DNA from: Balanoglossus misakiensis | Taxonomy: Eukaryota > Animalia > Hemichordata | Assembly: GCA_040954595.2 (NCBI GenBank) | Contig: CM082590.2 | Coordinates: 3,472,001 to 3,536,000 of the forward strand | Direction of reading: 5' to 3' | DNA length: 64,000 nucleotides | Shown here: in pieces, positions 1 to 64,000 of the stretch | Layout: each line of letters opens with the position of its first letter | Numbering within the stretch: the first letter of the stretch is position 1 | Notes under the pieces: generated by a model | Seen by the model: the letters and a program-made list of their open reading frames with translations, nothing else | Databases searched by the model: none | Told to the model about the DNA's origin: nothing | Position numbers and translations under genes: made by a program

Positions 1-625
1 CAAAATCCAATATGGCCGCCATAATCTTCGACCAATCACATTCCCCTTCGCAAACTTGATAGACATCTGTTTAATGACCACACACACCAAATCTTGTGAC
101 TCGGTTATCGCCCGTTCTTGAGAAGAAGATTTTTGAAATTTTACTAGGGTTTTTCGAAAATCCAATATGGCCGCCAAAATCTTCGACCAATCACAATGAT
201 CTTCGCAAACTTGATAGACATCAGGTAGGTGACCACATACACCAAACCCCATGTCTCGGTTATTGCCGGTTCTGGAGAAGAAGATTTTTGAAATTTAAGC
301 CAGATTTCAGAAAAAAAATTGTAGCAAAAAACTGCAACTTTGTCAGCATAATTTCCAATTACAAAAATGATGGGCAGAAGGTAGTCTACCAGCATGCCAA
401 ATTTGAAGTCGATCTGACTTGTAGTTTCTGAGATCTGAGATTTGCATTTTTTTAGAAAATCCAAGATGGCTGCCAGGTCACGTGACTAATTAAAAATTCA
501 AGGGTTCAATGCACGACTACTCATTGACCTTGACCACTGTAGCAAGTTTCAGAAGTGTACCTGCAGCGGTGTCTGAGATCTCGTGGGTCAAAGAATTGAC
601 ACAAGAATAAAGAAAGAAAGAAAGT

Positions 626-783
626 AAAATTCCAACGAAACCAATACGGGCCCAAGCCTGGCTTGGCTTGGGCCCGTAAAAACCCCAACGAAACCAATAG
701 GGCCCAAGCGCTGGTATGCGCTTGGGCCCTAAAAACCCCAACGAAACCAATAGGGCCCAAGCGCTGGCTTGCGCTTGGGCCCT
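626..783. repeat. Cluster of 3 terminal hairpin modules
   Basis: Three copies of CCAACGAAACCAATA(C)GGGCCCAAGC-loop-GCTTGGGCCC(G)TA. Confidence 0.95.
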
Positions 784-3700
784 AATTAAAGCTGCAAGCA
801 GCATTGTCCGGGCCCAAGCTCTATTATCTGATCTGATTATTAGATATGCACATAATTAATGAGTAGAAATATAATGCTGTGTTTTATCCCATGAAATATC
901 AAGGTTATATCTATGTTTGGTGTTGACATAATGTTAAGTAGGTCAAAGGTCACCAGAGGTCACCCACAATTTGGGCAGAAAATTTTGACCCATAGTGGTC
1001 CATGTCCAACAAAAACCAGACCTCTAGCCCTTTTGGTTAGCCCGGAAATAGGTATGCACATAAATAATGAGTAAAGCAGGTGTCACAGGTGACCCAAAAC
1101 TTTGGCTTTTCATTATGGCCCCATACCTCCAAACGCCAAGGCTGTATCTGCTGTGAATGTCGAGATATGCAAAAGTAGGTCAAAGGTCACCCGAGGTCAC
1201 CCAACATTTGGGCAAGAAAATTTTGACCCATAGTGGTCCATGTCCAACAAAAACCAGACCTCTAGCCATATTGGTTCGCCTGTAATTAGCTATGCACATA
1301 ATAAATGAGGTCAGCAGAGGTCACAGGTGACCCAAAACTTTGGCTTTTCAATATGGCCCCATATCTCCAAATGCCAAGGCTGTACCTGCTTTGGATGCCG
1401 AGATATGCAAAAGTAGGTCAAAGGTCACCCGAGGTCACCCAACATTTGGGCAAAATATTTTGACCCCATACTGGTCCATGTATAACAAAAACAAAACCTC
1501 TAGGTCTATTGGTTCATCTGTAATTAGGTATGCGCATATTTAATGAGGTCACCAGAGGTCAAAGGGGTCATGAAAAGTAGCAAAATTTTTTGATCACATA
1601 CAAATCCACATACATCAAAAACCAAACTTATAGCCCTATTGGTTAGCCTGGAATTAGATATGCAGAAAAATGATTCGTCAAAAGTAGGTCAAAGGTCATT
1701 GCCAAAATTACCAAAATATTTACAGCTTATTCTTGTCATATGATGATTCATATCCATATAAAGAATTTCTGTGCTATCAATTTTTAGGCTAGAAAAGGAA
1801 TTTTTACTTTTTAATCGTTTTTCACAAAATCCAATATGGCCGCCATAATCTTTGACCAATCACATTCCCCTTCGCAAACTTGATAGACATCTATTTAATG
1901 ACCACACACACCAAATCTTGTGACTCGGTTATCGCCCGTTCTGGAGAAGAAGATTTTTGAAGTTTTACTATGGTTTTTCGAAAATCCAATATGGCCGCCA
2001 TAATCTTCGACCAATCACAATGATCTTCGCAAACTTGATAGACATCAGTTAGGTGACCACATACCCCAAACGGCGTGACTCGGTTATCGCCGGTTCTGGA
2101 GAAGAAGATTTTTGAAATTTTGACCAGATTTCAGAAAAACAACTGTAGCAAAAAAACTGCAACATTGACAGCAAAATATCCAATTACAAAAATGATGGGC
2201 AGAGGGTATACTACCAGCACGCCAAATCTGAACTCGATCTGACTTGTAGTTTCTGAGATCTGAGATTTGCATTTTTTCAGAAAATCCAATATGGCCGCCA
2301 TGTCACGTGACTAATTAAGTATTCACAAGTCACTGCACATCTACTCATTGACCTTGACCACTGTAGCAAGTTTGAGAACTGTACCTGCAGCGGTGTGTGA
2401 GATCTAGAGCGCGAAAGGAGTGAACCAAGAATAAAGAAAGAAAGAAAGAAAGAAAGAAAGATTAAAGCTGCAAGCAGCATTGTCCGGGCCCAATCTCTAT
2501 TATCTGATCTGATGCTGATATAGTGTTAAGTAGGTCAAAGGTCACCCGAGGTCACCCAACATTTGGGCAAAATATTTTGACCCGATACTGGTCCATGTAT
2601 AACAAAAACAAAACCTCTAGGTCTATTGGTTCATCTGTAATTAGGTATGTGCATATTTAATGAGGTCAGCAGAGGTCAAAGGGGTCATGAAAAGTAGCAA
2701 AAATATTTGATCACATACAAATCCACATACATCAAAAACCATAATGATAGCCTTAAAGGTTAGCCTGGAATTAGATATGCAGAAAAATGATGCGTCAAAA
2801 GTAGGTCAAAGGTCATTGCCAAAATTACCAAAATATTTATAGCTTATTCTTGGCATATGATGATTCATATCCATAAAAACAATTTCTGTGCTATCAATTT
2901 TTAGGCTAGAAAAAGAATTTTTACTTTTTAATCGTTTTTCACAAAATCCAATATGGCCGCCATAATCTTCGACCAATCACATTCATCTTCGCAAACTTGA
3001 TAGACATCTGTTTAATGACCACACACACCAAATCTTGTGACTCAGTTATCGCCGGTTCTTGAGAAGAAGATTTTTGAAATTTTACTAAGGTTTTTCGAAA
3101 ATCCAATATGGCCGCCATAATCTTCGACCAATCACAATGATCTTCGCAAACTTGATTGACCTCAGTTTGGTGACCACATATCTCAAACCGCGTGACTCGG
3201 TTATCGCCAGTTCTGGAGAAGAAGATTTTTGAAATTTTGACCAGATTTCAGAAAAACAACTGTAGCAAAAAAACTGCAACATTGACAGCAAAATATCCAA
3301 TTACAAAAATGATGGGTAGAAGGTAGACTACCTGCACACCAAATTTGAAGTCGATCTGACTTGTAGTTTCTGAGATCTGAGATTTGCATTTTTTCAGAAA
3401 ATCCAAGATGGCCGCCAGGTCACGTGACTAATTAAAAATTCAAGGGTTCAATGCACGACTACTCATTGACCTTGACCACTGTAGCAAGTTTGAGAAGTGT
3501 ACCTGCAGCAGTGTCTGAGATCTAGAGCGACAAAGAATTGACACAAGAATAAAGAAAGAATTAAAGCTGCAAGCAGCATTGTCCGGGCCCAAGCTCTATT
3601 ATCTGATCTGATTATTAGATATGCACATAATTAATGAGTAGAAACATAATGCTGTGTTTTATCCCATGAAATATCAAGTTTATATCTATGTTTGGTGTTG

Positions 3701-4991
3701 ATATAGTGTTAAGTAGGTCAAAGGTCACCCAGAGGTCACCCACAATTTGGGCAGAAAATTTTGACCCATAGTGGTCCATGTTCAACAAAAACCAGATCTC
3801 TAGCCCTTTTGGTTAGCCCGTAATTAGGTATGCACATAAATAATGAGTTAAGCAGGTGTCACAGGTGACCAAAAACTTTGGCTTTTCATTATGGCCCCAT
3901 ACCTCCAAACGCCAAGGCTGTATCTGCTGTGGATGTCAAGATATGGAAAAGTAGGTCAAAGGTCACCCGAGGTCACCCAACATTTGGGCAAAATATTTTG
4001 ACCCCATAGTGGTCCATGTATAACAAAAACAAAATCTCTAGGTCTATTGGTTCATCTGTAATTAGGTATGTGCATATTTAATGAGGTCAGCAGATGTCAA
4101 AGGGGTCATGAAAAGTATCAAAATTTTTTGATCACATACAAATCCACATACATCAAAAACCAAACTTATAGCCCTATTGGTTAGCCTGGAATTAGATATG
4201 CAGAAAAAGGATGCGTCAAAAGTAGGTCAAAGGTCATTGTCAAAATTACCAAAATATTTATAGCTTATTCTTGTCATATGATGATTCATATCCTTAAAAA
4301 GAATTTATGTGCTATCAATTTTTAGGCCAGAAAGGGAATTTTTACTTTTTAATGGTTTTTCACAAAATCCAATATGGCCGCCATAATCTTCGACCAATCA
4401 CATTCTTCTTAGCAAACTTGATAGACATCTTTTTAATGACCACACACACCAAATCTTGTGACTCGGTTATCGCCGGTTCTTGAGAAGAAGATTTTTGAAA
4501 TTTTACTAGGGTTTTTCGAAAATCCAATATGGCCGCCATAATCTTCGACCAATCACAATGATCTTCGCAAACTTGATAGACATCAGTTAGGTGACCACAT
4601 ACACCAAACCCTGTGTCTCGGTTATCACCGGTTCTGGAGAAGAAGATTTTTGAAATTTAAGCCAGATTTCAGAAAAAAAATTGTAGCAAAAAACTGCAAC
4701 TTTGTCAGCATAATTTCCAATTACAAAAATGATGGGCAGAAGGTAGTCTACCAGCATGCCAAATTTGAAGTCGATCTGACTTGTAGTTTCTGAGATCTGA
4801 GATTTGCATTTTTTCAGAAAATCCAAGATGGCCGCCAGGTCACGTGACTAATTAAAAATTCAAGGGTTCAATGCACGACTACTCATTGACCTTGACCACT
4901 GTAGCAAGTTTCAGAAGTGTACCTGCAGCGGTGTCTGAGATCTCGTGGGTCAAAGAATTGACACAAGAATAAAGAAAGAAAGAAAGAAAGT

Positions 4992-5043
4992 AAAATTCCA
5001 ACGAAACCAATACGGGCCCAAGCCTGGCTTGGCTTGGGCCCGT
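4992..5043. repeat. Single terminal hairpin module
   Basis: CGGGCCCAAGCCTGGCTTGGCTTGGGCCCG within a (GAAA)n tract. Confidence 0.95.
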
Positions 5044-7898
5044 AAAGAAAGAAAGAAAGAAGAATTAAAGCTGCAAGCAGCATTGTCCGGGCCCAAGCTC
5101 TATTATCTGATCTGATTATTAGATATGCACATAATCAATGAGTAGAAACATAATGCTGTGTTTTATCCCATGAAATATCAAGGTTATATCTGTTTGGTGC
5201 TGATATAGTGTTAAGTAGGTCAAAGGTCACCCAGGGGTCACCCACAATTTTGGCAGAACATTTTGACCCATAGTGGTCCATGTATAACAAAAACAAAACC
5301 TCTAGCCCTTTTGGTTAGCCCAGAATTAGGTATGCACATAAATAATGAGTCAAGCAGGTGTCACAGGTCACCCAAAACTTTGTCTTTTCCGTATGGCCCC
5401 ATACATGTACCTCCAAACGCCAAGGCTGTATCTGCTGTGGATGTCGAGATATGCAAAAGTAGGTCAAAGGTCATCCGAGGTCACCCAACATTTGGGCAAA
5501 ATATTTTGACCCCATACTGGTCCATGTATAACAAAAACAAAACCTCTAGGTCTATTGGTTCATCATTAATTAGGTATGCGCATATTTAATGAGGTCACCA
5601 GAGGTCAAAGGGGTCATGAAAAGTAGCAAAATTTTTTGATCACATACAAATCCACATACATCAAAAACCAAACTTATAGCCCTATTGGTTAGCCTGGAAT
5701 TAGATATGCAGAAAAATGATGCGTCAAAAGTAGGTCAAAGGTCATTGCCAAAATTACCAAAATATTTATAGCTTATTCTTGTCATATGATGATTCATACC
5801 CATTAAAAGAATTTCTGTGCTATCAATTTTTAGGCTAGAAAAGGAATTTTTACTTTTTAATTGTTTTTCACAAAATCCAATATGGCCGCCATAATCTTCG
5901 ACCAATCACATTCCCCTTCGCAAACTTGATAGACATCTGTTTAATGACCACACACACCAAATCTTGTGACTCGGTTATCGCCCGTTCTTGAGAAGAAGAT
6001 TTTTGAAGTTTTACTATGGTTTTTCGAAAATCCAATATGGCCGCCATAATCTTCGACCAATCACAATGATCTTCGCAAACTTGATAGACATCAGTTAGGT
6101 GACAACATACCTCAAACCGCGTGACTCAGTTATCACCGGTTCTGGAGAAGAAGATTTTTGAAATTTAAGCCAGATTTCAGAAAAAAAATTGTAGCAAAAA
6201 AACTGCAACATGTACAGCAAAATATCCAATTACAAAAATGATGGGTAGAAGGTAGACTACCTGCACACCAAATTTGAAGTCGATCTGACTTGTAGTTTCT
6301 GAGATCTGAGATTTGCATTTTTTCAGAAAATCCAATATGGCCGCCAGGTCACGTGACTAATTAAAAATTCAAGGGTTCAATGCACGACTACTCATTGACC
6401 TTGACCACTGTAGCAAGTTTCAGAAGTGTACTTGCACCGGTGTCTGAGATCTAGAGCGACAAAGAATTGACAGAAGAATAAAGAAAGAATTAAAGCTGCA
6501 AGCAGCATTGTCGGGCCCAAGCGCTGATCTTGAATTATATATGCACAGTATGAATGAGAAGAAACATAATTTTGTATCGGGTGTATTATCTCATGACATA
6601 ACAAGGGCGTATGTATTTTTGCTGCTGAAATAGGGTAAAGTAGGTCAAAGGTCACCTGAGGTCATCCAACATTTGGGCAAAAAATTTTGACCCATGCTGG
6701 GCCATGTCCAACAAAAACCAAAACTCTAGCTCTATTGGTTCGCATGTAATTAGGTATGTGCATATTTAATGAGGTCTGCAGGTGTCACAGGTGAGCCAAA
6801 AATTTGGCTTTACATTTAGGTCCCATCCTGCCAAATGCCAAGGCTGTATCTGCTCTGGATGTTGAGATATGCGAAAGTAGGTCAAAGGTCACCAGAGGTC
6901 ACCCAACATTTAGGCAAAAAAATTTGATCCCATACAGGTCCATGTCCAACAAAAACCAAACCTCTAGCTCTATTGGTTCGCCTGTAATTAGCTATGCACA
7001 TAATTAATGAGGTAAGCAGAGGTCAAAGGGGTCATGGAAAGTAGCAAAATATTTTGATCACACACTTATCCACATGCATCAAAAACCAAACATCTAGCCC
7101 TATAGGTTAGCCTGGAATTAGATATGCAGAAATAATAACATATGAAAAGTAGGTCAAAGGTCATGTGAAAAATCGCCAAAAATTTGTAACATATTTTAGT
7201 CACATGACGATCGATATCCATACAAAGAATTTCTATGCTATCAATGTTTAGAGTAGAAAAAGGAATTTCAATTTTTCAATGCTTTTTACAAAATCCAATA
7301 TGGCCGCCATAATCTTCGACCAATCACAATGTTCTTTGCAAACTTGATAGACATCAGTGTAGTGACCATACTCCCCGAATCTTGTGACTCAGTTATCGCC
7401 CGTTCTGGAGAAGAAGATTTGGGGAGTTTTACTATGGTTTTTCGAAAATCCAATATGGCCGCCATAATCTTTGACCAATCACAATGATCTTCGCAAACTT
7501 GATAGACCTCAATTAGGTGACCCCATACCCCAAACCGCGTGACTCTGTTATCGCCGGTTCTGGAGAAGAAGATTTTTGAAATTTTGACCAGATTTCAGAA
7601 AAACAACTGTAGCAAAAAAACTGCAACATTGACAGCAAAATATCCAATTACAAAAATGATGGGCAGAAGGTACACTACCAGCACGCCAAATCTGAAGTAA
7701 ATCTGACTTGTAGTTTCTGAGATCTGAGATTTGCATTTTTTCAGAAAATCCAATATGGCCGCCATGTCACGTGACTAATTAAAAATTCATGGGTTCAATG
7801 CACGACTACTCATTGACCTTGACCACTGTAGCAAGTTTGAGAACTGTACCTGCAGCGGTGTCTGAGATCTAGAGCGATAAAAAATGGACAGGAGAATA

Positions 7899-7931
<33 letters not shown>

Positions 7932-10711
7932 TAAAGCTGCAAGCAGCATTGTCCGGGCCCAAGCTCTATTATCTGGTCTGATTATTAGAAATGCACATAA
8001 TTAATGAGTAGAAACATAATGCTGTGTTTTATCCCATGAAATATCAAGGTTATATCTATGTTTGGTGTTGATATAGTGTTAAGTAGGTCAAAGGTCACCC
8101 AGAGGTCACCCACAATTTGGGCAGAAAATTTTGACCCATAGTGGTCCATGTCCAACAAAAACCAGACCTCTAGCCCTTTTGGTTAGCCCGGAATTAGGTA
8201 TGCAGATAAATAATGCGTAAAGCAGGTGTCACAGATGACCCAAAACTTTGGCTTTTCATTATGGCCCCATACCTCCAAATGTCAAGGCTGTACCTGCTTT
8301 GGATGCCGAGATATGCAAAAGTAGGTCAAAGGTCATCTGAGGTCATCCAAAATTTGGGCAGAAAATTTTGACTCATAGTGGTCCATGTCCAACAAAAACC
8401 AGACCTCTAGCCCTTTTGGTTAGCCCGGAATTAGGTATGCACATAAATAGTGAGTAAAGCAGGCGTCACAGGTGACCCAAAACTTTGGCTTTTCATTATG
8501 GCCCCATACCTCCAAATGCCAAGGCTGTGCCTGCTTTGGATGCTGAGATATGCAAAAGTAGGTCAAAGGTCATCTGAGGTCATCCAAAATTTGGGCAAAA
8601 AATTTTGACCCCATACTGGTCCATGTCCAACAAAAACCAAACCTCTAGCTCAATTGGTTCGCCTGTAATTAGCTATGCACATAATTAATGAGGTCAGCAG
8701 AGGTCAAAGGGGTCATGAAAAGTAGCAAAATATTTTGATCACACACTAATCCACATTCATCAAAAACCAAACGTCTAGCCCTACAGGTTAGCCTGGAATT
8801 AGATATGCAGAAATAATAACGTGTGATAAGTAGGTCAAAGGTCATGTGAAAAATCGCCAAAAATTTGTAACATATTGTAGTCATATGACGATTGATATCC
8901 ATAAAAAGAATTTGTATGCTATTAATTTTTATACTAGAAAAAGGAATTTTAATTTTTCACTGCTTTTTACAAAATCCAATATGGCCGCCATAATCTTCGA
9001 CCAATCACATTCCTCTTCCCAAACTTGATAGACATCTGTTTAATGAACACACACACCAAATCTTGCGACTCGGTTATCGCCGGTTCTTGAGAAGAAGATT
9101 TTTGAAATTTTACTAGGGTTTTTCGAAAATCCAATATGGCCGCCATAATCTTCGACCAATCACAATGATCTTCGCAAACTTGATAGACATCAGTTAGGTG
9201 ACCACATACCCCAAACCCCGTGTCTCGGTTATCACCGGTTCTGGAGAAGAAGATTTTTGAAATTTAAGCCAGATTTCAGAAAAAAAAATTGTAGCAAAAA
9301 AACTGCAACTTTGTCAGCATAATTTCCAATTACAAAAATGATTGACAGAAGGTAGTCTACCTGCACGCCAAATTTGAAGTTGATCTGACTTGTAGTTTCT
9401 GAGATCTGAGATTTGCATTTTTTCAGAAAATCCAAGATGGCCGCCAGGTCATGTGACTAATTAAAAATTCATGGGTTCAATGCACGACTACTCATTGACC
9501 TTGACCACTGTAGCAAGTTTGAGAACTGTACCTGCAGTGGTGTCTGAGATCTAGAGCGACAAAGAATTGACAGAAGAATAAAGAAAGAAGAAGGAAAGAC
9601 AGATTAAAGCTGCAAGCAGCATTGTCCGGGCCCAAGCTCTATTATCTGATCTGATGCTGATATAGTGTTAAGTAGGTCAAAGGTCACCCGAGGTCACCAA
9701 ACATTTGGGCAAAATATTTTGACCCGATACTGGTCCATGTATAACAAAAACAAAACCTCTAGGTCTATTGGTTCATCTGTAATTAGGTATGTGCATATTT
9801 AATGAGGTCAGCAGAGGTCAAAGGGGTCATGAAAAGTAGCAAAAATTTTTGATCACATACAAATCCACATACATCAAAAACCAAAATGATAGCCTTAAAG
9901 GTTAGCCTGGAATTAGATATGCAGAAAAATGATGCATCAAAAGTAGGTCAAAGGTCATTGCCAAAATTACCAAAATATTTATAGCTTATTCTTGGCATAT
10001 GATGATTCATATCCATAAAAAGAATTTCTGTGCTATCAATTTTTAGGCTAGAAAGGGAATTTTTACTTTTTAATCGTTTTTCACAAAATCCAATATGGCC
10101 GCCATAATCTTCGACCAATCACATTCCCCTTCGCAAACTTGATAGACATCTGTTTAATGACCACACACACCAAATCTTGTGACTCAGTTATTGCCGGTTC
10201 TTGAGAAGAAGATTTTTGAAATTTTACTAGGGTTTTTCGAAAATCCAATATGGCCGCCATAATCTTCGACCAATCACAATGATCTTCGCAAACTTGATAG
10301 ACCTCAGTTTGGTGACCACATACCCCAAACCGCGTGACTCGGTTATCGCCGGTTCTGGAGAAGAAGATTTTTGAAATTTTGACCAGATTTCAGAAAAACA
10401 ACTGTAGCAAAAAAACTGCAACATTGACAGCATAATTTCCAATTACAAAAATGTTTGACAGAAGGTGGTCTACCTGCACGCCAAATTTGAAGTCAATCTG
10501 ACTTGTAGTTTCTGAGATCTGAGATTTGCATTTTTTCAGAAAATCCAAGATGGCCGCCAGGTCATGTGACTAATTAAAAATTCATGGGTTCAATGCACGA
10601 CTACTCATTGACCTTGACCACTGTAGCAAGTTTGAGAACTGTACCTGCAGTGGTGTCTGAGATCTAGAGCGACAAAGAAATGACACAAGAATAAAGAAAG
10701 AAAGAAGAAAG

Positions 10712-10949
10712 AAAAACCCCAACGAAACCAATAGGGCCCAAGCGCTGGTATGCGCTTGGGCCCTAAAAAACCCCAACGAAACCAATAGGGCCCAAGCGCT
10801 GGCTTGCGCTTGGGCCCTAAAAAACCCCAACGAAACCAATAGGGCCCAAGCGCTTGCTTGCGCTTGGGCCCTAAAGAAAGAAAGAAGGAAAGACAGAAAA
10901 ACCCCAACGAAACCAATAGGGCCCAAGCGCTGGCTTGCGCTTGGGCCCT
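10712..10949. repeat. Cluster of 4 terminal hairpin modules
   Basis: Hairpins at 10734, 10788, 10842 and 10919. Confidence 0.95.
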
Positions 10950-13900
10950 AATTAAAGCTGCAAGCAGCATTGTCCGGGCCCAAGCTGTATTATCTGATCA
11001 GATTATTAGATATGCACATAATTAATGAGTAGAAACATAATGCTGTGTTTTATCCCATGAAATATCAAGGTTATATCTATGTTTGGTGTTGATATAGTGT
11101 TAAGTAGGTCAAAGGTCACCCAGAGGTCACCCACAATTTGGGCAGAAAATTTTGACCCATAGTGGTCCATGTCCAACAAAAACCAGACCTCTATCCCTTT
11201 TGGTTAGCCCGGAATTAGGTATGCACATAAATAATGAGTTAAGCAGGTGTCACAGGTGACCCAAAACTTTGGCTTTTCATTATGGCCCCATACCTCCAAA
11301 CGCCAAGGCTGTATCTGCTGTGGATGTCGAGATATGCAAAAGTAGGTCAAAGGTCATCCGAGGTCACCCAACATTTGGGCAAAAAATTTGACCCAATACT
11401 GGTTCATGTCCAACAAAAACCAAACCTCTAGGTCTATTGGTTCATCTGTAATTAGGTATGCGCATATTTAATGAGGTCAGCAGAGGTCAAAGGGGTCATG
11501 AAAAGTAGCGAAATTTGTTGATCGCATACAAATCCACATACATCAAAAACCAAACTTATAGCCCTATTGGTTAGCCTGGAATTAGATATGCAGAAAAATG
11601 ATGCGTCAAAAAGTAGGTCAAAGGTCATTGCCAAAATTACCAAAATATTTATAGCTTATTCTTGGCATATGATGATTCATATCCATAAAAAGAATTTCTG
11701 TGCTATCAATTTTTAGGCTAGAAAGGGAATTTTTACTTTTTAATCGTTTTTCACAAAATCCAATATGGCCGCCATAATCTTCGACCAATCACATTCATCT
11801 TCGCAAACTTGATAGACATCTGTTTAATGACCACACACACCAAATCTTGTGACTCAGTTATCGCCGGTTCTTGAGAAGAAGATTTTTGAAATTTTACTAG
11901 GGTTTTTCGAAAATCCAATATGGCCGCCAAAATCTTCGACCAATCACAATGATCTTCGCAAACTTGATAGACCTCAGTTTGGTGACCACATACCCCAAAC
12001 CGCGTGACTCGGTTATCGCCGGTTCTGGAGAAGAAGATTTTTGAAATTTTGACCAGATTTCAGAAAAACAACTGTAGCAAAAAAACTGCAACATTGACAG
12101 CATAATTTCCAATTACAAAAATGTTTGCCAGAAGGTAGTCTACCTGCACGCCAAATTTGAAGTCGATCTGACTTGTAGTTTCTGAGATCTGAGATTTGCA
12201 TTTTTTCAGAAAATCCAAGATGGCCGCCAGGTCATGTGACTAATTAAAAATTCATGGGTTCAATGCACGACTACTCATTGACCTTGACCACTGTAGCAAG
12301 TTTGAGAACTGTACCTGCAGTGGTGTCTGAGATCTAGAGCGACAAAGAAATGACAGAAGAATAAAGAAAGAAGAAAGAAAGAAAGACAGAATTAAAGCTG
12401 CAAGCAGCATTGTCCGGGCCCAAGCTCTATTATCTGATCAGATTATTAGATATGCACATAATTAATGAGTAGAAACATAATGCTGTGTTTTATCCCATGA
12501 AATATCAAGGTTATATCTATGTTTGGTGTTGATATAGTGTTAAGTAGGTCAAAGGTCACCCAGAGGTCACCCACAATTTGGGCCGAAAATTTTGATCCAT
12601 AGTGGTCCATGTCCAACAAAAACCAGACCTGTAGCCCTTTTGGTTAGCCCGGAATTAGGTATGCACATAAATAATGAGTTAAGCAGGTGTCAAAGGTGAC
12701 CCAAAACTTTGGCTTTTCATTATGGCCCCATACCTCCAAACGCCAAGGTTGTATCTGCTGTGGATGTCGAGATATGCAAAAGTAGGTCAAAGGTCACCCG
12801 AGGTCACCCAACATTTGGGCAAAATATCTTGACCCCATACTGGTCCATGTATAACAAAAACAAAACCTCTAGGTCTATTGGTTCATCATTAATTAGGTAT
12901 GCGCATATTTAATGAGGTCACCAGAGGTCAAAGGGGTCATGAAAAGTAGCAACATTTTTTGATCACATACAAATCCACATACATCAAAAACCAAACTTAT
13001 AGCCCTATTGGTAAGCCTGGAATTAGATATGCAGAAAAATGATGCGTCAAAAGTAGGTCAAAGGTCATTGCCAAAATTACCAAAATATTTATAGCTTATT
13101 CTTGTCATATGATGATTCATATCCATAAAAAGAATTTCTGTGCTATCAATTTTTAGGCTAGAAAAGGAATTTTTACTTTTTAATCGTTTTTCACAAAATC
13201 CAATATGGCCGCCATAATCTTCAACCAATCACATTCCCCTTCGCAAACTTGATAGACACCTGTTTAATGACCACACACACCAAATCTTGTGACTCGGTTA
13301 TCGCCCGTTCTTGAGAAGAAGATTTTTGAAGTTTTACTATGGTTTTTCGAAAATCCAATATGGCCGCCATAATCTTCGACCAATCACAATGATCTTCGCA
13401 AACTTGATAGACATCAGTTAGGTGACCACATACCCCAAACCGCGTGACTCAGTTATCACCGGTTCTGGAGAAGAAGATTTTTGAAATTTAAGCCAAATTT
13501 CAGAAAAAAAATTGTAGCAAAAAAACTGCAACATTTACAGCAAAATATCCAATTACAAAAATGATGGGTAGAAGGTAGACTACCTGTACACCAAATTTGA
13601 AGTCGATCTGACTTGTAGTTTCTGAGATCTGAGATTTGCATTTTTTCAGAAAATCCAATATGGCCGCCAGGTCACGTGACTAATTAAAAATTCACAGGTT
13701 CAATGCACGACTACTCATTGACCTTGACCACTGTAGTAAGTTTCAGAAGTGTACCTGCTGCGGTGTCTGAGATCTAGAGCGACAAATAATTGACACAAGA
13801 ATAAAGAAAGAAAGAAAGAAAGATTAAAGCTGCAAGCAGCATTGTCCGGGCCCAAGCTCTATTATCTGATCTGATTATTAGATATGCACATAATTAATGA

Positions 13901-15254
13901 GTAGAAACATAATGCAGTGTTTTATCCCATGAAATATCAAGGTTATATCTATGTTTGGTGCTGATATAGTGGTAAGTAGGTCAAAGGTCACCCAGGGGTC
14001 ACCCACAATTTGGGCAGAATATTTTGACCCATAGTGGTCAATGTCCAACAAAAACCAGACCTCTAGCCCTTTTGGTTAACCCGGAATTAGGTATTCACAT
14101 AAATAATGCGTAAAGCAGGTGTCACAGGTGACCCCACAACTTTGGCTTTTCATTATGGCCCCATACCTCCAAACGCCAAGGTTGTACCTGCTTTGGATGC
14201 TGAGATATGCAAAAGTAGGTCAAAGGTCATCTGAGGTCACCCAAAATTTGGGTAGAAAATTTTGACCCATAGTGGTCCATGTATAACAAAAACAAAACCT
14301 CTAGGTCTATTGGTTCATCTGTAATTAGGTATGCGCATATTTAATGAGGTCAGCAGAGGTCAAAGGGGTCATGAAAAGTAGCAAAAATTTTTGATCACAT
14401 ACAAAACCAAATACATCAAAAACCAAACTTATAGCCCTATTGGTTAGCCTGGAATTAGATATGCAGAAAAATGATGCGTCAAAAGTAGGTCAAAGGTCAT
14501 TGCCAAAATTACCAAAATATTTATAGCTTATTCTTGTCATATGATGATTCATATCCATAAAAAGAATTTCTGTGCTATCAATTTTTAGGCTAGAAACGGA
14601 ATTTTTACTTTTTAATCGTTGTTCACAAAATCCAATATGGCCGCCAAAATCTTCGACCAATCACAATGATCTTCGCAAACTTGATAGACATCAGTGTAGT
14701 GACCATACTCCCCAAATCTTGTGACTCGGTTATCGCTGGTTCTTGAGAAGAAGATTTTTGAAACTTTACTAGGGTTTTTCGAAAATCCAATATGGCCGCC
14801 ATAATCTTCGACCAATCACAATGATCTTCGCAAACTTGATAGACCTCAGTTTGGTGACCACATACCCCAAACCCAGTGTCTCGGTTATCACCGGTTCTGG
14901 AGAAGAAGATTTTTGAAATTTAAGCCAGATTTCAGAAAAAAAATTGTAGCAAAAAAACTGCAACTTTTTCAGCATAATTTCCAATTACAAAAATTATAAG
15001 CAGAAGGTAGTCTACCTGCACGCCAAATTTGAAGTCGATCTGACTTGTAGTTTCTGAGATCTGAGATTTGCATATTTTCAGAAAATCCAAGATGGCTGCC
15101 AGGTCATGTGACTAATTAGAAATTCAAGGGTTCAATGCACGACTACTCATTGACCTTGACCACTGTAGCAAGTTTCAGAAGTGTACCTGCAGTGGTGTCT
15201 GAGATCTAGAGCGACAAAGAATTGACACAAGAATAAAGAAAGAAGAAAGAAAGA

Positions 15255-16420
15255 ATATAGCTGCAAGCAGCGATGACGGGCCCAAGCTTAAGCCGAAGGT
15301 CAAAGGTCATAAGTGGTCACCCAAAATTTGGGCAAGAAATTTTGACCCCATACTGGTCCGTGTCCCACAAGAACAAAATCTCTAGCCCTATTGGTTCGCC
15401 TACAATTAGGTATGTGCATAATTAATGAGGTAAAGTGTAAGGCTCCATCAGGAGTTCCATCCCTCCAAATGCCAAGGCTGTAGCTGCTGTGCATGCCGAG
15501 ATATGGTAAAGTAGGTCAAAGGTCACCTGAGGTCACCCAAAATTTGGGCAAGAAATTTTGACCCCATACTGGTTCATGTTCAGCAATAACCAAACCTCTA
15601 GTCCTATTGGTTGGCCTGGAATTAGGTATGCACATAATTAATGAGATAAGCAGGTGTCACAGGTGACCCTCAATTTTGGCTTTTAAATTTTAGTCCCAAC
15701 CCTCCAAACGCCAAGTCTGTACCTGCTCTGGATGCCGAGATATAGGAAAGTAGGTCAAAGGTCACCTGAGGTCACCCAAAATTTGGGCAATTTTTTTTTA
15801 CCCTTTACTGGTCCATGTCCCACAAGCACAAAACCTCTAGCCCTATTAGTTAGCCCAGAATTAGGTATGCACATAATTAATGAGTTAAGCAGGTGTTACA
15901 GGTGAGCCCAAAATTTTGCCTTTTATTTTGGTCCCATTCTGCTCACGGGGCAATAGAGAGTCACAGTACAGGACCATTGCACAGATGTGGACATAGCATC
16001 ATAGCTTAACTATAGAAAGTATAGGCCTATGGCTGGGTCCAAAAAATATGAAATATAATATTTAAAAATCTTCTTCTCAAAATTGACTTGGCCCAGAGCC
16101 TTGAAATTTAGCATGTAGGACACTGACCATATGGTCCGCAAAATGATTGCACAGAATTTTGATATCATCATTCATATGCAAATTAGGCCCATTTGAAAAC
16201 TTTGCCCATATATGGTCATCAGGTCATGTGACTAATTACACATTCACGAGGGTACTGCACGAGCTCTCATAGACCTGCACCATTGTGCCAAGTTTGAGAT
16301 TTGTAGGTTCAGCCGTTTTCAAGATCTACCTGAGCAAAAAAACTACACAAGAAAAAAAAAAAAAAGATGAAAAACCCCAGTAATACCAATAGGGCACAAG
16401 CCTGCTTGGCTTGTGCCCTA
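15255..16420 (-). mobile_element. Divergent subfamily copy of the HINE-like element with its own divergent end
   Basis: Starts ATATAGCTGCAAGCAGCGATGACGGGCCCAAGC, has a distinct second half, and is followed directly by the variant hairpin GGGCACAAGC...GCTTGTGCCC at 16392. Confidence 0.8.
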
Positions 16421-16698
16421 AAAAACCCCAACGAAACCAATAGGGCCCAAGCGCTGGCTTGCGCTTGGGCCCTAAAGAAAGAAAAACCCCAACGAAACCA
16501 ATAGGGCCCAAGCGCTGGTATGCGCTTGGGCCCTAAAAACCCCAACGAAACCAATAGGGCCCAAGCGCTGGTATGCGCTTGGGCCCTAAAGAAAAACCCC
16601 AACGAAACCAATAGGGCCCAAGCGCTGGTATGCGCTTGGGCCCTAAAAAACCCCAACGAAACCAATACGGGCCCAAGCCTGGCTTGGCTTGGGCCCGT
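16370..16698. repeat. Cluster of 6 terminal hairpin modules
   Basis: Hairpins at 16392, 16443, 16504, 16557, 16614 and 16669. Confidence 0.95.
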
Positions 16699-19600
16699 AA
16701 TTAAAGCTGCAAGCAGCATTGTCCGGGCCCAAGCTCTATTATCTGATCTGATGCTGATATAGTGTTAAGTAGGTCAAAGGTCACCTGAGGTCACCCAACA
16801 TTTGGGCAAAATATTTTGACCTCATACTGGTCCATGTATAACAAAAACAAAACCTCTAGGTCTATTGGTTCATCTGTAATTAGGTATGTGCATATTTAAT
16901 GAGGTCAGCAGAGGTCAAAGGGGTCATGAAAAGTAGCGAAATTTTTTGATCACATACAAATCCACATACATCAAAAACCAAAACGATAGCCTTAAAGGTT
17001 AGCCTGGAATTAGATATGCAGAAAAATGATGCGTCAAAAGTAGGTCAAAGGTCATTGCCAAAATTACCAAAATATTTATAGCTTATTCTTGGCATATGAT
17101 GATTCATATCCATAAAAAGAATTTCTGTGCTATCAATTTTTAGGCTAGAAAGGTAATTTTTACTTTTTAATCGTTTTTCACAAAATCCAATATAGCCGCC
17201 ATAATCTTTGACCAATCACATTCCCCTTCGCAAACTTGTTAGACATCTGTTTAATAACCACACACACCAAATCTTGTGACTCGGTTATCGCCGGTTCTTG
17301 AGAAGAAGATTTTTGATATTTTACTAGGGTTTTTCGAAAATCCAATATGGCCGCCGTAATCTTCGAACAATCACAATGATCTTCGCAAACTTGATAGACA
17401 TCAGTTAGGTGACCACATACCAAAAACCCCGTGTCTCGGTTATCACCGGTTCTGGAGAAGAAGATTTTTGAAATTTAAGCCAGATTTTAGGAAAAAAATT
17501 CTAGCAAAAAAACTGCAACATTGACAGCAAAATTTCCAATTACAAAAATGATGGGTAGTAGGTAGTCTACCTGCACGCCAAATTTGAAGTCGATCTGACT
17601 TGTAGTTTCTGAGATCTGAGATTTGCATTTTTTCAGAAAATCCAATATGGCCACCAGGTCACGTGACTAATTAAAAATTCATGGGTTCAATGCACGACTA
17701 CTCATTGACCTTGACCACTGTAGCAAGTTTGAAAACTGTACCTGCAGTGGTGTCTGAGATCTAGAGCGACAAAGAATTGACATAAGAATAAAGAAAGAAT
17801 TAAAGCTGCAAGCAGCATTGTCCGGGCCCAAGCTCTATTATCTGATCTGATGCTGATATAGTGTTAAGTAGATCAAAGGTCACCCGAGGTCACCCAACAT
17901 TTAGGCAAAATATTTTGACCCCATACTGGTCCATGTATAACAAAAACAAAACCTCTAGGTCTACTGGTTCATCATTAATTAGGTATGTGCATATTTAATG
18001 AGGTCAGCAGGGGTCAAAGGGGTCACAAAAAGTAGCAAAATATTTTGATCACACACTAATCCACATACATCAAAAACCAAACTTATAGCCCTATTGGTTA
18101 GCCTGGAATTAGATATGCAGAAAAATGATGTGTCAAAAGTAGGTCAAAGGTCATTGCCAAAATTACCAAAATATTTATAGCATATTCTTGTCATATGATG
18201 ATTCATATCCATAAAAAGAATTTCTGTGCTATCAATTTTTAGGCTAGAAAGGGAATTTTTACTTTTTAATCGTTTTTCACAAAATCCAATATGGCCGCCA
18301 TAATCTTCGACCAATCACATTCCTCTTCGCAAACTTGATAGATATCTGTTTAATGACCACACACACCAAATCTTGTGACTCGGTTATCGCCGGTTCTTGA
18401 GAAGAAGATTTTTGAAATTTTACTAAGGTTTTACGAAAATCCAATATGGCCGCCATAATCTTCGACCAATCACAAAGATCTTCGCAAACTTGATAGACAT
18501 CAGATAGGTGACTACATACCCCAAACCCCGTGTCTCGGTTATCACCAGTTCTAGAGAAGAAGATTTTTGAAATTTAAGCCGGATTTCAGAAAAAAAATTG
18601 TAGCAAAAAAACTGCAACATTGACAGCAAAATATCCAATTACAAAAATGATGGGTAGAAGGTAGACTACCTGCACACCAAATTTGAAGTCGATCTGACTT
18701 GTAGTTTCTGAGATCTAAGATTTGCATTTTTTCAGAAAATCCAATATGGCCGCCAGGTCACGTGACCAATTAAAAATTCAAGGGTTCAATGCACATCTAC
18801 TCATTGACCTTGACCACTGTAGCAAGTTTCAGAAGTGTACCTGCAGCGGTGTCTGAGATCTAGAGCGACAAAGAATTGACACAAGAAAAAAGAAAGAAAG
18901 AAAGAAAGAAAGACAGAATTAAAGCTGCAAGCAGCATTGTCCGGGCCCAAGCTCTATTATCTGATCTGATGCTGATATAGTGTTAAGTAGGTCAAAGGTC
19001 ACCCGAGGTCACCAAACATTTGGGCAAAATATTTTGACCCCATACTTGTCCATGTATAACAAAAACAAAACCTCTAGGTCTATTGGTTCATCTGTAATTA
19101 GGTATGTGCATATTTAATGAGGTCAGCAGAGGTCAAAGGGGTCATGAAAAGTAGCAAAATTTTTTGATCGCATACGAATCCACATACATCAAAAACCGAA
19201 ATGATAGCCTTAAAGGTTAGCCTGGAATTATATATGCAGAAAAATGATGCGTCAAAAGTAGGTCAAAGGTCATTGCCAAAATTACCAAAATATTTATAGC
19301 TTATTCTTGGCATATGATGATTCATATCCATAAAAAGAATTTCTGTGCTATCAATTTTTAGGCTAGAAAGGGAATTTTTACTTTTTAATCGTTTTTCACA
19401 AAATCCAATATGGCCGCCAAAATCTTCGACCAATCACAATGATCTTAGCAAACTTGATAGACATCAGTGTAGTGACCATACTCCCCAAATCTTGTGACTT
19501 GGTTATCGCTGGTTCTTGAGAAGAAGATTTTTGAAATTTTACTAGGGTTTTTCGAAAATCCAATATGGCCGCCATAATCTTCGACCAATCACAATGATCT

Positions 19601-20045
19601 TCGCAAACTTGATAGACATCTGTTAGGTGACCACATACCCCAAACGGCGTGACTCGGTTATCGCCGGTTCTGGAGAAGAAGATTTTTGAAATTTAAGCCA
19701 GATTTCAGAAAAAAAATTGTAGCAAAAAAACTGCAACATTGTCAGCATAATTTCCAATTACAAAAATGATAGGCTGAAGGTAGTCTACCAGCATGCCAAA
19801 TTTGAAGTTGATCTGACTTGTAGTTTCTGAGATCTGAGATTTGCTTTTTTTTAGAAAATCCAAGATGGCCGCCAGGTCACGTGACTAATTAAAAATTCAC
19901 AGGTTCAATGCACGACTACTCATTGACCTTGACCACTGTAGCAAGTTTCAGAAGTGTACCTGCAGCGGTGTCTGAGATCTAGAGCGACAAAGAATTGACA
20001 CAAGAATAAAGAAAGAAAGAAGAAAGAAGAAAGAAGGAAAGACAG

Positions 20046-20151
20046 AAAAACCCCAACGAAACCAATAGGGCCCAAGCGCTGGTATGCGCTTGGGCCCTAA
20101 AAACCCCAACGAAACCAATAGGGCCCAAGCGCTGGCTTGCGCTTGGGCCCT
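20046..20151. repeat. Cluster of 2 terminal hairpin modules
   Basis: Hairpins at 20068 and 20121. Confidence 0.95.
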
Positions 20152-23100
20152 AATTAAAGCTGCAAGCAGCATTGTCCGGGCCCAAGCTCTATTATCTGAT
20201 CTGATTATTAGATATGCACATAATTAATGAGTAGAAACATAATGCAGTGTTTTATCCCATGAAATATCAAGGTTATATCTATGTTTGGTGCTGATATAGT
20301 GTTAAGTAGGTCAAAGGTCACCCAGGGGTCACCCACAATTTGGGCAGAATATTTTGACCCATAGTGGTCAATGTCCAACAAAAACCAGACCTCTAGCCCT
20401 TTTGGTTAACCCGGAATTAGGTATGCACATAAATAATGCGTAAAGCAGGTGTCACAGGTGACCCCACAACTTTGGCTTTTCATTATGGCCCAATACCTCC
20501 AAACGCCAAGGTTGTACCTGCTTTGGATGCTGAGATATGCAAAAGTAGGTCAAAGGTCACCTGAGGTCACCCAACATTTGGGCAAAATATTTTGACCCCA
20601 TACTGGTCCATGTATAACAAAAACAAAACCTCTAGGTCTATTGGTTCATCTGTAATTAGGTATGTACATATTTAATGAGGTCAGCAGAGGTCAAAGGGGT
20701 CATGAAAAGTAGCAAAATTTTTGGATCACATACAAATCGACATACATCAAAAACCAAACTTATAGCCCTATTGGTTAGCCTGGAATTAGATATGCAGAAA
20801 AATCATGCATCAAAAGTAGGTCAAAGGTCATTGCCAAAATTACCAAAATATTTATAGCTTATTCTTGTCATATGATGATTCATATCCATAAAAAGAATTT
20901 CTGTGCTATCAATTTTTAGGCTAGAAAGGGAATTTTTACTTTTTAATCGTTTTTCACAAAATCCAATATGGCCGCCATAATCTTCGACCAATCACATTCC
21001 TCTTCGCAAACTTGATAGACATCTGTTTAGTGACCACACACACCAAATCTTGTGACTCGGTTATCGCCGGTTCTTGAGAAGAAGATTTTTGAAATTTTAC
21101 TAGGGTTTTTCGAAAATCCAATATTGCCGCCATAATCTTCAACCAATCACAATGATCTTCGCAAACTTGATAGACATCAGTTAGGTGACCACATACCCCA
21201 AACCGCGTGACTCGGTTATCACCGGTTCTGGAGAAGAAGATTTTTGAAATTTAAGCCAGATTTCAGAAAAAAAATTGTAGCAAAAAAACTGCAACATTGA
21301 CAGCATAATTTCCAATTACAAAAATGATGGGTAGAAGGTAAACTACCTGCACACCAAATTTGAAGTCGATCTGACTTGTAGTTTCTGAGATCTGAGATTT
21401 GCATTTTTTCAGAATATCCAATATGGCCGCCAGGTCACGTGACTAATTAAAAATTCAAGGGTTCAATGCACGACTACTCATTGACCTTGACCACTGTAGC
21501 AAGTTTCAGAAGTGTACCTGCAGCGGTGTCTGAGATCTAGAGCGACAAAGAATTGACACAAGAATAAAGAAAGATTAAAGCTGCGAGCAGCATTGTCGGG
21601 CCCAAGCGCTGATCTTGAATTATATATGCACAGTATGAATGAGAAGAAACAGAATTGTTTATCGTATGTATTATCTCATGACATAATAAGGATGTGTGTG
21701 TTTTTGCTGCTGAAATAGGGTGAAGTAGGTCAAAGGTCACCTGAGGTCACCCAACATTTGGGCAATTTTTTTTTAACCCATACTGGTCCATGTCCAACAA
21801 AAAACAAAACTCTAGCTCTATTGGTTCGCCTGTAATTAGGTATGTGCATATTTAATGAGGTCAGCAGGTGTCACAGGTGACTCAAAAATGTGGCTTTACA
21901 TTTTGGTCCCATCCTACCAAATGCCATGGCTGTATCTGCTCTGGATGCTGAGATATGCGAAAGTAGGTCAAAGGTCACCAGAGGTCACGCAACATTTGGG
22001 CAAAAAATTCTGATCCCATACTGGTCTGTGTCCAACAAAAACCAAACCTCTAGCTCTATTGGTTCGCCTGTAATTAGATATGCACATAATTAATGAGGTC
22101 AGCAGAGGTCAAAGGGGTCATGAAAAGTAGCAAAATATTTTGATCACACACTAATCCACATTCATCAAAAACCAAACGTCTAGCCCTATAGGTTAGCCTG
22201 GAATTAGATATGCAGAAATAATAACGCGTGATAAGTAGGTCAAAGGTCATGTGAAAAATCGCCAAAAAATTGTAACATAGTTTAGTCACATGACGATTGA
22301 TATCCATCAAAAGAATTTGTATGCTATCAATTTTTAGACTAGAAAAAGGAATTTCAATTTTTCACTGCTTTTTACAAAATCCAATATGGCCGCCATAATC
22401 TTCGACCAATCACAATGTTCTTTGCAAACTTGATAGACATCAGTGTAGTGACCATACTCCCCGAATCTTGTGACTCAGTTATCGCCTGTTCTGGAGAAGA
22501 AGATTTTGGGAGTTTTACTATGGTTTTTCGGAAATCCAATATGGCCGCCATAATCTTCGACCAATCACAATGATCTTCGCAAACTTGATAGACCTCAGTT
22601 AGGTGACCCCATACCCCAAACCGCGTGACTCCGTTATCGCCGGTTCTGGAGAAGAAGATTTTTGAAATTTTGACCAGATTTCAGAAAAACAACTGTAGCA
22701 AAAAAACTGCAACATTGACAGCAAAATATCCAATTACAAAAATGATGGGCAGAAGGTACACTACCAGCACGCCAAATCTGAAGTAAATCTGACTTGTAGT
22801 TTCTGAGATCTGAGATTTGCATTTTTTCAGAAAATCCAATATGGCCGCCATGTCACGTGACTAATTAAAAATTCATGGGTTCAATGCACGACTACTCATT
22901 GACCTTGACCACTGTAGCAAGTTTGAGAACTGTACCTGCAGCGGTGTCTGAGATCTAGAGCGATAAAAAATGGACAGGAGAATAAAGAAAGAAAGAAAGA
23001 ATTAAAGCTGCAAGCAGCATTGTCCGGGCCCAAGCTCTATTATCTGATCTGATTATTAGATATGCACATAATTAATGAGTAGAAACATAATGCTGTGTTT

Positions 23101-24446
23101 TATCCCATGAAATATCAAGGTTATATCTATGTTTGGTGTTGATATAGTGTTAAGCAGGTCAAAGGTCACCCAGAGGTCACCCACAATTTGGGCAGAAAAT
23201 TTTGACCCATAGTGGTCCATGTCCAACAAAAACCAAAACTCTAGCTTTATTGGTTTGCGTGTAATTAGGTATGTGCATATTTAATGAGGTCAGCAGGTGT
23301 CACTGGTGTCCCAAAAATTTGGCTTTTCATTATGGCCCCATACCTCAAAACGCCAAGGCTGTATCTGCTTTGGATACCGAGAAATGCGAAAGTAGGTCAA
23401 AGGTCACCTGAGGTCACCCAAAATTTTGGGCAAATTATTTTGACCCAATACTGATCAATGTCCAAAAAAAGACCAAAACTCTAGGTCTATTGGTTCATCT
23501 GTAATTAGGTATGCGCATATTTAATGAGGTCAGCAGAGGTCAAAGGGGTCATGAAAAGTAGCAATATTTTTTGATCACATACAAATCCACATACAACAAA
23601 AACCAAACTTATAGCCCTATTGGTTAGCCTGGAATTAGATATGCAGAAAATTGATGCGTCAAAAGTAGGTCAAAGGTCATTGCCAAAATTACCAAAATAT
23701 TTATAGCTTATTCTTGTTATATGATGATTCATATCCATAAAAAGAATTTCTGTGCTATCAATTTTTAGGCTAGAAAGGGAATTTTTACTTTTTAATCGTT
23801 TTTCACAAAATCCAATATGGCCGCCATAATCTTCGACCAATCACATTCCTCTTCGCAAACTTGATAGACATCTGTTGAATGACCACACACACAAAATCTT
23901 GTGATTCGGTTAGCGCCGGTTCTCGAGAAGAAGATTTTTGAAATTTTACTAGGGTTTTTCGAAAATCCAATATGGCCGCCATAATCTTCGACCAATCACA
24001 ATGATCTTCGCAAACTTGATAGACATCAGTTAGGTGACCACATACCCCAAACCCCGTGTCTCGGTTATCACCGGTTCTGGAGAAGAAGATTTTTGAAATT
24101 TAAGCCAGATTTCAGAAAAAAAATTGTAGCAAAAAAACTGCAACTTTGTCAGCATAATTTCCAATTACAAAAATGATTGACAGAAGGTAGTCTACCTGCA
24201 CGCCAAATTTGAAGTCGATCTGACTTGTAGTTTCTGAGATCTGAGATTTGCATTTTTTCAGAAAATCCAATATGGCCGCCAGGTCACGTGACTAATTAAA
24301 AATTCATGGGTTCAATGCACGACTACTCATTGACCTTGACCACTGTAGCAAGTTTGAAAACTGTACCTGCAGTGGTGTCTGAGATCTAGAGCGACAAAGA
24401 ATTGACATAAGAATAAAGAAAGAAAGAAAGAAAGAAAGAAAGACTG

Positions 24447-25324
24447 AAAAATACCAACGAAACCAATAGGGCCCAAGCCTGGCTTGGCTTGGGCCCTAAA
24501 AAACCCCAACGAAACCAATAGGGCCCAAGCGCTTGCTTGCGCTTGGGCCCTAAAGAAAGAAAAACCCCAACGAAACCAATAGGGCCCAAGCGCTGGTATG
24601 CGCTTGGGCCCTAAAGAAAGAAAGACTGAAAAATACCAACGAAACCAATAGGGCCCAAGCCAAGCCAGGCTTGGGCCCTATTGGTTTCGTTGGTATTTTT
24701 CAGTCAAACCAGGCTTGGGCCCTAAAGAAGAAAGAAAAACCCAACGAAACCAATAGGGCCCAAGCGCTGGCTTGCGCTTGGGCCCTAAAGAAAAACCCCA
24801 ACGAAACCAATAGGGCCCAAGCGCTGGTATGCGCTTGGGCCCTAAAAAATTCCAACGAAACCAATACGGGCCCAAGCCTGGCTTGGCTTGGGCCCGTAAA
24901 AACCCCAACGAAACCAATAGGGCCCAAGCGCTGGCTTGCGCTTGGGCCCTAAGAAGGAAAGAAAGAAAGACTGAAAAACCCCAACGAAACCAATACGGGC
25001 CCAAGCCTGGCTTGGCCCAAGCGCTTGTTTGCGCTTGGGCCCTAAAAATTCCAATGAAACCAATAGGGCCCAAGCGCTTGCTTGCGCTTGGGCCCTAAAA
25101 AAACCCAACGAAACCAATAGGGCCCAAGCGCTTGCTTGCGCTTGGGCCCTAAAAAACCCCCAACGAAACCAATAGGGCCCAAGCGCTGGTATGCGCTTGG
25201 GCCCTAAAAAAACCCAACGAAACCAATACGGGCCCAAGCCTGGCTTGGCTTGGGCCCGTAATAATAATAAAGAAAAATTCCAACAATACCAATAGGGGCA
25301 CAAGCCCGATAGGCTTGTGCCCCT
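24447..25324. repeat. Terminal stack of ~14 hairpin modules closing the array
   Basis: Hairpins at 24469, 24521, 24582, 24651 (rearranged), 24756, 24813, 24868, 24920, 24997 (fused double), 25066, 25120, 25175, 25230 and 25295 (divergent, preceded by (AAT)n). Confidence 0.95.
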
Positions 25325-25547
25325 AGATACACACCACTTCGCAAAGCAATCTGACCAGTAGTTCTTGAGTTACTGAGTTTTGACCAAATTCACATTTTTC
25401 CAGCTAATTTGCATATTTTTTGCAATGACAACTTCGTTTGAACAAACTCCCATCTACAGCCCAGCCTGCATCTGCACACCAAATATTGAGGTGATACGCG
25501 CAGCGGTTTTCAAGTGTTTGATGTGGACATACATACACACACACACA

Positions 25548-25615
<68 letters not shown>

Positions 25616-25722
25616 TACATACATACATACATACATACATACATACATACATACATACATACATACATACATACGCAACCGATCCCATAAGGTCCCCTGG
25701 TACATACCAATGGGACCTAATA
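25325..25722. mobile_element. End of a second, older HINE/pearl-like family, with (CA)n(TACA)n microsatellite and terminal hairpin
   Basis: Microsatellite ~25528-25673, hairpin AGGTCCC...GGGACCT ~25690-25718; 25365-25530 is homologous to 63410-63550. Confidence 0.7.
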
Positions 25723-25784
25723 AGTACAGTGTCACCTTTTTGGCCATTGGGGCTATTGGTGAGTGAGCATGTAAAGCCACTTAC

Positions 25785-25883
25785 CCTATCCTTAGCATTG
25801 ACGTCAGCTCCATGGTCAATCAACACTTGTGCCGCTTCCAGTTTATTTTCGTCGGCCAATGCATGCAATGCTGTGGATTCAGA
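25785..25883 (-). CDS. Ankyrin-repeat gene, coding exon 3 (SESTALHALADENKLEAAQVLIDHGADVNAKDR)
   Basis: 99 bp, phase 0-0, cag acceptor and gtaagt donor; ankyrin consensus TALH...LI.HGADVNAKD. Confidence 0.9.
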
Positions 25884-27753
25884 CTGAAATTGACAAATTC
25901 ATTTGAATTAAAATGAACACAAGCTATGTTCCAATGTTGGACTTGAAAGGTGACTTGGCAATAATTTTACTGGAATCGATTTGTATCTGTAAGTGCTGAC
26001 TTATATTATGAGTTAAATGTGTGTAGCACCTATAGTTGTTTCAGACCAAAACTCTATTGTTTCAGAGAACATTTATAACGTGTCCTATAGATGTTTGTAA
26101 CAAGCGTAACACTATAAAATTCTAATATAATGCAGCGCACTATACATGTTTATGCACACTCATAGGTGCAACAGGTCTTAATATCATTTCATAAGTTACA
26201 TGGATATGTTGAAATTTTTAATCACACTAAGTACTCTAACAGATAAACATGGCGGACTTGATACACCCGACACACACAATCCCCTGTTTCTCCGTTGATG
26301 TAAGTTAATATTTAGGTATAGCCTGCTATGAGCCAAACGTTGGTACGTACGGTACATCAATGTTATAATTATTGAGTGTTGCTATGAAACATCAGAAAAA
26401 GAATTGTCTAAACCAGTATGGACGTTTCTGTCAAATTTGTCTTTTTTTTAAAAAGCGTTTGTAGTATCCATTGAATGGAACGGAAATCAGATATGCCTGG
26501 TTCACTTAATTTAACAAAAAACATAAAAGGAAAATTGTGGTCGCGCAAATAAGTGTGAAAGTGGAGTTCACTAAACAAATTGAATTCGCCCTTCTAATAA
26601 ACGTAAGAACTTTGTTTGTTGAATTTATGTGACCAATCTGATAAAAATCAGATGTAGAGTTAAGCGTTGTCTTTACCTGTAGTGATCATTTTGGCTGTTC
26701 TGTTCTCTGTCTTGGCCGTTCTCGGGTGGACGGTCCCTTTCCGAACAGAAAAGCCAAGAATCAGCAATAGTAAAGACACCGCCTATCTCTACATCCGATT
26801 TAATCAGTTAGTTTTGTGACAATCTGAGACAGTCTCTTAGCTTACAATGGCACATAATGCACGGGGCACATGCAATCAGTAGCTTCCTTTACAATAAAGA
26901 TTTCTTCCAAATGGCAACTCTTCAGCCTGCAATGACACAGATTCCACATATTCATCGGGTGTCCGCAAATGAAACATTTCAGCCTGGCCTTGTCACGACT
27001 CTGATATTCTCCCTGTATTCCCCATAGACAAGTACTATGTCCTTACTCTGGCATTGTTCTATGTCCATCGTACAATAACACGTTGATCTCCAATCATGGG
27101 TGTTTATTCACTCAAGTAATTTATACAGCAAAGATATCCATCGAAGAGCCAGAGGAAATAAATATTACCGTCAGTCAACAGCTGACCAACCTCAAAGATT
27201 CAAATCACGCCTTAAGAATAAATCTACACTTGTAATACAAATACCAGAGACTAAAGAAATCCGCACTTTCGTTTACGAGGGCAATCAACGCCACTCTTTT
27301 CCATGACCATATTCACATGAATTTCGGTCGACTTACGACGCGGGATTTTTAATCTCTGTGTTGTGTCGGTTTTGGGGTTTCAATTTGTTTGTATACACTT
27401 TCATTTATTATGACATTTGCATCCATCTAGACTTGTCAACAACCGCGCCACAGACTGTTACTGGTCACAATTTACAGATACTTGGACATTTCATCCAACA
27501 CTATGTTCATATTCATTTCAGTTTCAAATGTTCTTTCTAACCTCAAATTGCTATAAGAGAAACAAAGGAAGAAACAAGCTTTATTTTTTGAAAAGTTTTC
27601 TATTTCAAATGCATTCAGGTGGTTATATCAAACACAGGAAAGGTTCGCGTTCATCAATAAAGTCAAGGTCAAATCTTTTGTCGCTTCAGATTCGTTACCT
27701 GTGTGACTTGGTTGTACGTGTGAAATGCTCAGTGAGGTAGTGCAAATACTTAC

Positions 27754-27852
27754 CCAGCCACGGTATACACCCTTTGCATTGACATCGTAGCCATCAGCTA
27801 TCAACGATTGAATCCTTGCAACATCACCATCCTTAGCGGCATTAATGAGATC
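27754..27852 (-). CDS. Ankyrin-repeat gene, coding exon 2 (DLINAAKDGDVARIQSLIADGYDVNAKGVYRGW)
   Basis: 99 bp, phase 0-0, tag acceptor and gtaagt donor; N-cap ankyrin pattern L..AA..GD...I..LI..G.DVNA. Confidence 0.9.
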
Positions 27853-28167
27853 CTATAACATTCAGTGAAACATACAATTGTTATTTTTTAAATAATCCAT
27901 TAAAAATAAAATTCTTCACTCAAATGTTTCCTACTTGGTGGTGGTTGATGTGTACAATGTAGTCTAAGTTTATTAGTCATCATTATACATTTTATAATAT
28001 CGACATTTACGTGATGCGTTTGTACAAACGTACATGTTATTACAGATAAAATGATGTATGTGACTTGATCACGCAATGTCATGAATAAATAACTCAGTCA
28101 AGCACTTTTTTCCAACTGATTAAACCTGATGTCATCACAATGAAAAGTCAACGGAAACTAGCAGAAA

Positions 28168-29449
28168 CCCGGAAAAGTACAAACACTACGGCATATTACC
28201 ACATAATTCTTTTTTACTAGCAACAAATGCCAAACTAGCAACACCGGCTTTCTTTGAGGGGGCCGACACGTTATCTCTAAAATTGTAACAACGTCACAAT
28301 TTAGTAGACAAAGAGGCGCCCCCTATTGCGCAGTTGAAGTACGTGCGTGTTGAGAGAGAAGTGTCGACTCGAACGCTGCTCTACGAAGCTCGTAGTTACC
28401 TTCTTACCGGGACATTTGTACTTGAACGGACTGGGTTCCTCCCACTTCAGGTCGGTAGATTCCTGTGAAGCAGAGACGTGAATTTTGCCGTTCCTAGTGC
28501 CGCGGGTTGCAGTGTATCCCGTCTGTTGAACTTTTTTTAGAGACTGAGATGAGAATTAGCAGTGTAGGATAGAGACGACGTACCAAACTGCCGTGTTGTA
28601 TTCTGAATTTGTGTTAATACGACGTGATAAATACGACGGAAGAGTTTGAACGGCATTGCTGTGTGGACTGATAGTTTTGTGGCAAATTCGGGCGTGCGAG
28701 GCCGCCGCTAACCTTGCCGCGATCACCTGGCCACTTGAGAACTTTCTCGACCTACACATAAACTTGTTGTTTGTGGCAGCAATCGTGATAGGTTACGTTG
28801 TTTGAAAAAGAAAACGTTGACGCGGCAATGCGCCCAGCGGCGGACACCACATGAATTTTTTTCAGATCTGGCTTTTTCAACGTGTTTGTTTGGCGTTCAT
28901 TATTTAGTATATATCCATGTTCTTGTTCCGCTATTTCCCATTCCGAAAACCCCAAAGTTTTAAACGTGTACACTTTGACTAGAAAAGGCCTCAGACACCT
29001 TCATATGCTGTCCGGCAGCCGGGGTGGGATATCCGACTGCGGTGCAGCTCAAAGTGGCATGGAGCTGGTCATGTTGGGAGCGGTGCAGCACTTTCATACC
29101 CGCCGGCGTGCGGCAATCAGCAAGAACCCATCGGGAGGAACCCAGTCCGTTCAAGCGCAAATGTCCCGGTCAGAAGGTAACTACGAGCTTCGTAGAGCAG
29201 CGTTCGACACGCTAAACAACTCTCGTCATCCGTGTTCAAGTCAGTCTCCTACCCCTTTCTGTTCACGTCTCTCTCTCAACACGCACGTACTTCAACTGTG
29301 CAATTGGGATGGGGGGACGCCTCTTTGTCTAGTACATTATGACGTTGTTACAATTTTAGAGATAACGCGTTGCTGGCATGAAATAAATACGATGTTGCCA
29401 GTTTGCCGTTTGTTGCTGGTAAAAAGAATTCCGTAGTATTTTTCCAGGG
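28168..29449. mobile_element. Non-autonomous foldback DNA element with ~270-320 bp imperfect TIRs, in intron 1 of the ankyrin gene
   Basis: 28168-28443 is the reverse complement of 29133-29449 (e.g. CGAACGCTGCTCTACGAAGCTCGTAGTTACCTTCT / AGAAGGTAACTACGAGCTTCGTAGAGCAGCGTTCG); no transposase ORF. Confidence 0.8.
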
Positions 29450-29922
29450 TTTGGACCAACATGTATATGATGCTAACATATATGTGATGCAATTGTTCTT
29501 TCAGAATGGTCACTTGATTGGGTCATTTAAAAAATTTACACGTGGGCATGCACACATGTATCATTAACCTGTCGTGTCGTCTGTCGGCAAAGGATACAGA
29601 GAAGATTGAGTCAGCTCATGGGGAATTAATAATTATGCACGACCCCTTAGGACCAATACCATGCCTGCTTCACCTTGAATGAACTCATTTCGGGTCAAAG
29701 GTTATCATTCGATATGGCGTCAATTTGACTGCCCAATATATAGACACATTGCCGGAATAGTTACAAAGTAACACCGACATGGATTTCAATGGGTGTTTTA
29801 TCTTAAGCTAGAACTTGCTCATAAAATTGTGTTTACTTCGGACTTGCTCAACCGGTAAAATTATTTTTGAAAAATATCGTTTAATGGAGACTTGGACTTG
29901 TGAATGGAAAACATTGTGATTA

Positions 29923-30334
29923 GGCCAGAGAGAAAAAAAATCTTGTTCATCAGATTTTTTGGACCAAGTTCCAGGAGCGGCGAGCGAATATTTTTTTTAT
30001 TTTTTGTTAGGCTGAAGGTAAATGCGGTTCTCTGGCATATTTACACAGATGCAGACAAGGCGAGATAATTGTTTCCCTTTTACCAGAAATATCTCAGACA
30101 AAAACACTGATACATATACTTGTAACTGAATTCAATACTATATTTCCCAACAATAACATAGGCAATTAACTTTACAGTTGGTGTTTGCACAACATATTCT
30201 GGCCACCAGCGGCAGTACTAAGAATTTTGTAACACGGAAGTTGAATATTTGCCGAGATCCCCCCCAAAAAATTCCAAATCAGCCAAAAGTAGAAGCGGCG
30301 ATTCCGATGAACAATTTATTTTTTCTTCCTGGCC
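29923..30334. mobile_element. PIF/Harbinger-type MITE
   Basis: GGCCAG..AGAAAAAA / TTTTTTCTT.CTGGCC termini with TTA on both flanks. Confidence 0.7.
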
Positions 30335-30712
30335 TTAGTGTGACTTTTTTGTTAACTGGGTAATTGTTTATTTATGAATGCACTATCTAGCAATACACAC
30401 AAACACTAGAAGTTTCTACATTTTCCGTGTGTCGATCGGGCAAGCTGACCCGTTGAAAAATAAAAGAAACCTATTAGGCACCGACTAGCCACAAGTCTAA
30501 ACGTAACCGTCATGTGTTTTGAGACCAAAATTTCTCGTTACATTTACGTGCAAGGGGTTGAGGGGAGAAATTTTGTACAACGGTCCTCAGTCCCCCCCCC
30601 CCCCCAAAAAAAAATATAAACCACTCGTTAAAACAGTTGTCGTGCGCATCACTGCCAGACATCGTTGCCTTTGGTGTGAAATGTCGGTTGCTACAGTTAA
30701 GAGTTCACTTAC

Positions 30713-30742
30713 CTGTGGATCCTTATCTTCTCCAGAAGCCAT
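30713..30742 (-). CDS. Ankyrin-repeat gene, first coding exon (MASGEDKDPQ)
   Basis: gccATGG Kozak context, CAG|gtaagt donor, phase 0 joins exon 27754-27852 in frame. Confidence 0.75.
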
Positions 30743-30881
30743 GGCTACGTTATTGACATTGTGTTGGAATACTTTAGGAACTTGGATCTGTAGCACCGCT
30801 TTAGAGTTGAACAATTCAGCTTCGTGAATGTTCTATAATGGCGTCGTCGCCTACCTGGTCAGGTGATGTTGACAACAAGTT

Positions 30882-31000
30882 GGGGAAAACCCCGATAAAT
30901 AAGGAAGTACACTACAAAGGAAAGTAATGACAAGAGTTGGGTCAAAGTTCATAACGCTGTAAAAGTATGACATACACACTTCAATGCTGTGGTGACGTCA
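30882..31000. promoter_or_regulatory. Putative promoter motifs of the ankyrin gene: kappaB-like GGGGAAAACCCC, ETS core AGGAAGT, CRE TGACGTCA
   Basis: Motifs at 30882-30893, ~30902-30908 and 30993-31000, 140-260 bp upstream of the ATG; motif match only. Confidence 0.45.
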
Positions 31001-33100
31001 CAGCAGAATTCCTAGATTTCTGTTTAAATCACTAAACTAGTTGGCACCAACAATTTGAATATTTATGTTTAGGGGAGAACACAGTCGCATGAGGGTTGTG
31101 TTGTGTTTACACAACGATCGCCTATGGCACTTTTCTGTGTCATAGGTGATCGACATGTTATACAATTCAACCCCCACGCGACTGTGGGGGAGAATCACTG
31201 CATTCCATTGTGATGACGTACACACAAGACAGGCAATGAATTCAACTATTACAAAGGACCCTTGACCTAGTTGGCTTTCAGTCAATGCATGTCGTGCCAG
31301 ACAGATCGTGACAGGCCCCGTCGAAGTTAACAGCCCAGTGCAGAATAAGATATTGTATACATGTACTGTGCTGTCAACTACAGCAGTGTCTGTAATCATG
31401 TGATTGTGAGTGAATATCATTGCACGTCTACGACTATATTGACTATCGAGGATTTTGTTTCGTTTGTCAGTTGTGATTTCCTGTTAGTGTTGAGAAATTT
31501 CGTATTTCCCGACTTTGCAAATTGCCATTTTTTTCCAATATGTAGCATTATTGCCAAATACTACATTCTTGCCAACTGCGTCTTTAGATTTTGAGTTGTT
31601 GCATGAGAGATTGAAAATCAGAGATGTCATATAAAAATGAACCCACTCTCATACAATCAATTTTAAGTGGTCAATGACCTTTAATGTACTGTACATTAAA
31701 ATAAAAGATAGAATTCATAAGATATACAATTAGTAAAACTTTTCTAAAATATGATTCAAGTGACCATCCAAAATAATCTATAAACTCAAAAATGTTTTGT
31801 AGAATGAAGCTGAAGCAAGTGCTGGCAATTAATGATTTATCTCAAACTTATATTTTTAATCATTTCATCACCATGGTTTAGCTTAAATTCATTATCTTCT
31901 ACAGTAAAATTGGACCTCTATAGAAGGAAATGGGGTTGAAGGTTTAAGGTAGTCTTGTACCTTGAAAAATAAGTCTTAAATTTAGACCAAAAAATTGTGT
32001 CATGGTGCAAATTTTAAATGAGAGAACAAGACTAAGTCACATTTGAAATTCATAGTGGCCACCAATGTCAGTGTAAGCTCAATAGAGAATAGCTGAAGAA
32101 GTGATTTTTATGAAAACATGCCTGTTTTTTATAGAGCTGTTTAGAGAATTACTGCTCTAACAATTTTTAATTTGAGACAATTTTATCATGCAACTTTTAT
32201 GGTGGATAATTAACTTTTTTTTAAAAATTGAGTATTCAGGTAAATTTCAAGCTCAATTTTCAGACTGATTTTGAAGGTGCATGTTAAAACCAAACATGAG
32301 AAGCAAGTGGGAATAGTTCATGTCTTGTATTGCAATAATTTGGCGGCCCATGTTCCACTCGGGGGAAAAAATGCCAACAAAGGAGACACACATATACACA
32401 AAAAATTGCAAAAGTAAACAATTTATTTTAAAAACATCATGGATTAAAATACACATACAAATCCTTCTGGCAGTGAAAAAGCAGTAAAAGATTCAATTCT
32501 CAAGTCTTCATTAAAAGATATCTAAAATCTGCAGTTGCTGAAACTGCATTGCAAAGGATTGGTAAAATGTGTAATATTTATATCCAAGATGAGGTCATAC
32601 ATCGAAAAAACAGTTGAACCCTTCACCCCCTTTTCCTCTTCAGAGGTTCAACCCCACATAGAAAACAACAGGTTTGGACTGAACCATTGTGGTGAAAGGG
32701 TACAAAGCACCCCAGTTTCCACAAAACATAAGTTGTGATCTGTGAAAATCAACAAGATTTCATTGGCAGGCTCCTGTAAGCTTCGCAGAATGTTACTTTA
32801 AAATTCTCATTTATAAAAATGGACTTGCAGGGCAATCACACGCTGACCATCAAATTCAGTGTAACTTTTATTAAGGATGTACAACTGATAAAAGTGAAAG
32901 TTATTGTCATTTGTATGGAAGATTTTAAGTTGCCCAGGCTTTTCTAAGTGTACCAACAATCTGTAACAAAATATAGGGGTCACTGTGCTTGTTTTTGAAA
33001 TGCAAAGCTGTGAATTTAGTCAAACTTAAAAACAGCTGAGTATTTTTTTTACCAATGGGTGTCTATGGGCCGAAAAAAGTTATTTCAAAATTGAGTGTGT

Positions 33101-33612
33101 GCATGGTGACCACAATATTTTGTTTGAGTTCTGATTTTAATTTCCATGAAGTGACGATAGTAAAAGCGCGTTATCTTGTAATTCTCAATGTAATCCTCTG
33201 GGAGAGACAAATTCCATGTGCTCCAAGTTTGCATGGTGACCATGAGTTTGAGTTCTGATTTTAATTTCCATGAAATGACGATACTAGAAGCGCGTTTTCC
33301 GGGAATTCTCAATGTAATCCTCTGGGAGAGACAAATTCCTTGTGCTCCAAGTTTGCATGGTGACCACAATATTTTGTTTGAGTTCTGATTTTAATTTCCA
33401 TGAAATGACGATACTAGAAGCGCGTTTTCTGGGAATTCTCAATGTAATCCTCTGGGAGAGACAAATTCCTTGTGCTCCAAGTTTGCATGGTGACCACAAT
33501 ATTTTGTTTGAGTTCTGATTTTAATTTCAGTGAAATGACGATACTAGAAGCGCGTTTTCCGGGAATTCTCAATGAAATCCTCTGGGAGAGACATATTCCT
33601 TGTGCTCCAAGT
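33101..33612. repeat. Minisatellite, 4 copies of a ~130 bp unit
   Basis: GCATGGTGACCA unit starts at 33101, 33231, 33355 and 33485. Confidence 0.95.
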
Positions 33613-33914
33613 GTGCGAACGTCCTTAACTGACCATCAGCACCAATGCTGCAATAGAACAGAAATTTATGGTTAGAAATTGAAGCATTTCAGACCCTAAT
33701 TGCTCTAGCCCTGGACTGGTCATTAATTCAACAGGTATTGAAAACTATAAGTATATTGTCTATAAACACCGAGAAATTGACAACTACCAATGTTCTAGAG
33801 ACCAAAAATAGATTTAAGGGGACCACTTGCTTGCCAGGCTGGTTCATTTAAAGTCCCAAATTGCTGCTATTTCTTGCAATATTTTCGATTTACTTCAAAC
33901 TGTTAACATGCCAT

Positions 33915-34910
33915 TTAAAGGGTCAAAGTCTCTCCCTCACTGCCATTTTTCCATCAATTATGTTTGATATAAGACGCCGCTTATATTAAAGTAAATGTGT
34001 ATATGTAGTGAATGAATGTTCGACCACACACCTTCCATCCCACTTGTATGATATGAGAGTAAAATTTGGCCCAAAATGAATAAATGGTGGAGAACGATTA
34101 TTCATTTTGGTCAATTTTTTCACTCCTGTGTCTACAAGCGGGATAGAAGGTGTATGTCCTGTTTGTAGGATGAGAGAAAAAATGTCACCAAAATGAATAA
34201 ACGGTAAACACTTATTATTCATTTTATCGAGGGTTTCACTCTGCTCGTGTAAGTTGTGTGTGGAAGTTATTTCGATTTTGTCGACCAACTGAAATGAATT
34301 TCATTTGGCCATGCTATGTATGTCATCCCCACAAATTTCGAGGATGTACTGTTACTCAGGGGTCACGAAAGTGACCTATTCAATATACTGACACTGTAAT
34401 GCAATTCAAGTGAATGGGCGTATTCATCTGTACGTTTCTGTTCAATAGTTCTACAACCAGATACACAGGACTTACCTCCATACGGACCACCGCTCTGACG
34501 ACCACCGCCACCGTAACCACCAGAACCACCACCGCTGCCCCTCATTGGTCCATAATTTGACTGTCCACTGGCATAATTGCTTCCAAAGTCATTGTAGTTT
34601 CCACCACTGTTGCCATACCCTTTCATTTAAGAAAAAAACAATAGAAATACATTATGATAACAATAGTGCTATGCAAAATACCTTGAATTGTTCTACCTTT
34701 TGAAAAAACTCGCGAAAATGAATGTCAGTCTCTGCCATTTATGCATTTGCGGCCAGATTTTACTCTCATATCATAAAAGTGGGATGGAAGTTGTGTGCGG
34801 TTGAACGTTCATTCATTACATATACACATGAACACCAACATAAATGGTGTATTGTAACAAACATACGTAATGGAAAAAAGGGCAGCGAGAGAGAGACTTT
34901 GTCCCTTTAA
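33915..34910. mobile_element. Degenerate ~190 bp inverted repeats with TTAA-AGGG termini (Kolobok-like) enclosing the hnRNP exon
   Basis: TTAAAGGGTCAAAGTCTCTC at 33915 versus GAGAGACTTTGTCCCTTTAA ending 34910; similarity extends inward to ~34105 and ~34715. Confidence 0.65.
34476..34619 (-). pseudogene. Isolated hnRNP A1/A2-family Gly-rich M9 (PY-NLS) exon
   Basis: 144 bp, phase 1-1, aag acceptor and gtaag donor; YGNSGGNYNDFGSNYASGQSNYGPMRG...RQSGGPYG matches the hnRNP A1/A2 NYNDFG...NFGPMKG...GPYG region. I found no RRM exons upstream in the window. Confidence 0.75.
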
Positions 34911-35582
34911 TGTTCAGTCAATCTAGCCAAGAGGGACCCAAAGTTTAGGGTGGCCTTTATAGACGGGTTGATTAATAAAACATGTATATATAAAAATCTT
35001 GGAAATGATAAAATTCTACAGCCAAATTCAGATTTGAATGCACACCTTGAAATGGTTGGCTGCCTGTTTCAATCCAACGTCAGTATCCAAGATTTGAACT
35101 CAAGCAATTTGGCTGTGAAGTGCAGCCATGTTGAACAAGACATAAGCCTTCTCCAAAGAGGATGATGTCATACCTATACAAAACAAGAAAAATGCAAGAT
35201 TGAATCATTCATATTGATTACATTATGTTGTCATTAGGCCCGCAAAATTAACATGTGCTGTTCCGATTAGTACCATTCTGTTAAAGAGTGATGAGGAATG
35301 ATCAAATTAATTATTTTTGGATTTAATTTATATTTCTTGTGGTGGCTGGGAACACAGTTTACACTGTAGAACAAATTTACAGTGAAAGAGTTTTAAACTG
35401 CGCCCTGTCCAATTATACCATGGAAGTTTTTGAGTGAGATGTGATGTACCAGTGGTTGGGTATACTTAGACAACAAGATTATCAAGTAAACAAAAAGCAA
35501 TAAAAATCGCAGGTAGTGTTTCATATCTCTTTGAAATATAGTAGAAGGAGGTCGTGTAACCTATTTCTCACAACTTTTTGGT

Positions 35583-35675
35583 TTAACCCTTTCAACCCCA
35601 GTTCCCTATATAGAGGTCCAACTTTATCATAGAAAACAATGGGTTTGGACTGAACCATGGTGGTGAAAGGGTTAA
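35583..35675. mobile_element. ~90 bp piggyBac-type MITE (decayed copies at ~32614-32705 and, inverted, ~31856-31947)
   Basis: TTAA-CCCTTTCA...TGAAAGGG-TTAA. Confidence 0.75.
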
Positions 35676-36115
35676 ACCTGAGTGGACAGACCTACAATGC
35701 ACAAAATCAGGGTTGAAAGTGTTGAGAGTTTTATACATGTATTACATATATGAATCATTTGCCATGATACATGTACGTGTGAAACATATATTGTATCATC
35801 TCCCTATTTTACAATCAGTGTGCCCTCTAAGCCCATATGACGCGCCACTGACTCAACAAACTCACTGGAGATTCAAGAAAATTATCCACTATACATGAAA
35901 ATGTATGGGGCTGACTCAGAGAAAGTGTTCAGAAATCTCGAATATCAATTTTGGAATATTTTGTTTGGCTCAGGCTGACATCTTTTACTTGTGGGATGAG
36001 GCAACAGCATAAGAATACCGTACAGCATAAAGTAAAAAGTGTTAAGGTACCCTACATTTGAATTGAATCAGATTGTGATAATAGATAATTTTTACTATTT
36101 GAGAAATTGACTTAC

Positions 36116-37997
36116 CCATGTTGCATCATCATTTTCTGTGTTCCTTCACCACAGTTGATCAGATAACGGCAACTAGAACAACAAAATATACGTATAATGT
36201 GTCAAATCCCTTTTTATAGTCTTTGAAAAACTATCACTAGGGAAGGATATGGTACAATTAGAGTTGCTACCTATGATTTTTTAGTTTGAAAATTGTTTTA
36301 CAGTTGCACGATGAAGTAAATATCCACTTCACGGGAACATTGCAAGATTAAATTGAACTGTCATTTGCAGTATTTATTTTTGTGACTTCACTCTCTGAAA
36401 GTTGATTGTATCAGACAAATTATCAGGTTCTCTCTTACTTCTTAGAATCTAGCCGTGTTTTGTCTACTTTGCATCCAAAACTAATGTCTAGCCTTGTGGA
36501 TGCCACTGGCCCAATAAAGCCTGATACCCCTTGTTGGGAATTGTGATGTAATTAGTGTCCCTTTGAAGTCAATTACAGACTTTGTTTTTCAAATGATTGG
36601 ACAGAGGATATACATGTACACATGTGTAATTAAATTTCAATGTAATTAGCCCTGCCTTTACGATAACCTTACACTCTATCAACACTGTTAAGTTAATGTG
36701 ATTTTCCCACCTTTTCCTGCTTGATTCATTGTGGCTATGTGTATCTATGACAATGTGACTGTCTGTGATCCCCAGTTTATAAATCCCGACCTGACCTGAC
36801 CAGGTTGATAAGTATAAGAGAAACTATGTATCGATAATCCATGTTTTTCTGATCGGCACGATCATCATGCAAATAAGTGAAAACTGTAAATAACCGTCAG
36901 AATAATCCTGTTAATAGGTAATAAAAAAAAAACATTGTGTCAATCGAGAAATGCTAATAATCAAAATGTTGATCACGTCGATAGGAACAGCCTTTAAAGT
37001 TCCATTGATCACCCTCATTGCCATCAGCCACCCCCACTTCATAACTCTAACCAAATAATGATGTAATGATAGTTCCAAATAAAGCCATCAATACCAATTT
37101 TGAGATGTTGGTGATATTCTCACGCTGTACCCAATGTGATAACAATGAATGCAATGTGGATAGCATTCTACCCACAGGGAGCTCTCCTTCCTTGTTTGTA
37201 ATGTGTGTGTGTGTTGATATTGATTAATATAATAAAACAAATCTGTGAAAATATATGTTCACCTTTGTTTGTTGACAGGTTAAGTTTAGGGTACACATGT
37301 ATTCAACAGTCCCTAACCTGTCAACGAACAAAGAATCATGACCATATTTGCAAACATACATATTTTTTTCAAACATTTTTAAATTAATCAATCACAACAC
37401 ACACACTTTTACAAACAAGAACGAAGAGCTCCCTGTGTTCTACCCACAAACGTCGGAATCATACTGCAGTGGTCGCCTGATTCAACCAGTAAAGGTCACA
37501 TGAGGTCATCAATTGTTGTCGGTTTTATGGTTGACAGTTCTCTGAAAACACGTGTTTTTTTCATAGACTTAACGTTGATATTTTGGCAATTGGTGTGAGT
37601 AGTCATGAAGTGTAATGTTTGGAGCATTGCTTGACCCTAGTTACTGTTGTGCGATAGGGTGAAATCGTCAGCTGAAATTTATTGTCGATCGTCCATAGGC
37701 TCCAGTTTATTATTCGACGTCTGTGTTTCTACCCACGCACTAAGTCGTGAACACTATCAGTGATATCTAAAAACCATGGAGGTATCCCCATGCTAAAAAC
37801 ACACAAAATACTGCAATGTTTCAATACTCACTCTGCCAAATCTGTACAGACGAATAGTGATGGTGGAGAGTGTAAGGGTGCCTGAACCCATGACTTGCTG
37901 AGAAAACAGTTGCTCGCTCCTTGGCTTCACATGTTTTGGAGAAACATGACACCGTTCTGGATGTATAACGAACACAGGTCAAGCACCGTCTTACCAT
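36116..37997 (-). pseudogene. ELAC2: RNase Z (ELAC2-like) 5' gene fragment: exon 1 37832-37997, exon 2 36116-36166 or 36172
   Basis: Exon 2 encodes YLINCGEGTQKMMMQH, matching the ELAC2 YLFNCGEG.QR motif. Exon 1 has a basic presequence-like N-terminus, then TVF / QVMGSGTL / SPPSLFVCTDLA in three different frames (two frameshifts). Donors are gtgagt and gtaagt. No later exons were recognised. Confidence 0.8.
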
Positions 37998-38878
37998 AGA
38001 ACAGGCGACATTGGAGTGACAGAAACACGTGCCATTAAAACAAATTGGCAGATTCGAGTTTCTAGCCTGCATGCCATGTTAACATCGAAGACGTTGTACG
38101 GGTCAAAGGCAAAGGGTCGAAGGTCAGCAACAGCGCCCCCTTGGGGTATATTCTGTGGAACTTTTGAAAGTTCCTGATCTCGTATACTAAGGACGCCAGC
38201 AGAATTTCCCGCGGCATTTTAATTCACATTCAAATATGAAAGAAATAAAACTAACCAGCTCTGAATTGGTTTGTTTAAAGGGGAGTTAGGATAGGGTCTT
38301 CCTTCGGTAGCTTTGACCCGCAATTCGGCCTAAATCTACGAAACAAAGGCTTTAGAGAAGATATCTTATTTTTCCAATTTTCTAACGGAAGGCGTGTTTA
38401 TGGCTAAATCATGTATATCCTTTCCTAAACATAGACCTAAAGAAAATAAACCCGGTGAAGACTGGTTGGTTTAAAGTGAGTTTGACTATGAATATGACTC
38501 GATCATTTGAAACTTCATATGACAGGTGAATTAAGTAACGCACTATATAGCGCGAATCAACTTTCAAAGGCCATCTCCGAAAATGATCATTGGAATTTCA
38601 CAAAAATTTCAGAACTAATTCCCAGAATTGCACTCAGTGGGCATAGCTGGCAAACATACTTATATCAATAATAATGTTTCAAGGACAATTTTGATTAGGC
38701 CTATATAAGAAATCGTTTTGTAGATTCGGCGGTCAAAACTATAAAACGAAGACTAAGTTTAAAGGTAGAGGTCTACTCAAATTCGAAAATACAATCTAAT
38801 AGAGAGAAAACTACACGCCACTGATAAGTTAAACTGTTATTTTTCTAGAAGCGTCCGGAAGCTTTAATGCTGTCAATT

Positions 38879-39197
38879 ATATTATACCAGTATATTGATG
38901 GTGTAAATCACGCTATTTTATTGGTCGAGACACGACACGTGACTATGATATATTAGTCATATACCACAGTCATATCATATATCATAGTCAAAGAAAATGC
39001 GTTTTTAAATGTTTTATGCAAAGTTTCAATATACTGGCATAATATAATAGCAATAAAACACCCCCAGCCATGGTATACCACTCGATTTTGATCAGTTCAA
39101 CTCCATATACACACTCGCTATCGCTCGTGCGTATATGTCGTGAACTGGTCAAAATCTCGTGGTATACCATGGTTTGGGGTGTTTTATTGCTTAAATA
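38879..39197 (+). mobile_element. ~320 bp non-autonomous element ending in a ~140 bp hairpin (copy 1)
   Basis: Palindrome AGCAATAAAACACCCCCAGCCATGGTATACCAC...GTGGTATACCATGG..GGGGTGTTTTATTGCT at 39049-39191; inverted copy at 48114-48429. Confidence 0.8.
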
Positions 39198-39361
39198 TAC
39201 AACATCGCGCAATATGATGAAATCGCGCGCATCATGCAAGAACTATGACGTCATTCCACACTACGGCAGCCAGAGAAACAAAAAAATTACAATATTAATA
39301 AAATTGCCTACCTACCTACCCTGTTTTGAAAACCATGTAATCGGAACACATATATTATTTT

Positions 39362-39560
39362 ACTGTTGCCTAAGAGTGGAAGAGTGATGTTCAAACTTCT
39401 TCGACACGGTGATGATTCTTGCTGCTGTGTTTTGTGAGTGCTGAAGTAGATGTATTGCAGATTGAGGAAGACCAAAAAGTAACGAATTGCAGTAATCAAG
39501 TTTGGTTGAAAGAACTGCGTGAATAAAAGTACAACAATCATTAGAAGACAGGTACTGGCA
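39362..39560 (-). mobile_element. L2/CR1-clade LINE ORF2 C-terminal fragment
   Basis: FIHAVLSTKLDYCNSLLFGLPQSAIHLLQHSQNTAARII matches the post-RT SRLDYCNSLL.GLP...LQ..QN.AAR motif. Confidence 0.8.
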
Positions 39561-39630
39561 TATTGATCCGGTGCGTCGAAGACGAAAAACACACAAGTTG
39601 TCAGGCCTACTCTCTTGGAGTGAGGAAGAA

Positions 39631-39691
39631 CCCAAACCCTAACCCTAGCCCTAACCCTAACCCTAGGAGTGAGGAGAAACCCTAACCCTAA
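39631..39691. repeat. Short interstitial telomere-type (CCCTAA)n repeats
   Basis: About 7 CCCTAA-like hexamers in two blocks, each preceded by GGAGTGAGGA. Confidence 0.8.
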
Positions 39692-39874
39692 TTAGGGTCC
39701 AATTGGTCCCCCATGTAACCCGAATTCAAAGGTCTACCAAAAAAAAACATTATGTTTTTTAAAGGTTATAAACACTGTAAATGATAGATTTCAATGAAAA
39801 TTATTTATTTTAAGTTATTGAAGCTCTAACCCTTGTATATTTCAGGGAGATTAAATCGGTTAAGTTTATCGGTT

Positions 39875-42800
39875 AAGGTACCTTAAGGGATTTTGTTAAA
39901 AGCCTTTTAGTTGACCCTAATAAGTAATCCAGGTGTTATTCAATTGTATAAGTGTCCCCTTCTACCCCCCTGCAGGAAAAAAGTGCAAAAATGTTGGTCC
40001 AAAAAATGCAGTAAAATTCTTATACTTACTGTGAACTGGCTGCATCAGAAAAAAACCAAAATCTTCACAAGCATGATTTTTGGCATAAAAATCGTTATTT
40101 CACCGAATTTTGAAAAACCTTTGGCACGTTTGTAATATTTTGGATGCTGATTTATTTTATATTAACATTTTTAAAATTCAACAAGATTTAGGAATATTGT
40201 TCAATAAACCTGTGTTGGGGACCACTTTGATGTTACCTGTGTATTGTCTATGGGCGAAAATGCGAACTTTCTAAATTGTTGCAATTTCATTGTTTTTAAA
40301 CATACAGCTGTCAAACTCACATATGTATTAAAGTTGACATAACAGCTTTCAAAACTAGTTTCAGTTTTAAAATTGAAGGTCGCTAAGTGTATGAGTTGTA
40401 GGTTACAAAAAAAAAACACCAAAGGTGAATTTTAAAATTTTCATGCTTGTTTTGTTCTGAGCACACCAGTTTGTTTATTTCTTAGGCTTTCACTTTGATT
40501 GTTCAATATGTTGTAGATATGAAAATGTTCTTTTAAAAACAGGTTACACTTTTGAAATCGGTGGACGGGAAGTTGTCCAATTAATGTCATGTATGTGGTG
40601 CACCCTAAATTAACTGTATCCTGATTTTTTTTACATATACACTTTGCTTTTTTAAGATTATTTTTTTTATTTTAAGCATTTCAAAAATGAAACTTTGGGT
40701 AGACCATTATGAGATGTTATAGAATATTGAAAAGTTTACACTATTAAGATTGGACACCATTAAATATTTCAAATAATGCTGCAAAATAGACTGAAATAAC
40801 TCCCATTGACTTAACATGTATAAAAACAAAAGAATAAGTTTTTGGGGACACTTGGAAATTTTTTTTATGTTGAAAACTCGGCGAAAAACGGGTTGTTTTA
40901 TGCTTATTCTAAAGAAAATCTTACAATCCAATATGTGGTTTTTAAGCTCATATTCTGGGCTCTCTAACCCTGAAAACTGTTTTCCAAAAATCATAGAAAT
41001 AAAATCAGAGAGCCAACGATTACAATTTGTTACAATCGTATTTTGCACTCACTTCCGGGTTTCGGCCAAATGCAGACAAATACTTTTTATAAAAGGCTTC
41101 GTTTTATGCTTATTCTAACAATTATCTAACAATCCAATATATGGTTTTAAAGCTTAGAATCTTAGCTCTCTAACAGCTAAAACCGTTTTTCAAAAATCGT
41201 AGAAGTGAAATCAGGGAGCCAACGATTACAATTTGTTATAGTCTTTTTTCGCGTATAGGGTTAGGTACATAGGGATTTGGGCGACAGGCAAAATCCTCAT
41301 TTTTTTTAGGTTAAGTTTACATCACTTCTGACTCACTTAGAGTGGGCCGATCTTTAAAGTGTAACGTGTTTTGAAATCGTCAATTACTGCTCTAAAACAT
41401 GTTAAAGACTCGAGTTGGTATCTTTTAGAATAAATTAATAGGTTTGCTAAAAATAAAGTGATGTTTAAGTGATTCTTTTGTTTTTATGCATGTTAAAGAA
41501 TAGGACAAATTATAATATTTGTGACCCTATCCTGATTTGTACAATTAAAGTAGCTTGAGTACTGTTTTTTTCAGGATGTATAGACATTTGAATTATCTAT
41601 GCTATAGTACATTATTTTTTTTAAATGTAGACAAGAAGTTATAAATATGTAATTATGAAAAATAATGTCAGTGCCCCATAGGCTTTACACTGTAGACAAC
41701 AGGGTGTCATAGGTTAAAATTTTGGAAAGTAAGAAAACATGTTGTTTAAAGCTTGTTATTTTCAAAATGTGTTAAGAACATGATGGGATACTGCATACAT
41801 GTTTTTTAAAGTTGTTACATGTACAGCAATGCCAGTAGCTATTGAGTCAAAATAGGTAATTCAAATATCTCACAATGACATTTTGGTTATATTGCCATGT
41901 GTTTGCAAAGTTGCTATAAACACTTAGCATTGTCCAATTTAAAAACAATTTTCTGTTTTGAAAAGGATATAATAAACTTCATAACAGATTGAAGAATCAA
42001 ATTGATAGTATTAGGAATATGGAAACTGCATAGTTCCAAGAAAGGCACTGTCAATCGACAAAGTAGACAATGCTGTTGGACCCCATTAACAGCATATATT
42101 ATCACCCAAAATTGACATTGTTTGTACCACTCTGGTTTCTTTATTGATTCAGCAATGAAGTTCACACTTTAACAATATTTTAAATACATATTGTTCTTTA
42201 TAATACATATGAAACAGTTTTAAAATTGGATGATGCTAAGTGTTTAAACCAACTTTGCAAACATATATTGAAATATAACAAAATTGTCATCGTCAGATTT
42301 ATGAATTGCCTATTTTGACTCAATAGCTACTGGCATTGCTGTACATGTAACAACTTTAAAAAAATGTATGGAGTATCCCATCATGTTCTTAACACATTTT
42401 GAAAATAACAAGCATTAAACAACATGTTTTCTTACTTTCCTAAATTTTAACCTATGACACCCTGTTGTCTACAGTGTAAAGCCTATGGGGCACTGACATT
42501 ATTTTTCATAATTACAGTTTTATAACTTCTTGTCTACATTGTCTCATTTAGAGTGGGCCGATCTTTAAAGTGTAACCTGTTTTGAAATCGTCAACTACTG
42601 CTCTAAAACATATTGAAGACCTGATGTGGTATCCTTAAGAATAAATTAATATTTGTGCCAACAAAAAAGTGATGTTTAAGTGATTCTTTTGTTTTTATGC
42701 AGGTTAAAGAATAGAACAAATGATAAAACTTAAGACCCTACCCTAAGATGTACAATAAAGGAGATTTAGTACTGATTTTTTTTTCAGGAAGAATAGACAT

Positions 42801-43368
42801 ATAAATTCTCTATTCTGGAGTACATTAATATTTAATCAATGTCGACAAAAGTTATAAAAATATAATTATGAAACCAAAATGTTTGTGCCCCATAGGCTTA
42901 ACACTGTAGGAAACCAAGGTGTCATAGGAAAACATTTAGGGAAGTAGGAAAACATGTCGTTTAAAGCTTGTTATTTTCAGAGACTGTTTAGAACATGATG
43001 GGATACTACATACATTTTGTTAAAGTTGTAATCTGTACAGTAATGCCAGTAGCTATTGATACAAACTAGGTAATTCATAAATCTCACATGGACATTTTCG
43101 TTATATTGCCACTTTATTTTTGGCACACCAGTTGATTTATTCTTGAAGATTACACATTGGGTCTTGAATATGTTTTAGAGTAATGATTGGCGATCTCCAA
43201 TCAGGGTACACTTTTAAGATCGACCTACTCCAAGTGTGTAAAATCTGATTTAATAACATGCATCCACTGTTCATGTAATACATTGGCAAGTTTAAATTAG
43301 GGACCAGAGTTTATCACTTACCTTAGCTTCATTTCTCTTCATGATTGCATTGGTTCATTTCCTGTAGA
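39875..43368. repeat. ~3.5 kb AT-rich direct repeat, copy 1 (internal inverted and direct subrepeats)
   Basis: Collinear with 44499-47987 from AAGGTACCTTAA to TTTCCTGTAGA, offset ~4620 bp. Confidence 0.95.
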
Positions 43369-43548
43369 TTATTGTGCATGTTACAACAGATTGACTTCAA
43401 AAGTACTGCATTTTAAAGTCGGCAGTACTTAGGAAGTACACATATTGGGCAGCACTTTAAACCACTGCATCTTCTTCAAAACATGTATGTATTTATTGAG
43501 TGCATGTAAGTGTGTGTCAGTGTTATGATAATATTAATAATAATTATA

Positions 43549-43900
43549 ATGTTACAGAGACCTTATAAATAAATAAGTACATTGAAAATAATCTGTTGAA
43601 AAGTATACGTATTACATTACAACATTACAAATATTAAATAAGTGACTTAATAATAATGCTTTTCAAAAAAATATGTTACAGAGACCTTATAAATAAATAA
43701 GTACATTGAAAATGATCAGTTGAAAAGTATACGTATTACATTACAACATATTACAAATATTAAATAAGCAACTTAATAATAATGCTTTTCAAAAAGATAT
43801 GTTACAGAGACATTATAAATAAATAAGTACATTGAAAATAATCTGTTGAAAAGTATAAATTCTACAATAAAACATATTACAAATATTAAATAAGTTCAAA
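43549..43900. repeat. ~3 copies of a ~125 bp AT-rich tandem unit
   Basis: ATGTTACAGAGAC(C/A)TTATAAATAAATAAGTACATTG recurs at ~43549, ~43673 and ~43799. Confidence 0.9.
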
Positions 43901-44498
43901 AAGATATCTTACAAAGACATTTAATATGTAAGAATAAGTGTGTGTATATGTGTGTTTGTTGGTTTGTCTTTTAAGTTGATTTTTCTCTCTTATCTACCCT
44001 ATTAATTTTGTCCTTTCTTATTCTTAATTGACGTACGGACACGGTGGCAAATTTGTTTGGTTGAGAATTCCACCATTTCATCAGCCAAAGTTGGGTTGTC
44101 TTCTTGTACTTTTCAACATCTTTGCTGCTAACTTTACCAACTGTTATCTCTTCTGCAAACATTTCTTCAATGGCTTGCTAAAAGTGCGACGGCCGTGTTT
44201 AATACTTTGGCCTGAAGTTTGACTTATATTGCCCCCCCCCCCCCTGTACCAGGGCTGCCAGTCATCTCCACACCACCCTCATCTGTATTGTCAACAAAAG
44301 GCCTTTTGGATATGGCCAGTTTTGAAAACAAACAAGTTGCACTCACTTTCATTTTGTTTCTTCCATTTTTTATTCACAACTATCTTGGAACACAATTAAC
44401 GCATTGAATAGGTAACACTCGCAGATTCCTGCACACTTTTTGTCATGGCATAAAAAAATGCCTGTGTGCCATGTGTGATGTGAGGGGCACTGCCAGTA

Positions 44499-47400
44499 AA
44501 GGTACCTTAATGGAATTGGTTAAAAGCATTTTGGTTGAACCTAATGAGTAATCCAGGTGTTATTCAGTTGTATAAGTGTCCCCCTTCTAACCCCCTACAG
44601 GAAAAAAACGTGAAAAAATGTTGGTCCTAAAAATGCAGTTAAATTCTTATACTTACTGTGAACTGGCTGCATCAGAAAAAAAATGAAATCTTCACAAGCA
44701 TGATTTTTGGCATTAAAATCGTTATTTCACCGAATTTTGAAAAACCTTTGGCATGTTTGTAATTTTTTTGATGCTGATTTTTTTTATACTAAAATTTTTA
44801 AAATTCATAAAGATTAAGGAAAATTATTCAACAAACCTGTGTTGGGGACCACTTTGATGTTACCTGTGTATTGTCTATGGGCGAAAATGCGAATTTTCTA
44901 AATTGTTGCAATTTCATTGTTTTTAAACATACAGCTGTCAAACTCACATGTATTAAAGTTGACATAACAGCTTTCAAAACTAGTTTCAGTTTTAAAATTG
45001 AAGGTCGCTAAGTATGTGAGTTGTAGGTTACAAAATACATACCAAAGGTGAATTTTAAAATTTTCATGCTTGTTTTTTTCGGAGCACTCCAGTTTGTTTA
45101 TTTCTTAGGCTTTCACTTTGATTGTTCAATATGTTGTAGATATGAAAATGTTCTTTTAAAAACAGGTTACTTTTTTGAAATCGGTGGATGGGAAGTTGAC
45201 CAATTAATGTCATGTATGTGGTGCACCCTAAATTAACTGTATCCTGATTTTTTTTTTTAAATATACACTTTGCTTTGTTAAGATTATTTTTTTATTTAAT
45301 GCATTTCAAAGATGAAACTTTTGGTAAACCATTATGAGATGTTATAGAATATTAAAAAGTTTACACTATTAGGATTGGACACCATTAAGTATTTCAAATA
45401 ATTCTGCATAATAGACTGAAATAACTCCCATTGACTTAACATGTATAAAAACAAAAGAATAAGTTTTTGTGGACACTTGGAGATTTTTTTATGTTGAAAA
45501 CTCGGCGAAAAACGGGTTGTTTTATGCTTATTCTAACGAAAATCTTATAATCCAATATATGGTTTTTTAGCTCAGATTCTGGGCTCTCTAACCCTGAAAA
45601 CAGTTTTCCAAAAATCATAGAAATAAAATCAGAGAGCCAACGATTACAATTTGTTACGATCGTATTTTGCACTCACTTCCGGGTTTCGGCGAATTGCAGA
45701 CAAATACTTTTTATATAAAAGGCTTCGTTTTATGCTTATTCTAACAATTTTCTAACAATCCAATATATGGTTTTAAAGCTTAGAATCTTGGCTCTCTAAC
45801 CGCTGAAACCGTTTTTCAAAAATCGTAGAATTGAAATCAGGGAGCCAACGATTACAATTTATTATTGTATTTTTTCGTGTGTAGGGTTAGGTACATAGGG
45901 ATTTTGGCGACAGGCAAAGTCCTCAGTTTATGTAAGTTAAGTTTACATCACTTCTGACTCACTTAGAGTGGGCCGATCTTTAAAGTGAAACGTGTTTTGA
46001 AATCGTCAATTACTGCTCTAAAACATGTTAAAGACCCGAGTTGGTATCTTTTAGAATAAATTAATAGGTTTGCTAAAAATAAAGTGATGTTTAAGTGATT
46101 CTTTTGTTTTTCTGCATGTTAAAGAATAATACAAATTATAATATTTGTGACCCTATCCTGATTTGTACAATTAAAGTAGCTTGAGTACTGTTTTTTTCAG
46201 GATGTATAGACATGTGAATTCTCTATACTATAGTACATTATTTTTTTAAAATGTAGACAAGAAGTTATAAAACTGTAATTATGAAAAATAATGTCAGTGC
46301 CCCATAGGCTTTACACTGTAGACAACAGGGTGTCATAGGTTAAATTTTGGAAAGTAAGAAAACATGTTGTTTAAAGCTTGTTATTTTCAAAATGTGTTAA
46401 GAACATGATCGGATACTCCATACATTTTTTTAAAGTTGTTACATGTACAGCAATGCCAGTAGCTATTGGGTCAAAATAGGTAATTCATATATCTCACAAT
46501 GACATTTTTGTTATATTGCCATGTGTTTGCAAAGTTGCTATAAACACCTACCATCGTCCAATTTAAAAAAACGTTTTCTGTTTTGAAAAGGGTATAAAAA
46601 CTACATTACAGATTGAAGAATCAAATTGATAGTGTTAGGAATAAGGAAACCGCATTGTTCCAAGAAAGGCGCTGTCAATCGACAAAGTAGACAATGCTGT
46701 TTGACCCCTTTAACAGCATATATTATCACCCAAAATTGACATTGTTTGTACCACTCTGGTTTCTTTATTTATTCAGCAATGAAGTTCTCACTTTAACAAT
46801 ATATTAAATACATAATGTTCTTTATAATACATATGAAACAGTTTTAAAATTGGATGATGCTAAGTGTTTAAACCAACTTTGCAAACATACATTGAAATAT
46901 GTCAAAATTGTCATTGTCAGATTTATGAATTACCTGTTTTGACTCAATACCTATTGGCATTGCTGTACATGTAACAACTTTAAAAAAAATGTATGGAGTA
47001 TCCCATCATGTTCTTAACACATTCTGAAAATAACAAGCTTTAAACAACATGTTTTCTTTCATTCCTTAATTTTTACCTATGACACCCTGTATTCTATATT
47101 TTAAAGCCTATTGTTCACTAATATTTTGTTTCATAATTATACTTTTATAACTTCTTGTCTACATTGTTTCATTTAGAGTGGGCAGATCTTTAAAGTGTAA
47201 CCTGTTTTGAAATCGTCAACTACTGCTCTAAAACATTTTGAAGACCTGATGTGGTATCCTTAAGAATAAATTAATATTTGCGCCAACAAAAAGTGATGTT
47301 TAAGTGATTCTTTTGTTTTTATGCATGTTAAAGATAGAACAAATGGTAAAACTTAAAACCCTACCCTAAGATGTACAATAAAGGAGATTTAGTACTGATT

Positions 47401-47987
47401 TTTTCAGGAATAATAGACATATAAATTCTCTATTCTGGAGTACATTAATATTAAATAAATAAAGACAAAAGTTATAAAAATATAATTATGAAACAAAATG
47501 TTTGTGCCCCATAGGCTTAACACTGTAGAAAACCAGGTGTCATAGGTAAAAATTTTGGAAAGTAAGAAAATGTGTTGTTTAAAGCTTGTTATTTGCAGAG
47601 ACTGTTAAGAACATGATGGGATACGACATACATTTTTTTAAAGTTTTTACCTGTACAGTAATGCCAGTGGCTATCGATACAAACTAGGTAATTCATAAAT
47701 CTCACATGGACATTTTCGTTATACTGCCACTTTATTTTTTGCACACCAGTTGATTTATTCTTGAAGATTTCACATCGGATCTTCAATATGTTTTAGAGTA
47801 ATGATTGGCGATCTCCAAACAGGGTACACTTTTAAGATCGACCTACTCCAAGTGTGTAATATCTTATTTAATAACATGCATCCACTGTTCATGTAATAAA
47901 TTGGCAAGTTTAAATTAGGGACCAGTGTTTATCACTTAACCTTAGCTTCATTTCTCTTCATGATTGCATTAGTTCATTTCCTGTAGA
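44499..47987. repeat. ~3.5 kb AT-rich direct repeat, copy 2
   Basis: Collinear with 39875-43368. Confidence 0.95.
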
Positions 47988-48113
47988 CCGCAGGGAGGGC
48001 GGGAATCGTTGTACGACCGATGGCCGCAAAACCCGTATCAGGGCCGTAAAGGTTTTATCATATGCCTTATTGAACGATAATCTACAAGAAACTAATAAAA
48101 TACACATTGTGTA

Positions 48114-48429
48114 ATATTTAAGCAATAAAACACCCCCAGCCATGGTATACCACGAGATTTTGACCAGTTCACGACATATACGCACGAGCGATAGCGAGTG
48201 CGTATATGGAGTTGAACCGGTCAAAATCGAGTGGTATACCATGGCTGGGGGTGTTTTATTGCTATTATATTATGCCAGTATATTGAAACTTTGCATAAAA
48301 CATTTTAAAAAGGAAATTTCTTTGACTATGATATATGACTGTGGTATATGGCTAATATATCACGGTCACGTGTCGTGTCTCGACCAATCAAATAGCGTGA
48401 TTTACACCATCAATATACTGGTATAATAT
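48114..48429 (-). mobile_element. ~320 bp hairpin-ended element (copy 2, inverted relative to copy 1)
   Basis: Reverse complement of 38879-39197. Confidence 0.8.
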
Positions 48430-49259
48430 AATTTGGAATATAAATATTACGTGTTTATCTATCGTTTTGAAATGATCCATCCCGTAGCATAGAGGCGCAT
48501 TTCTCCAGTTCTTGCGGATTGATATGCATGATGTCATTTGTTTACATTCTATTGCACGTGAGATATAAACACGCTCGAACTCACACAGCCGAGCGCGAGC
48601 AAAACATTATTTTTTCTTCGCGACGATCGACGTCGACAGTCACATATTAATCAGATCAAATCATCAATTTTACTATTCATATTCCCAAATAAAGCTCTAC
48701 AACATGCAACGATTACGGGAGATGATAGTATTCGGTAGCGGCATAGGACATACACCCACTGCAAGTGCACTAGTCATTGACACCGCACCAGAAAATTTAA
48801 TTCAGAACGTAGCAACGACTACTTTCGAATCTCGCGGAATAAACACAAAACTAGATCCGGATATTGAACGAGTCTTCCAAATATGGTCACCGGGCCGGGC
48901 GTGATAAGCAAAAAAACTGCACGGATGTGAGGGCGCTTTCCCCATAGACTTTACATGGGCATGTGAATATAGGCATATGATAATATACATCATAGCCTGT
49001 TTATACAGGTGTAGACGAGAAAACAATTCTCGTGGGCCCTGATGTTGCTGAAGTTTTATGTGCCGCAACAATCACAACCAATCCCTTGTCAGTCTCTTTG
49101 GCTGCTCTAACATCCCCAACTGTTATGTTTGTATAGGCACAATTTCTTTGCGCATTGTCTAGGACTAGTTGCACCATATTGTGGCCAGACATTAAGCAAA
49201 AATCTTCTCGTGAAACCCTTTGTCAGTCTCTTTGGCTGCTCTTACATCCCCAACTGTTA

Positions 49260-51841
49260 TATTCAAAACCGCGGCACACAGCGATATCCATCCGCCATAT
49301 GCAAATAAGCCGAAGTATAAAAGCAACGAGCAACGTACAGTCTGTCCCTCCCTTGCAATAGGCCACGACAGCACGAACCACGGCTCAAACTGGTTCCGCA
49401 GTTCGAGCTTTTGTGGACTCACACCAGGACTCCGCCGAACTATCCGGTCGCCATCCAAGACCCGGTCCCGGTGGTGCCACACCCCAGCAAAATGCTGCAC
49501 CAACACCAGCAAGTGGAGAGGCAACAGGCGTCAGCAGCAGTGTAACCAGGGTTAGTTTTCCCCCTTGTATGCCTCCGGTCATTTCGGTTTTGATTTGCAG
49601 TTCGGTCCCCTGTTGTTGTTTTTTATGCACTACGGTTCACCACATTTCTCCCCTCGCGTTGTTTTTCGGCTTTCGAATTTTCTTAGTGCAGGTGGAAGGC
49701 CAAATCACCAATTTGAAATTCCGCCACCTGTTAGGCCTGACACCACCTGTTTCGCCAATTGAAAAAAAAACGATGCCTTTCCCCTACGTAACAGGCATGG
49801 TAGAACTGAATGGAGATTGTATTTTATTTTCTATGCAATATGCGTCGAATACTTGGAGTTACAGGAGTGAGCGGCAGGCCAGGCAGTGTGATATACTGCG
49901 AGAGCGCCAACATTTGTTTGTTAAATAGAGCTGGGTGGGTTATACCTATGAGTGCCAAGGAGACCGGCCAGGCAGTTCATCCGGTGATGACTGCGAGAGC
50001 GCCGAATTATTGTGGCTGAGGCCAAAGGAAATACATAGGCTCGAGGGAGGAGCAATGTGAGCGGTCATTTACGTAGCAGACGCATGTTCGCCTTGAATTT
50101 GCTGATGCCTATGTAATGAAGCGCTCGCCCTGTAAACAAAAGGGGAGTCTTCAGTACGGGAGAGCAAGTATACTCTCCACCCGTGGTAAAGGGCAGAGAA
50201 GTTATTGTATGTGTACGTTTACTTGTATTGCAGAAAGGGGAGTTGGAGAACCTAAAGAAGCCAGGTAAAAAAAACTGCAAGAATTGACAGAAACCGCATC
50301 GCCGCACTGAGAAAAGAAATAAGGATGAACTAGTCACATGCTTTGTCTGCGGTGAGAAAGGGCATGTTGCCAGAGCCTGCCCAAAAAGAAAGTAGTATAC
50401 CTACATTGCTGTGTTTTTTCTCTCTCTTTGCTCGTTTATATTTATTCGTCACAGCAAGTCAAACATGGGTTACTCATCCACGTACACGCATGCACACTGT
50501 ACTAACACGCATACTTCTCTCGGTCGCCTGCACACTAATAGACGCCTTCATGCACACCCACACAATCGCATACTTTCGACCAACCGCTCGCACCATAGAC
50601 GGAACGCATTCACGCATATAAATACAAACGCACAAAACATGCCTGAGCAACTCAGATGGAGCAAACGCTACACGGACACCCACACTTAAGAACTTGCTGT
50701 GATGCTTTGATAACTTGAAATGTACGAAAAGTCTGGTTTGCTTACAACCCTCCGTGACAATTAAAAGGTTGTCTTGAGAATAAAATAAAAGAAAGAAAGA
50801 AAAAAAATGCTTTTATATCTCGCCTTCCTAGATTGACCCCACTCAACCAGTAGTGGATATCCCGTGTTTATCATACACCAAACATCGCCCCGAACGGAGG
50901 GAGGACTAAAACAGTCCTTTGCATTCCATGCAACCTCGCCTTACTGAGGTCCTGTCTAGGGGCTCCCTCAAGAAAACATTTTACATTTAGTAGCCCATAG
51001 TCTTTATCTATTCTTTTCTGTTCACTCCCTACGCATGGGAAACCGGCCCTGAGGAACTTCCAGTCGCCAGAAAGTCATACACATGGGTATCTCTTGAGGG
51101 CGCCCCTCGACAGGAGACCCGTTATCAATGTCGATGAGGTTCGTAAATCCAACAAGAAAGTGTCGCCCGCACTACTATCATTTAGAAACCCACATGAATT
51201 TGTCGCCGGGGGAATTCATAAGCCCAGGGAGGTGTGGAACGACGAAAAGCAGAACACAAAAAGATATGAGAACCTCAATGATTTAATTGGATTTTCCAAG
51301 GCTTTTGTTGTGGGTGTGTTTGTAGTGGTAACTTGTTTGTTACTTGGTTTGACTGTATTTTAAGGATTGGGGGGATACCCAACTCGGTAATAATGGGCTC
51401 AAGCACGAGGAGAATAGGCTTTGCGTCCGGATGCGCCTCCAAAAGCCCGGACCCATTCCTTTAACAATAGGCATATCCATGAGCGAGGTGATGCGGCTTT
51501 GAATACTTAGTTATTCAAAACCGCAGCACAGAGCGATATCCATCCGCCATATGCAAATAAGCCGAAGTATAAAAGCAACGAGCAACGTACAGTCTGTCCC
51601 TCCCTTGCAATAGGCCAAGAGAGCAGGGCTATGTGCGTAAACGGGACAGGGTGGGGATTTTATATGACCAGCCCCCTCGGTAAAATCCTTTGCGAATGTA
51701 TTCCCACCCGCCCTCCCACTTTTTCGAATATAAGAGTTTTACACACTTCGCTATGGATGCGCCTCCAAAAGCCCGGACCCATTCCTTTAACAATAGGCAT
51801 ATCCATGAGCGAGGTGATGCGGCTTTGAATACTTAGTTATT
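49260..51841 (+). mobile_element. Internally deleted DIRS-order retrotransposon with split direct repeats (Ngaro/PAT-like)
   Basis: A1 49260-49365, B1 51429-51515, A2 51512-51617, B2 51755-51841; gag CCHC knuckle CFVCGEKGHVARAC at 50321-50395; FVAGGIH...W remnant at ~51190-51240 resembling the start of the RT ORF. Confidence 0.8.
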
Positions 51842-54800
51842 TTTTGTGTGTGTGTTTTTTGACCGCTTACCCTCGTACCTTTTAGAATTTTGAGTGGACG
51901 CAAAACAAAGAATTTACTTACTTTGGCCTAATCATCGTGGCCAGGTTTCACCCAAATGCAATTGGGTTGACAGTTGAACGTGTGCCAATTCAAGAGTGAA
52001 CCAGACTGTCTGGGTGTTTTGCGTCTGGCCATTTTTTTTTGCAATGAGACTCAGATACCTGCACAGGCCGTTCACTTATACATTTCACAAAAGAAGAGAC
52101 GAAGGCCACTGATCAGCTACCATACATGCACACTCTAAAGCCAATCACTTTCCCGCAATTCTCCCTACCTTAAATAGATTTTAAGCTACCTAAGTGAGTG
52201 ATGAAAATCAAATATGGTCGACACAATTTCAAGATGGCCGGTTGAGGGCGCGTCAGTAAAGAGCCTTGTAGCGAACCGTGGGCTGTGAGAGTGTCTAGTC
52301 AGTGAGTGTCTCTGACTGTCTGTCCCAGGGCTGCTTGAAAGAAGTTGCACTGCTTGTAAGATTGCCTTGACACATGACACTTGATTGGGCATGTTCCTAT
52401 AGTTCTATTTCTTTTACACATTTCCATATTTAGATATGGTTAGGTCATATCTGCTTGCCAATGTTACCTGCAGTGTTCTCTAAACAAACATAATTTTTTA
52501 AAGCTTTGAGTCTATTTGAAGATTTGTAAAAAATTCTCTGAGTCTGTACTTTGCATGTATTGTGGATAATTTCCTTGAGTCACCAGTGATGCATCATATG
52601 GGCTTAGAGGGCACACTGACAGTGACAAAACTATACCCCAAAGCGTTGCAGAATGGTCCCAAGCAGACATACAGGGGGGGGGGGGGTGGTCACTTGCCCC
52701 CTCCAATGCTGAAGTAGGGGGGGGGCAAAGACATACTTTTGCCCCCCCCCCCCCAAACTTTAGGGACAAAAAATTGTGGTTTGGAGATTGTTATATTACA
52801 AAATTATCTAATGTCAGAGGGGGACACCCCTTCCCACACCCACCCCTTTCATTCTTTCACACCTTTCATGTATTGCCTGGTGTACCTGGGCAGAGTACTT
52901 GCCCCCCTCCCCCCACCAATGCTAACTTTGATCGGCGAAGGTTAAATTTGTCCTCCCCAACATAGTAGAGTTAATTTGCTTTTTGAGTTCATTAAAATGC
53001 AGCTTTGAGCTCTGTATTTAATAAAATTTTCTAATGTGGGAGGGGGGCACCCACTCCCAAACCCACCTTTACCAATTCTACTAACTATTGTAATGACTTG
53101 TCCTTTTAATTTGTTCATATATTAATTTAATTATATTAATTTATTTATGTGTGCAAATTTCCATTGTAAGTCATTCACCACCAGAATGTTGGTTACATTT
53201 GCCCCCCCACCCCCTAACCATGAATTGGTCCCTAAGCCCCTGGCCTCGCAAATTATTCGTATGGGCTTAGATTATTCCTCAAATAATTTAGCGAAAACAT
53301 AAACAGAAAATCATTTCAATCAAATGCAACGCAATTTGAATGATGACCAATGGGATATTCATTGTCCTGTCATAGAACATTGAAAGGGTATATAAATAAG
53401 GCTTCCAACAAAAGGTACTACATAATTAAATGTAGATTTAAGAATTATTTTTCAGTTAAAATGAGTATAGTGCAAACAAATTCTGAAAATATTGTGTCAA
53501 TTTTATTCAAACAAAATTGCCAATATTGGAATGAATTCTTCAAATACATGTCATCAATAATTGAAATATCAACCTGTCTTCTTTATTAGTATATGTAGAC
53601 ATCTTAAAACACTATCATTCTTATTAATATGCCCATAACATCATTGATGTAGTTTTTTTCAAACCAGTTGATGTTCATTTGTGTGTTTGTTTTTGTGTGG
53701 CATCTGTCTCTGCAATTTACATATTGTTTGAAAGACTCATAAACAGAGAGTTAAAATGAGGGGTAAATTCAGGATGTTCTAAAATAATTCAATACAAACA
53801 AAGTTGTCCTAATCATGACAGCTGTCCCTGACACAGATGTACACATGGCCAATAATGGCACTGGCTAAACACATCTGTTTGACCCGCGTCTATTCACTTT
53901 ACAAGTTTACCTTCACACTGATAAACTAGGGATTGACCAGCCAGGTTAACATATTCGGGAAAATGTGCTTAAAGCAGAGAAGGGATGTATTTACAGGGAC
54001 AAAATGCGAAACAAAAGGATCACATCAGAGTGAATAATCCAAGCTGGTCAGTTTCTGTGTGTGTGTGGGGGGGGGGGGGTATTTGTGAGGGGAATTTACA
54101 AGCTTGATAATTCATATATTTGGTTCTTTAAAACACAAAATAGAAAACGTACACACAACAAGATTTTAAAAGGAAACATAACATTAACTGTGACTTGGGA
54201 GTATAACCAATTTGTGTGTATTGAACATACCTGTAGTGATAACAATAAGCTGTGGTTTAAGTATTTTATCGACAAAATTATTGGATTGTACAAAAATTAT
54301 TAGAATAACCTTTGTTATTGAGCTTAAACACAGAAACTGGTGAAGTTTTGTTGTCCTATTACTAAATATACAAGCAGATATTGTCATTGCAATTAACCTT
54401 GTCCCTGCTGGATCAATGGATAAAGAGAACACTGAGTTAACATGAAATAAAGTCTGTCCCCACATCTCTGAGTAATGGTTCCACACAAAAGGATTCACTG
54501 ACAAATGAAATGTTATATTTAAGACAGCTGGTTTCGATCCAAGGGAAATGAAATGAAATCACTGTCATTTCTGACAAGATTGTTAGTACATCAATTAAAT
54601 GTTGCATATATCACATGTTGATATGCATAATTGAAGACATTAAACTTGTGACAGATAAGCATTAAAACACTGCATACATTTTCAGAGAAAAAATACGAGT
54701 CACAAGAAACAAAAGGCAAGTATTATACTAACACACCAAAAACTGCCTTATATTGATAAACTTAGCCTGAAAGTTGCAAATGAATGTTATAATGGAAACA

Positions 54801-55720
54801 TTCCTGTTTCAAGAGGACATAAAAACATGATATTGTTGATAGTTTTAAAAATGCAAGTTACACAATTTTACATGGATGCACAAATCAAATTAGTACTTGG
54901 TTTAAAGACAGACAATCTCATTCTCTCTCTATTAAGCAAAGATTTGGCTACACATCCACAGAATGTGTTTAATGTCAATTGTGGTATACTAGTCCAGAAA
55001 AGATGTCACCACTTAAAATGCAAATATAAATTGAGATACTCCTATCCAATTAACCTGGGTCATTTGATTATCAAAGTGAATTTTCTCACAAGAAGATTGA
55101 AAGGCCACATTTTTGTTTATCAAATCATAGGATTGGTCTTTGCACACAGAGGATACTGCATGAGCAGTGTTCCCATCATATAGCGAGTGCTTAAAATGTC
55201 ATTTCATCCACTTATCTGTGACCATGTTTTTTGGCCTATGAACATATGGTGAAGGAGTGTCTAACTGAAGGTCTATTGTATAATTTCCTACAGTCACCTA
55301 AAAAGCAATTCCCACTATCACTAAACGCAGATCAAACATGAAATATTTCACTCTTTTGTCTAAATTTGACATTGTTGGAACTGTTCTGGGGATGTATCCG
55401 AATAAAATGTATATAAGTATTATTCCTTGTACTTGGAAATTATGTCACAACTCTGCCATTATATACACAATGGGAAATGCAGTTACTGTGTAGTACATGT
55501 GTGGCCAGATCCAAATTCTGTAGTGTTTGGAATCTACCAGTCTTGCACCCTCATGAGATGTTTGAGAGTACATTATGGATGCTAGGGTGTATTCATGGAA
55601 ATGTTCGATTTATGTTTCGGTAACATTCATGCACATGTATTGTGGTATCACAGATACTATACCGTATGTTAACGTAGAGTATTGTGATAATCTTTGGGTG
55701 ACACCCACATCAGTATGTCT

Positions 55721-58700
55721 CTATTGTTTACTTGCCAGCTCACGAAAGTGAGTTGTACAAACCCAAATAACATCCGTGCCGTAAACTATTGGCTGAAGTC
55801 CCCCAAACTGTCCATCTTCATCAGCTTTACCGAGAAAGCGTTGGAAATCTCTGCGGTGTGGAGATGATTTCATTTTTTCAAGCTCCTCTATGGATTCCTG
55901 TAGTGGCTCTTTGGATATGTCATTCAATTCTGGATACTTGCTTCCAAAATCATTCAAGAATTCTGACAGTAAGTTACCTCCTTTCCCAGCGATTGCTGGA
56001 ACTATTATTGCTGCTGCAGTAGCAGTACCGGTTGGATCTGGAATAAACTTCAACAAACCACCAGCTTCCTCAATGAACTTCAGAATTCTACAGATATGTG
56101 GACCATACTTCTTGAGAAACCCATTCACATTTCTAACTCGATAGCCCGGGGAATCAATGAAATGCAACTGTTTTGGTTTTTCACAAAGCAAGTGGACTGC
56201 ATAACCATCAGAGAAGTGGGAAAACACATACTGTGTCAGTTGACCCACAATTGATAGGCTGCCTGTGTTAACCGACAGCATAACAAAGTGACTTGGGCAG
56301 CGCATGTCTTTGGACATGTCTAACCTAGTCTGGGTAGAAATTGGTCTTTCAACACCATGCCACTGCAGTAGGTCTAACCTGCTGTCAAATGTGTGACTGT
56401 GTGATTTGGGGATGGAGCAGATTAGACTGTTTCCAACATGTTTCATTTCTCCAACCTTAGATTTACACTGAACGATACAGTGTGGGCATGATAGGGACTC
56501 TGGTACCTTCATATCAACATTCATGTACTGGGGGGTGTTGAGAACATCCTTCATGATGTCTTGGAGTTGTTGCAGAAGACAACAAGCCTGTGGTCCCCTA
56601 ACACTGACAAGGATACTGTTGCTATGGTAAAGCAACTCAAAACGCACATGGTGCGCAGCATTAACACTGCCATCAAAACCACCAAACTTGACACATTCGC
56701 CACATGGTTCCAGCTTCTCATTGCAAAGAAACACAATGTTATTTCGTGTGTATGTGGGATGACTCGACTCTGCAAACATGGCCTTCTCATTGACCGCTAC
56801 TATTAGATCACAGAAAAACAGCGGAGGTAGAAAGCCAAATTCATAAAGTTGACTAGCCTGTCTGACTTTGTCTTTAGGGTATGGGTACCAACTATCCTGT
56901 GATGGTTGACCAACGGGTAACTTACAAGGAAACAGAAAACCCTTATTTGCTTCAACTGATGTTTGTTCATCACCAAATGCAAAACATATACGCAATGATG
57001 TAAAAACATCTAAAAGTGAGCCACGATATTCACTTTCGATGTCTGCCCAGGCTTTTACCATGTTCTCCATTGACAGTATGCCATTGTTATCAATGAATTC
57101 CCCAGACCCATCTTCCCTTGCATAAGATATCAGTGTCTTCAATTTATTAGCCAGCCAATGGGGATCGAGTACTACCAGCACTTGCAGACCCTTGTCTACA
57201 GTTGTGGATCTAGATGGATCTACCACTATGTCACCCTGACTACACAGAAAACTGGTTGCATTATCTAATGTCACACCCTTTTCAATTCCAATGTTACCAG
57301 CAATCTCCTGGTATTCATTGTAGGTCATTACTGGGTTTGGACGTTTCAGTCGTTCTGATTTTAAGTTCTCTCGCAAGAGATTCCACTTTTCTGGGGTTTC
57401 TGGGTTTGTTGATTCCAAAAGATTATCACAAACAGTTTTTAGTGCTTTTTGCAACTGTGCAATGCTCTTATTCCCCTTGTATAATATCCAATTTGGGAAT
57501 TTTTTTGTGCTGCAAACCTCAACATATCCAACAACGTGTGGACAAGAAGTCAGAGCTCTTCTTTCTGAAGGAGGCATTTGACTTTCATCAACCAATTCCT
57601 CATCACCATCAATACTCACATATCCAGCCAATCCCTTAAACATACTCTTTCTTTTCAGCACATCTTGGTTCTGACACACTAAGCAATCTTTGCGCATATT
57701 TTGCCGGTAGTGCTTGCGATGTGTGTCTCTCATTTCAAAAAGTGTATCATGAACCGTCTTCCAAATCAAGTCAAGCACAGCCCTGTTTAACATTGGCGCA
57801 TCAGCATGGGTACCTACCAGAATAACTTGGGAATTTGGAGCATATGCAAACACAGTCTGCAACCACAATTTCACTCTCCCCATTTGATGTGAAGATGACA
57901 CCTTGTTCGTTGTTGAACTAATGGCAAATTTGCTGAGGTCAAAGGTGACCAAAAAGACACTGTCATCTGTAATAAACAGTGAATGTGATTCCAGAAAATC
58001 TACATCCCCAGCAAAATCAAACACGGTCAACTTAATATCTCTCTCTTTGAGATTTATTTCCGAGATGTCTATGCCATCAGTTTTCTGCACGTCTGATGAT
58101 TCACCCTTCAATGCTTGCACTAGAGTTGTTTTTCCTACACGTTCATGACCAACAAGAACTACCTTGACATTCCTATTAGGCAACGTGTTTGTGTTCAGAA
58201 ATTCCTTCAGGTAAGACAAGACAGCTTCCTTACCACCCCTTAAAATATCACGTGGTATGTTTATGGATGGATTTCCTTTTATGCTGATGTATTCACAATC
58301 AACAAGTTTGCTCAACGATGGTGGTATTCTCTTAATTGAATTGTTACTCACATCCAATCTTGATAAACCAGGAATTGAACCGATATCCTCCTGCAGATCA
58401 GTCAAACCATTGTTGTTTAAGAACAACTGTTTAACACTCCCACAAGCGATGTGTATTTGGTGTTTCATTTTACTGTCTGCTTGAGGAGATTTTTTCACTT
58501 GGAGGGGACAGTAACTTACATTCAGCATTTCAAATGACCCAGAATGTTGGATAGACCATGGTAAAGGGATCTTAGTATCAATGCAGGTGAAATACCTAGC
58601 TGAGGGCAAAAGCCAACCAGCCACTTTCTCGGGATCAAAAGACTTAACACTGATTAAAGTGAGACTTTCCGATACCTTTATGTTTCTCACCTCCTTGATG

Positions 58701-58930
58701 TCGACATTACATAACACTAATGAACTTAATTCTCTACCCTTCAAAAGTACATCTAACCTTGATAACGCTTTGCTGTCACCAACAACAATTGCCTTTACTT
58801 TCTCGCCACTGTTGTAAACGGCTTTCAACTTCTCATCCAAAGTGTCATCTGACAAGTCAAGGACTTTACGCGTCGTATCAGATTTTTCAACTACGATAGC
58901 TCCGATCTTTCCAAATTTGAGTAATTGTTT
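55721..58930 (-). CDS. ROCO protein, large terminal exon: LRR - ROC GTPase - COR - C-terminal domain (no kinase)
   Basis: Open 1069 codons after a tttttcag acceptor; LRRs (LFLNNNGLTDL, LDVSNNSIKRIP, ISIKGNP); ROC motifs GHERVGKT, KTDGIDI, FDFAG, VGTHAD; COR motifs PEKW, LDPHWL, FLFP. Confidence 0.95.
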   Translation of the reverse strand, partial: KQLLKFGKIGAIVVEKSDTTRKVLDLSDDTLDEKLKAVYNSGEKVKAIVVGDSKALSRLDVLLKGRELSSLVLCNVDIKEVRNIKVSESLTLISVKSFDPEKVAGWLLPSARYFTCIDTKIPLPWSIQHSGSFEMLNVSYCPLQVKKSPQADSKMKHQIHIACGSVKQLFLNNNGLTDLQEDIGSIPGLSRLDVSNNSIKRIPPSLSKLVDCEYISIKGNPSINIPRDILRGGKEAVLSYLKEFLNTNTLPNRNVKVVLVGHERVGKTTLVQALKGESSDVQKTDGIDISEINLKERDIKLTVFDFAGDVDFLESHSLFITDDSVFLVTFDLSKFAISSTTNKVSSSHQMGRVKLWLQTVFAYAPNSQVILVGTHADAPMLNRAVLDLIWKTVHDTLFEMRDTHRKHYRQNMRKDCLVCQNQDVLKRKSMFKGLAGYVSIDGDEELVDESQMPPSERRALTSCPHVVGYVEVCSTKKFPNWILYKGNKSIAQLQKALKTVCDNLLESTNPETPEKWNLLRENLKSERLKRPNPVMTYNEYQEIAGNIGIEKGVTLDNATSFLCSQGDIVVDPSRSTTVDKGLQVLVVLDPHWLANKLKTLISYAREDGSGEFIDNNGILSMENMVKAWADIESEYRGSLLDVFTSLRICFAFGDEQTSVEANKGFLFPCKLPVGQPSQDSWYPYPKDKVRQASQLYEFGFLPPLFFCDLIVAVNEKAMFAESSHPTYTRNNIVFLCNEKLEPCGECVKFGGFDGSVNAAHHVRFELLYHSNSILVSVRGPQACCLLQQLQDIMKDVLNTPQYMNVDMKVPESLSCPHCIVQCKSKVGEMKHVGNSLICSIPKSHSHTFDSRLDLLQWHGVERPISTQTRLDMSKDMRCPSHFVMLSVNTGSLSIVGQLTQYVFSHFSDGYAVHLLCEKPKQLHFIDSPGYRVRNVNGFLKKYGPHICRILKFIEEAGGLLKFIPDPTGTATAAAIIVPAIAGKGGNLLSEFLNDFGSKYPELNDISKEPLQESIEELEKMKSSPHRRDFQRFLGKADEDGQFGGLQPIVYGTDVIWVCTTHFRELASKQ

Positions 58931-59412
58931 CTGAAAAAGGAACACATCCGATAAATTCAACAGTTTTTAATACACGAAGGGCAGTATGCGACAAATTGAA
59001 GATTCATGAAAATTCCTTGTATGACACATCTGGTCTTTCACTTAATATTAGACGTGCCATTCTTTTATGCAATGTAATAACTCTTTTGACTAAAACGAAG
59101 TTCCTCTTTCTGCATAGCTGGACTAATACTCTCCTATGTAAGCGGAGCATATACTCATACATAATGATATTGGTAGGTGCTGATTGCTATACACGTTCTG
59201 TGACAAATTATTTTATTTCGTTACAGGGTGCTGTGATGAAGTAAGATGTAATTCTATATTTCAGAGCTAGCTTTCTTGCATAGAATAGAGAATGAACACT
59301 TGTATTCATATATCTCATGATGATATTGAAAAGCATTAATTATCATACAAGTACTTTGGCAAATTCATTTACTTATTTACGGGATAACATGATGTGATAA
59401 ATAGGAAATCAC

Positions 59413-59487
59413 CTTGGTTGATAACGATATACGAGAACATGAGAGCAATGCCAGTATGCTACACAGCAAGTCATCTGTATAGACATC
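59413..59487 (-). CDS. ROCO gene upstream exon (DVYTDDLLCSILALLSCSRISLSTK)
   Basis: 75 bp, phase 0-0, tag acceptor and gtgat donor, open and in frame with the terminal exon. Confidence 0.6.
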
Positions 59488-60779
59488 CTAAGGATTGAAA
59501 AAAAAGAAAATATATTTTATGAAATACATTAACGGGTAGACAGCTTATAAGAATTGCATCTTAGGGTAGATTATATGGAAGATTTATAAAACATTTGTAA
59601 CAAAGTTGTTATTATTAATTATTATTAAGACAAAGAAGCAGTACTCTAGAACGGCTCTTAGAACGAAAAACTTAGTGAACACTTTTCCCTTCAGTGAAGA
59701 GCTTTATGTACACTGTTTAAAATCCCATTTGCTTTTCCGTCTGTAAATTTGTTTTCGTTCTCAACAAAACTGTGAATGTGTTGCTTCACGGCAGTTTTTG
59801 CATTCAAATGTGTCACAGTACCTATAGGTAATTCATTTACACTTCAGAGAAATGTACAATTACAATATACGGTCTGTTCTTCGTCTAGATTTGATTTTTC
59901 CTATATATTTTTTGCATACTTTCAAAAGTTTTCAAAAATTATGTTTCCTTGTAGTTATATTTTTCCTGTATTTTGATTTTAAGATTAAATGATAAGCCCG
60001 ATGCAAACTCGTCCTCTCAACAAAAGTGTAAAATATTTTACCTTTGTTTTTATATTTATTAAACAACCACTTTTGTTACAACTTTAATACAATATCCATT
60101 AACATGTTGAGAAAATGTAGGTCGAGATGGGGACACCAATCAGTTAGTTGCAGAGAGTAAATATTTGACTGTTTGAAAATATGATATAAAAAGCTTTAAA
60201 AACCTGTTCATCTCTTAAAAAGCAGGAGTGTGCGACAAATGCTACAATGGCAAACTTATAATCATAACCACACAAAAGCAAATGATAAATTACGGTAATA
60301 CAATTATCATCACCAATAAGTTAATGGTTTTAAGGAATTATTAATTATATTAAATGGACGACTTGAAATCATGTTAGAGAAGTTATTTTTTCTGCTTTTA
60401 TTTTGTGTCTATTGTTAGTGTATAGCTAGTGCAGGATTCTCAATAAGGTCTACAGTGAAGCTAGTCAGGGGCTCACAATTGTCTTTTTAGCCAGAACTCT
60501 ATTTATAACACTTAAAACTCGTATTTTTATGATGACATTCTGAGAATCTGTGCCTTCTGGTGGCACAATTTTGAATGAACTGATGGGCATTGGTTGCTAA
60601 GTTCTCATAGATAATCCGACCGACATTTTTAGAAATTTGCACACATCCTCATTTTTATCGGTATGAAAAATGCAGGCATCCTCGAACAGGGCGGTTACTA
60701 TTTAAATTAGTTTTTGATCCAAACATTCAAATGCTTTATGTGATATGTTTTTGCTAACCGTTCGGGTGTTTTATAGTCA

Positions 60780-61395
60780 ATTATTACACCTCACGTATTA
60801 TACCATATTCGTGATTGGCTGAGACGCGCTCACTTGATATAGAAAAAAAAGTGATATAACATGGCTAGTGTTGATAAAGCCCTGTCGCGTGCGCTGATAT
60901 TGCCCGCTGGGTTGTTTTGTGTTCTGCGCGCGACTTCTACGCGTTCCAAACTGTCGTTCAATGGCTTCTTCCACGATCAGTCAACTCCCGCATCTATGGC
61001 TTCAAAGCGACACACAGGATTAACACCTGTTCAACTGGACGATATTTTACTGCAAACGGGCAGTAAATACACCAAAATCGCAACCAACAGCGCAGTATTT
61101 TCAAAATAATATAAGTTCGAAGTAGGTTTAGTATAATTCTTGGGAGATCGAGACATTTTACATTCTCAGCAACGTACGACATATGGACGCGAGTCTACGT
61201 TCTTATATGCTGCAGTGTATGTACGTTCAAATGTTCGGCGTAATAAAATTAATAACACATGATGCTCTGGTAACATCACGATTTGAAGCCTGCGGCTCGG
61301 GCATCATCAATATTATGGTCAGAGATCACCAGCCCGAGGGCAGGCCAAAGATCATGATATTGCCCGAGCATGACATGTGTTATTATTTTAATACT
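60780..61395. mobile_element. Probable non-autonomous element with a hairpin-like right end, in a ROCO intron
   Basis: Left end TGATTGGCTGAGACGCGCTCAC resembles the TATTGGTCGAGACACGACACGTG end of the 38879 element; imperfect palindrome GCTCGGGCA...TGCCCGAGC at ~61295-61370. Confidence 0.45.
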
Positions 61396-62253
61396 ATCGG
61401 GTAAATGATAAAACTGTGTATTCATATCATTATCATTTAGGAATTTACTGTTTTCTGAGATGGGTTGACAGAACGGATAAGGCTCCACGTGGGTCAGCTT
61501 TCATATATATATATCATGTTCTGCTTTCATAATAGTTTGTAATGGAAAGCGATCAGCCACTCCAGTTTTAAGTTCATAAACAAAAATAAACATACCAAAT
61601 TTCACATTGGTAGATATATAGAGAGGGTTTGTAGAGTTTCCTTTAATCACAGGGAACTGCCAAGATTGAACTCATCACAGATGACAGTAGTTTGAGTGTC
61701 CTGCAAATTTTCGTTGGCTCACCATGGTAGATGGTAAACATTATACTGCAGTGGACTGGCTCATTCGAATTGACTCGGTTGAATTGATACTTGTGGTGGA
61801 CTGGCCTTAAACCTGTATGATTGTGGTGTAACTGTGAAGCTCTTATTTCTTTCCTTGATGTCTGCGCATGGGAAATTGCTCCTATTATATAGTAGCATCA
61901 GGTATATGTGCTCAGGGCGCTTTACTGTTACTTCTGGTAAATTGACCTTATTTAGAACCTCAAAAGAAGCATCCATTTAAATGTCTGAACTTCTTAGGGC
62001 AATTTAAGAAGCAATGACAGAGTGCCTTGCTCAAAACACAAAACCACTGCCATGTCCAGACTCTCAGCCACAATCTCCAGTCTAGTCACCAGAGAATTGT
62101 AACTCTAGCTTCTAAATACACACCTTTAGCCATTCAACTGCAACATCGACAAGGTTTTTTCCATCCTAAAATATAAAAAAGCAGATAAGAGTGCCTATCA
62201 TTATTTTTTTATTTGGAAGAGAAGCTTTCTGTCAGGCCTACAGAAATGTTCAC

Positions 62254-62305
62254 CTGGACAACTTGAAGTCGCTCGGCATGCCTTAGCATCCAAGAGCGTT
62301 TAATG
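62254..62305 (-). CDS. ROCO gene candidate exon (IKRSWMLRHAERLQVVQ)
   Basis: 52 bp, phase 2-0, tag acceptor and CAG|gtga donor. Confidence 0.5.
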
Positions 62306-62579
62306 CTATAATGGAAAGGCACAGTAACACAATAGTTACTGCTTATAAGCTAGTCTTGCTGGCAACATCTAGAAACCTGCATCTATGTTTGGCTGAGGCC
62401 ATGAGGGTAGACGCCGCAATTTGTGGTTGGCAATTGTCGGGAAAACATACTTATGAAGTTTGAAAATTTACTGACATACAGCAAAATATCATAGATGACA
62501 TATCGCATTACGGTGGTGTATCGGAATCAGTATTTCACATCTTCAGAAAACATCACACAGTCATGTCTTGTGCTCTTAC

Positions 62580-62596
62580 CCATTAGAACGTGTGTC
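62580..62596 (-). CDS. ROCO gene candidate 17-bp micro-exon (DTRSNG)
   Basis: Phase 0-2, tag acceptor and gtaag donor; restores frame between 62735-62773 and 62254-62305. Confidence 0.4.
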
Positions 62597-62734
62597 CTAC
62601 CAAGAATACCGTCTCTACGCATGTTTTGAAAAGCAATGACATGTATAAAGTGCATGGGTCAAAGACACAACCCCTTCATGTCTGGATTCGAACCCACAAA
62701 TGTGTCGTCAACAGACAATTCTTTTTCTACGCAC

Positions 62735-62773
62735 CTTTGAATCTGCTGCAAGATCCATTTGGGTTTTGCCAGC
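62735..62773 (-). CDS. ROCO gene candidate exon, ankyrin C-cap (AGKTQMDLAADSK)
   Basis: 39 bp, phase 0-0, tctttag acceptor and AAG|gtgcgt donor; GKTxxDLA cap motif. Confidence 0.6.
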
Positions 62774-63289
62774 CTAAAGAATCAAGAAGACAGATTAGAC
62801 TGTTTTATATTTTTTGCACGACAATATGCCTCTCTTTAAATGAACAAAAATAAACGCCCAAAATAAATTACCAGTAGATGGAATTAATCTTAACTTTGTC
62901 GCGCAGTTCTCATTGCATTGTGTACAATGACACAATTTTTTGGAGGATCCGAGATAGATGACACTCCTTTATAACACTAATGTCCACCACTGAAATACAA
63001 CTTTTTGTGAGGCAACCAAAAACATCTATTATTTGAAGAAAACTGCTCACATCAATTGTGGTATTTGCTGGCTGAACATGTCACAAAATGTCTCTTTAGG
63101 AAATTTTAACCTCAATTTTCTATGTGGCTTTTAGACCATTCATTTGCTCTTTTCCTCGGTTACAGATAATTGTATCACACTAGATCATTGTTGTTATGTG
63201 TGCAAATTCAATCATTTGAGTTTCAGATTAGTAAAGAATTGTGTCTTATTGTGCTGGCTGTAATCAGTTGCCATATTCATTCAAGTTTT

Positions 63290-63556
63290 TGTAAAGGAAT
63301 ATTTGCGAGGGGCGATAACCGACGACCTTTTTGCGCGCGTTGGCCACTTTTTTTCACATTAGGTACATGCATACCAATTTTCAAATCTATCTGGCAGTGG
63401 TTGTTGGGCATGAGTTTCTGAATTTTGACCAATTTCACATTTTCCCAGCTAATTTGCATATGTTTTCCATCTACAGGCCAGCATGCATCTACGCACAAAA
63501 TATCAAGGTGATACGCGCAGTGGTTTTTAAATTTTTGATGTGGACGGATATACAGT
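63290..63556. mobile_element. Truncated copy of the older HINE-like family
   Basis: CCAGCTAATTTGCATA...CCATCTACAG...AGGTGATACGCGCAG...TTTGATGTGGAC shared with 25365-25530; left boundary approximate. Confidence 0.7.
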
Positions 63557-63565
63557 CATACTTGC

Positions 63566-63664
63566 CTTGTTGTGTATGTTGATATCAGCCTTGTATTCCA
63601 ACAGTAACCTCACTATATTCACATAGTCATTCCTTACTGCAACATGTATAGGCGTGTCGCCTTC
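63566..63664 (-). CDS. Ankyrin exon (EGDTPIHVAVRNDYVNIVRLLLEYKADINIHNK), probably of the ROCO gene
   Basis: 99 bp, phase 0-0, strong ankyrin consensus, cag acceptor, GC-type donor AAG|gcaagt. Confidence 0.85.
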
Positions 63665-64000
63665 CTGTCAAATATGAAGACACTATGAAATTCTCGGCCA
63701 GCGACTGTATAGACAGGAGAATAAAGCAAACGTGACGGGTAGCCCCACGCTTCACTGTGTAAACCGCGCCAGGGATCTACCTCACCGTTTACAGAAAGTA
63801 CGCCGATGCAAACTCATCACGACAATGAACCGCTGCTGCTTCACCCTAAACTTACGCGATTCTCAAATTACTTCCTCGTCAATATCGTCAAAATAAAAAC
63901 ATATCCCTTTGTTATCAGACATTTCAGGCATATTTTTCAAAATAACTTCAACGGGTGCGGGTGGGAAGAATGCAAATTGAACATACGATCCGACCCCAAT

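Follow-up and report, generated by a model that had tools for sequence, protein, structure and literature searches.

Non-autonomous Helentrons and self-inserting elements

The closest described relatives of the locus reported here are the non-autonomous Helentrons of the HINE/DINE-1 type (Thomas et al. 2014, PMC4067079; the oyster Cg_HINE, PMC7492417; HLE2, PMC11417382). In the parts of these accounts considered here, the elements share with ours a 5' subTIR with an inverted repeat, a tetranucleotide tract and central tandem repeats, together with a 3' subTIR and stem-loop, the lack of coding capacity and insertion between T and T without target duplication. The same passages describe tandem arrays, clustering and shuffled loci, and make no mention of copies nested deeply and in order within their own tract. 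Self-insertion near the 5' end is also a feature of FoHeli, a Helitron2 element of Fusarium oxysporum (Chellapan et al. 2016, PMC5148889), for which the relevant passages give repeated pieces of 31-85 nt, compared with 53-77 nt here, as well as stacked 5' termini and insertion beside the 5' end of another copy. A lepidopteran Helitron-like element that is reported to disrupt (GAAA)n (Coates et al. 2010) has the same tract sequence as its target.

A nested array of HINE-like elements

A small element that encodes no protein is present in at least 18 copies, nested one within another in a single orientation, at the left end of the 64,000-nucleotide stretch of DNA analysed here (the window), which is likely to come from an acorn worm. 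An earlier note, made from the sequence alone, had recognised bodies accompanied by hairpin ends piled up in clusters. We located 17 whole bodies, one partial body (positions 1-612) and 30 hairpin ends within positions 1-25325, the ends falling into clusters of 3, 1, 4, 6, 2 and 14. The whole bodies start at 786, 2462, 3561, 5065, 6490, 7931, 9604, 10952, 12392, 13824, 15256, 16701, 17800, 18919, 20154, 21575 and 23002; no further copies of the family were found in 25326-64000. The array and its surroundings are as follows.

1..25325, minus strand: array of nested copies from a single non-autonomous Helentron family (HINE/HLE2-type) plus two divergent relatives, extending beyond the left edge of the window
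1..679, minus strand: partial intact copy B0 with an S-type head, its 3' part lying left of the window
25326..25720, minus strand: piece of another HINE-like family, with hairpin end, CATA/CA tract and core, abutted by the outermost head of the array
25785..25883, minus strand: 99-bp ankyrin-repeat exon with AG/GT splice signals

Because the nest sits behind the donor of the ankyrin-repeat exon, it is likely to lie within an intron. Part of the second HINE-like fragment recurs at 63364-63545 (71%).

Anatomy and classification of the repeated unit

Read on the minus strand, every unit is built like a non-autonomous Helentron (HINE/HLE2). The stacked hairpins, previously taken for terminal ends, are therefore 5' heads (subTIR plus inverted repeat, then the TTTC tract) and not 3' terminators. 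The 5' hairpin has a 14-bp stem in three main-family heads (-18.8 to -18.9 kcal/mol), and the inverted repeat adjoining the 5' subTIR forms stems of 13-14 bp in the five heads that were folded. The subTIRs measure 10-12 bp in 15/17 copies, at the low edge of the published HINE/HLE2 sizes (11-16 bp) where they are 10 bp, and are located 3 nt inside the 5' terminus and 23-24 nt inside the 3' terminus; the exceptions are one mutated copy (8 bp) and the divergent copy, which has a mismatch. At the other end, the 3' stem-loop is a palindrome a few nt from the terminus that folds weakly (-3.0 kcal/mol for the last 41 nt). The TTTC tract lies behind the 5' end, the centre of the element contains tandem units of 155 bp and 237-239 bp, and the core region may resemble that of DINE-1. 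There is no coding capacity, the longest Met-ORF in any body being 85 aa. An ORF combining RepHel and endonuclease was absent among the 20 ORFs of at least 120 aa in the window; three of these and one exon were scanned against Pfam. A canonical Helitron (HLE1), which has 5'-TC and 3'-CTRR ends and an A/T target, is ruled out by the ends observed (TTA... and ...TTAA) and by the subTIRs.

Stack parsing, excision and head/body linkage

In a last-in-first-out parse, 786-16700 closes on 11 matched body-end pairs, exactly as the bracket count of the earlier note, begun at 785, had returned to zero, and 16701-24725 closes on six such pairs. Twelve ends remain unmatched (685, 738 and ten at 24741-25280). 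The arrangement obtained is listed below.

680..785, minus strand: two unmatched 5' heads (P and Q types); the corresponding bodies would be expected beyond the left edge of the window
786..16700, minus strand: closed block 1, copy 786 (long, S head) containing 10 copies to a depth of 5, from the stack parse
2462..16646, minus strand: copy 2462 (short, P head), host to 3561, 5065 and 10952, from the stack parse
3561..5045, minus strand: intact copy taken as reference anatomy, with 5' hairpin and subTIR, TTTC tract, core, 155-bp and 238-bp internal repeat units, 3' subTIR and 3' stem-loop
5065..10951, minus strand: chain of 5065 (Q), containing 6490 (R, to 10874), containing 7931 (Q, to 10820), containing 9604 (P, intact, to 10766)
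10952..16589, minus strand: chain of 10952 (P, abutting the head of 5065), containing 12392 (P, to 16536), containing 13824 (Q, to 16475), containing 15256 (divergent relative, intact, to 16421)
16701..24725, minus strand: closed block 2, copy 16701 (short, T head, abutting the head of 786), from the stack parse
Within 16701..24725, minus strand: contents of block 2, namely 17800 (Q) containing 18919 (P, intact), and 20154 (P) containing 21575 (R) containing 23002 (T, intact)

Five levels of nesting are thus in place, and up to about 15 would be reached if the outer heads have bodies. The balance of the brackets is exact, but we rejected it as proof of nesting on its own, since the count for 11 bodies and 11 ends placed at random would never go negative with a probability of 1/12. 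The weight of the evidence is carried instead by the repair of insertion scars and by the linkage between heads and bodies. Excision of the inner copies in silico, a check proposed in the earlier note, restores well-formed heads in 10/12 interrupted hosts (p=0.04), and head repair and head/body linkage were jointly attained in none of the 50,000 shuffles with which they were compared. Linkage alone gave p=0.0009-0.019 over eight window sizes and was marginal when the two R-type bodies were left out (p=0.04-0.14). These two variant bodies (6490 and 21575) both close with a head bearing the TTGCTT loop, and the divergent body at 15256 closes with a divergent head, as had been perceived before. 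The pairing of body 16701 had been doubted but is correct: both 16701 and the intact copy 23002 close with the same rare head type, and their last 120 aligned columns are identical. Three of the four short CCTTAAAGG bodies do pair with the TGGTAT loop; this loop is nevertheless no marker of short bodies, as it also closes three of intermediate length.

The scars themselves agree with T/T insertion without target duplication, 11/13 restoring upon excision a run length found in uninterrupted tracts and 2/13 retaining one extra base (A). Taken alone, a test of A-run phase was non-significant under a loose rule (11/13, p=0.15) and gave p=0.016 under a stricter rule that was chosen after inspection of the data.

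Where the copies landed

The 3' end is flanked by T in 17/17 copies and the 5' end in 14/17, the remaining three abutting a later copy. All 17 insertions are in or at a head module and no body has been hit. Bodies offer 420 A/T-rich steps on the same strand and 89 on the opposite strand, and modules 215, yet 15/15 nested copies occupy modules (p about 1e-8), 13 of them at 53-77 nt from the host terminus. Excision, linkage and these target counts together support the earlier proposal that each new copy lands at TT in the TTTC tract of a resident, to which we add two favoured positions. Of the 13 scars, 7 lie in the hairpin-side run of the tract, where 3.3 would be expected (p=0.025), and 4/17 insertions sit precisely at the end of an earlier copy, giving head-to-tail junctions.

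It is possible, though doubtful, that the nesting is real and the target is any TTTC or T-rich pyrimidine tract, with no role for the hairpin and with the chain-like shape due to chance or later tract growth. A T-run does stand on the 5' side of every junction here, HINEs prefer T-rich sites (PMC4067079, in the part considered), disruption of GAAA tracts is reported for the lepidopteran element (Coates 2010), and head-to-tail dimers are known to arise when a regenerated site is hit twice (PMC5932611). Against such a loose preference, the left-over tracts of 7-8 units beside 786 and 6490 have not received a second hit, and runs of 6-8 A within bodies are unused. The hairpin-side bias also speaks against it, as does the deficit of uninterrupted copies (5/17 versus 8.5 expected, p=0.004); the topology of the nest is more chain-like than random attachment would give (p about 0.004).

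Copy divergence and the origin of the array

Copies differ from one another by 3-14%, the closest two bodies being 2.9% apart. Adjacent copies are on average 8.05% apart (minimum 4.0), compared with 7.88% for non-adjacent copies; this divergence and the lack of any extra similarity between neighbours speak against misassembly, concatemers and unequal crossover, the last two of which the earlier note had also set aside. A rolling-circle concatemer would be expected to show near-identical neighbours, and adjacent copies here are at least 4.0% apart. We regard it as highly improbable that a small nest was enlarged to the present array by unequal crossover, by insertion of rolling-circle concatemers or by integration of circles through homologous recombination. 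Circle integration could explain the four head-to-tail junctions, which resemble circle junctions, and tandem Helitron arrays bearing several 5' ends have been described (PMC12628747, in the part available). The bodies are mosaics, so recombination has also acted. However, none of these processes would preserve the balance and matching of bodies and heads across kilobases. An assembly artefact of a high-copy repeat can be given hardly any credence, as the longest exact repeat in the 25 kb is 369 bp and an assembler would not yield balanced, type-matched nesting.

Hosts and guests are 8.2% apart, which led us to reject local hopping from host to guest; Helraiser shows none either (PMC4778049, in the part considered). 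Private mutations in the bodies revealed no age gradient (host older in 8/14 pairs; rho -0.14, p=0.61).

A model for growth of the nest

The anatomy, the T/T junctions without target duplication, the repair on excision, the placement of 17/17 copies at the head module and the chain-like topology are directly observed. We consider the locus a nest of non-autonomous Helentron-type elements that probably arose through numerous independent insertions in a single orientation, each at TT in or at the head module of an earlier copy. Copies would have been made elsewhere in the genome and arrived singly, with a RepHel transposase supplied in trans. The preferred target may be the T-run at the border between an intact tract and the hairpin, a junction that could offer single-stranded DNA or bound transposase. 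Insertion would part the tract from the hairpin and so spoil the site, while the newcomer would carry an intact one, and for this reason we propose that the nest grows mostly as a stack. The terminal TT of the newcomer would regenerate a weaker site, which may account for the four head-to-tail junctions.

More tentatively, and with rather less than even confidence, we suggest that this HLE2 lineage carries a single-use landing pad at the point where tract and 5' hairpin meet: the transposase would be attracted there, and every insertion would destroy the pad and bring in a new one. This would constitute a self-renewing safe haven, with a stack of about 15 layers that records the order of subfamily activity. 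If so, termini and junctions shared with unrelated animal contigs would make the single-use pad a general rule for a widespread family.

The outer head pile

24620..24725, minus strand: T-type head carrying an inverted duplication that folds back (perfect stem of 38 bp, loop flipped)
24726..25325, minus strand: ten unmatched outer heads, of which 24981 is two heads fused and 25280, the last, belongs to a divergent family with an AAT-type tract

The fold-back duplication is likely to reflect a template switch. Unique, mutated heads are more frequent in the outer pile (6/9) than among inner heads (3/19; p=0.013), a gradient that depends partly on homopolymer lengths. The unmatched heads would predict 12 bodies left of the window, a figure to be taken as an upper bound because Helitron2 composites with several 5' ends are described (PMC5148889, in the passages considered). 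Part of the pile could indeed represent such composites, formed by nicking at the outermost head and stopping at the first 3' end, or local head duplication, leaving fewer than 12 bodies upstream; we consider this unlikely, and it is compatible with the stepwise self-nesting favoured above. Besides the FoHeli composites (the same passages of PMC5148889), a fused head in the pile points this way, as do three consecutive R-type loops at 24981-25151, R closing just 2/18 paired copies. On the other hand, the outer heads differ from those next to them, and both closed blocks are exactly balanced (11/11 and 6/6), so surplus heads did not enter there.

Related loci in other genomes

A loose terminus scan of other contigs gave 117 loci among the matches listed, 27 with a related terminus and 90 that were set aside as chance or non-family. 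The related family has the same head-to-tail junction in 2/27 family loci and other A-rich flanks in 23/27, again among the matches listed, so self-targeting is not exclusive there. One locus of this family (L018) carries two stacked heads. Precedents for the behaviour are thereby supplied by two other genomes. At another (L042) there are two copies, the second not clearly in the tract of the first. Exact head or junction patterns had no match in metagenome contigs, viral contigs or prokaryote genomes.

Comparison with known systems

We know of no test so far of target choice by Helentron/HLE2 transposases. A nest that retains both halves of every host provides base-level target data together with the order of insertion, and suggests self-nesting as a third route to long satellite-like blocks, besides concatemers and unequal crossover. 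Repeat annotation would label such loci as truncated bodies plus a 53-bp satellite.

Self-nesting is not described in the passages considered of PMC3630058, PMC12001565, PMC9075770 and PMC4344730. The SaTar microsatellite-targeting MULEs (PMC5907723) and the self-inserting rice MITEs Castaway and Gaijin (PMC5172404), as portrayed in the sections consulted, are likewise small and non-autonomous and form arrays in which one copy after another has inserted independently at a preferred site. They differ in belonging to cut-and-paste classes with target duplications, and the SaTar arrays are stated there to be non-nested, unlike the present one. For FoHeli, the passages of PMC5148889 at hand present a nest inferred from composites and isolated cases, whereas here 17 insertions can be seen in place, both halves being preserved; the locus thereby supplies the intermediate that had been inferred for Helitron2 elements with several 5' ends. 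Self-insertion near 5' ends has thus already been proposed in print, and what the present array contributes is a nesting order that can be read and tested. It is an unusually deep and legible variant of known behaviour.

Anatomy of the repeat unit

Read on the minus strand, the unit repeated through the array (1-25325) opens with TT and a hairpin of 14-bp stem, the left arm of which is a 10-12 bp subterminal repeat. Past the hairpin lie a TTTC tract, a conserved region and internal repeats of 155 bp and 238 bp, and the 3' part carries a second subterminal repeat 23-24 nt before the end, then a short stem-loop. This layout is that of DINE-1/HINE (PMC4067079), oyster Cg_HINE (PMC7492417) and HLE2 (PMC11417382), and the stacked hairpins are therefore 5' heads. 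The earlier note had described them as terminal ends; the clusters stand, but their role is corrected. Head types are labelled here P, Q, R, S, T and D, and copies are named by body start.

Probable nested organisation of the array

Parsing yielded 17 body starts and a partial body, along with 30 hairpin ends that group 3, 1, 4, 6, 2 and 14 along the array. Bodies span 1092-1653 bp and none is internally interrupted. Stack parsing closes two blocks, 786-16700 (11/11) and 16701-24725 (6/6), with 12 hairpin ends unmatched. The clustered ends and their balance with bodies, as first proposed, are confirmed as a real observation. The balance is suggestive only, because 1 in 12 random 11+11 orders stay non-negative.

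When innermost pairs were excised in silico, a check suggested in the earlier note, complete heads were regained in all 12 interrupted hosts. The terminal A-run is five long in 11/11 uninterrupted heads; judged by this grammar, rejoining gives a well-formed head in 10 of the 12 hosts (p=0.04). None of 50,000 shuffles of right halves matched both well-formedness and the observed head/body linkage. With the divergent copy excluded, linkage alone gave p=0.0009-0.019 across eight window sizes (p=0.04-0.14 without the two R bodies). A phase test scored 11/13, with p=0.15 under a loose rule and 0.016 under a stricter rule picked afterwards. An AAG interruption near the head is regained in three P-type hosts and also occurs in intact copy 9604. 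Body 16701, whose pairing had been called imperfect, proves to be identical to intact 23002 over the last 120 columns; both end in the same rare head type, and the closure of 16701 spans 7 kb. Nested self-insertion is in our judgement the probable explanation of the array.

Adjacent bodies are 8.05% apart (minimum 4.0), non-adjacent bodies 7.88% (minimum 2.9) and hosts and guests 8.2%, and no exact repeat exceeds 369 bp; independent insertions out of a diverse pool fit these figures. Concatemers accord poorly with the adjacent and non-adjacent figures, unequal crossover with neighbours no closer than non-neighbours, local hopping with the host-guest divergence, and misassembly with both that short longest repeat and bodies at least 2.9% apart. 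Which copy is nearest to a given one shifts from one part of the body to another, showing the family to be recombinant. An exact match of 192 bp between 678-869 and 20046-20237 takes in a pair of heads plus the start of the body that adjoins them; it reflects either gene conversion or coincidence between frequent types.

Target site and shape of the nest

Each of the 15 nested copies is placed within the head module (5' hairpin plus TTTC tract) of a host. The distance to the host terminus is 53-77 nt for 13 copies and 111 nt for the remaining two, whose host has a duplicated head. Both top-level copies adjoin a head. Comparable A/T-rich steps number 509 in bodies versus 215 in modules (module preference p about 1e-8), and 7/13 scars fall in the hairpin-adjoining run versus 3.3 expected (p=0.025). 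Four of the 17 copies sit exactly at the terminus of an earlier copy; circle integration by homology may have made the four head-to-tail joints.

Uninterrupted copies (5/17) are fewer than the 8.5 expected with uniform attachment (p=0.004; p=0.0003-0.003 with weighted targets). If every outer head has an upstream body, nest depth is about 15, which arises in <0.1% of random trees (up to 120 copies). We infer that the preferred site is the intact tract-hairpin junction, spoiled by use. That every insertion spoils one landing site and the newcomer supplies a fresh one is a rule we advance tentatively, and it may well not hold. HUH transposases cut single-stranded DNA (PMC4778049), and the hairpin or tract might expose such DNA at the target.

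Body mutations revealed no depth gradient (8/14). Heads do show one: with two divergent heads excluded, unique variants occur in 6/9 outer versus 3/19 inner heads (p=0.013), several differences being homopolymer lengths. The head at 24620-24725 carries a fold-back inverted duplication (38-bp perfect stem, flipped loop, -50.5 kcal/mol), likely from a template switch at the hairpin. Two heads that differ in type have merged at 24981-25045 via the stem sequence common to both, likely by deletion.

Surroundings of the array

Other features in the window
25326-25720 and 63364-63545: second HINE-like family, CATA/CA tract
25785-25883, minus strand: ankyrin exon, 99 bp, ending in a GT donor
28177-29456: MITE-like 1.3-kb stretch, long imperfect inverted arms
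33100-33616 and 43549-43894: short tandem arrays, 130-bp and 126-bp units
39872-43368 and 44496-47987: AT-rich element with nested internal inverted repeats, duplicated directly over 3.5 kb (94%); further inverted arms at 38875-39198/48114-48433
55721-58966, minus strand: Roco gene (LRR-Roc-COR), intron-less 1081-aa reading frame

Lying behind the GT donor of the ankyrin exon, the array is likely intronic. Its outermost head joins the second HINE-like family without the usual terminal AA, perhaps owing to deletion. The four best matches of the Roco gene are from the hemichordates Ptychodera, Glandiceps and Saccoglossus (46-55% identity), making an acorn worm the likely source of the DNA.

Related elements and published precedents

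A scan of public contigs returned at least 117 loci. Among the matches listed, 27 have the array's 3' terminus and lie in AT-rich contigs of animal-like, perhaps fish-like, appearance; other A-rich flanks occur at 23/27 of these. Among them are a full solo copy (L027), one head-to-tail joint (L063) and two loci in AAT tracts (L042 and L101). L018:590-735, which belongs to a related family and comes from a different animal, carries two stacked heads with AAT tracts and then a body head-to-tail.

A lepidopteran element, reportedly disrupting GAAA, offers one analogue of the array. We found no report of a deep, ordered HINE nest in the open literature; subscription papers and supplements (such as the FoHeli multiple-termini table) may bear on novelty. 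Self-insertion near 5' ends, together with multiple 5' termini, is already described for Fusarium Helitron2 (PMC5148889). Further analogues are SaTar arrays (PMC5907723), MITE self-insertion (PMC5172404), a double insertion (PMC5932611) and shuffled oyster loci (PMC12628747).

Follow-up and report, generated by a model that had tools for sequence, protein, structure and literature searches.

Stacked 5' hairpins in Balanoglossus misakiensis as the probable record of nested HINE/HLE2 insertions

How does a single place in a genome come to carry a row of hairpins that share a stem but differ in their loops, and can the order of such a row be read? The 64,000-nucleotide stretch of Balanoglossus misakiensis DNA analysed here (the window) raises this question at positions 24447-25326, where 14 hairpin modules stand one behind the other. 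An earlier note, made from the letters alone, took the row for an ordered record of insertions. We propose, with considerable if not complete confidence, that the 14 hairpins mark 5' ends belonging to nested copies of HINE/HLE2 elements, each likely pasted in trans by RepHel into the T-rich linker of the previous copy.

Anatomy of the stacked hairpins

The modules at 24447-25326 are numbers 17-30 of 30 in the window. All 30, together with 17 element 3' ends, lie within positions 1-25326, and the hairpins, which we call heads, span 641-25326 as six stacks of 3, 1, 4, 6, 2 and 14, the focal stack being the last. Each module is built of a short A-rich spacer, a conserved 6-nt lead, and a stem with its loop. 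As the earlier note had described, the focal stack combines 14 modules with a constant stem (GGGCCCAAGC and its complement) and a small set of loops, of which five types are the main ones, and its last module belongs to a different subfamily: head 30 (25262-25324, minus strand; hairpin z -8.4), the outermost, consists of an (AAT)n linker remnant and, at 25289-25324, a module with a stem of its own, GGGGCACAAGC.

At the other end of the stack, head 17 (24447-24499, minus strand), the 5' subTIR and inverted repeat of the element E17, is innermost and runs on into its body at 23002-24446. The next three heads, also on the minus strand, are assigned to bodies by the bracket matching described below: head 18 (24500-24553; hairpin z -5.5), with a rare GCTTGCTT loop, to the B-type body E16 (21575-23001); head 19 and its linker remnant (24554-24614) to E15 (20154-21574); and head 20 and its linker remnant (24615-24725) to E12 (16701-17799), which has rare body-end and head variants in common with E17. 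Heads 21-29 (24726-25261, minus strand) are nine main-family heads whose bodies are not in the window. Head 20 contains a 39-bp perfect fold-back duplication with an inverted loop, which suggests a template switch at the hairpin. Module 25 (24990-25045) is probably two heads fused through a small deletion in the palindromic core of the subTIR, so the focal stack may hold 15 ends.

Read on the minus strand, an intact copy consists of a T run, a subTIR with an inverted repeat, a T5 and (CTTT)n linker of about 35 nt, a body, a second subTIR, a short palindrome and a T run. The 5' inverted repeat overlaps the subTIR and forms 14-bp stems from the second base; the three heads that were folded gave z values of -5.5, -5.9 and -8.4, and for the two single focal heads among them (-5.5 and -8.4) none of 200 shuffles did equally well. 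The 17 3' ends, which lie at 786-23036 in a single orientation, carry a 5-bp palindrome and, after it, a repeat of the stem's left arm; the example at 23002-23036 (minus strand) comprises the subTIR, the palindrome GCTGC-TT-GCAGC (element strand) and the terminal T run. This palindrome is present in 17 of 17 ends and is, taken alone, a weak fold that is not significant (z +1.4). Between each 3' end and its paired head, the subterminal inverted repeats match at 10-13 of 13 positions in all 17 elements. The bodies, 1.1-1.7 kb long and non-coding, end in (AAAG)n and contain internal repeats of 155 nt and 238 nt. They hold no open frame of 150 amino acids, the sole two in the array crossing head stacks, and the window holds no RepHel-sized frame that would mark an autonomous partner, the only frame that large being a Roc-COR frame. 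The latter, at 55721-58966 on the minus strand, is an unbroken frame of 1081 aa that matches LRR, Roc and COR-A, a single-exon Roco-type gene.

This anatomy resembles that of HINE/DINE-1 elements (Thomas, Vadnagara and Pritham 2014, PMC4067079), for which the sections of that paper used here give subTIRs at both ends, a 5' inverted repeat, a 3' stem-loop, a microsatellite, central tandem repeats, a T-rich target, no target duplication and a variable number of terminal Ts. In the array, the microsatellite beside the 5' module is the (AAAG)n linker, central tandem repeats are also present, the insertion step is T^T or T^C at 15 of 15 sites, and target duplication never exceeds one T (10 of 12 hosts are restored exactly, 2 of 12 with one extra T). 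The 3' subTIR lies about 24-35 nt from the end, as against 38-60 nt in the mite families treated in those sections. Since both the HINE/DINE-1 anatomy and the T^T insertion of HLE2 match published descriptions, we conclude that the stacked hairpins are the 5' ends of minus-strand elements, and that these elements are non-autonomous, non-coding Helentron-type (HINE/HLE2) copies.

Contigs with loose ends at window position 20187 (16, 21 and 1 contigs) keep the 3' end and continue into another body, so this terminus is common to several families. The contigs come from three runs (X1-X3) of one sample in one study and are too short to span the array; those over the head-to-tail junction have fewer than 31 letters on one side of it and were not counted as bridging it, and because all runs derive from one sample they give no independent check of the DNA. 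Metagenome matches to a 17-letter pattern, found at 119 loci, were set aside as chance matches, none of them having a hairpin or a 3' end.

Bracket pairing, insertion order and relative age

We treated each 3' end as an opening bracket and each head as a closing one, and paired them last in, first out. All 17 visible 3' ends are placed in this way, and the array resolves into two balanced nests on the minus strand. The first (E1-E11; 786-16700) has 11 3' ends and 11 heads on six levels, with stacks at 5007, 10728-10951 and 16386-16700; the second (E12-E17; 16701-24725) has 6 3' ends and 6 heads on four levels, with stacks at 20062-20153 and 24447-24725. On the deepest level lies E11 (15256-16421, minus strand), a copy of a divergent subfamily with a GGGCACAAGC head and only about 77% identity to E17, which agrees with the earlier suggestion that several families share this landing site; distant subfamilies are indeed seen to share it. 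Positions 1-785 (minus strand) hold a partial body, X0, with three heads, and the array passes the left edge of the window. In the focal stack, E17, E16, E15 and E12 take 4 of the 14 heads, exactly the number that had been thought assignable to bodies in the window; the remaining 10 are unpaired within it and, with two further unpaired heads at 694 and 747, make 12 heads without bodies in the window.

Twelve of the 17 units are split from their heads. When the split copies are rejoined according to this pairing, 10 of 12 linkers are well formed and the other 2 have one extra A, a test that is weak by itself (equalled in 850 of 20000 shuffles and in 896 of 4320 within-stack arrangements). Concordance between the last 55 nt of a body and the type of its head, scored without the too divergent E11, was equalled by 16 of 20000 shuffles, and the two measures jointly by 0 of 20000 global shuffles and 14 of 4320 within-stack arrangements. 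Last-in-first-out pairing scored 3.22, compared with 1.40 for first-in-first-out. Rare types follow the same pairing. Of the heads that find a partner only two have the GCTTGCTT loop, and these go to the two B-type bodies, E5 and E16, whose last 330 nt are identical; E12 is given an E17-type rare head across 6.8 kb and five nested copies with no offset. Chance would give these pairings of E5, E16 and E12 once in 660, for types that were chosen after inspection of the data.

In the visible layers, the claim that the stack runs from innermost and youngest at the left to outermost and oldest at the right is thus borne out, last-in-first-out pairing performing better than both shuffled and first-in-first-out pairing. 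Because each copy likely lands in the T-rich stretch behind the previous head, the pile probably records the order of insertion, with the youngest copies of the whole focal stack likely at its left and the oldest at its right. Ten of its 14 heads have no visible body, so the depth of the outer layers is extrapolated: if those ten have bodies to the left of the window, the depth would be 14 at E17 and 16 at E7 and E11, and about 14-20 kb more array would be expected there.

The further expectation that divergence grows outward held weakly for heads (p about 0.015) and not significantly for bodies. Unique heads are more frequent in the outer layers (7 of 10 versus 4 of 20, p 0.015; rho -0.43, p 0.017), where several differences are C-run lengths that are possibly read errors; in bodies, private substitutions follow depth with the expected sign and without significance (rho -0.30, p 0.26). 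Loop types are mixed at every depth, and E11, divergent as it is, ranks among the deepest copies, so the subfamilies were likely active together.

Sixteen bodies could be compared, E11 (too divergent) and X0 (partial) being left out here and in mosaic painting. The closest of their 120 pairs is 2.1% apart, and local duplication was rejected on this ground; adjacent heads seldom share a loop (3 of 24, with 4.4 expected; 1 of 13 in the focal stack). Near-identical local tandem duplicates, the reading that the earlier note had set against its own, are not supported. Self-copying of elements into their own linkers fares no better, the distance between guest and host (7.2%, 14 pairs) being no smaller than that within other pairs (7.1%, 106 pairs; p 0.66). 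A tandem satellite or rolling-circle concatemer of complete, near-identical units was likewise rejected, given the 12 split units and the 2.1% that separates even the closest pair. The share of four-gamete conflicts between body sites grows with distance, from 12% for sites 1-10 nt apart to 56% for those separated by more than 300 nt: the bodies are recombinant mosaics. As the brackets still balance, mosaic donors or gene conversion are the more likely source of this mosaicism, rather than unequal crossing-over. Since the bodies are mosaic, recombination may also have edited the insertion record.

Founder insertion, target choice and growth of the nest

To the right, head 30 abuts an older HINE-like element cut at 25325 (25325-25722, minus strand), of which a body, an (AC)n/(ACAT)n tract and its own 5' hairpin at about 25690-25720 (z -2.2) are present. 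The DNA right of head 30 matches 63367-63554 at 70.5%. From 25327 onward the sequence is matched by two listed contigs, of depth 611 and 260, which have 48 and 67 unmatched letters at the left, and among the 18 loose-end rows listed of 638 a loose end from at least 3 contigs continues with sequence resembling 63356-63380. Because other copies of this family extend further left, the last module interrupts a HINE body. The earlier note had placed the last module against the end of another HINE-like family; the family is indeed directly adjacent, but it is an interrupted body that is met there and not an end. Its companion claim, that the founder landed in an older element, agrees with this boundary, at which the older HINE is cut in its body and contigs of its family continue left.

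Beyond the older element, an exon of 99 nt at 25785-25883 (minus strand) encodes exactly one ankyrin repeat (PF00023, E 2e-7) and has an AG acceptor and a GTAAGT donor. The array lies 3' of this donor, and because the donor faces it, an intron of an ankyrin-repeat gene is the likely location of the nest. A second ankyrin-like exon, a weak match (E 0.07) at about 27754-27852 on the minus strand, likewise has an AG acceptor and a GTAAGT donor.

Other repeats are found in the window. An AT-rich block of 9.5 kb at 38875-48433 is bordered by inverted arms 101 nt (96%) and 197 nt (97%) long, contains a direct duplication of 4.6 kb as well as nested inverted repeats, and is possibly a large foldback-type element; a telomere-like interstitial tract, (AACCCT)6, stands at 39629-39665. 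Inverted arms of 113 nt (82%) at 28211-28323 and 29313-29425, about 1 kb apart, may represent a MITE, and tandem arrays occupy 33100-33616 (130 nt, 4 copies) and 43549-43894 (126 nt, 2.8 copies).

Every insertion that can be placed in a visible host (15 of 15, at 13 distinct sites) lies in a linker; linkers hold 284 of 5209 AA/TT steps. Seven of the 15 fall in the T5 run next to a head, 53-54 nt from its tip. No insertion was found in 22.5 kb of bodies despite 372 TTTT^Y runs (linkers have 18), and no main-family copy in the approximately 38.3 kb right of the array; measured against the 22.5 kb of bodies and the 38.3 kb of flank, linkers are enriched by about 500-fold as a crude lower bound. 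The Helitron2 target is given as TTTT^T/C in the sections used of PMC5148889, and target choice of HLE2/Helentron elements is described in those of PMC4067079 and PMC11417382 just as T^T in T-rich DNA.

We propose that nests of this kind would grow as follows. A rolling-circle copy from a donor elsewhere, mobilised in trans by RepHel, would join at T^T or T^C, with the (CTTT)n and T5 linker as its preferred target; since this target is strand-specific, orientation would be fixed. Insertion would sever the host's head from its body and supply a fresh linker, and because every insertion brings a new linker, the site would feed itself. In a last step, a linker piece still attached to a head would be favoured over headless leftovers. 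As the cause of that bias within the model, we lean slightly toward binding or opening of the resident subTIR hairpin by RepHel; a preference for long pyrimidine tracts is a distinctly less probable cause, and accessibility of the newest copy an unlikely one. The founder would have landed in the body of the older HINE, likely within the ankyrin-gene intron.

It is only with the last step that the most serious alternative competes. A transposase that prefers long (CTTT)n tracts, one of which each copy carries, could build a nest without any guidance by heads, and we regard this as possible but rather unlikely. Windows with at least 17 purines in 20 are almost restricted to linkers (203 of 205), so sequence alone could explain the positional bias, and MINE-1 helitrons have been reported at GAAA microsatellites (PMC3812793) and HINEs as favouring T-rich targets (PMC4067079), in the sections of these papers used here. 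Listed contigs also place the 3' end beside varied A-rich unique DNA (at least 19, 14 and 3 contigs, with agreement of about 0.5 in the larger two); the family thus inserts singly as well, and a resident head is not required. In at least 6 listed contigs the 3' end stands beside an (AAT)n tract. Yet long headless (AAAG)n remnants persist after most splits while the tree remains chain-like: 5 leaves among 17 copies has a P of 0.002 in a toy model in which all linker steps are equal targets, and of 0.11 if only head-attached pieces are. In toy uniform-attachment trees, a depth of 16 was reached in 0 of 5000 at 30, 60 and 100 copies and in 28 of 5000 at 200. Against unguided nesting also stand the seven insertions in T5 beside a head, the sibling junctions that directly abut a head (4 of 5), and the use of an (AAT)n linker at head 30. 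As far as these models go, plain sequence preference would lead one to expect a less chain-like tree than the one observed, and this hints that a resident head guides targeting.

The abutting sibling junctions invite a reading of their own. Four of the five (at 785, 10951, 16700 and 20153) join a head straight to the next 3' end with no linker between, like a circle junction, and could stem from recombination of a circle into a resident copy or from rolling-circle concatemers. One of three tandem pairs is suggestive in this respect, E9 resembling the left part of E8 combined with the right part of E4. We nevertheless consider such an origin unlikely: joined partners are 3.9-7.6% apart in the three measurable pairs, which excludes fresh concatemers, the reciprocal pattern is absent for E13/E15 and E1/E12, and head stacks cannot be produced this way.

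For the outer layers the chief alternative is that many of the heads there are bodiless, having come on multi-headed composites (mobilised from an outer 5' end as far as the first 3' end) or lost their bodies by recombination between copies. The stack would then suggest more depth than now exists and would in part reflect what happened at a different locus. Such a composite route has been proposed for Fusarium (PMC5148889, Fig. 7 legend) and double heads are known in Xenopus (PMC11417382), as far as the sections used of these papers go; in the array itself the bodies are mosaic, head 25 shows a between-head deletion, and a one-head shift is possible at the end of the 16386 stack. Two observations make us judge it improbable: E12 finds its match without offset across five nested copies, as do E5 and E16 theirs, so that a spare head is unnecessary in the visible layers (17 elements), though not necessarily among the 12 heads without bodies in the window, and a duplicated composite is absent among the 16 bodies. 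Finally, a local minisatellite grown from a 53-nt unit through slippage or unequal crossing-over, or else an artefact of assembly, can point to the 53-61-nt periods that Tandem Repeats Finder gives in the stack and to the single sample behind the supporting runs, but deserves hardly any credence next to the rarity of shared loops among neighbouring focal heads, the spacers that vary and complement distant linker halves, and a long-range matching of body and head types that is impossible by local copying.

Relation to known Helentron-type elements

Nesting and multiple heads are already known from Helitrons of Fusarium, maize and Xenopus; the comparisons that follow rest on the sections of each source used here. 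In the Helitron2-type FoHeli elements (Chellapan et al. 2016, PMC5148889), repeated short 5' ends are explained by one copy inserting close to where another copy begins, as in our array, and one such insertion lies 2 bp from the other copy's 5' end; they are described with one repeat or few 5' ends per 3' end and as mobile composites, whereas here 14 heads are stacked and visible heads and 3' ends balance. HelenXT233 of Xenopus (Li et al. 2024, HELIANO, PMC11417382) shares HLE2 type, T^T insertion and stacked non-identical left ends that mark subfamilies, but is described as an autonomous element with two ends, with no nest order rebuilt. Maize Helitrons (Dong et al. 2011, PMC3288121) also insert near or inside other Helitrons and so gain multiple termini; they have canonical TC/CTAG ends, and a fixed internal landing site does not figure in the sections used. 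Cg_HINE of the Pacific oyster (PMC7492417) has a similar left module of subTIR, inverted repeat and microsatellite, central tandem repeats and T-rich insertion, but is described as dispersed single elements. MINE-1 helitrons (Coates et al. 2010, as cited in PMC3812793) have the same (GAAA)n target motif, which in our array is carried by the element itself. For HINE/DINE-1, clusters and tandem arrays are described in the sections used of PMC4067079, and not deep single-site nests. Our literature search, which covered sources other than subscription journals, Repbase and supplements, returned no description of a deep, ordered HINE nest. What is new here is the depth of the nest, the tested insertion order and the chain bias.

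From a nest with a legible and testable order, subfamilies can be timed relative to one another without recourse to a clock, and the question whether targeting requires an end already in place can be addressed directly. Such a nest also illustrates how a single intron might grow by tens of kilobases, and carries a warning for repeat annotation, in which such loci will be mislabelled as satellites or truncated copies. Beyond this, we put forward as a tentative idea, in which our confidence is limited, that the HLE2 transposase is guided to a resident 5' hairpin and inserts in the adjacent T run, giving rise to self-extending chains at least 16 deep and at least 40 kb long in a single intron. 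If this is true, local insertion rates would be hundreds of times background, and a stack of heads would be a natural tape recorder of subfamily activity.
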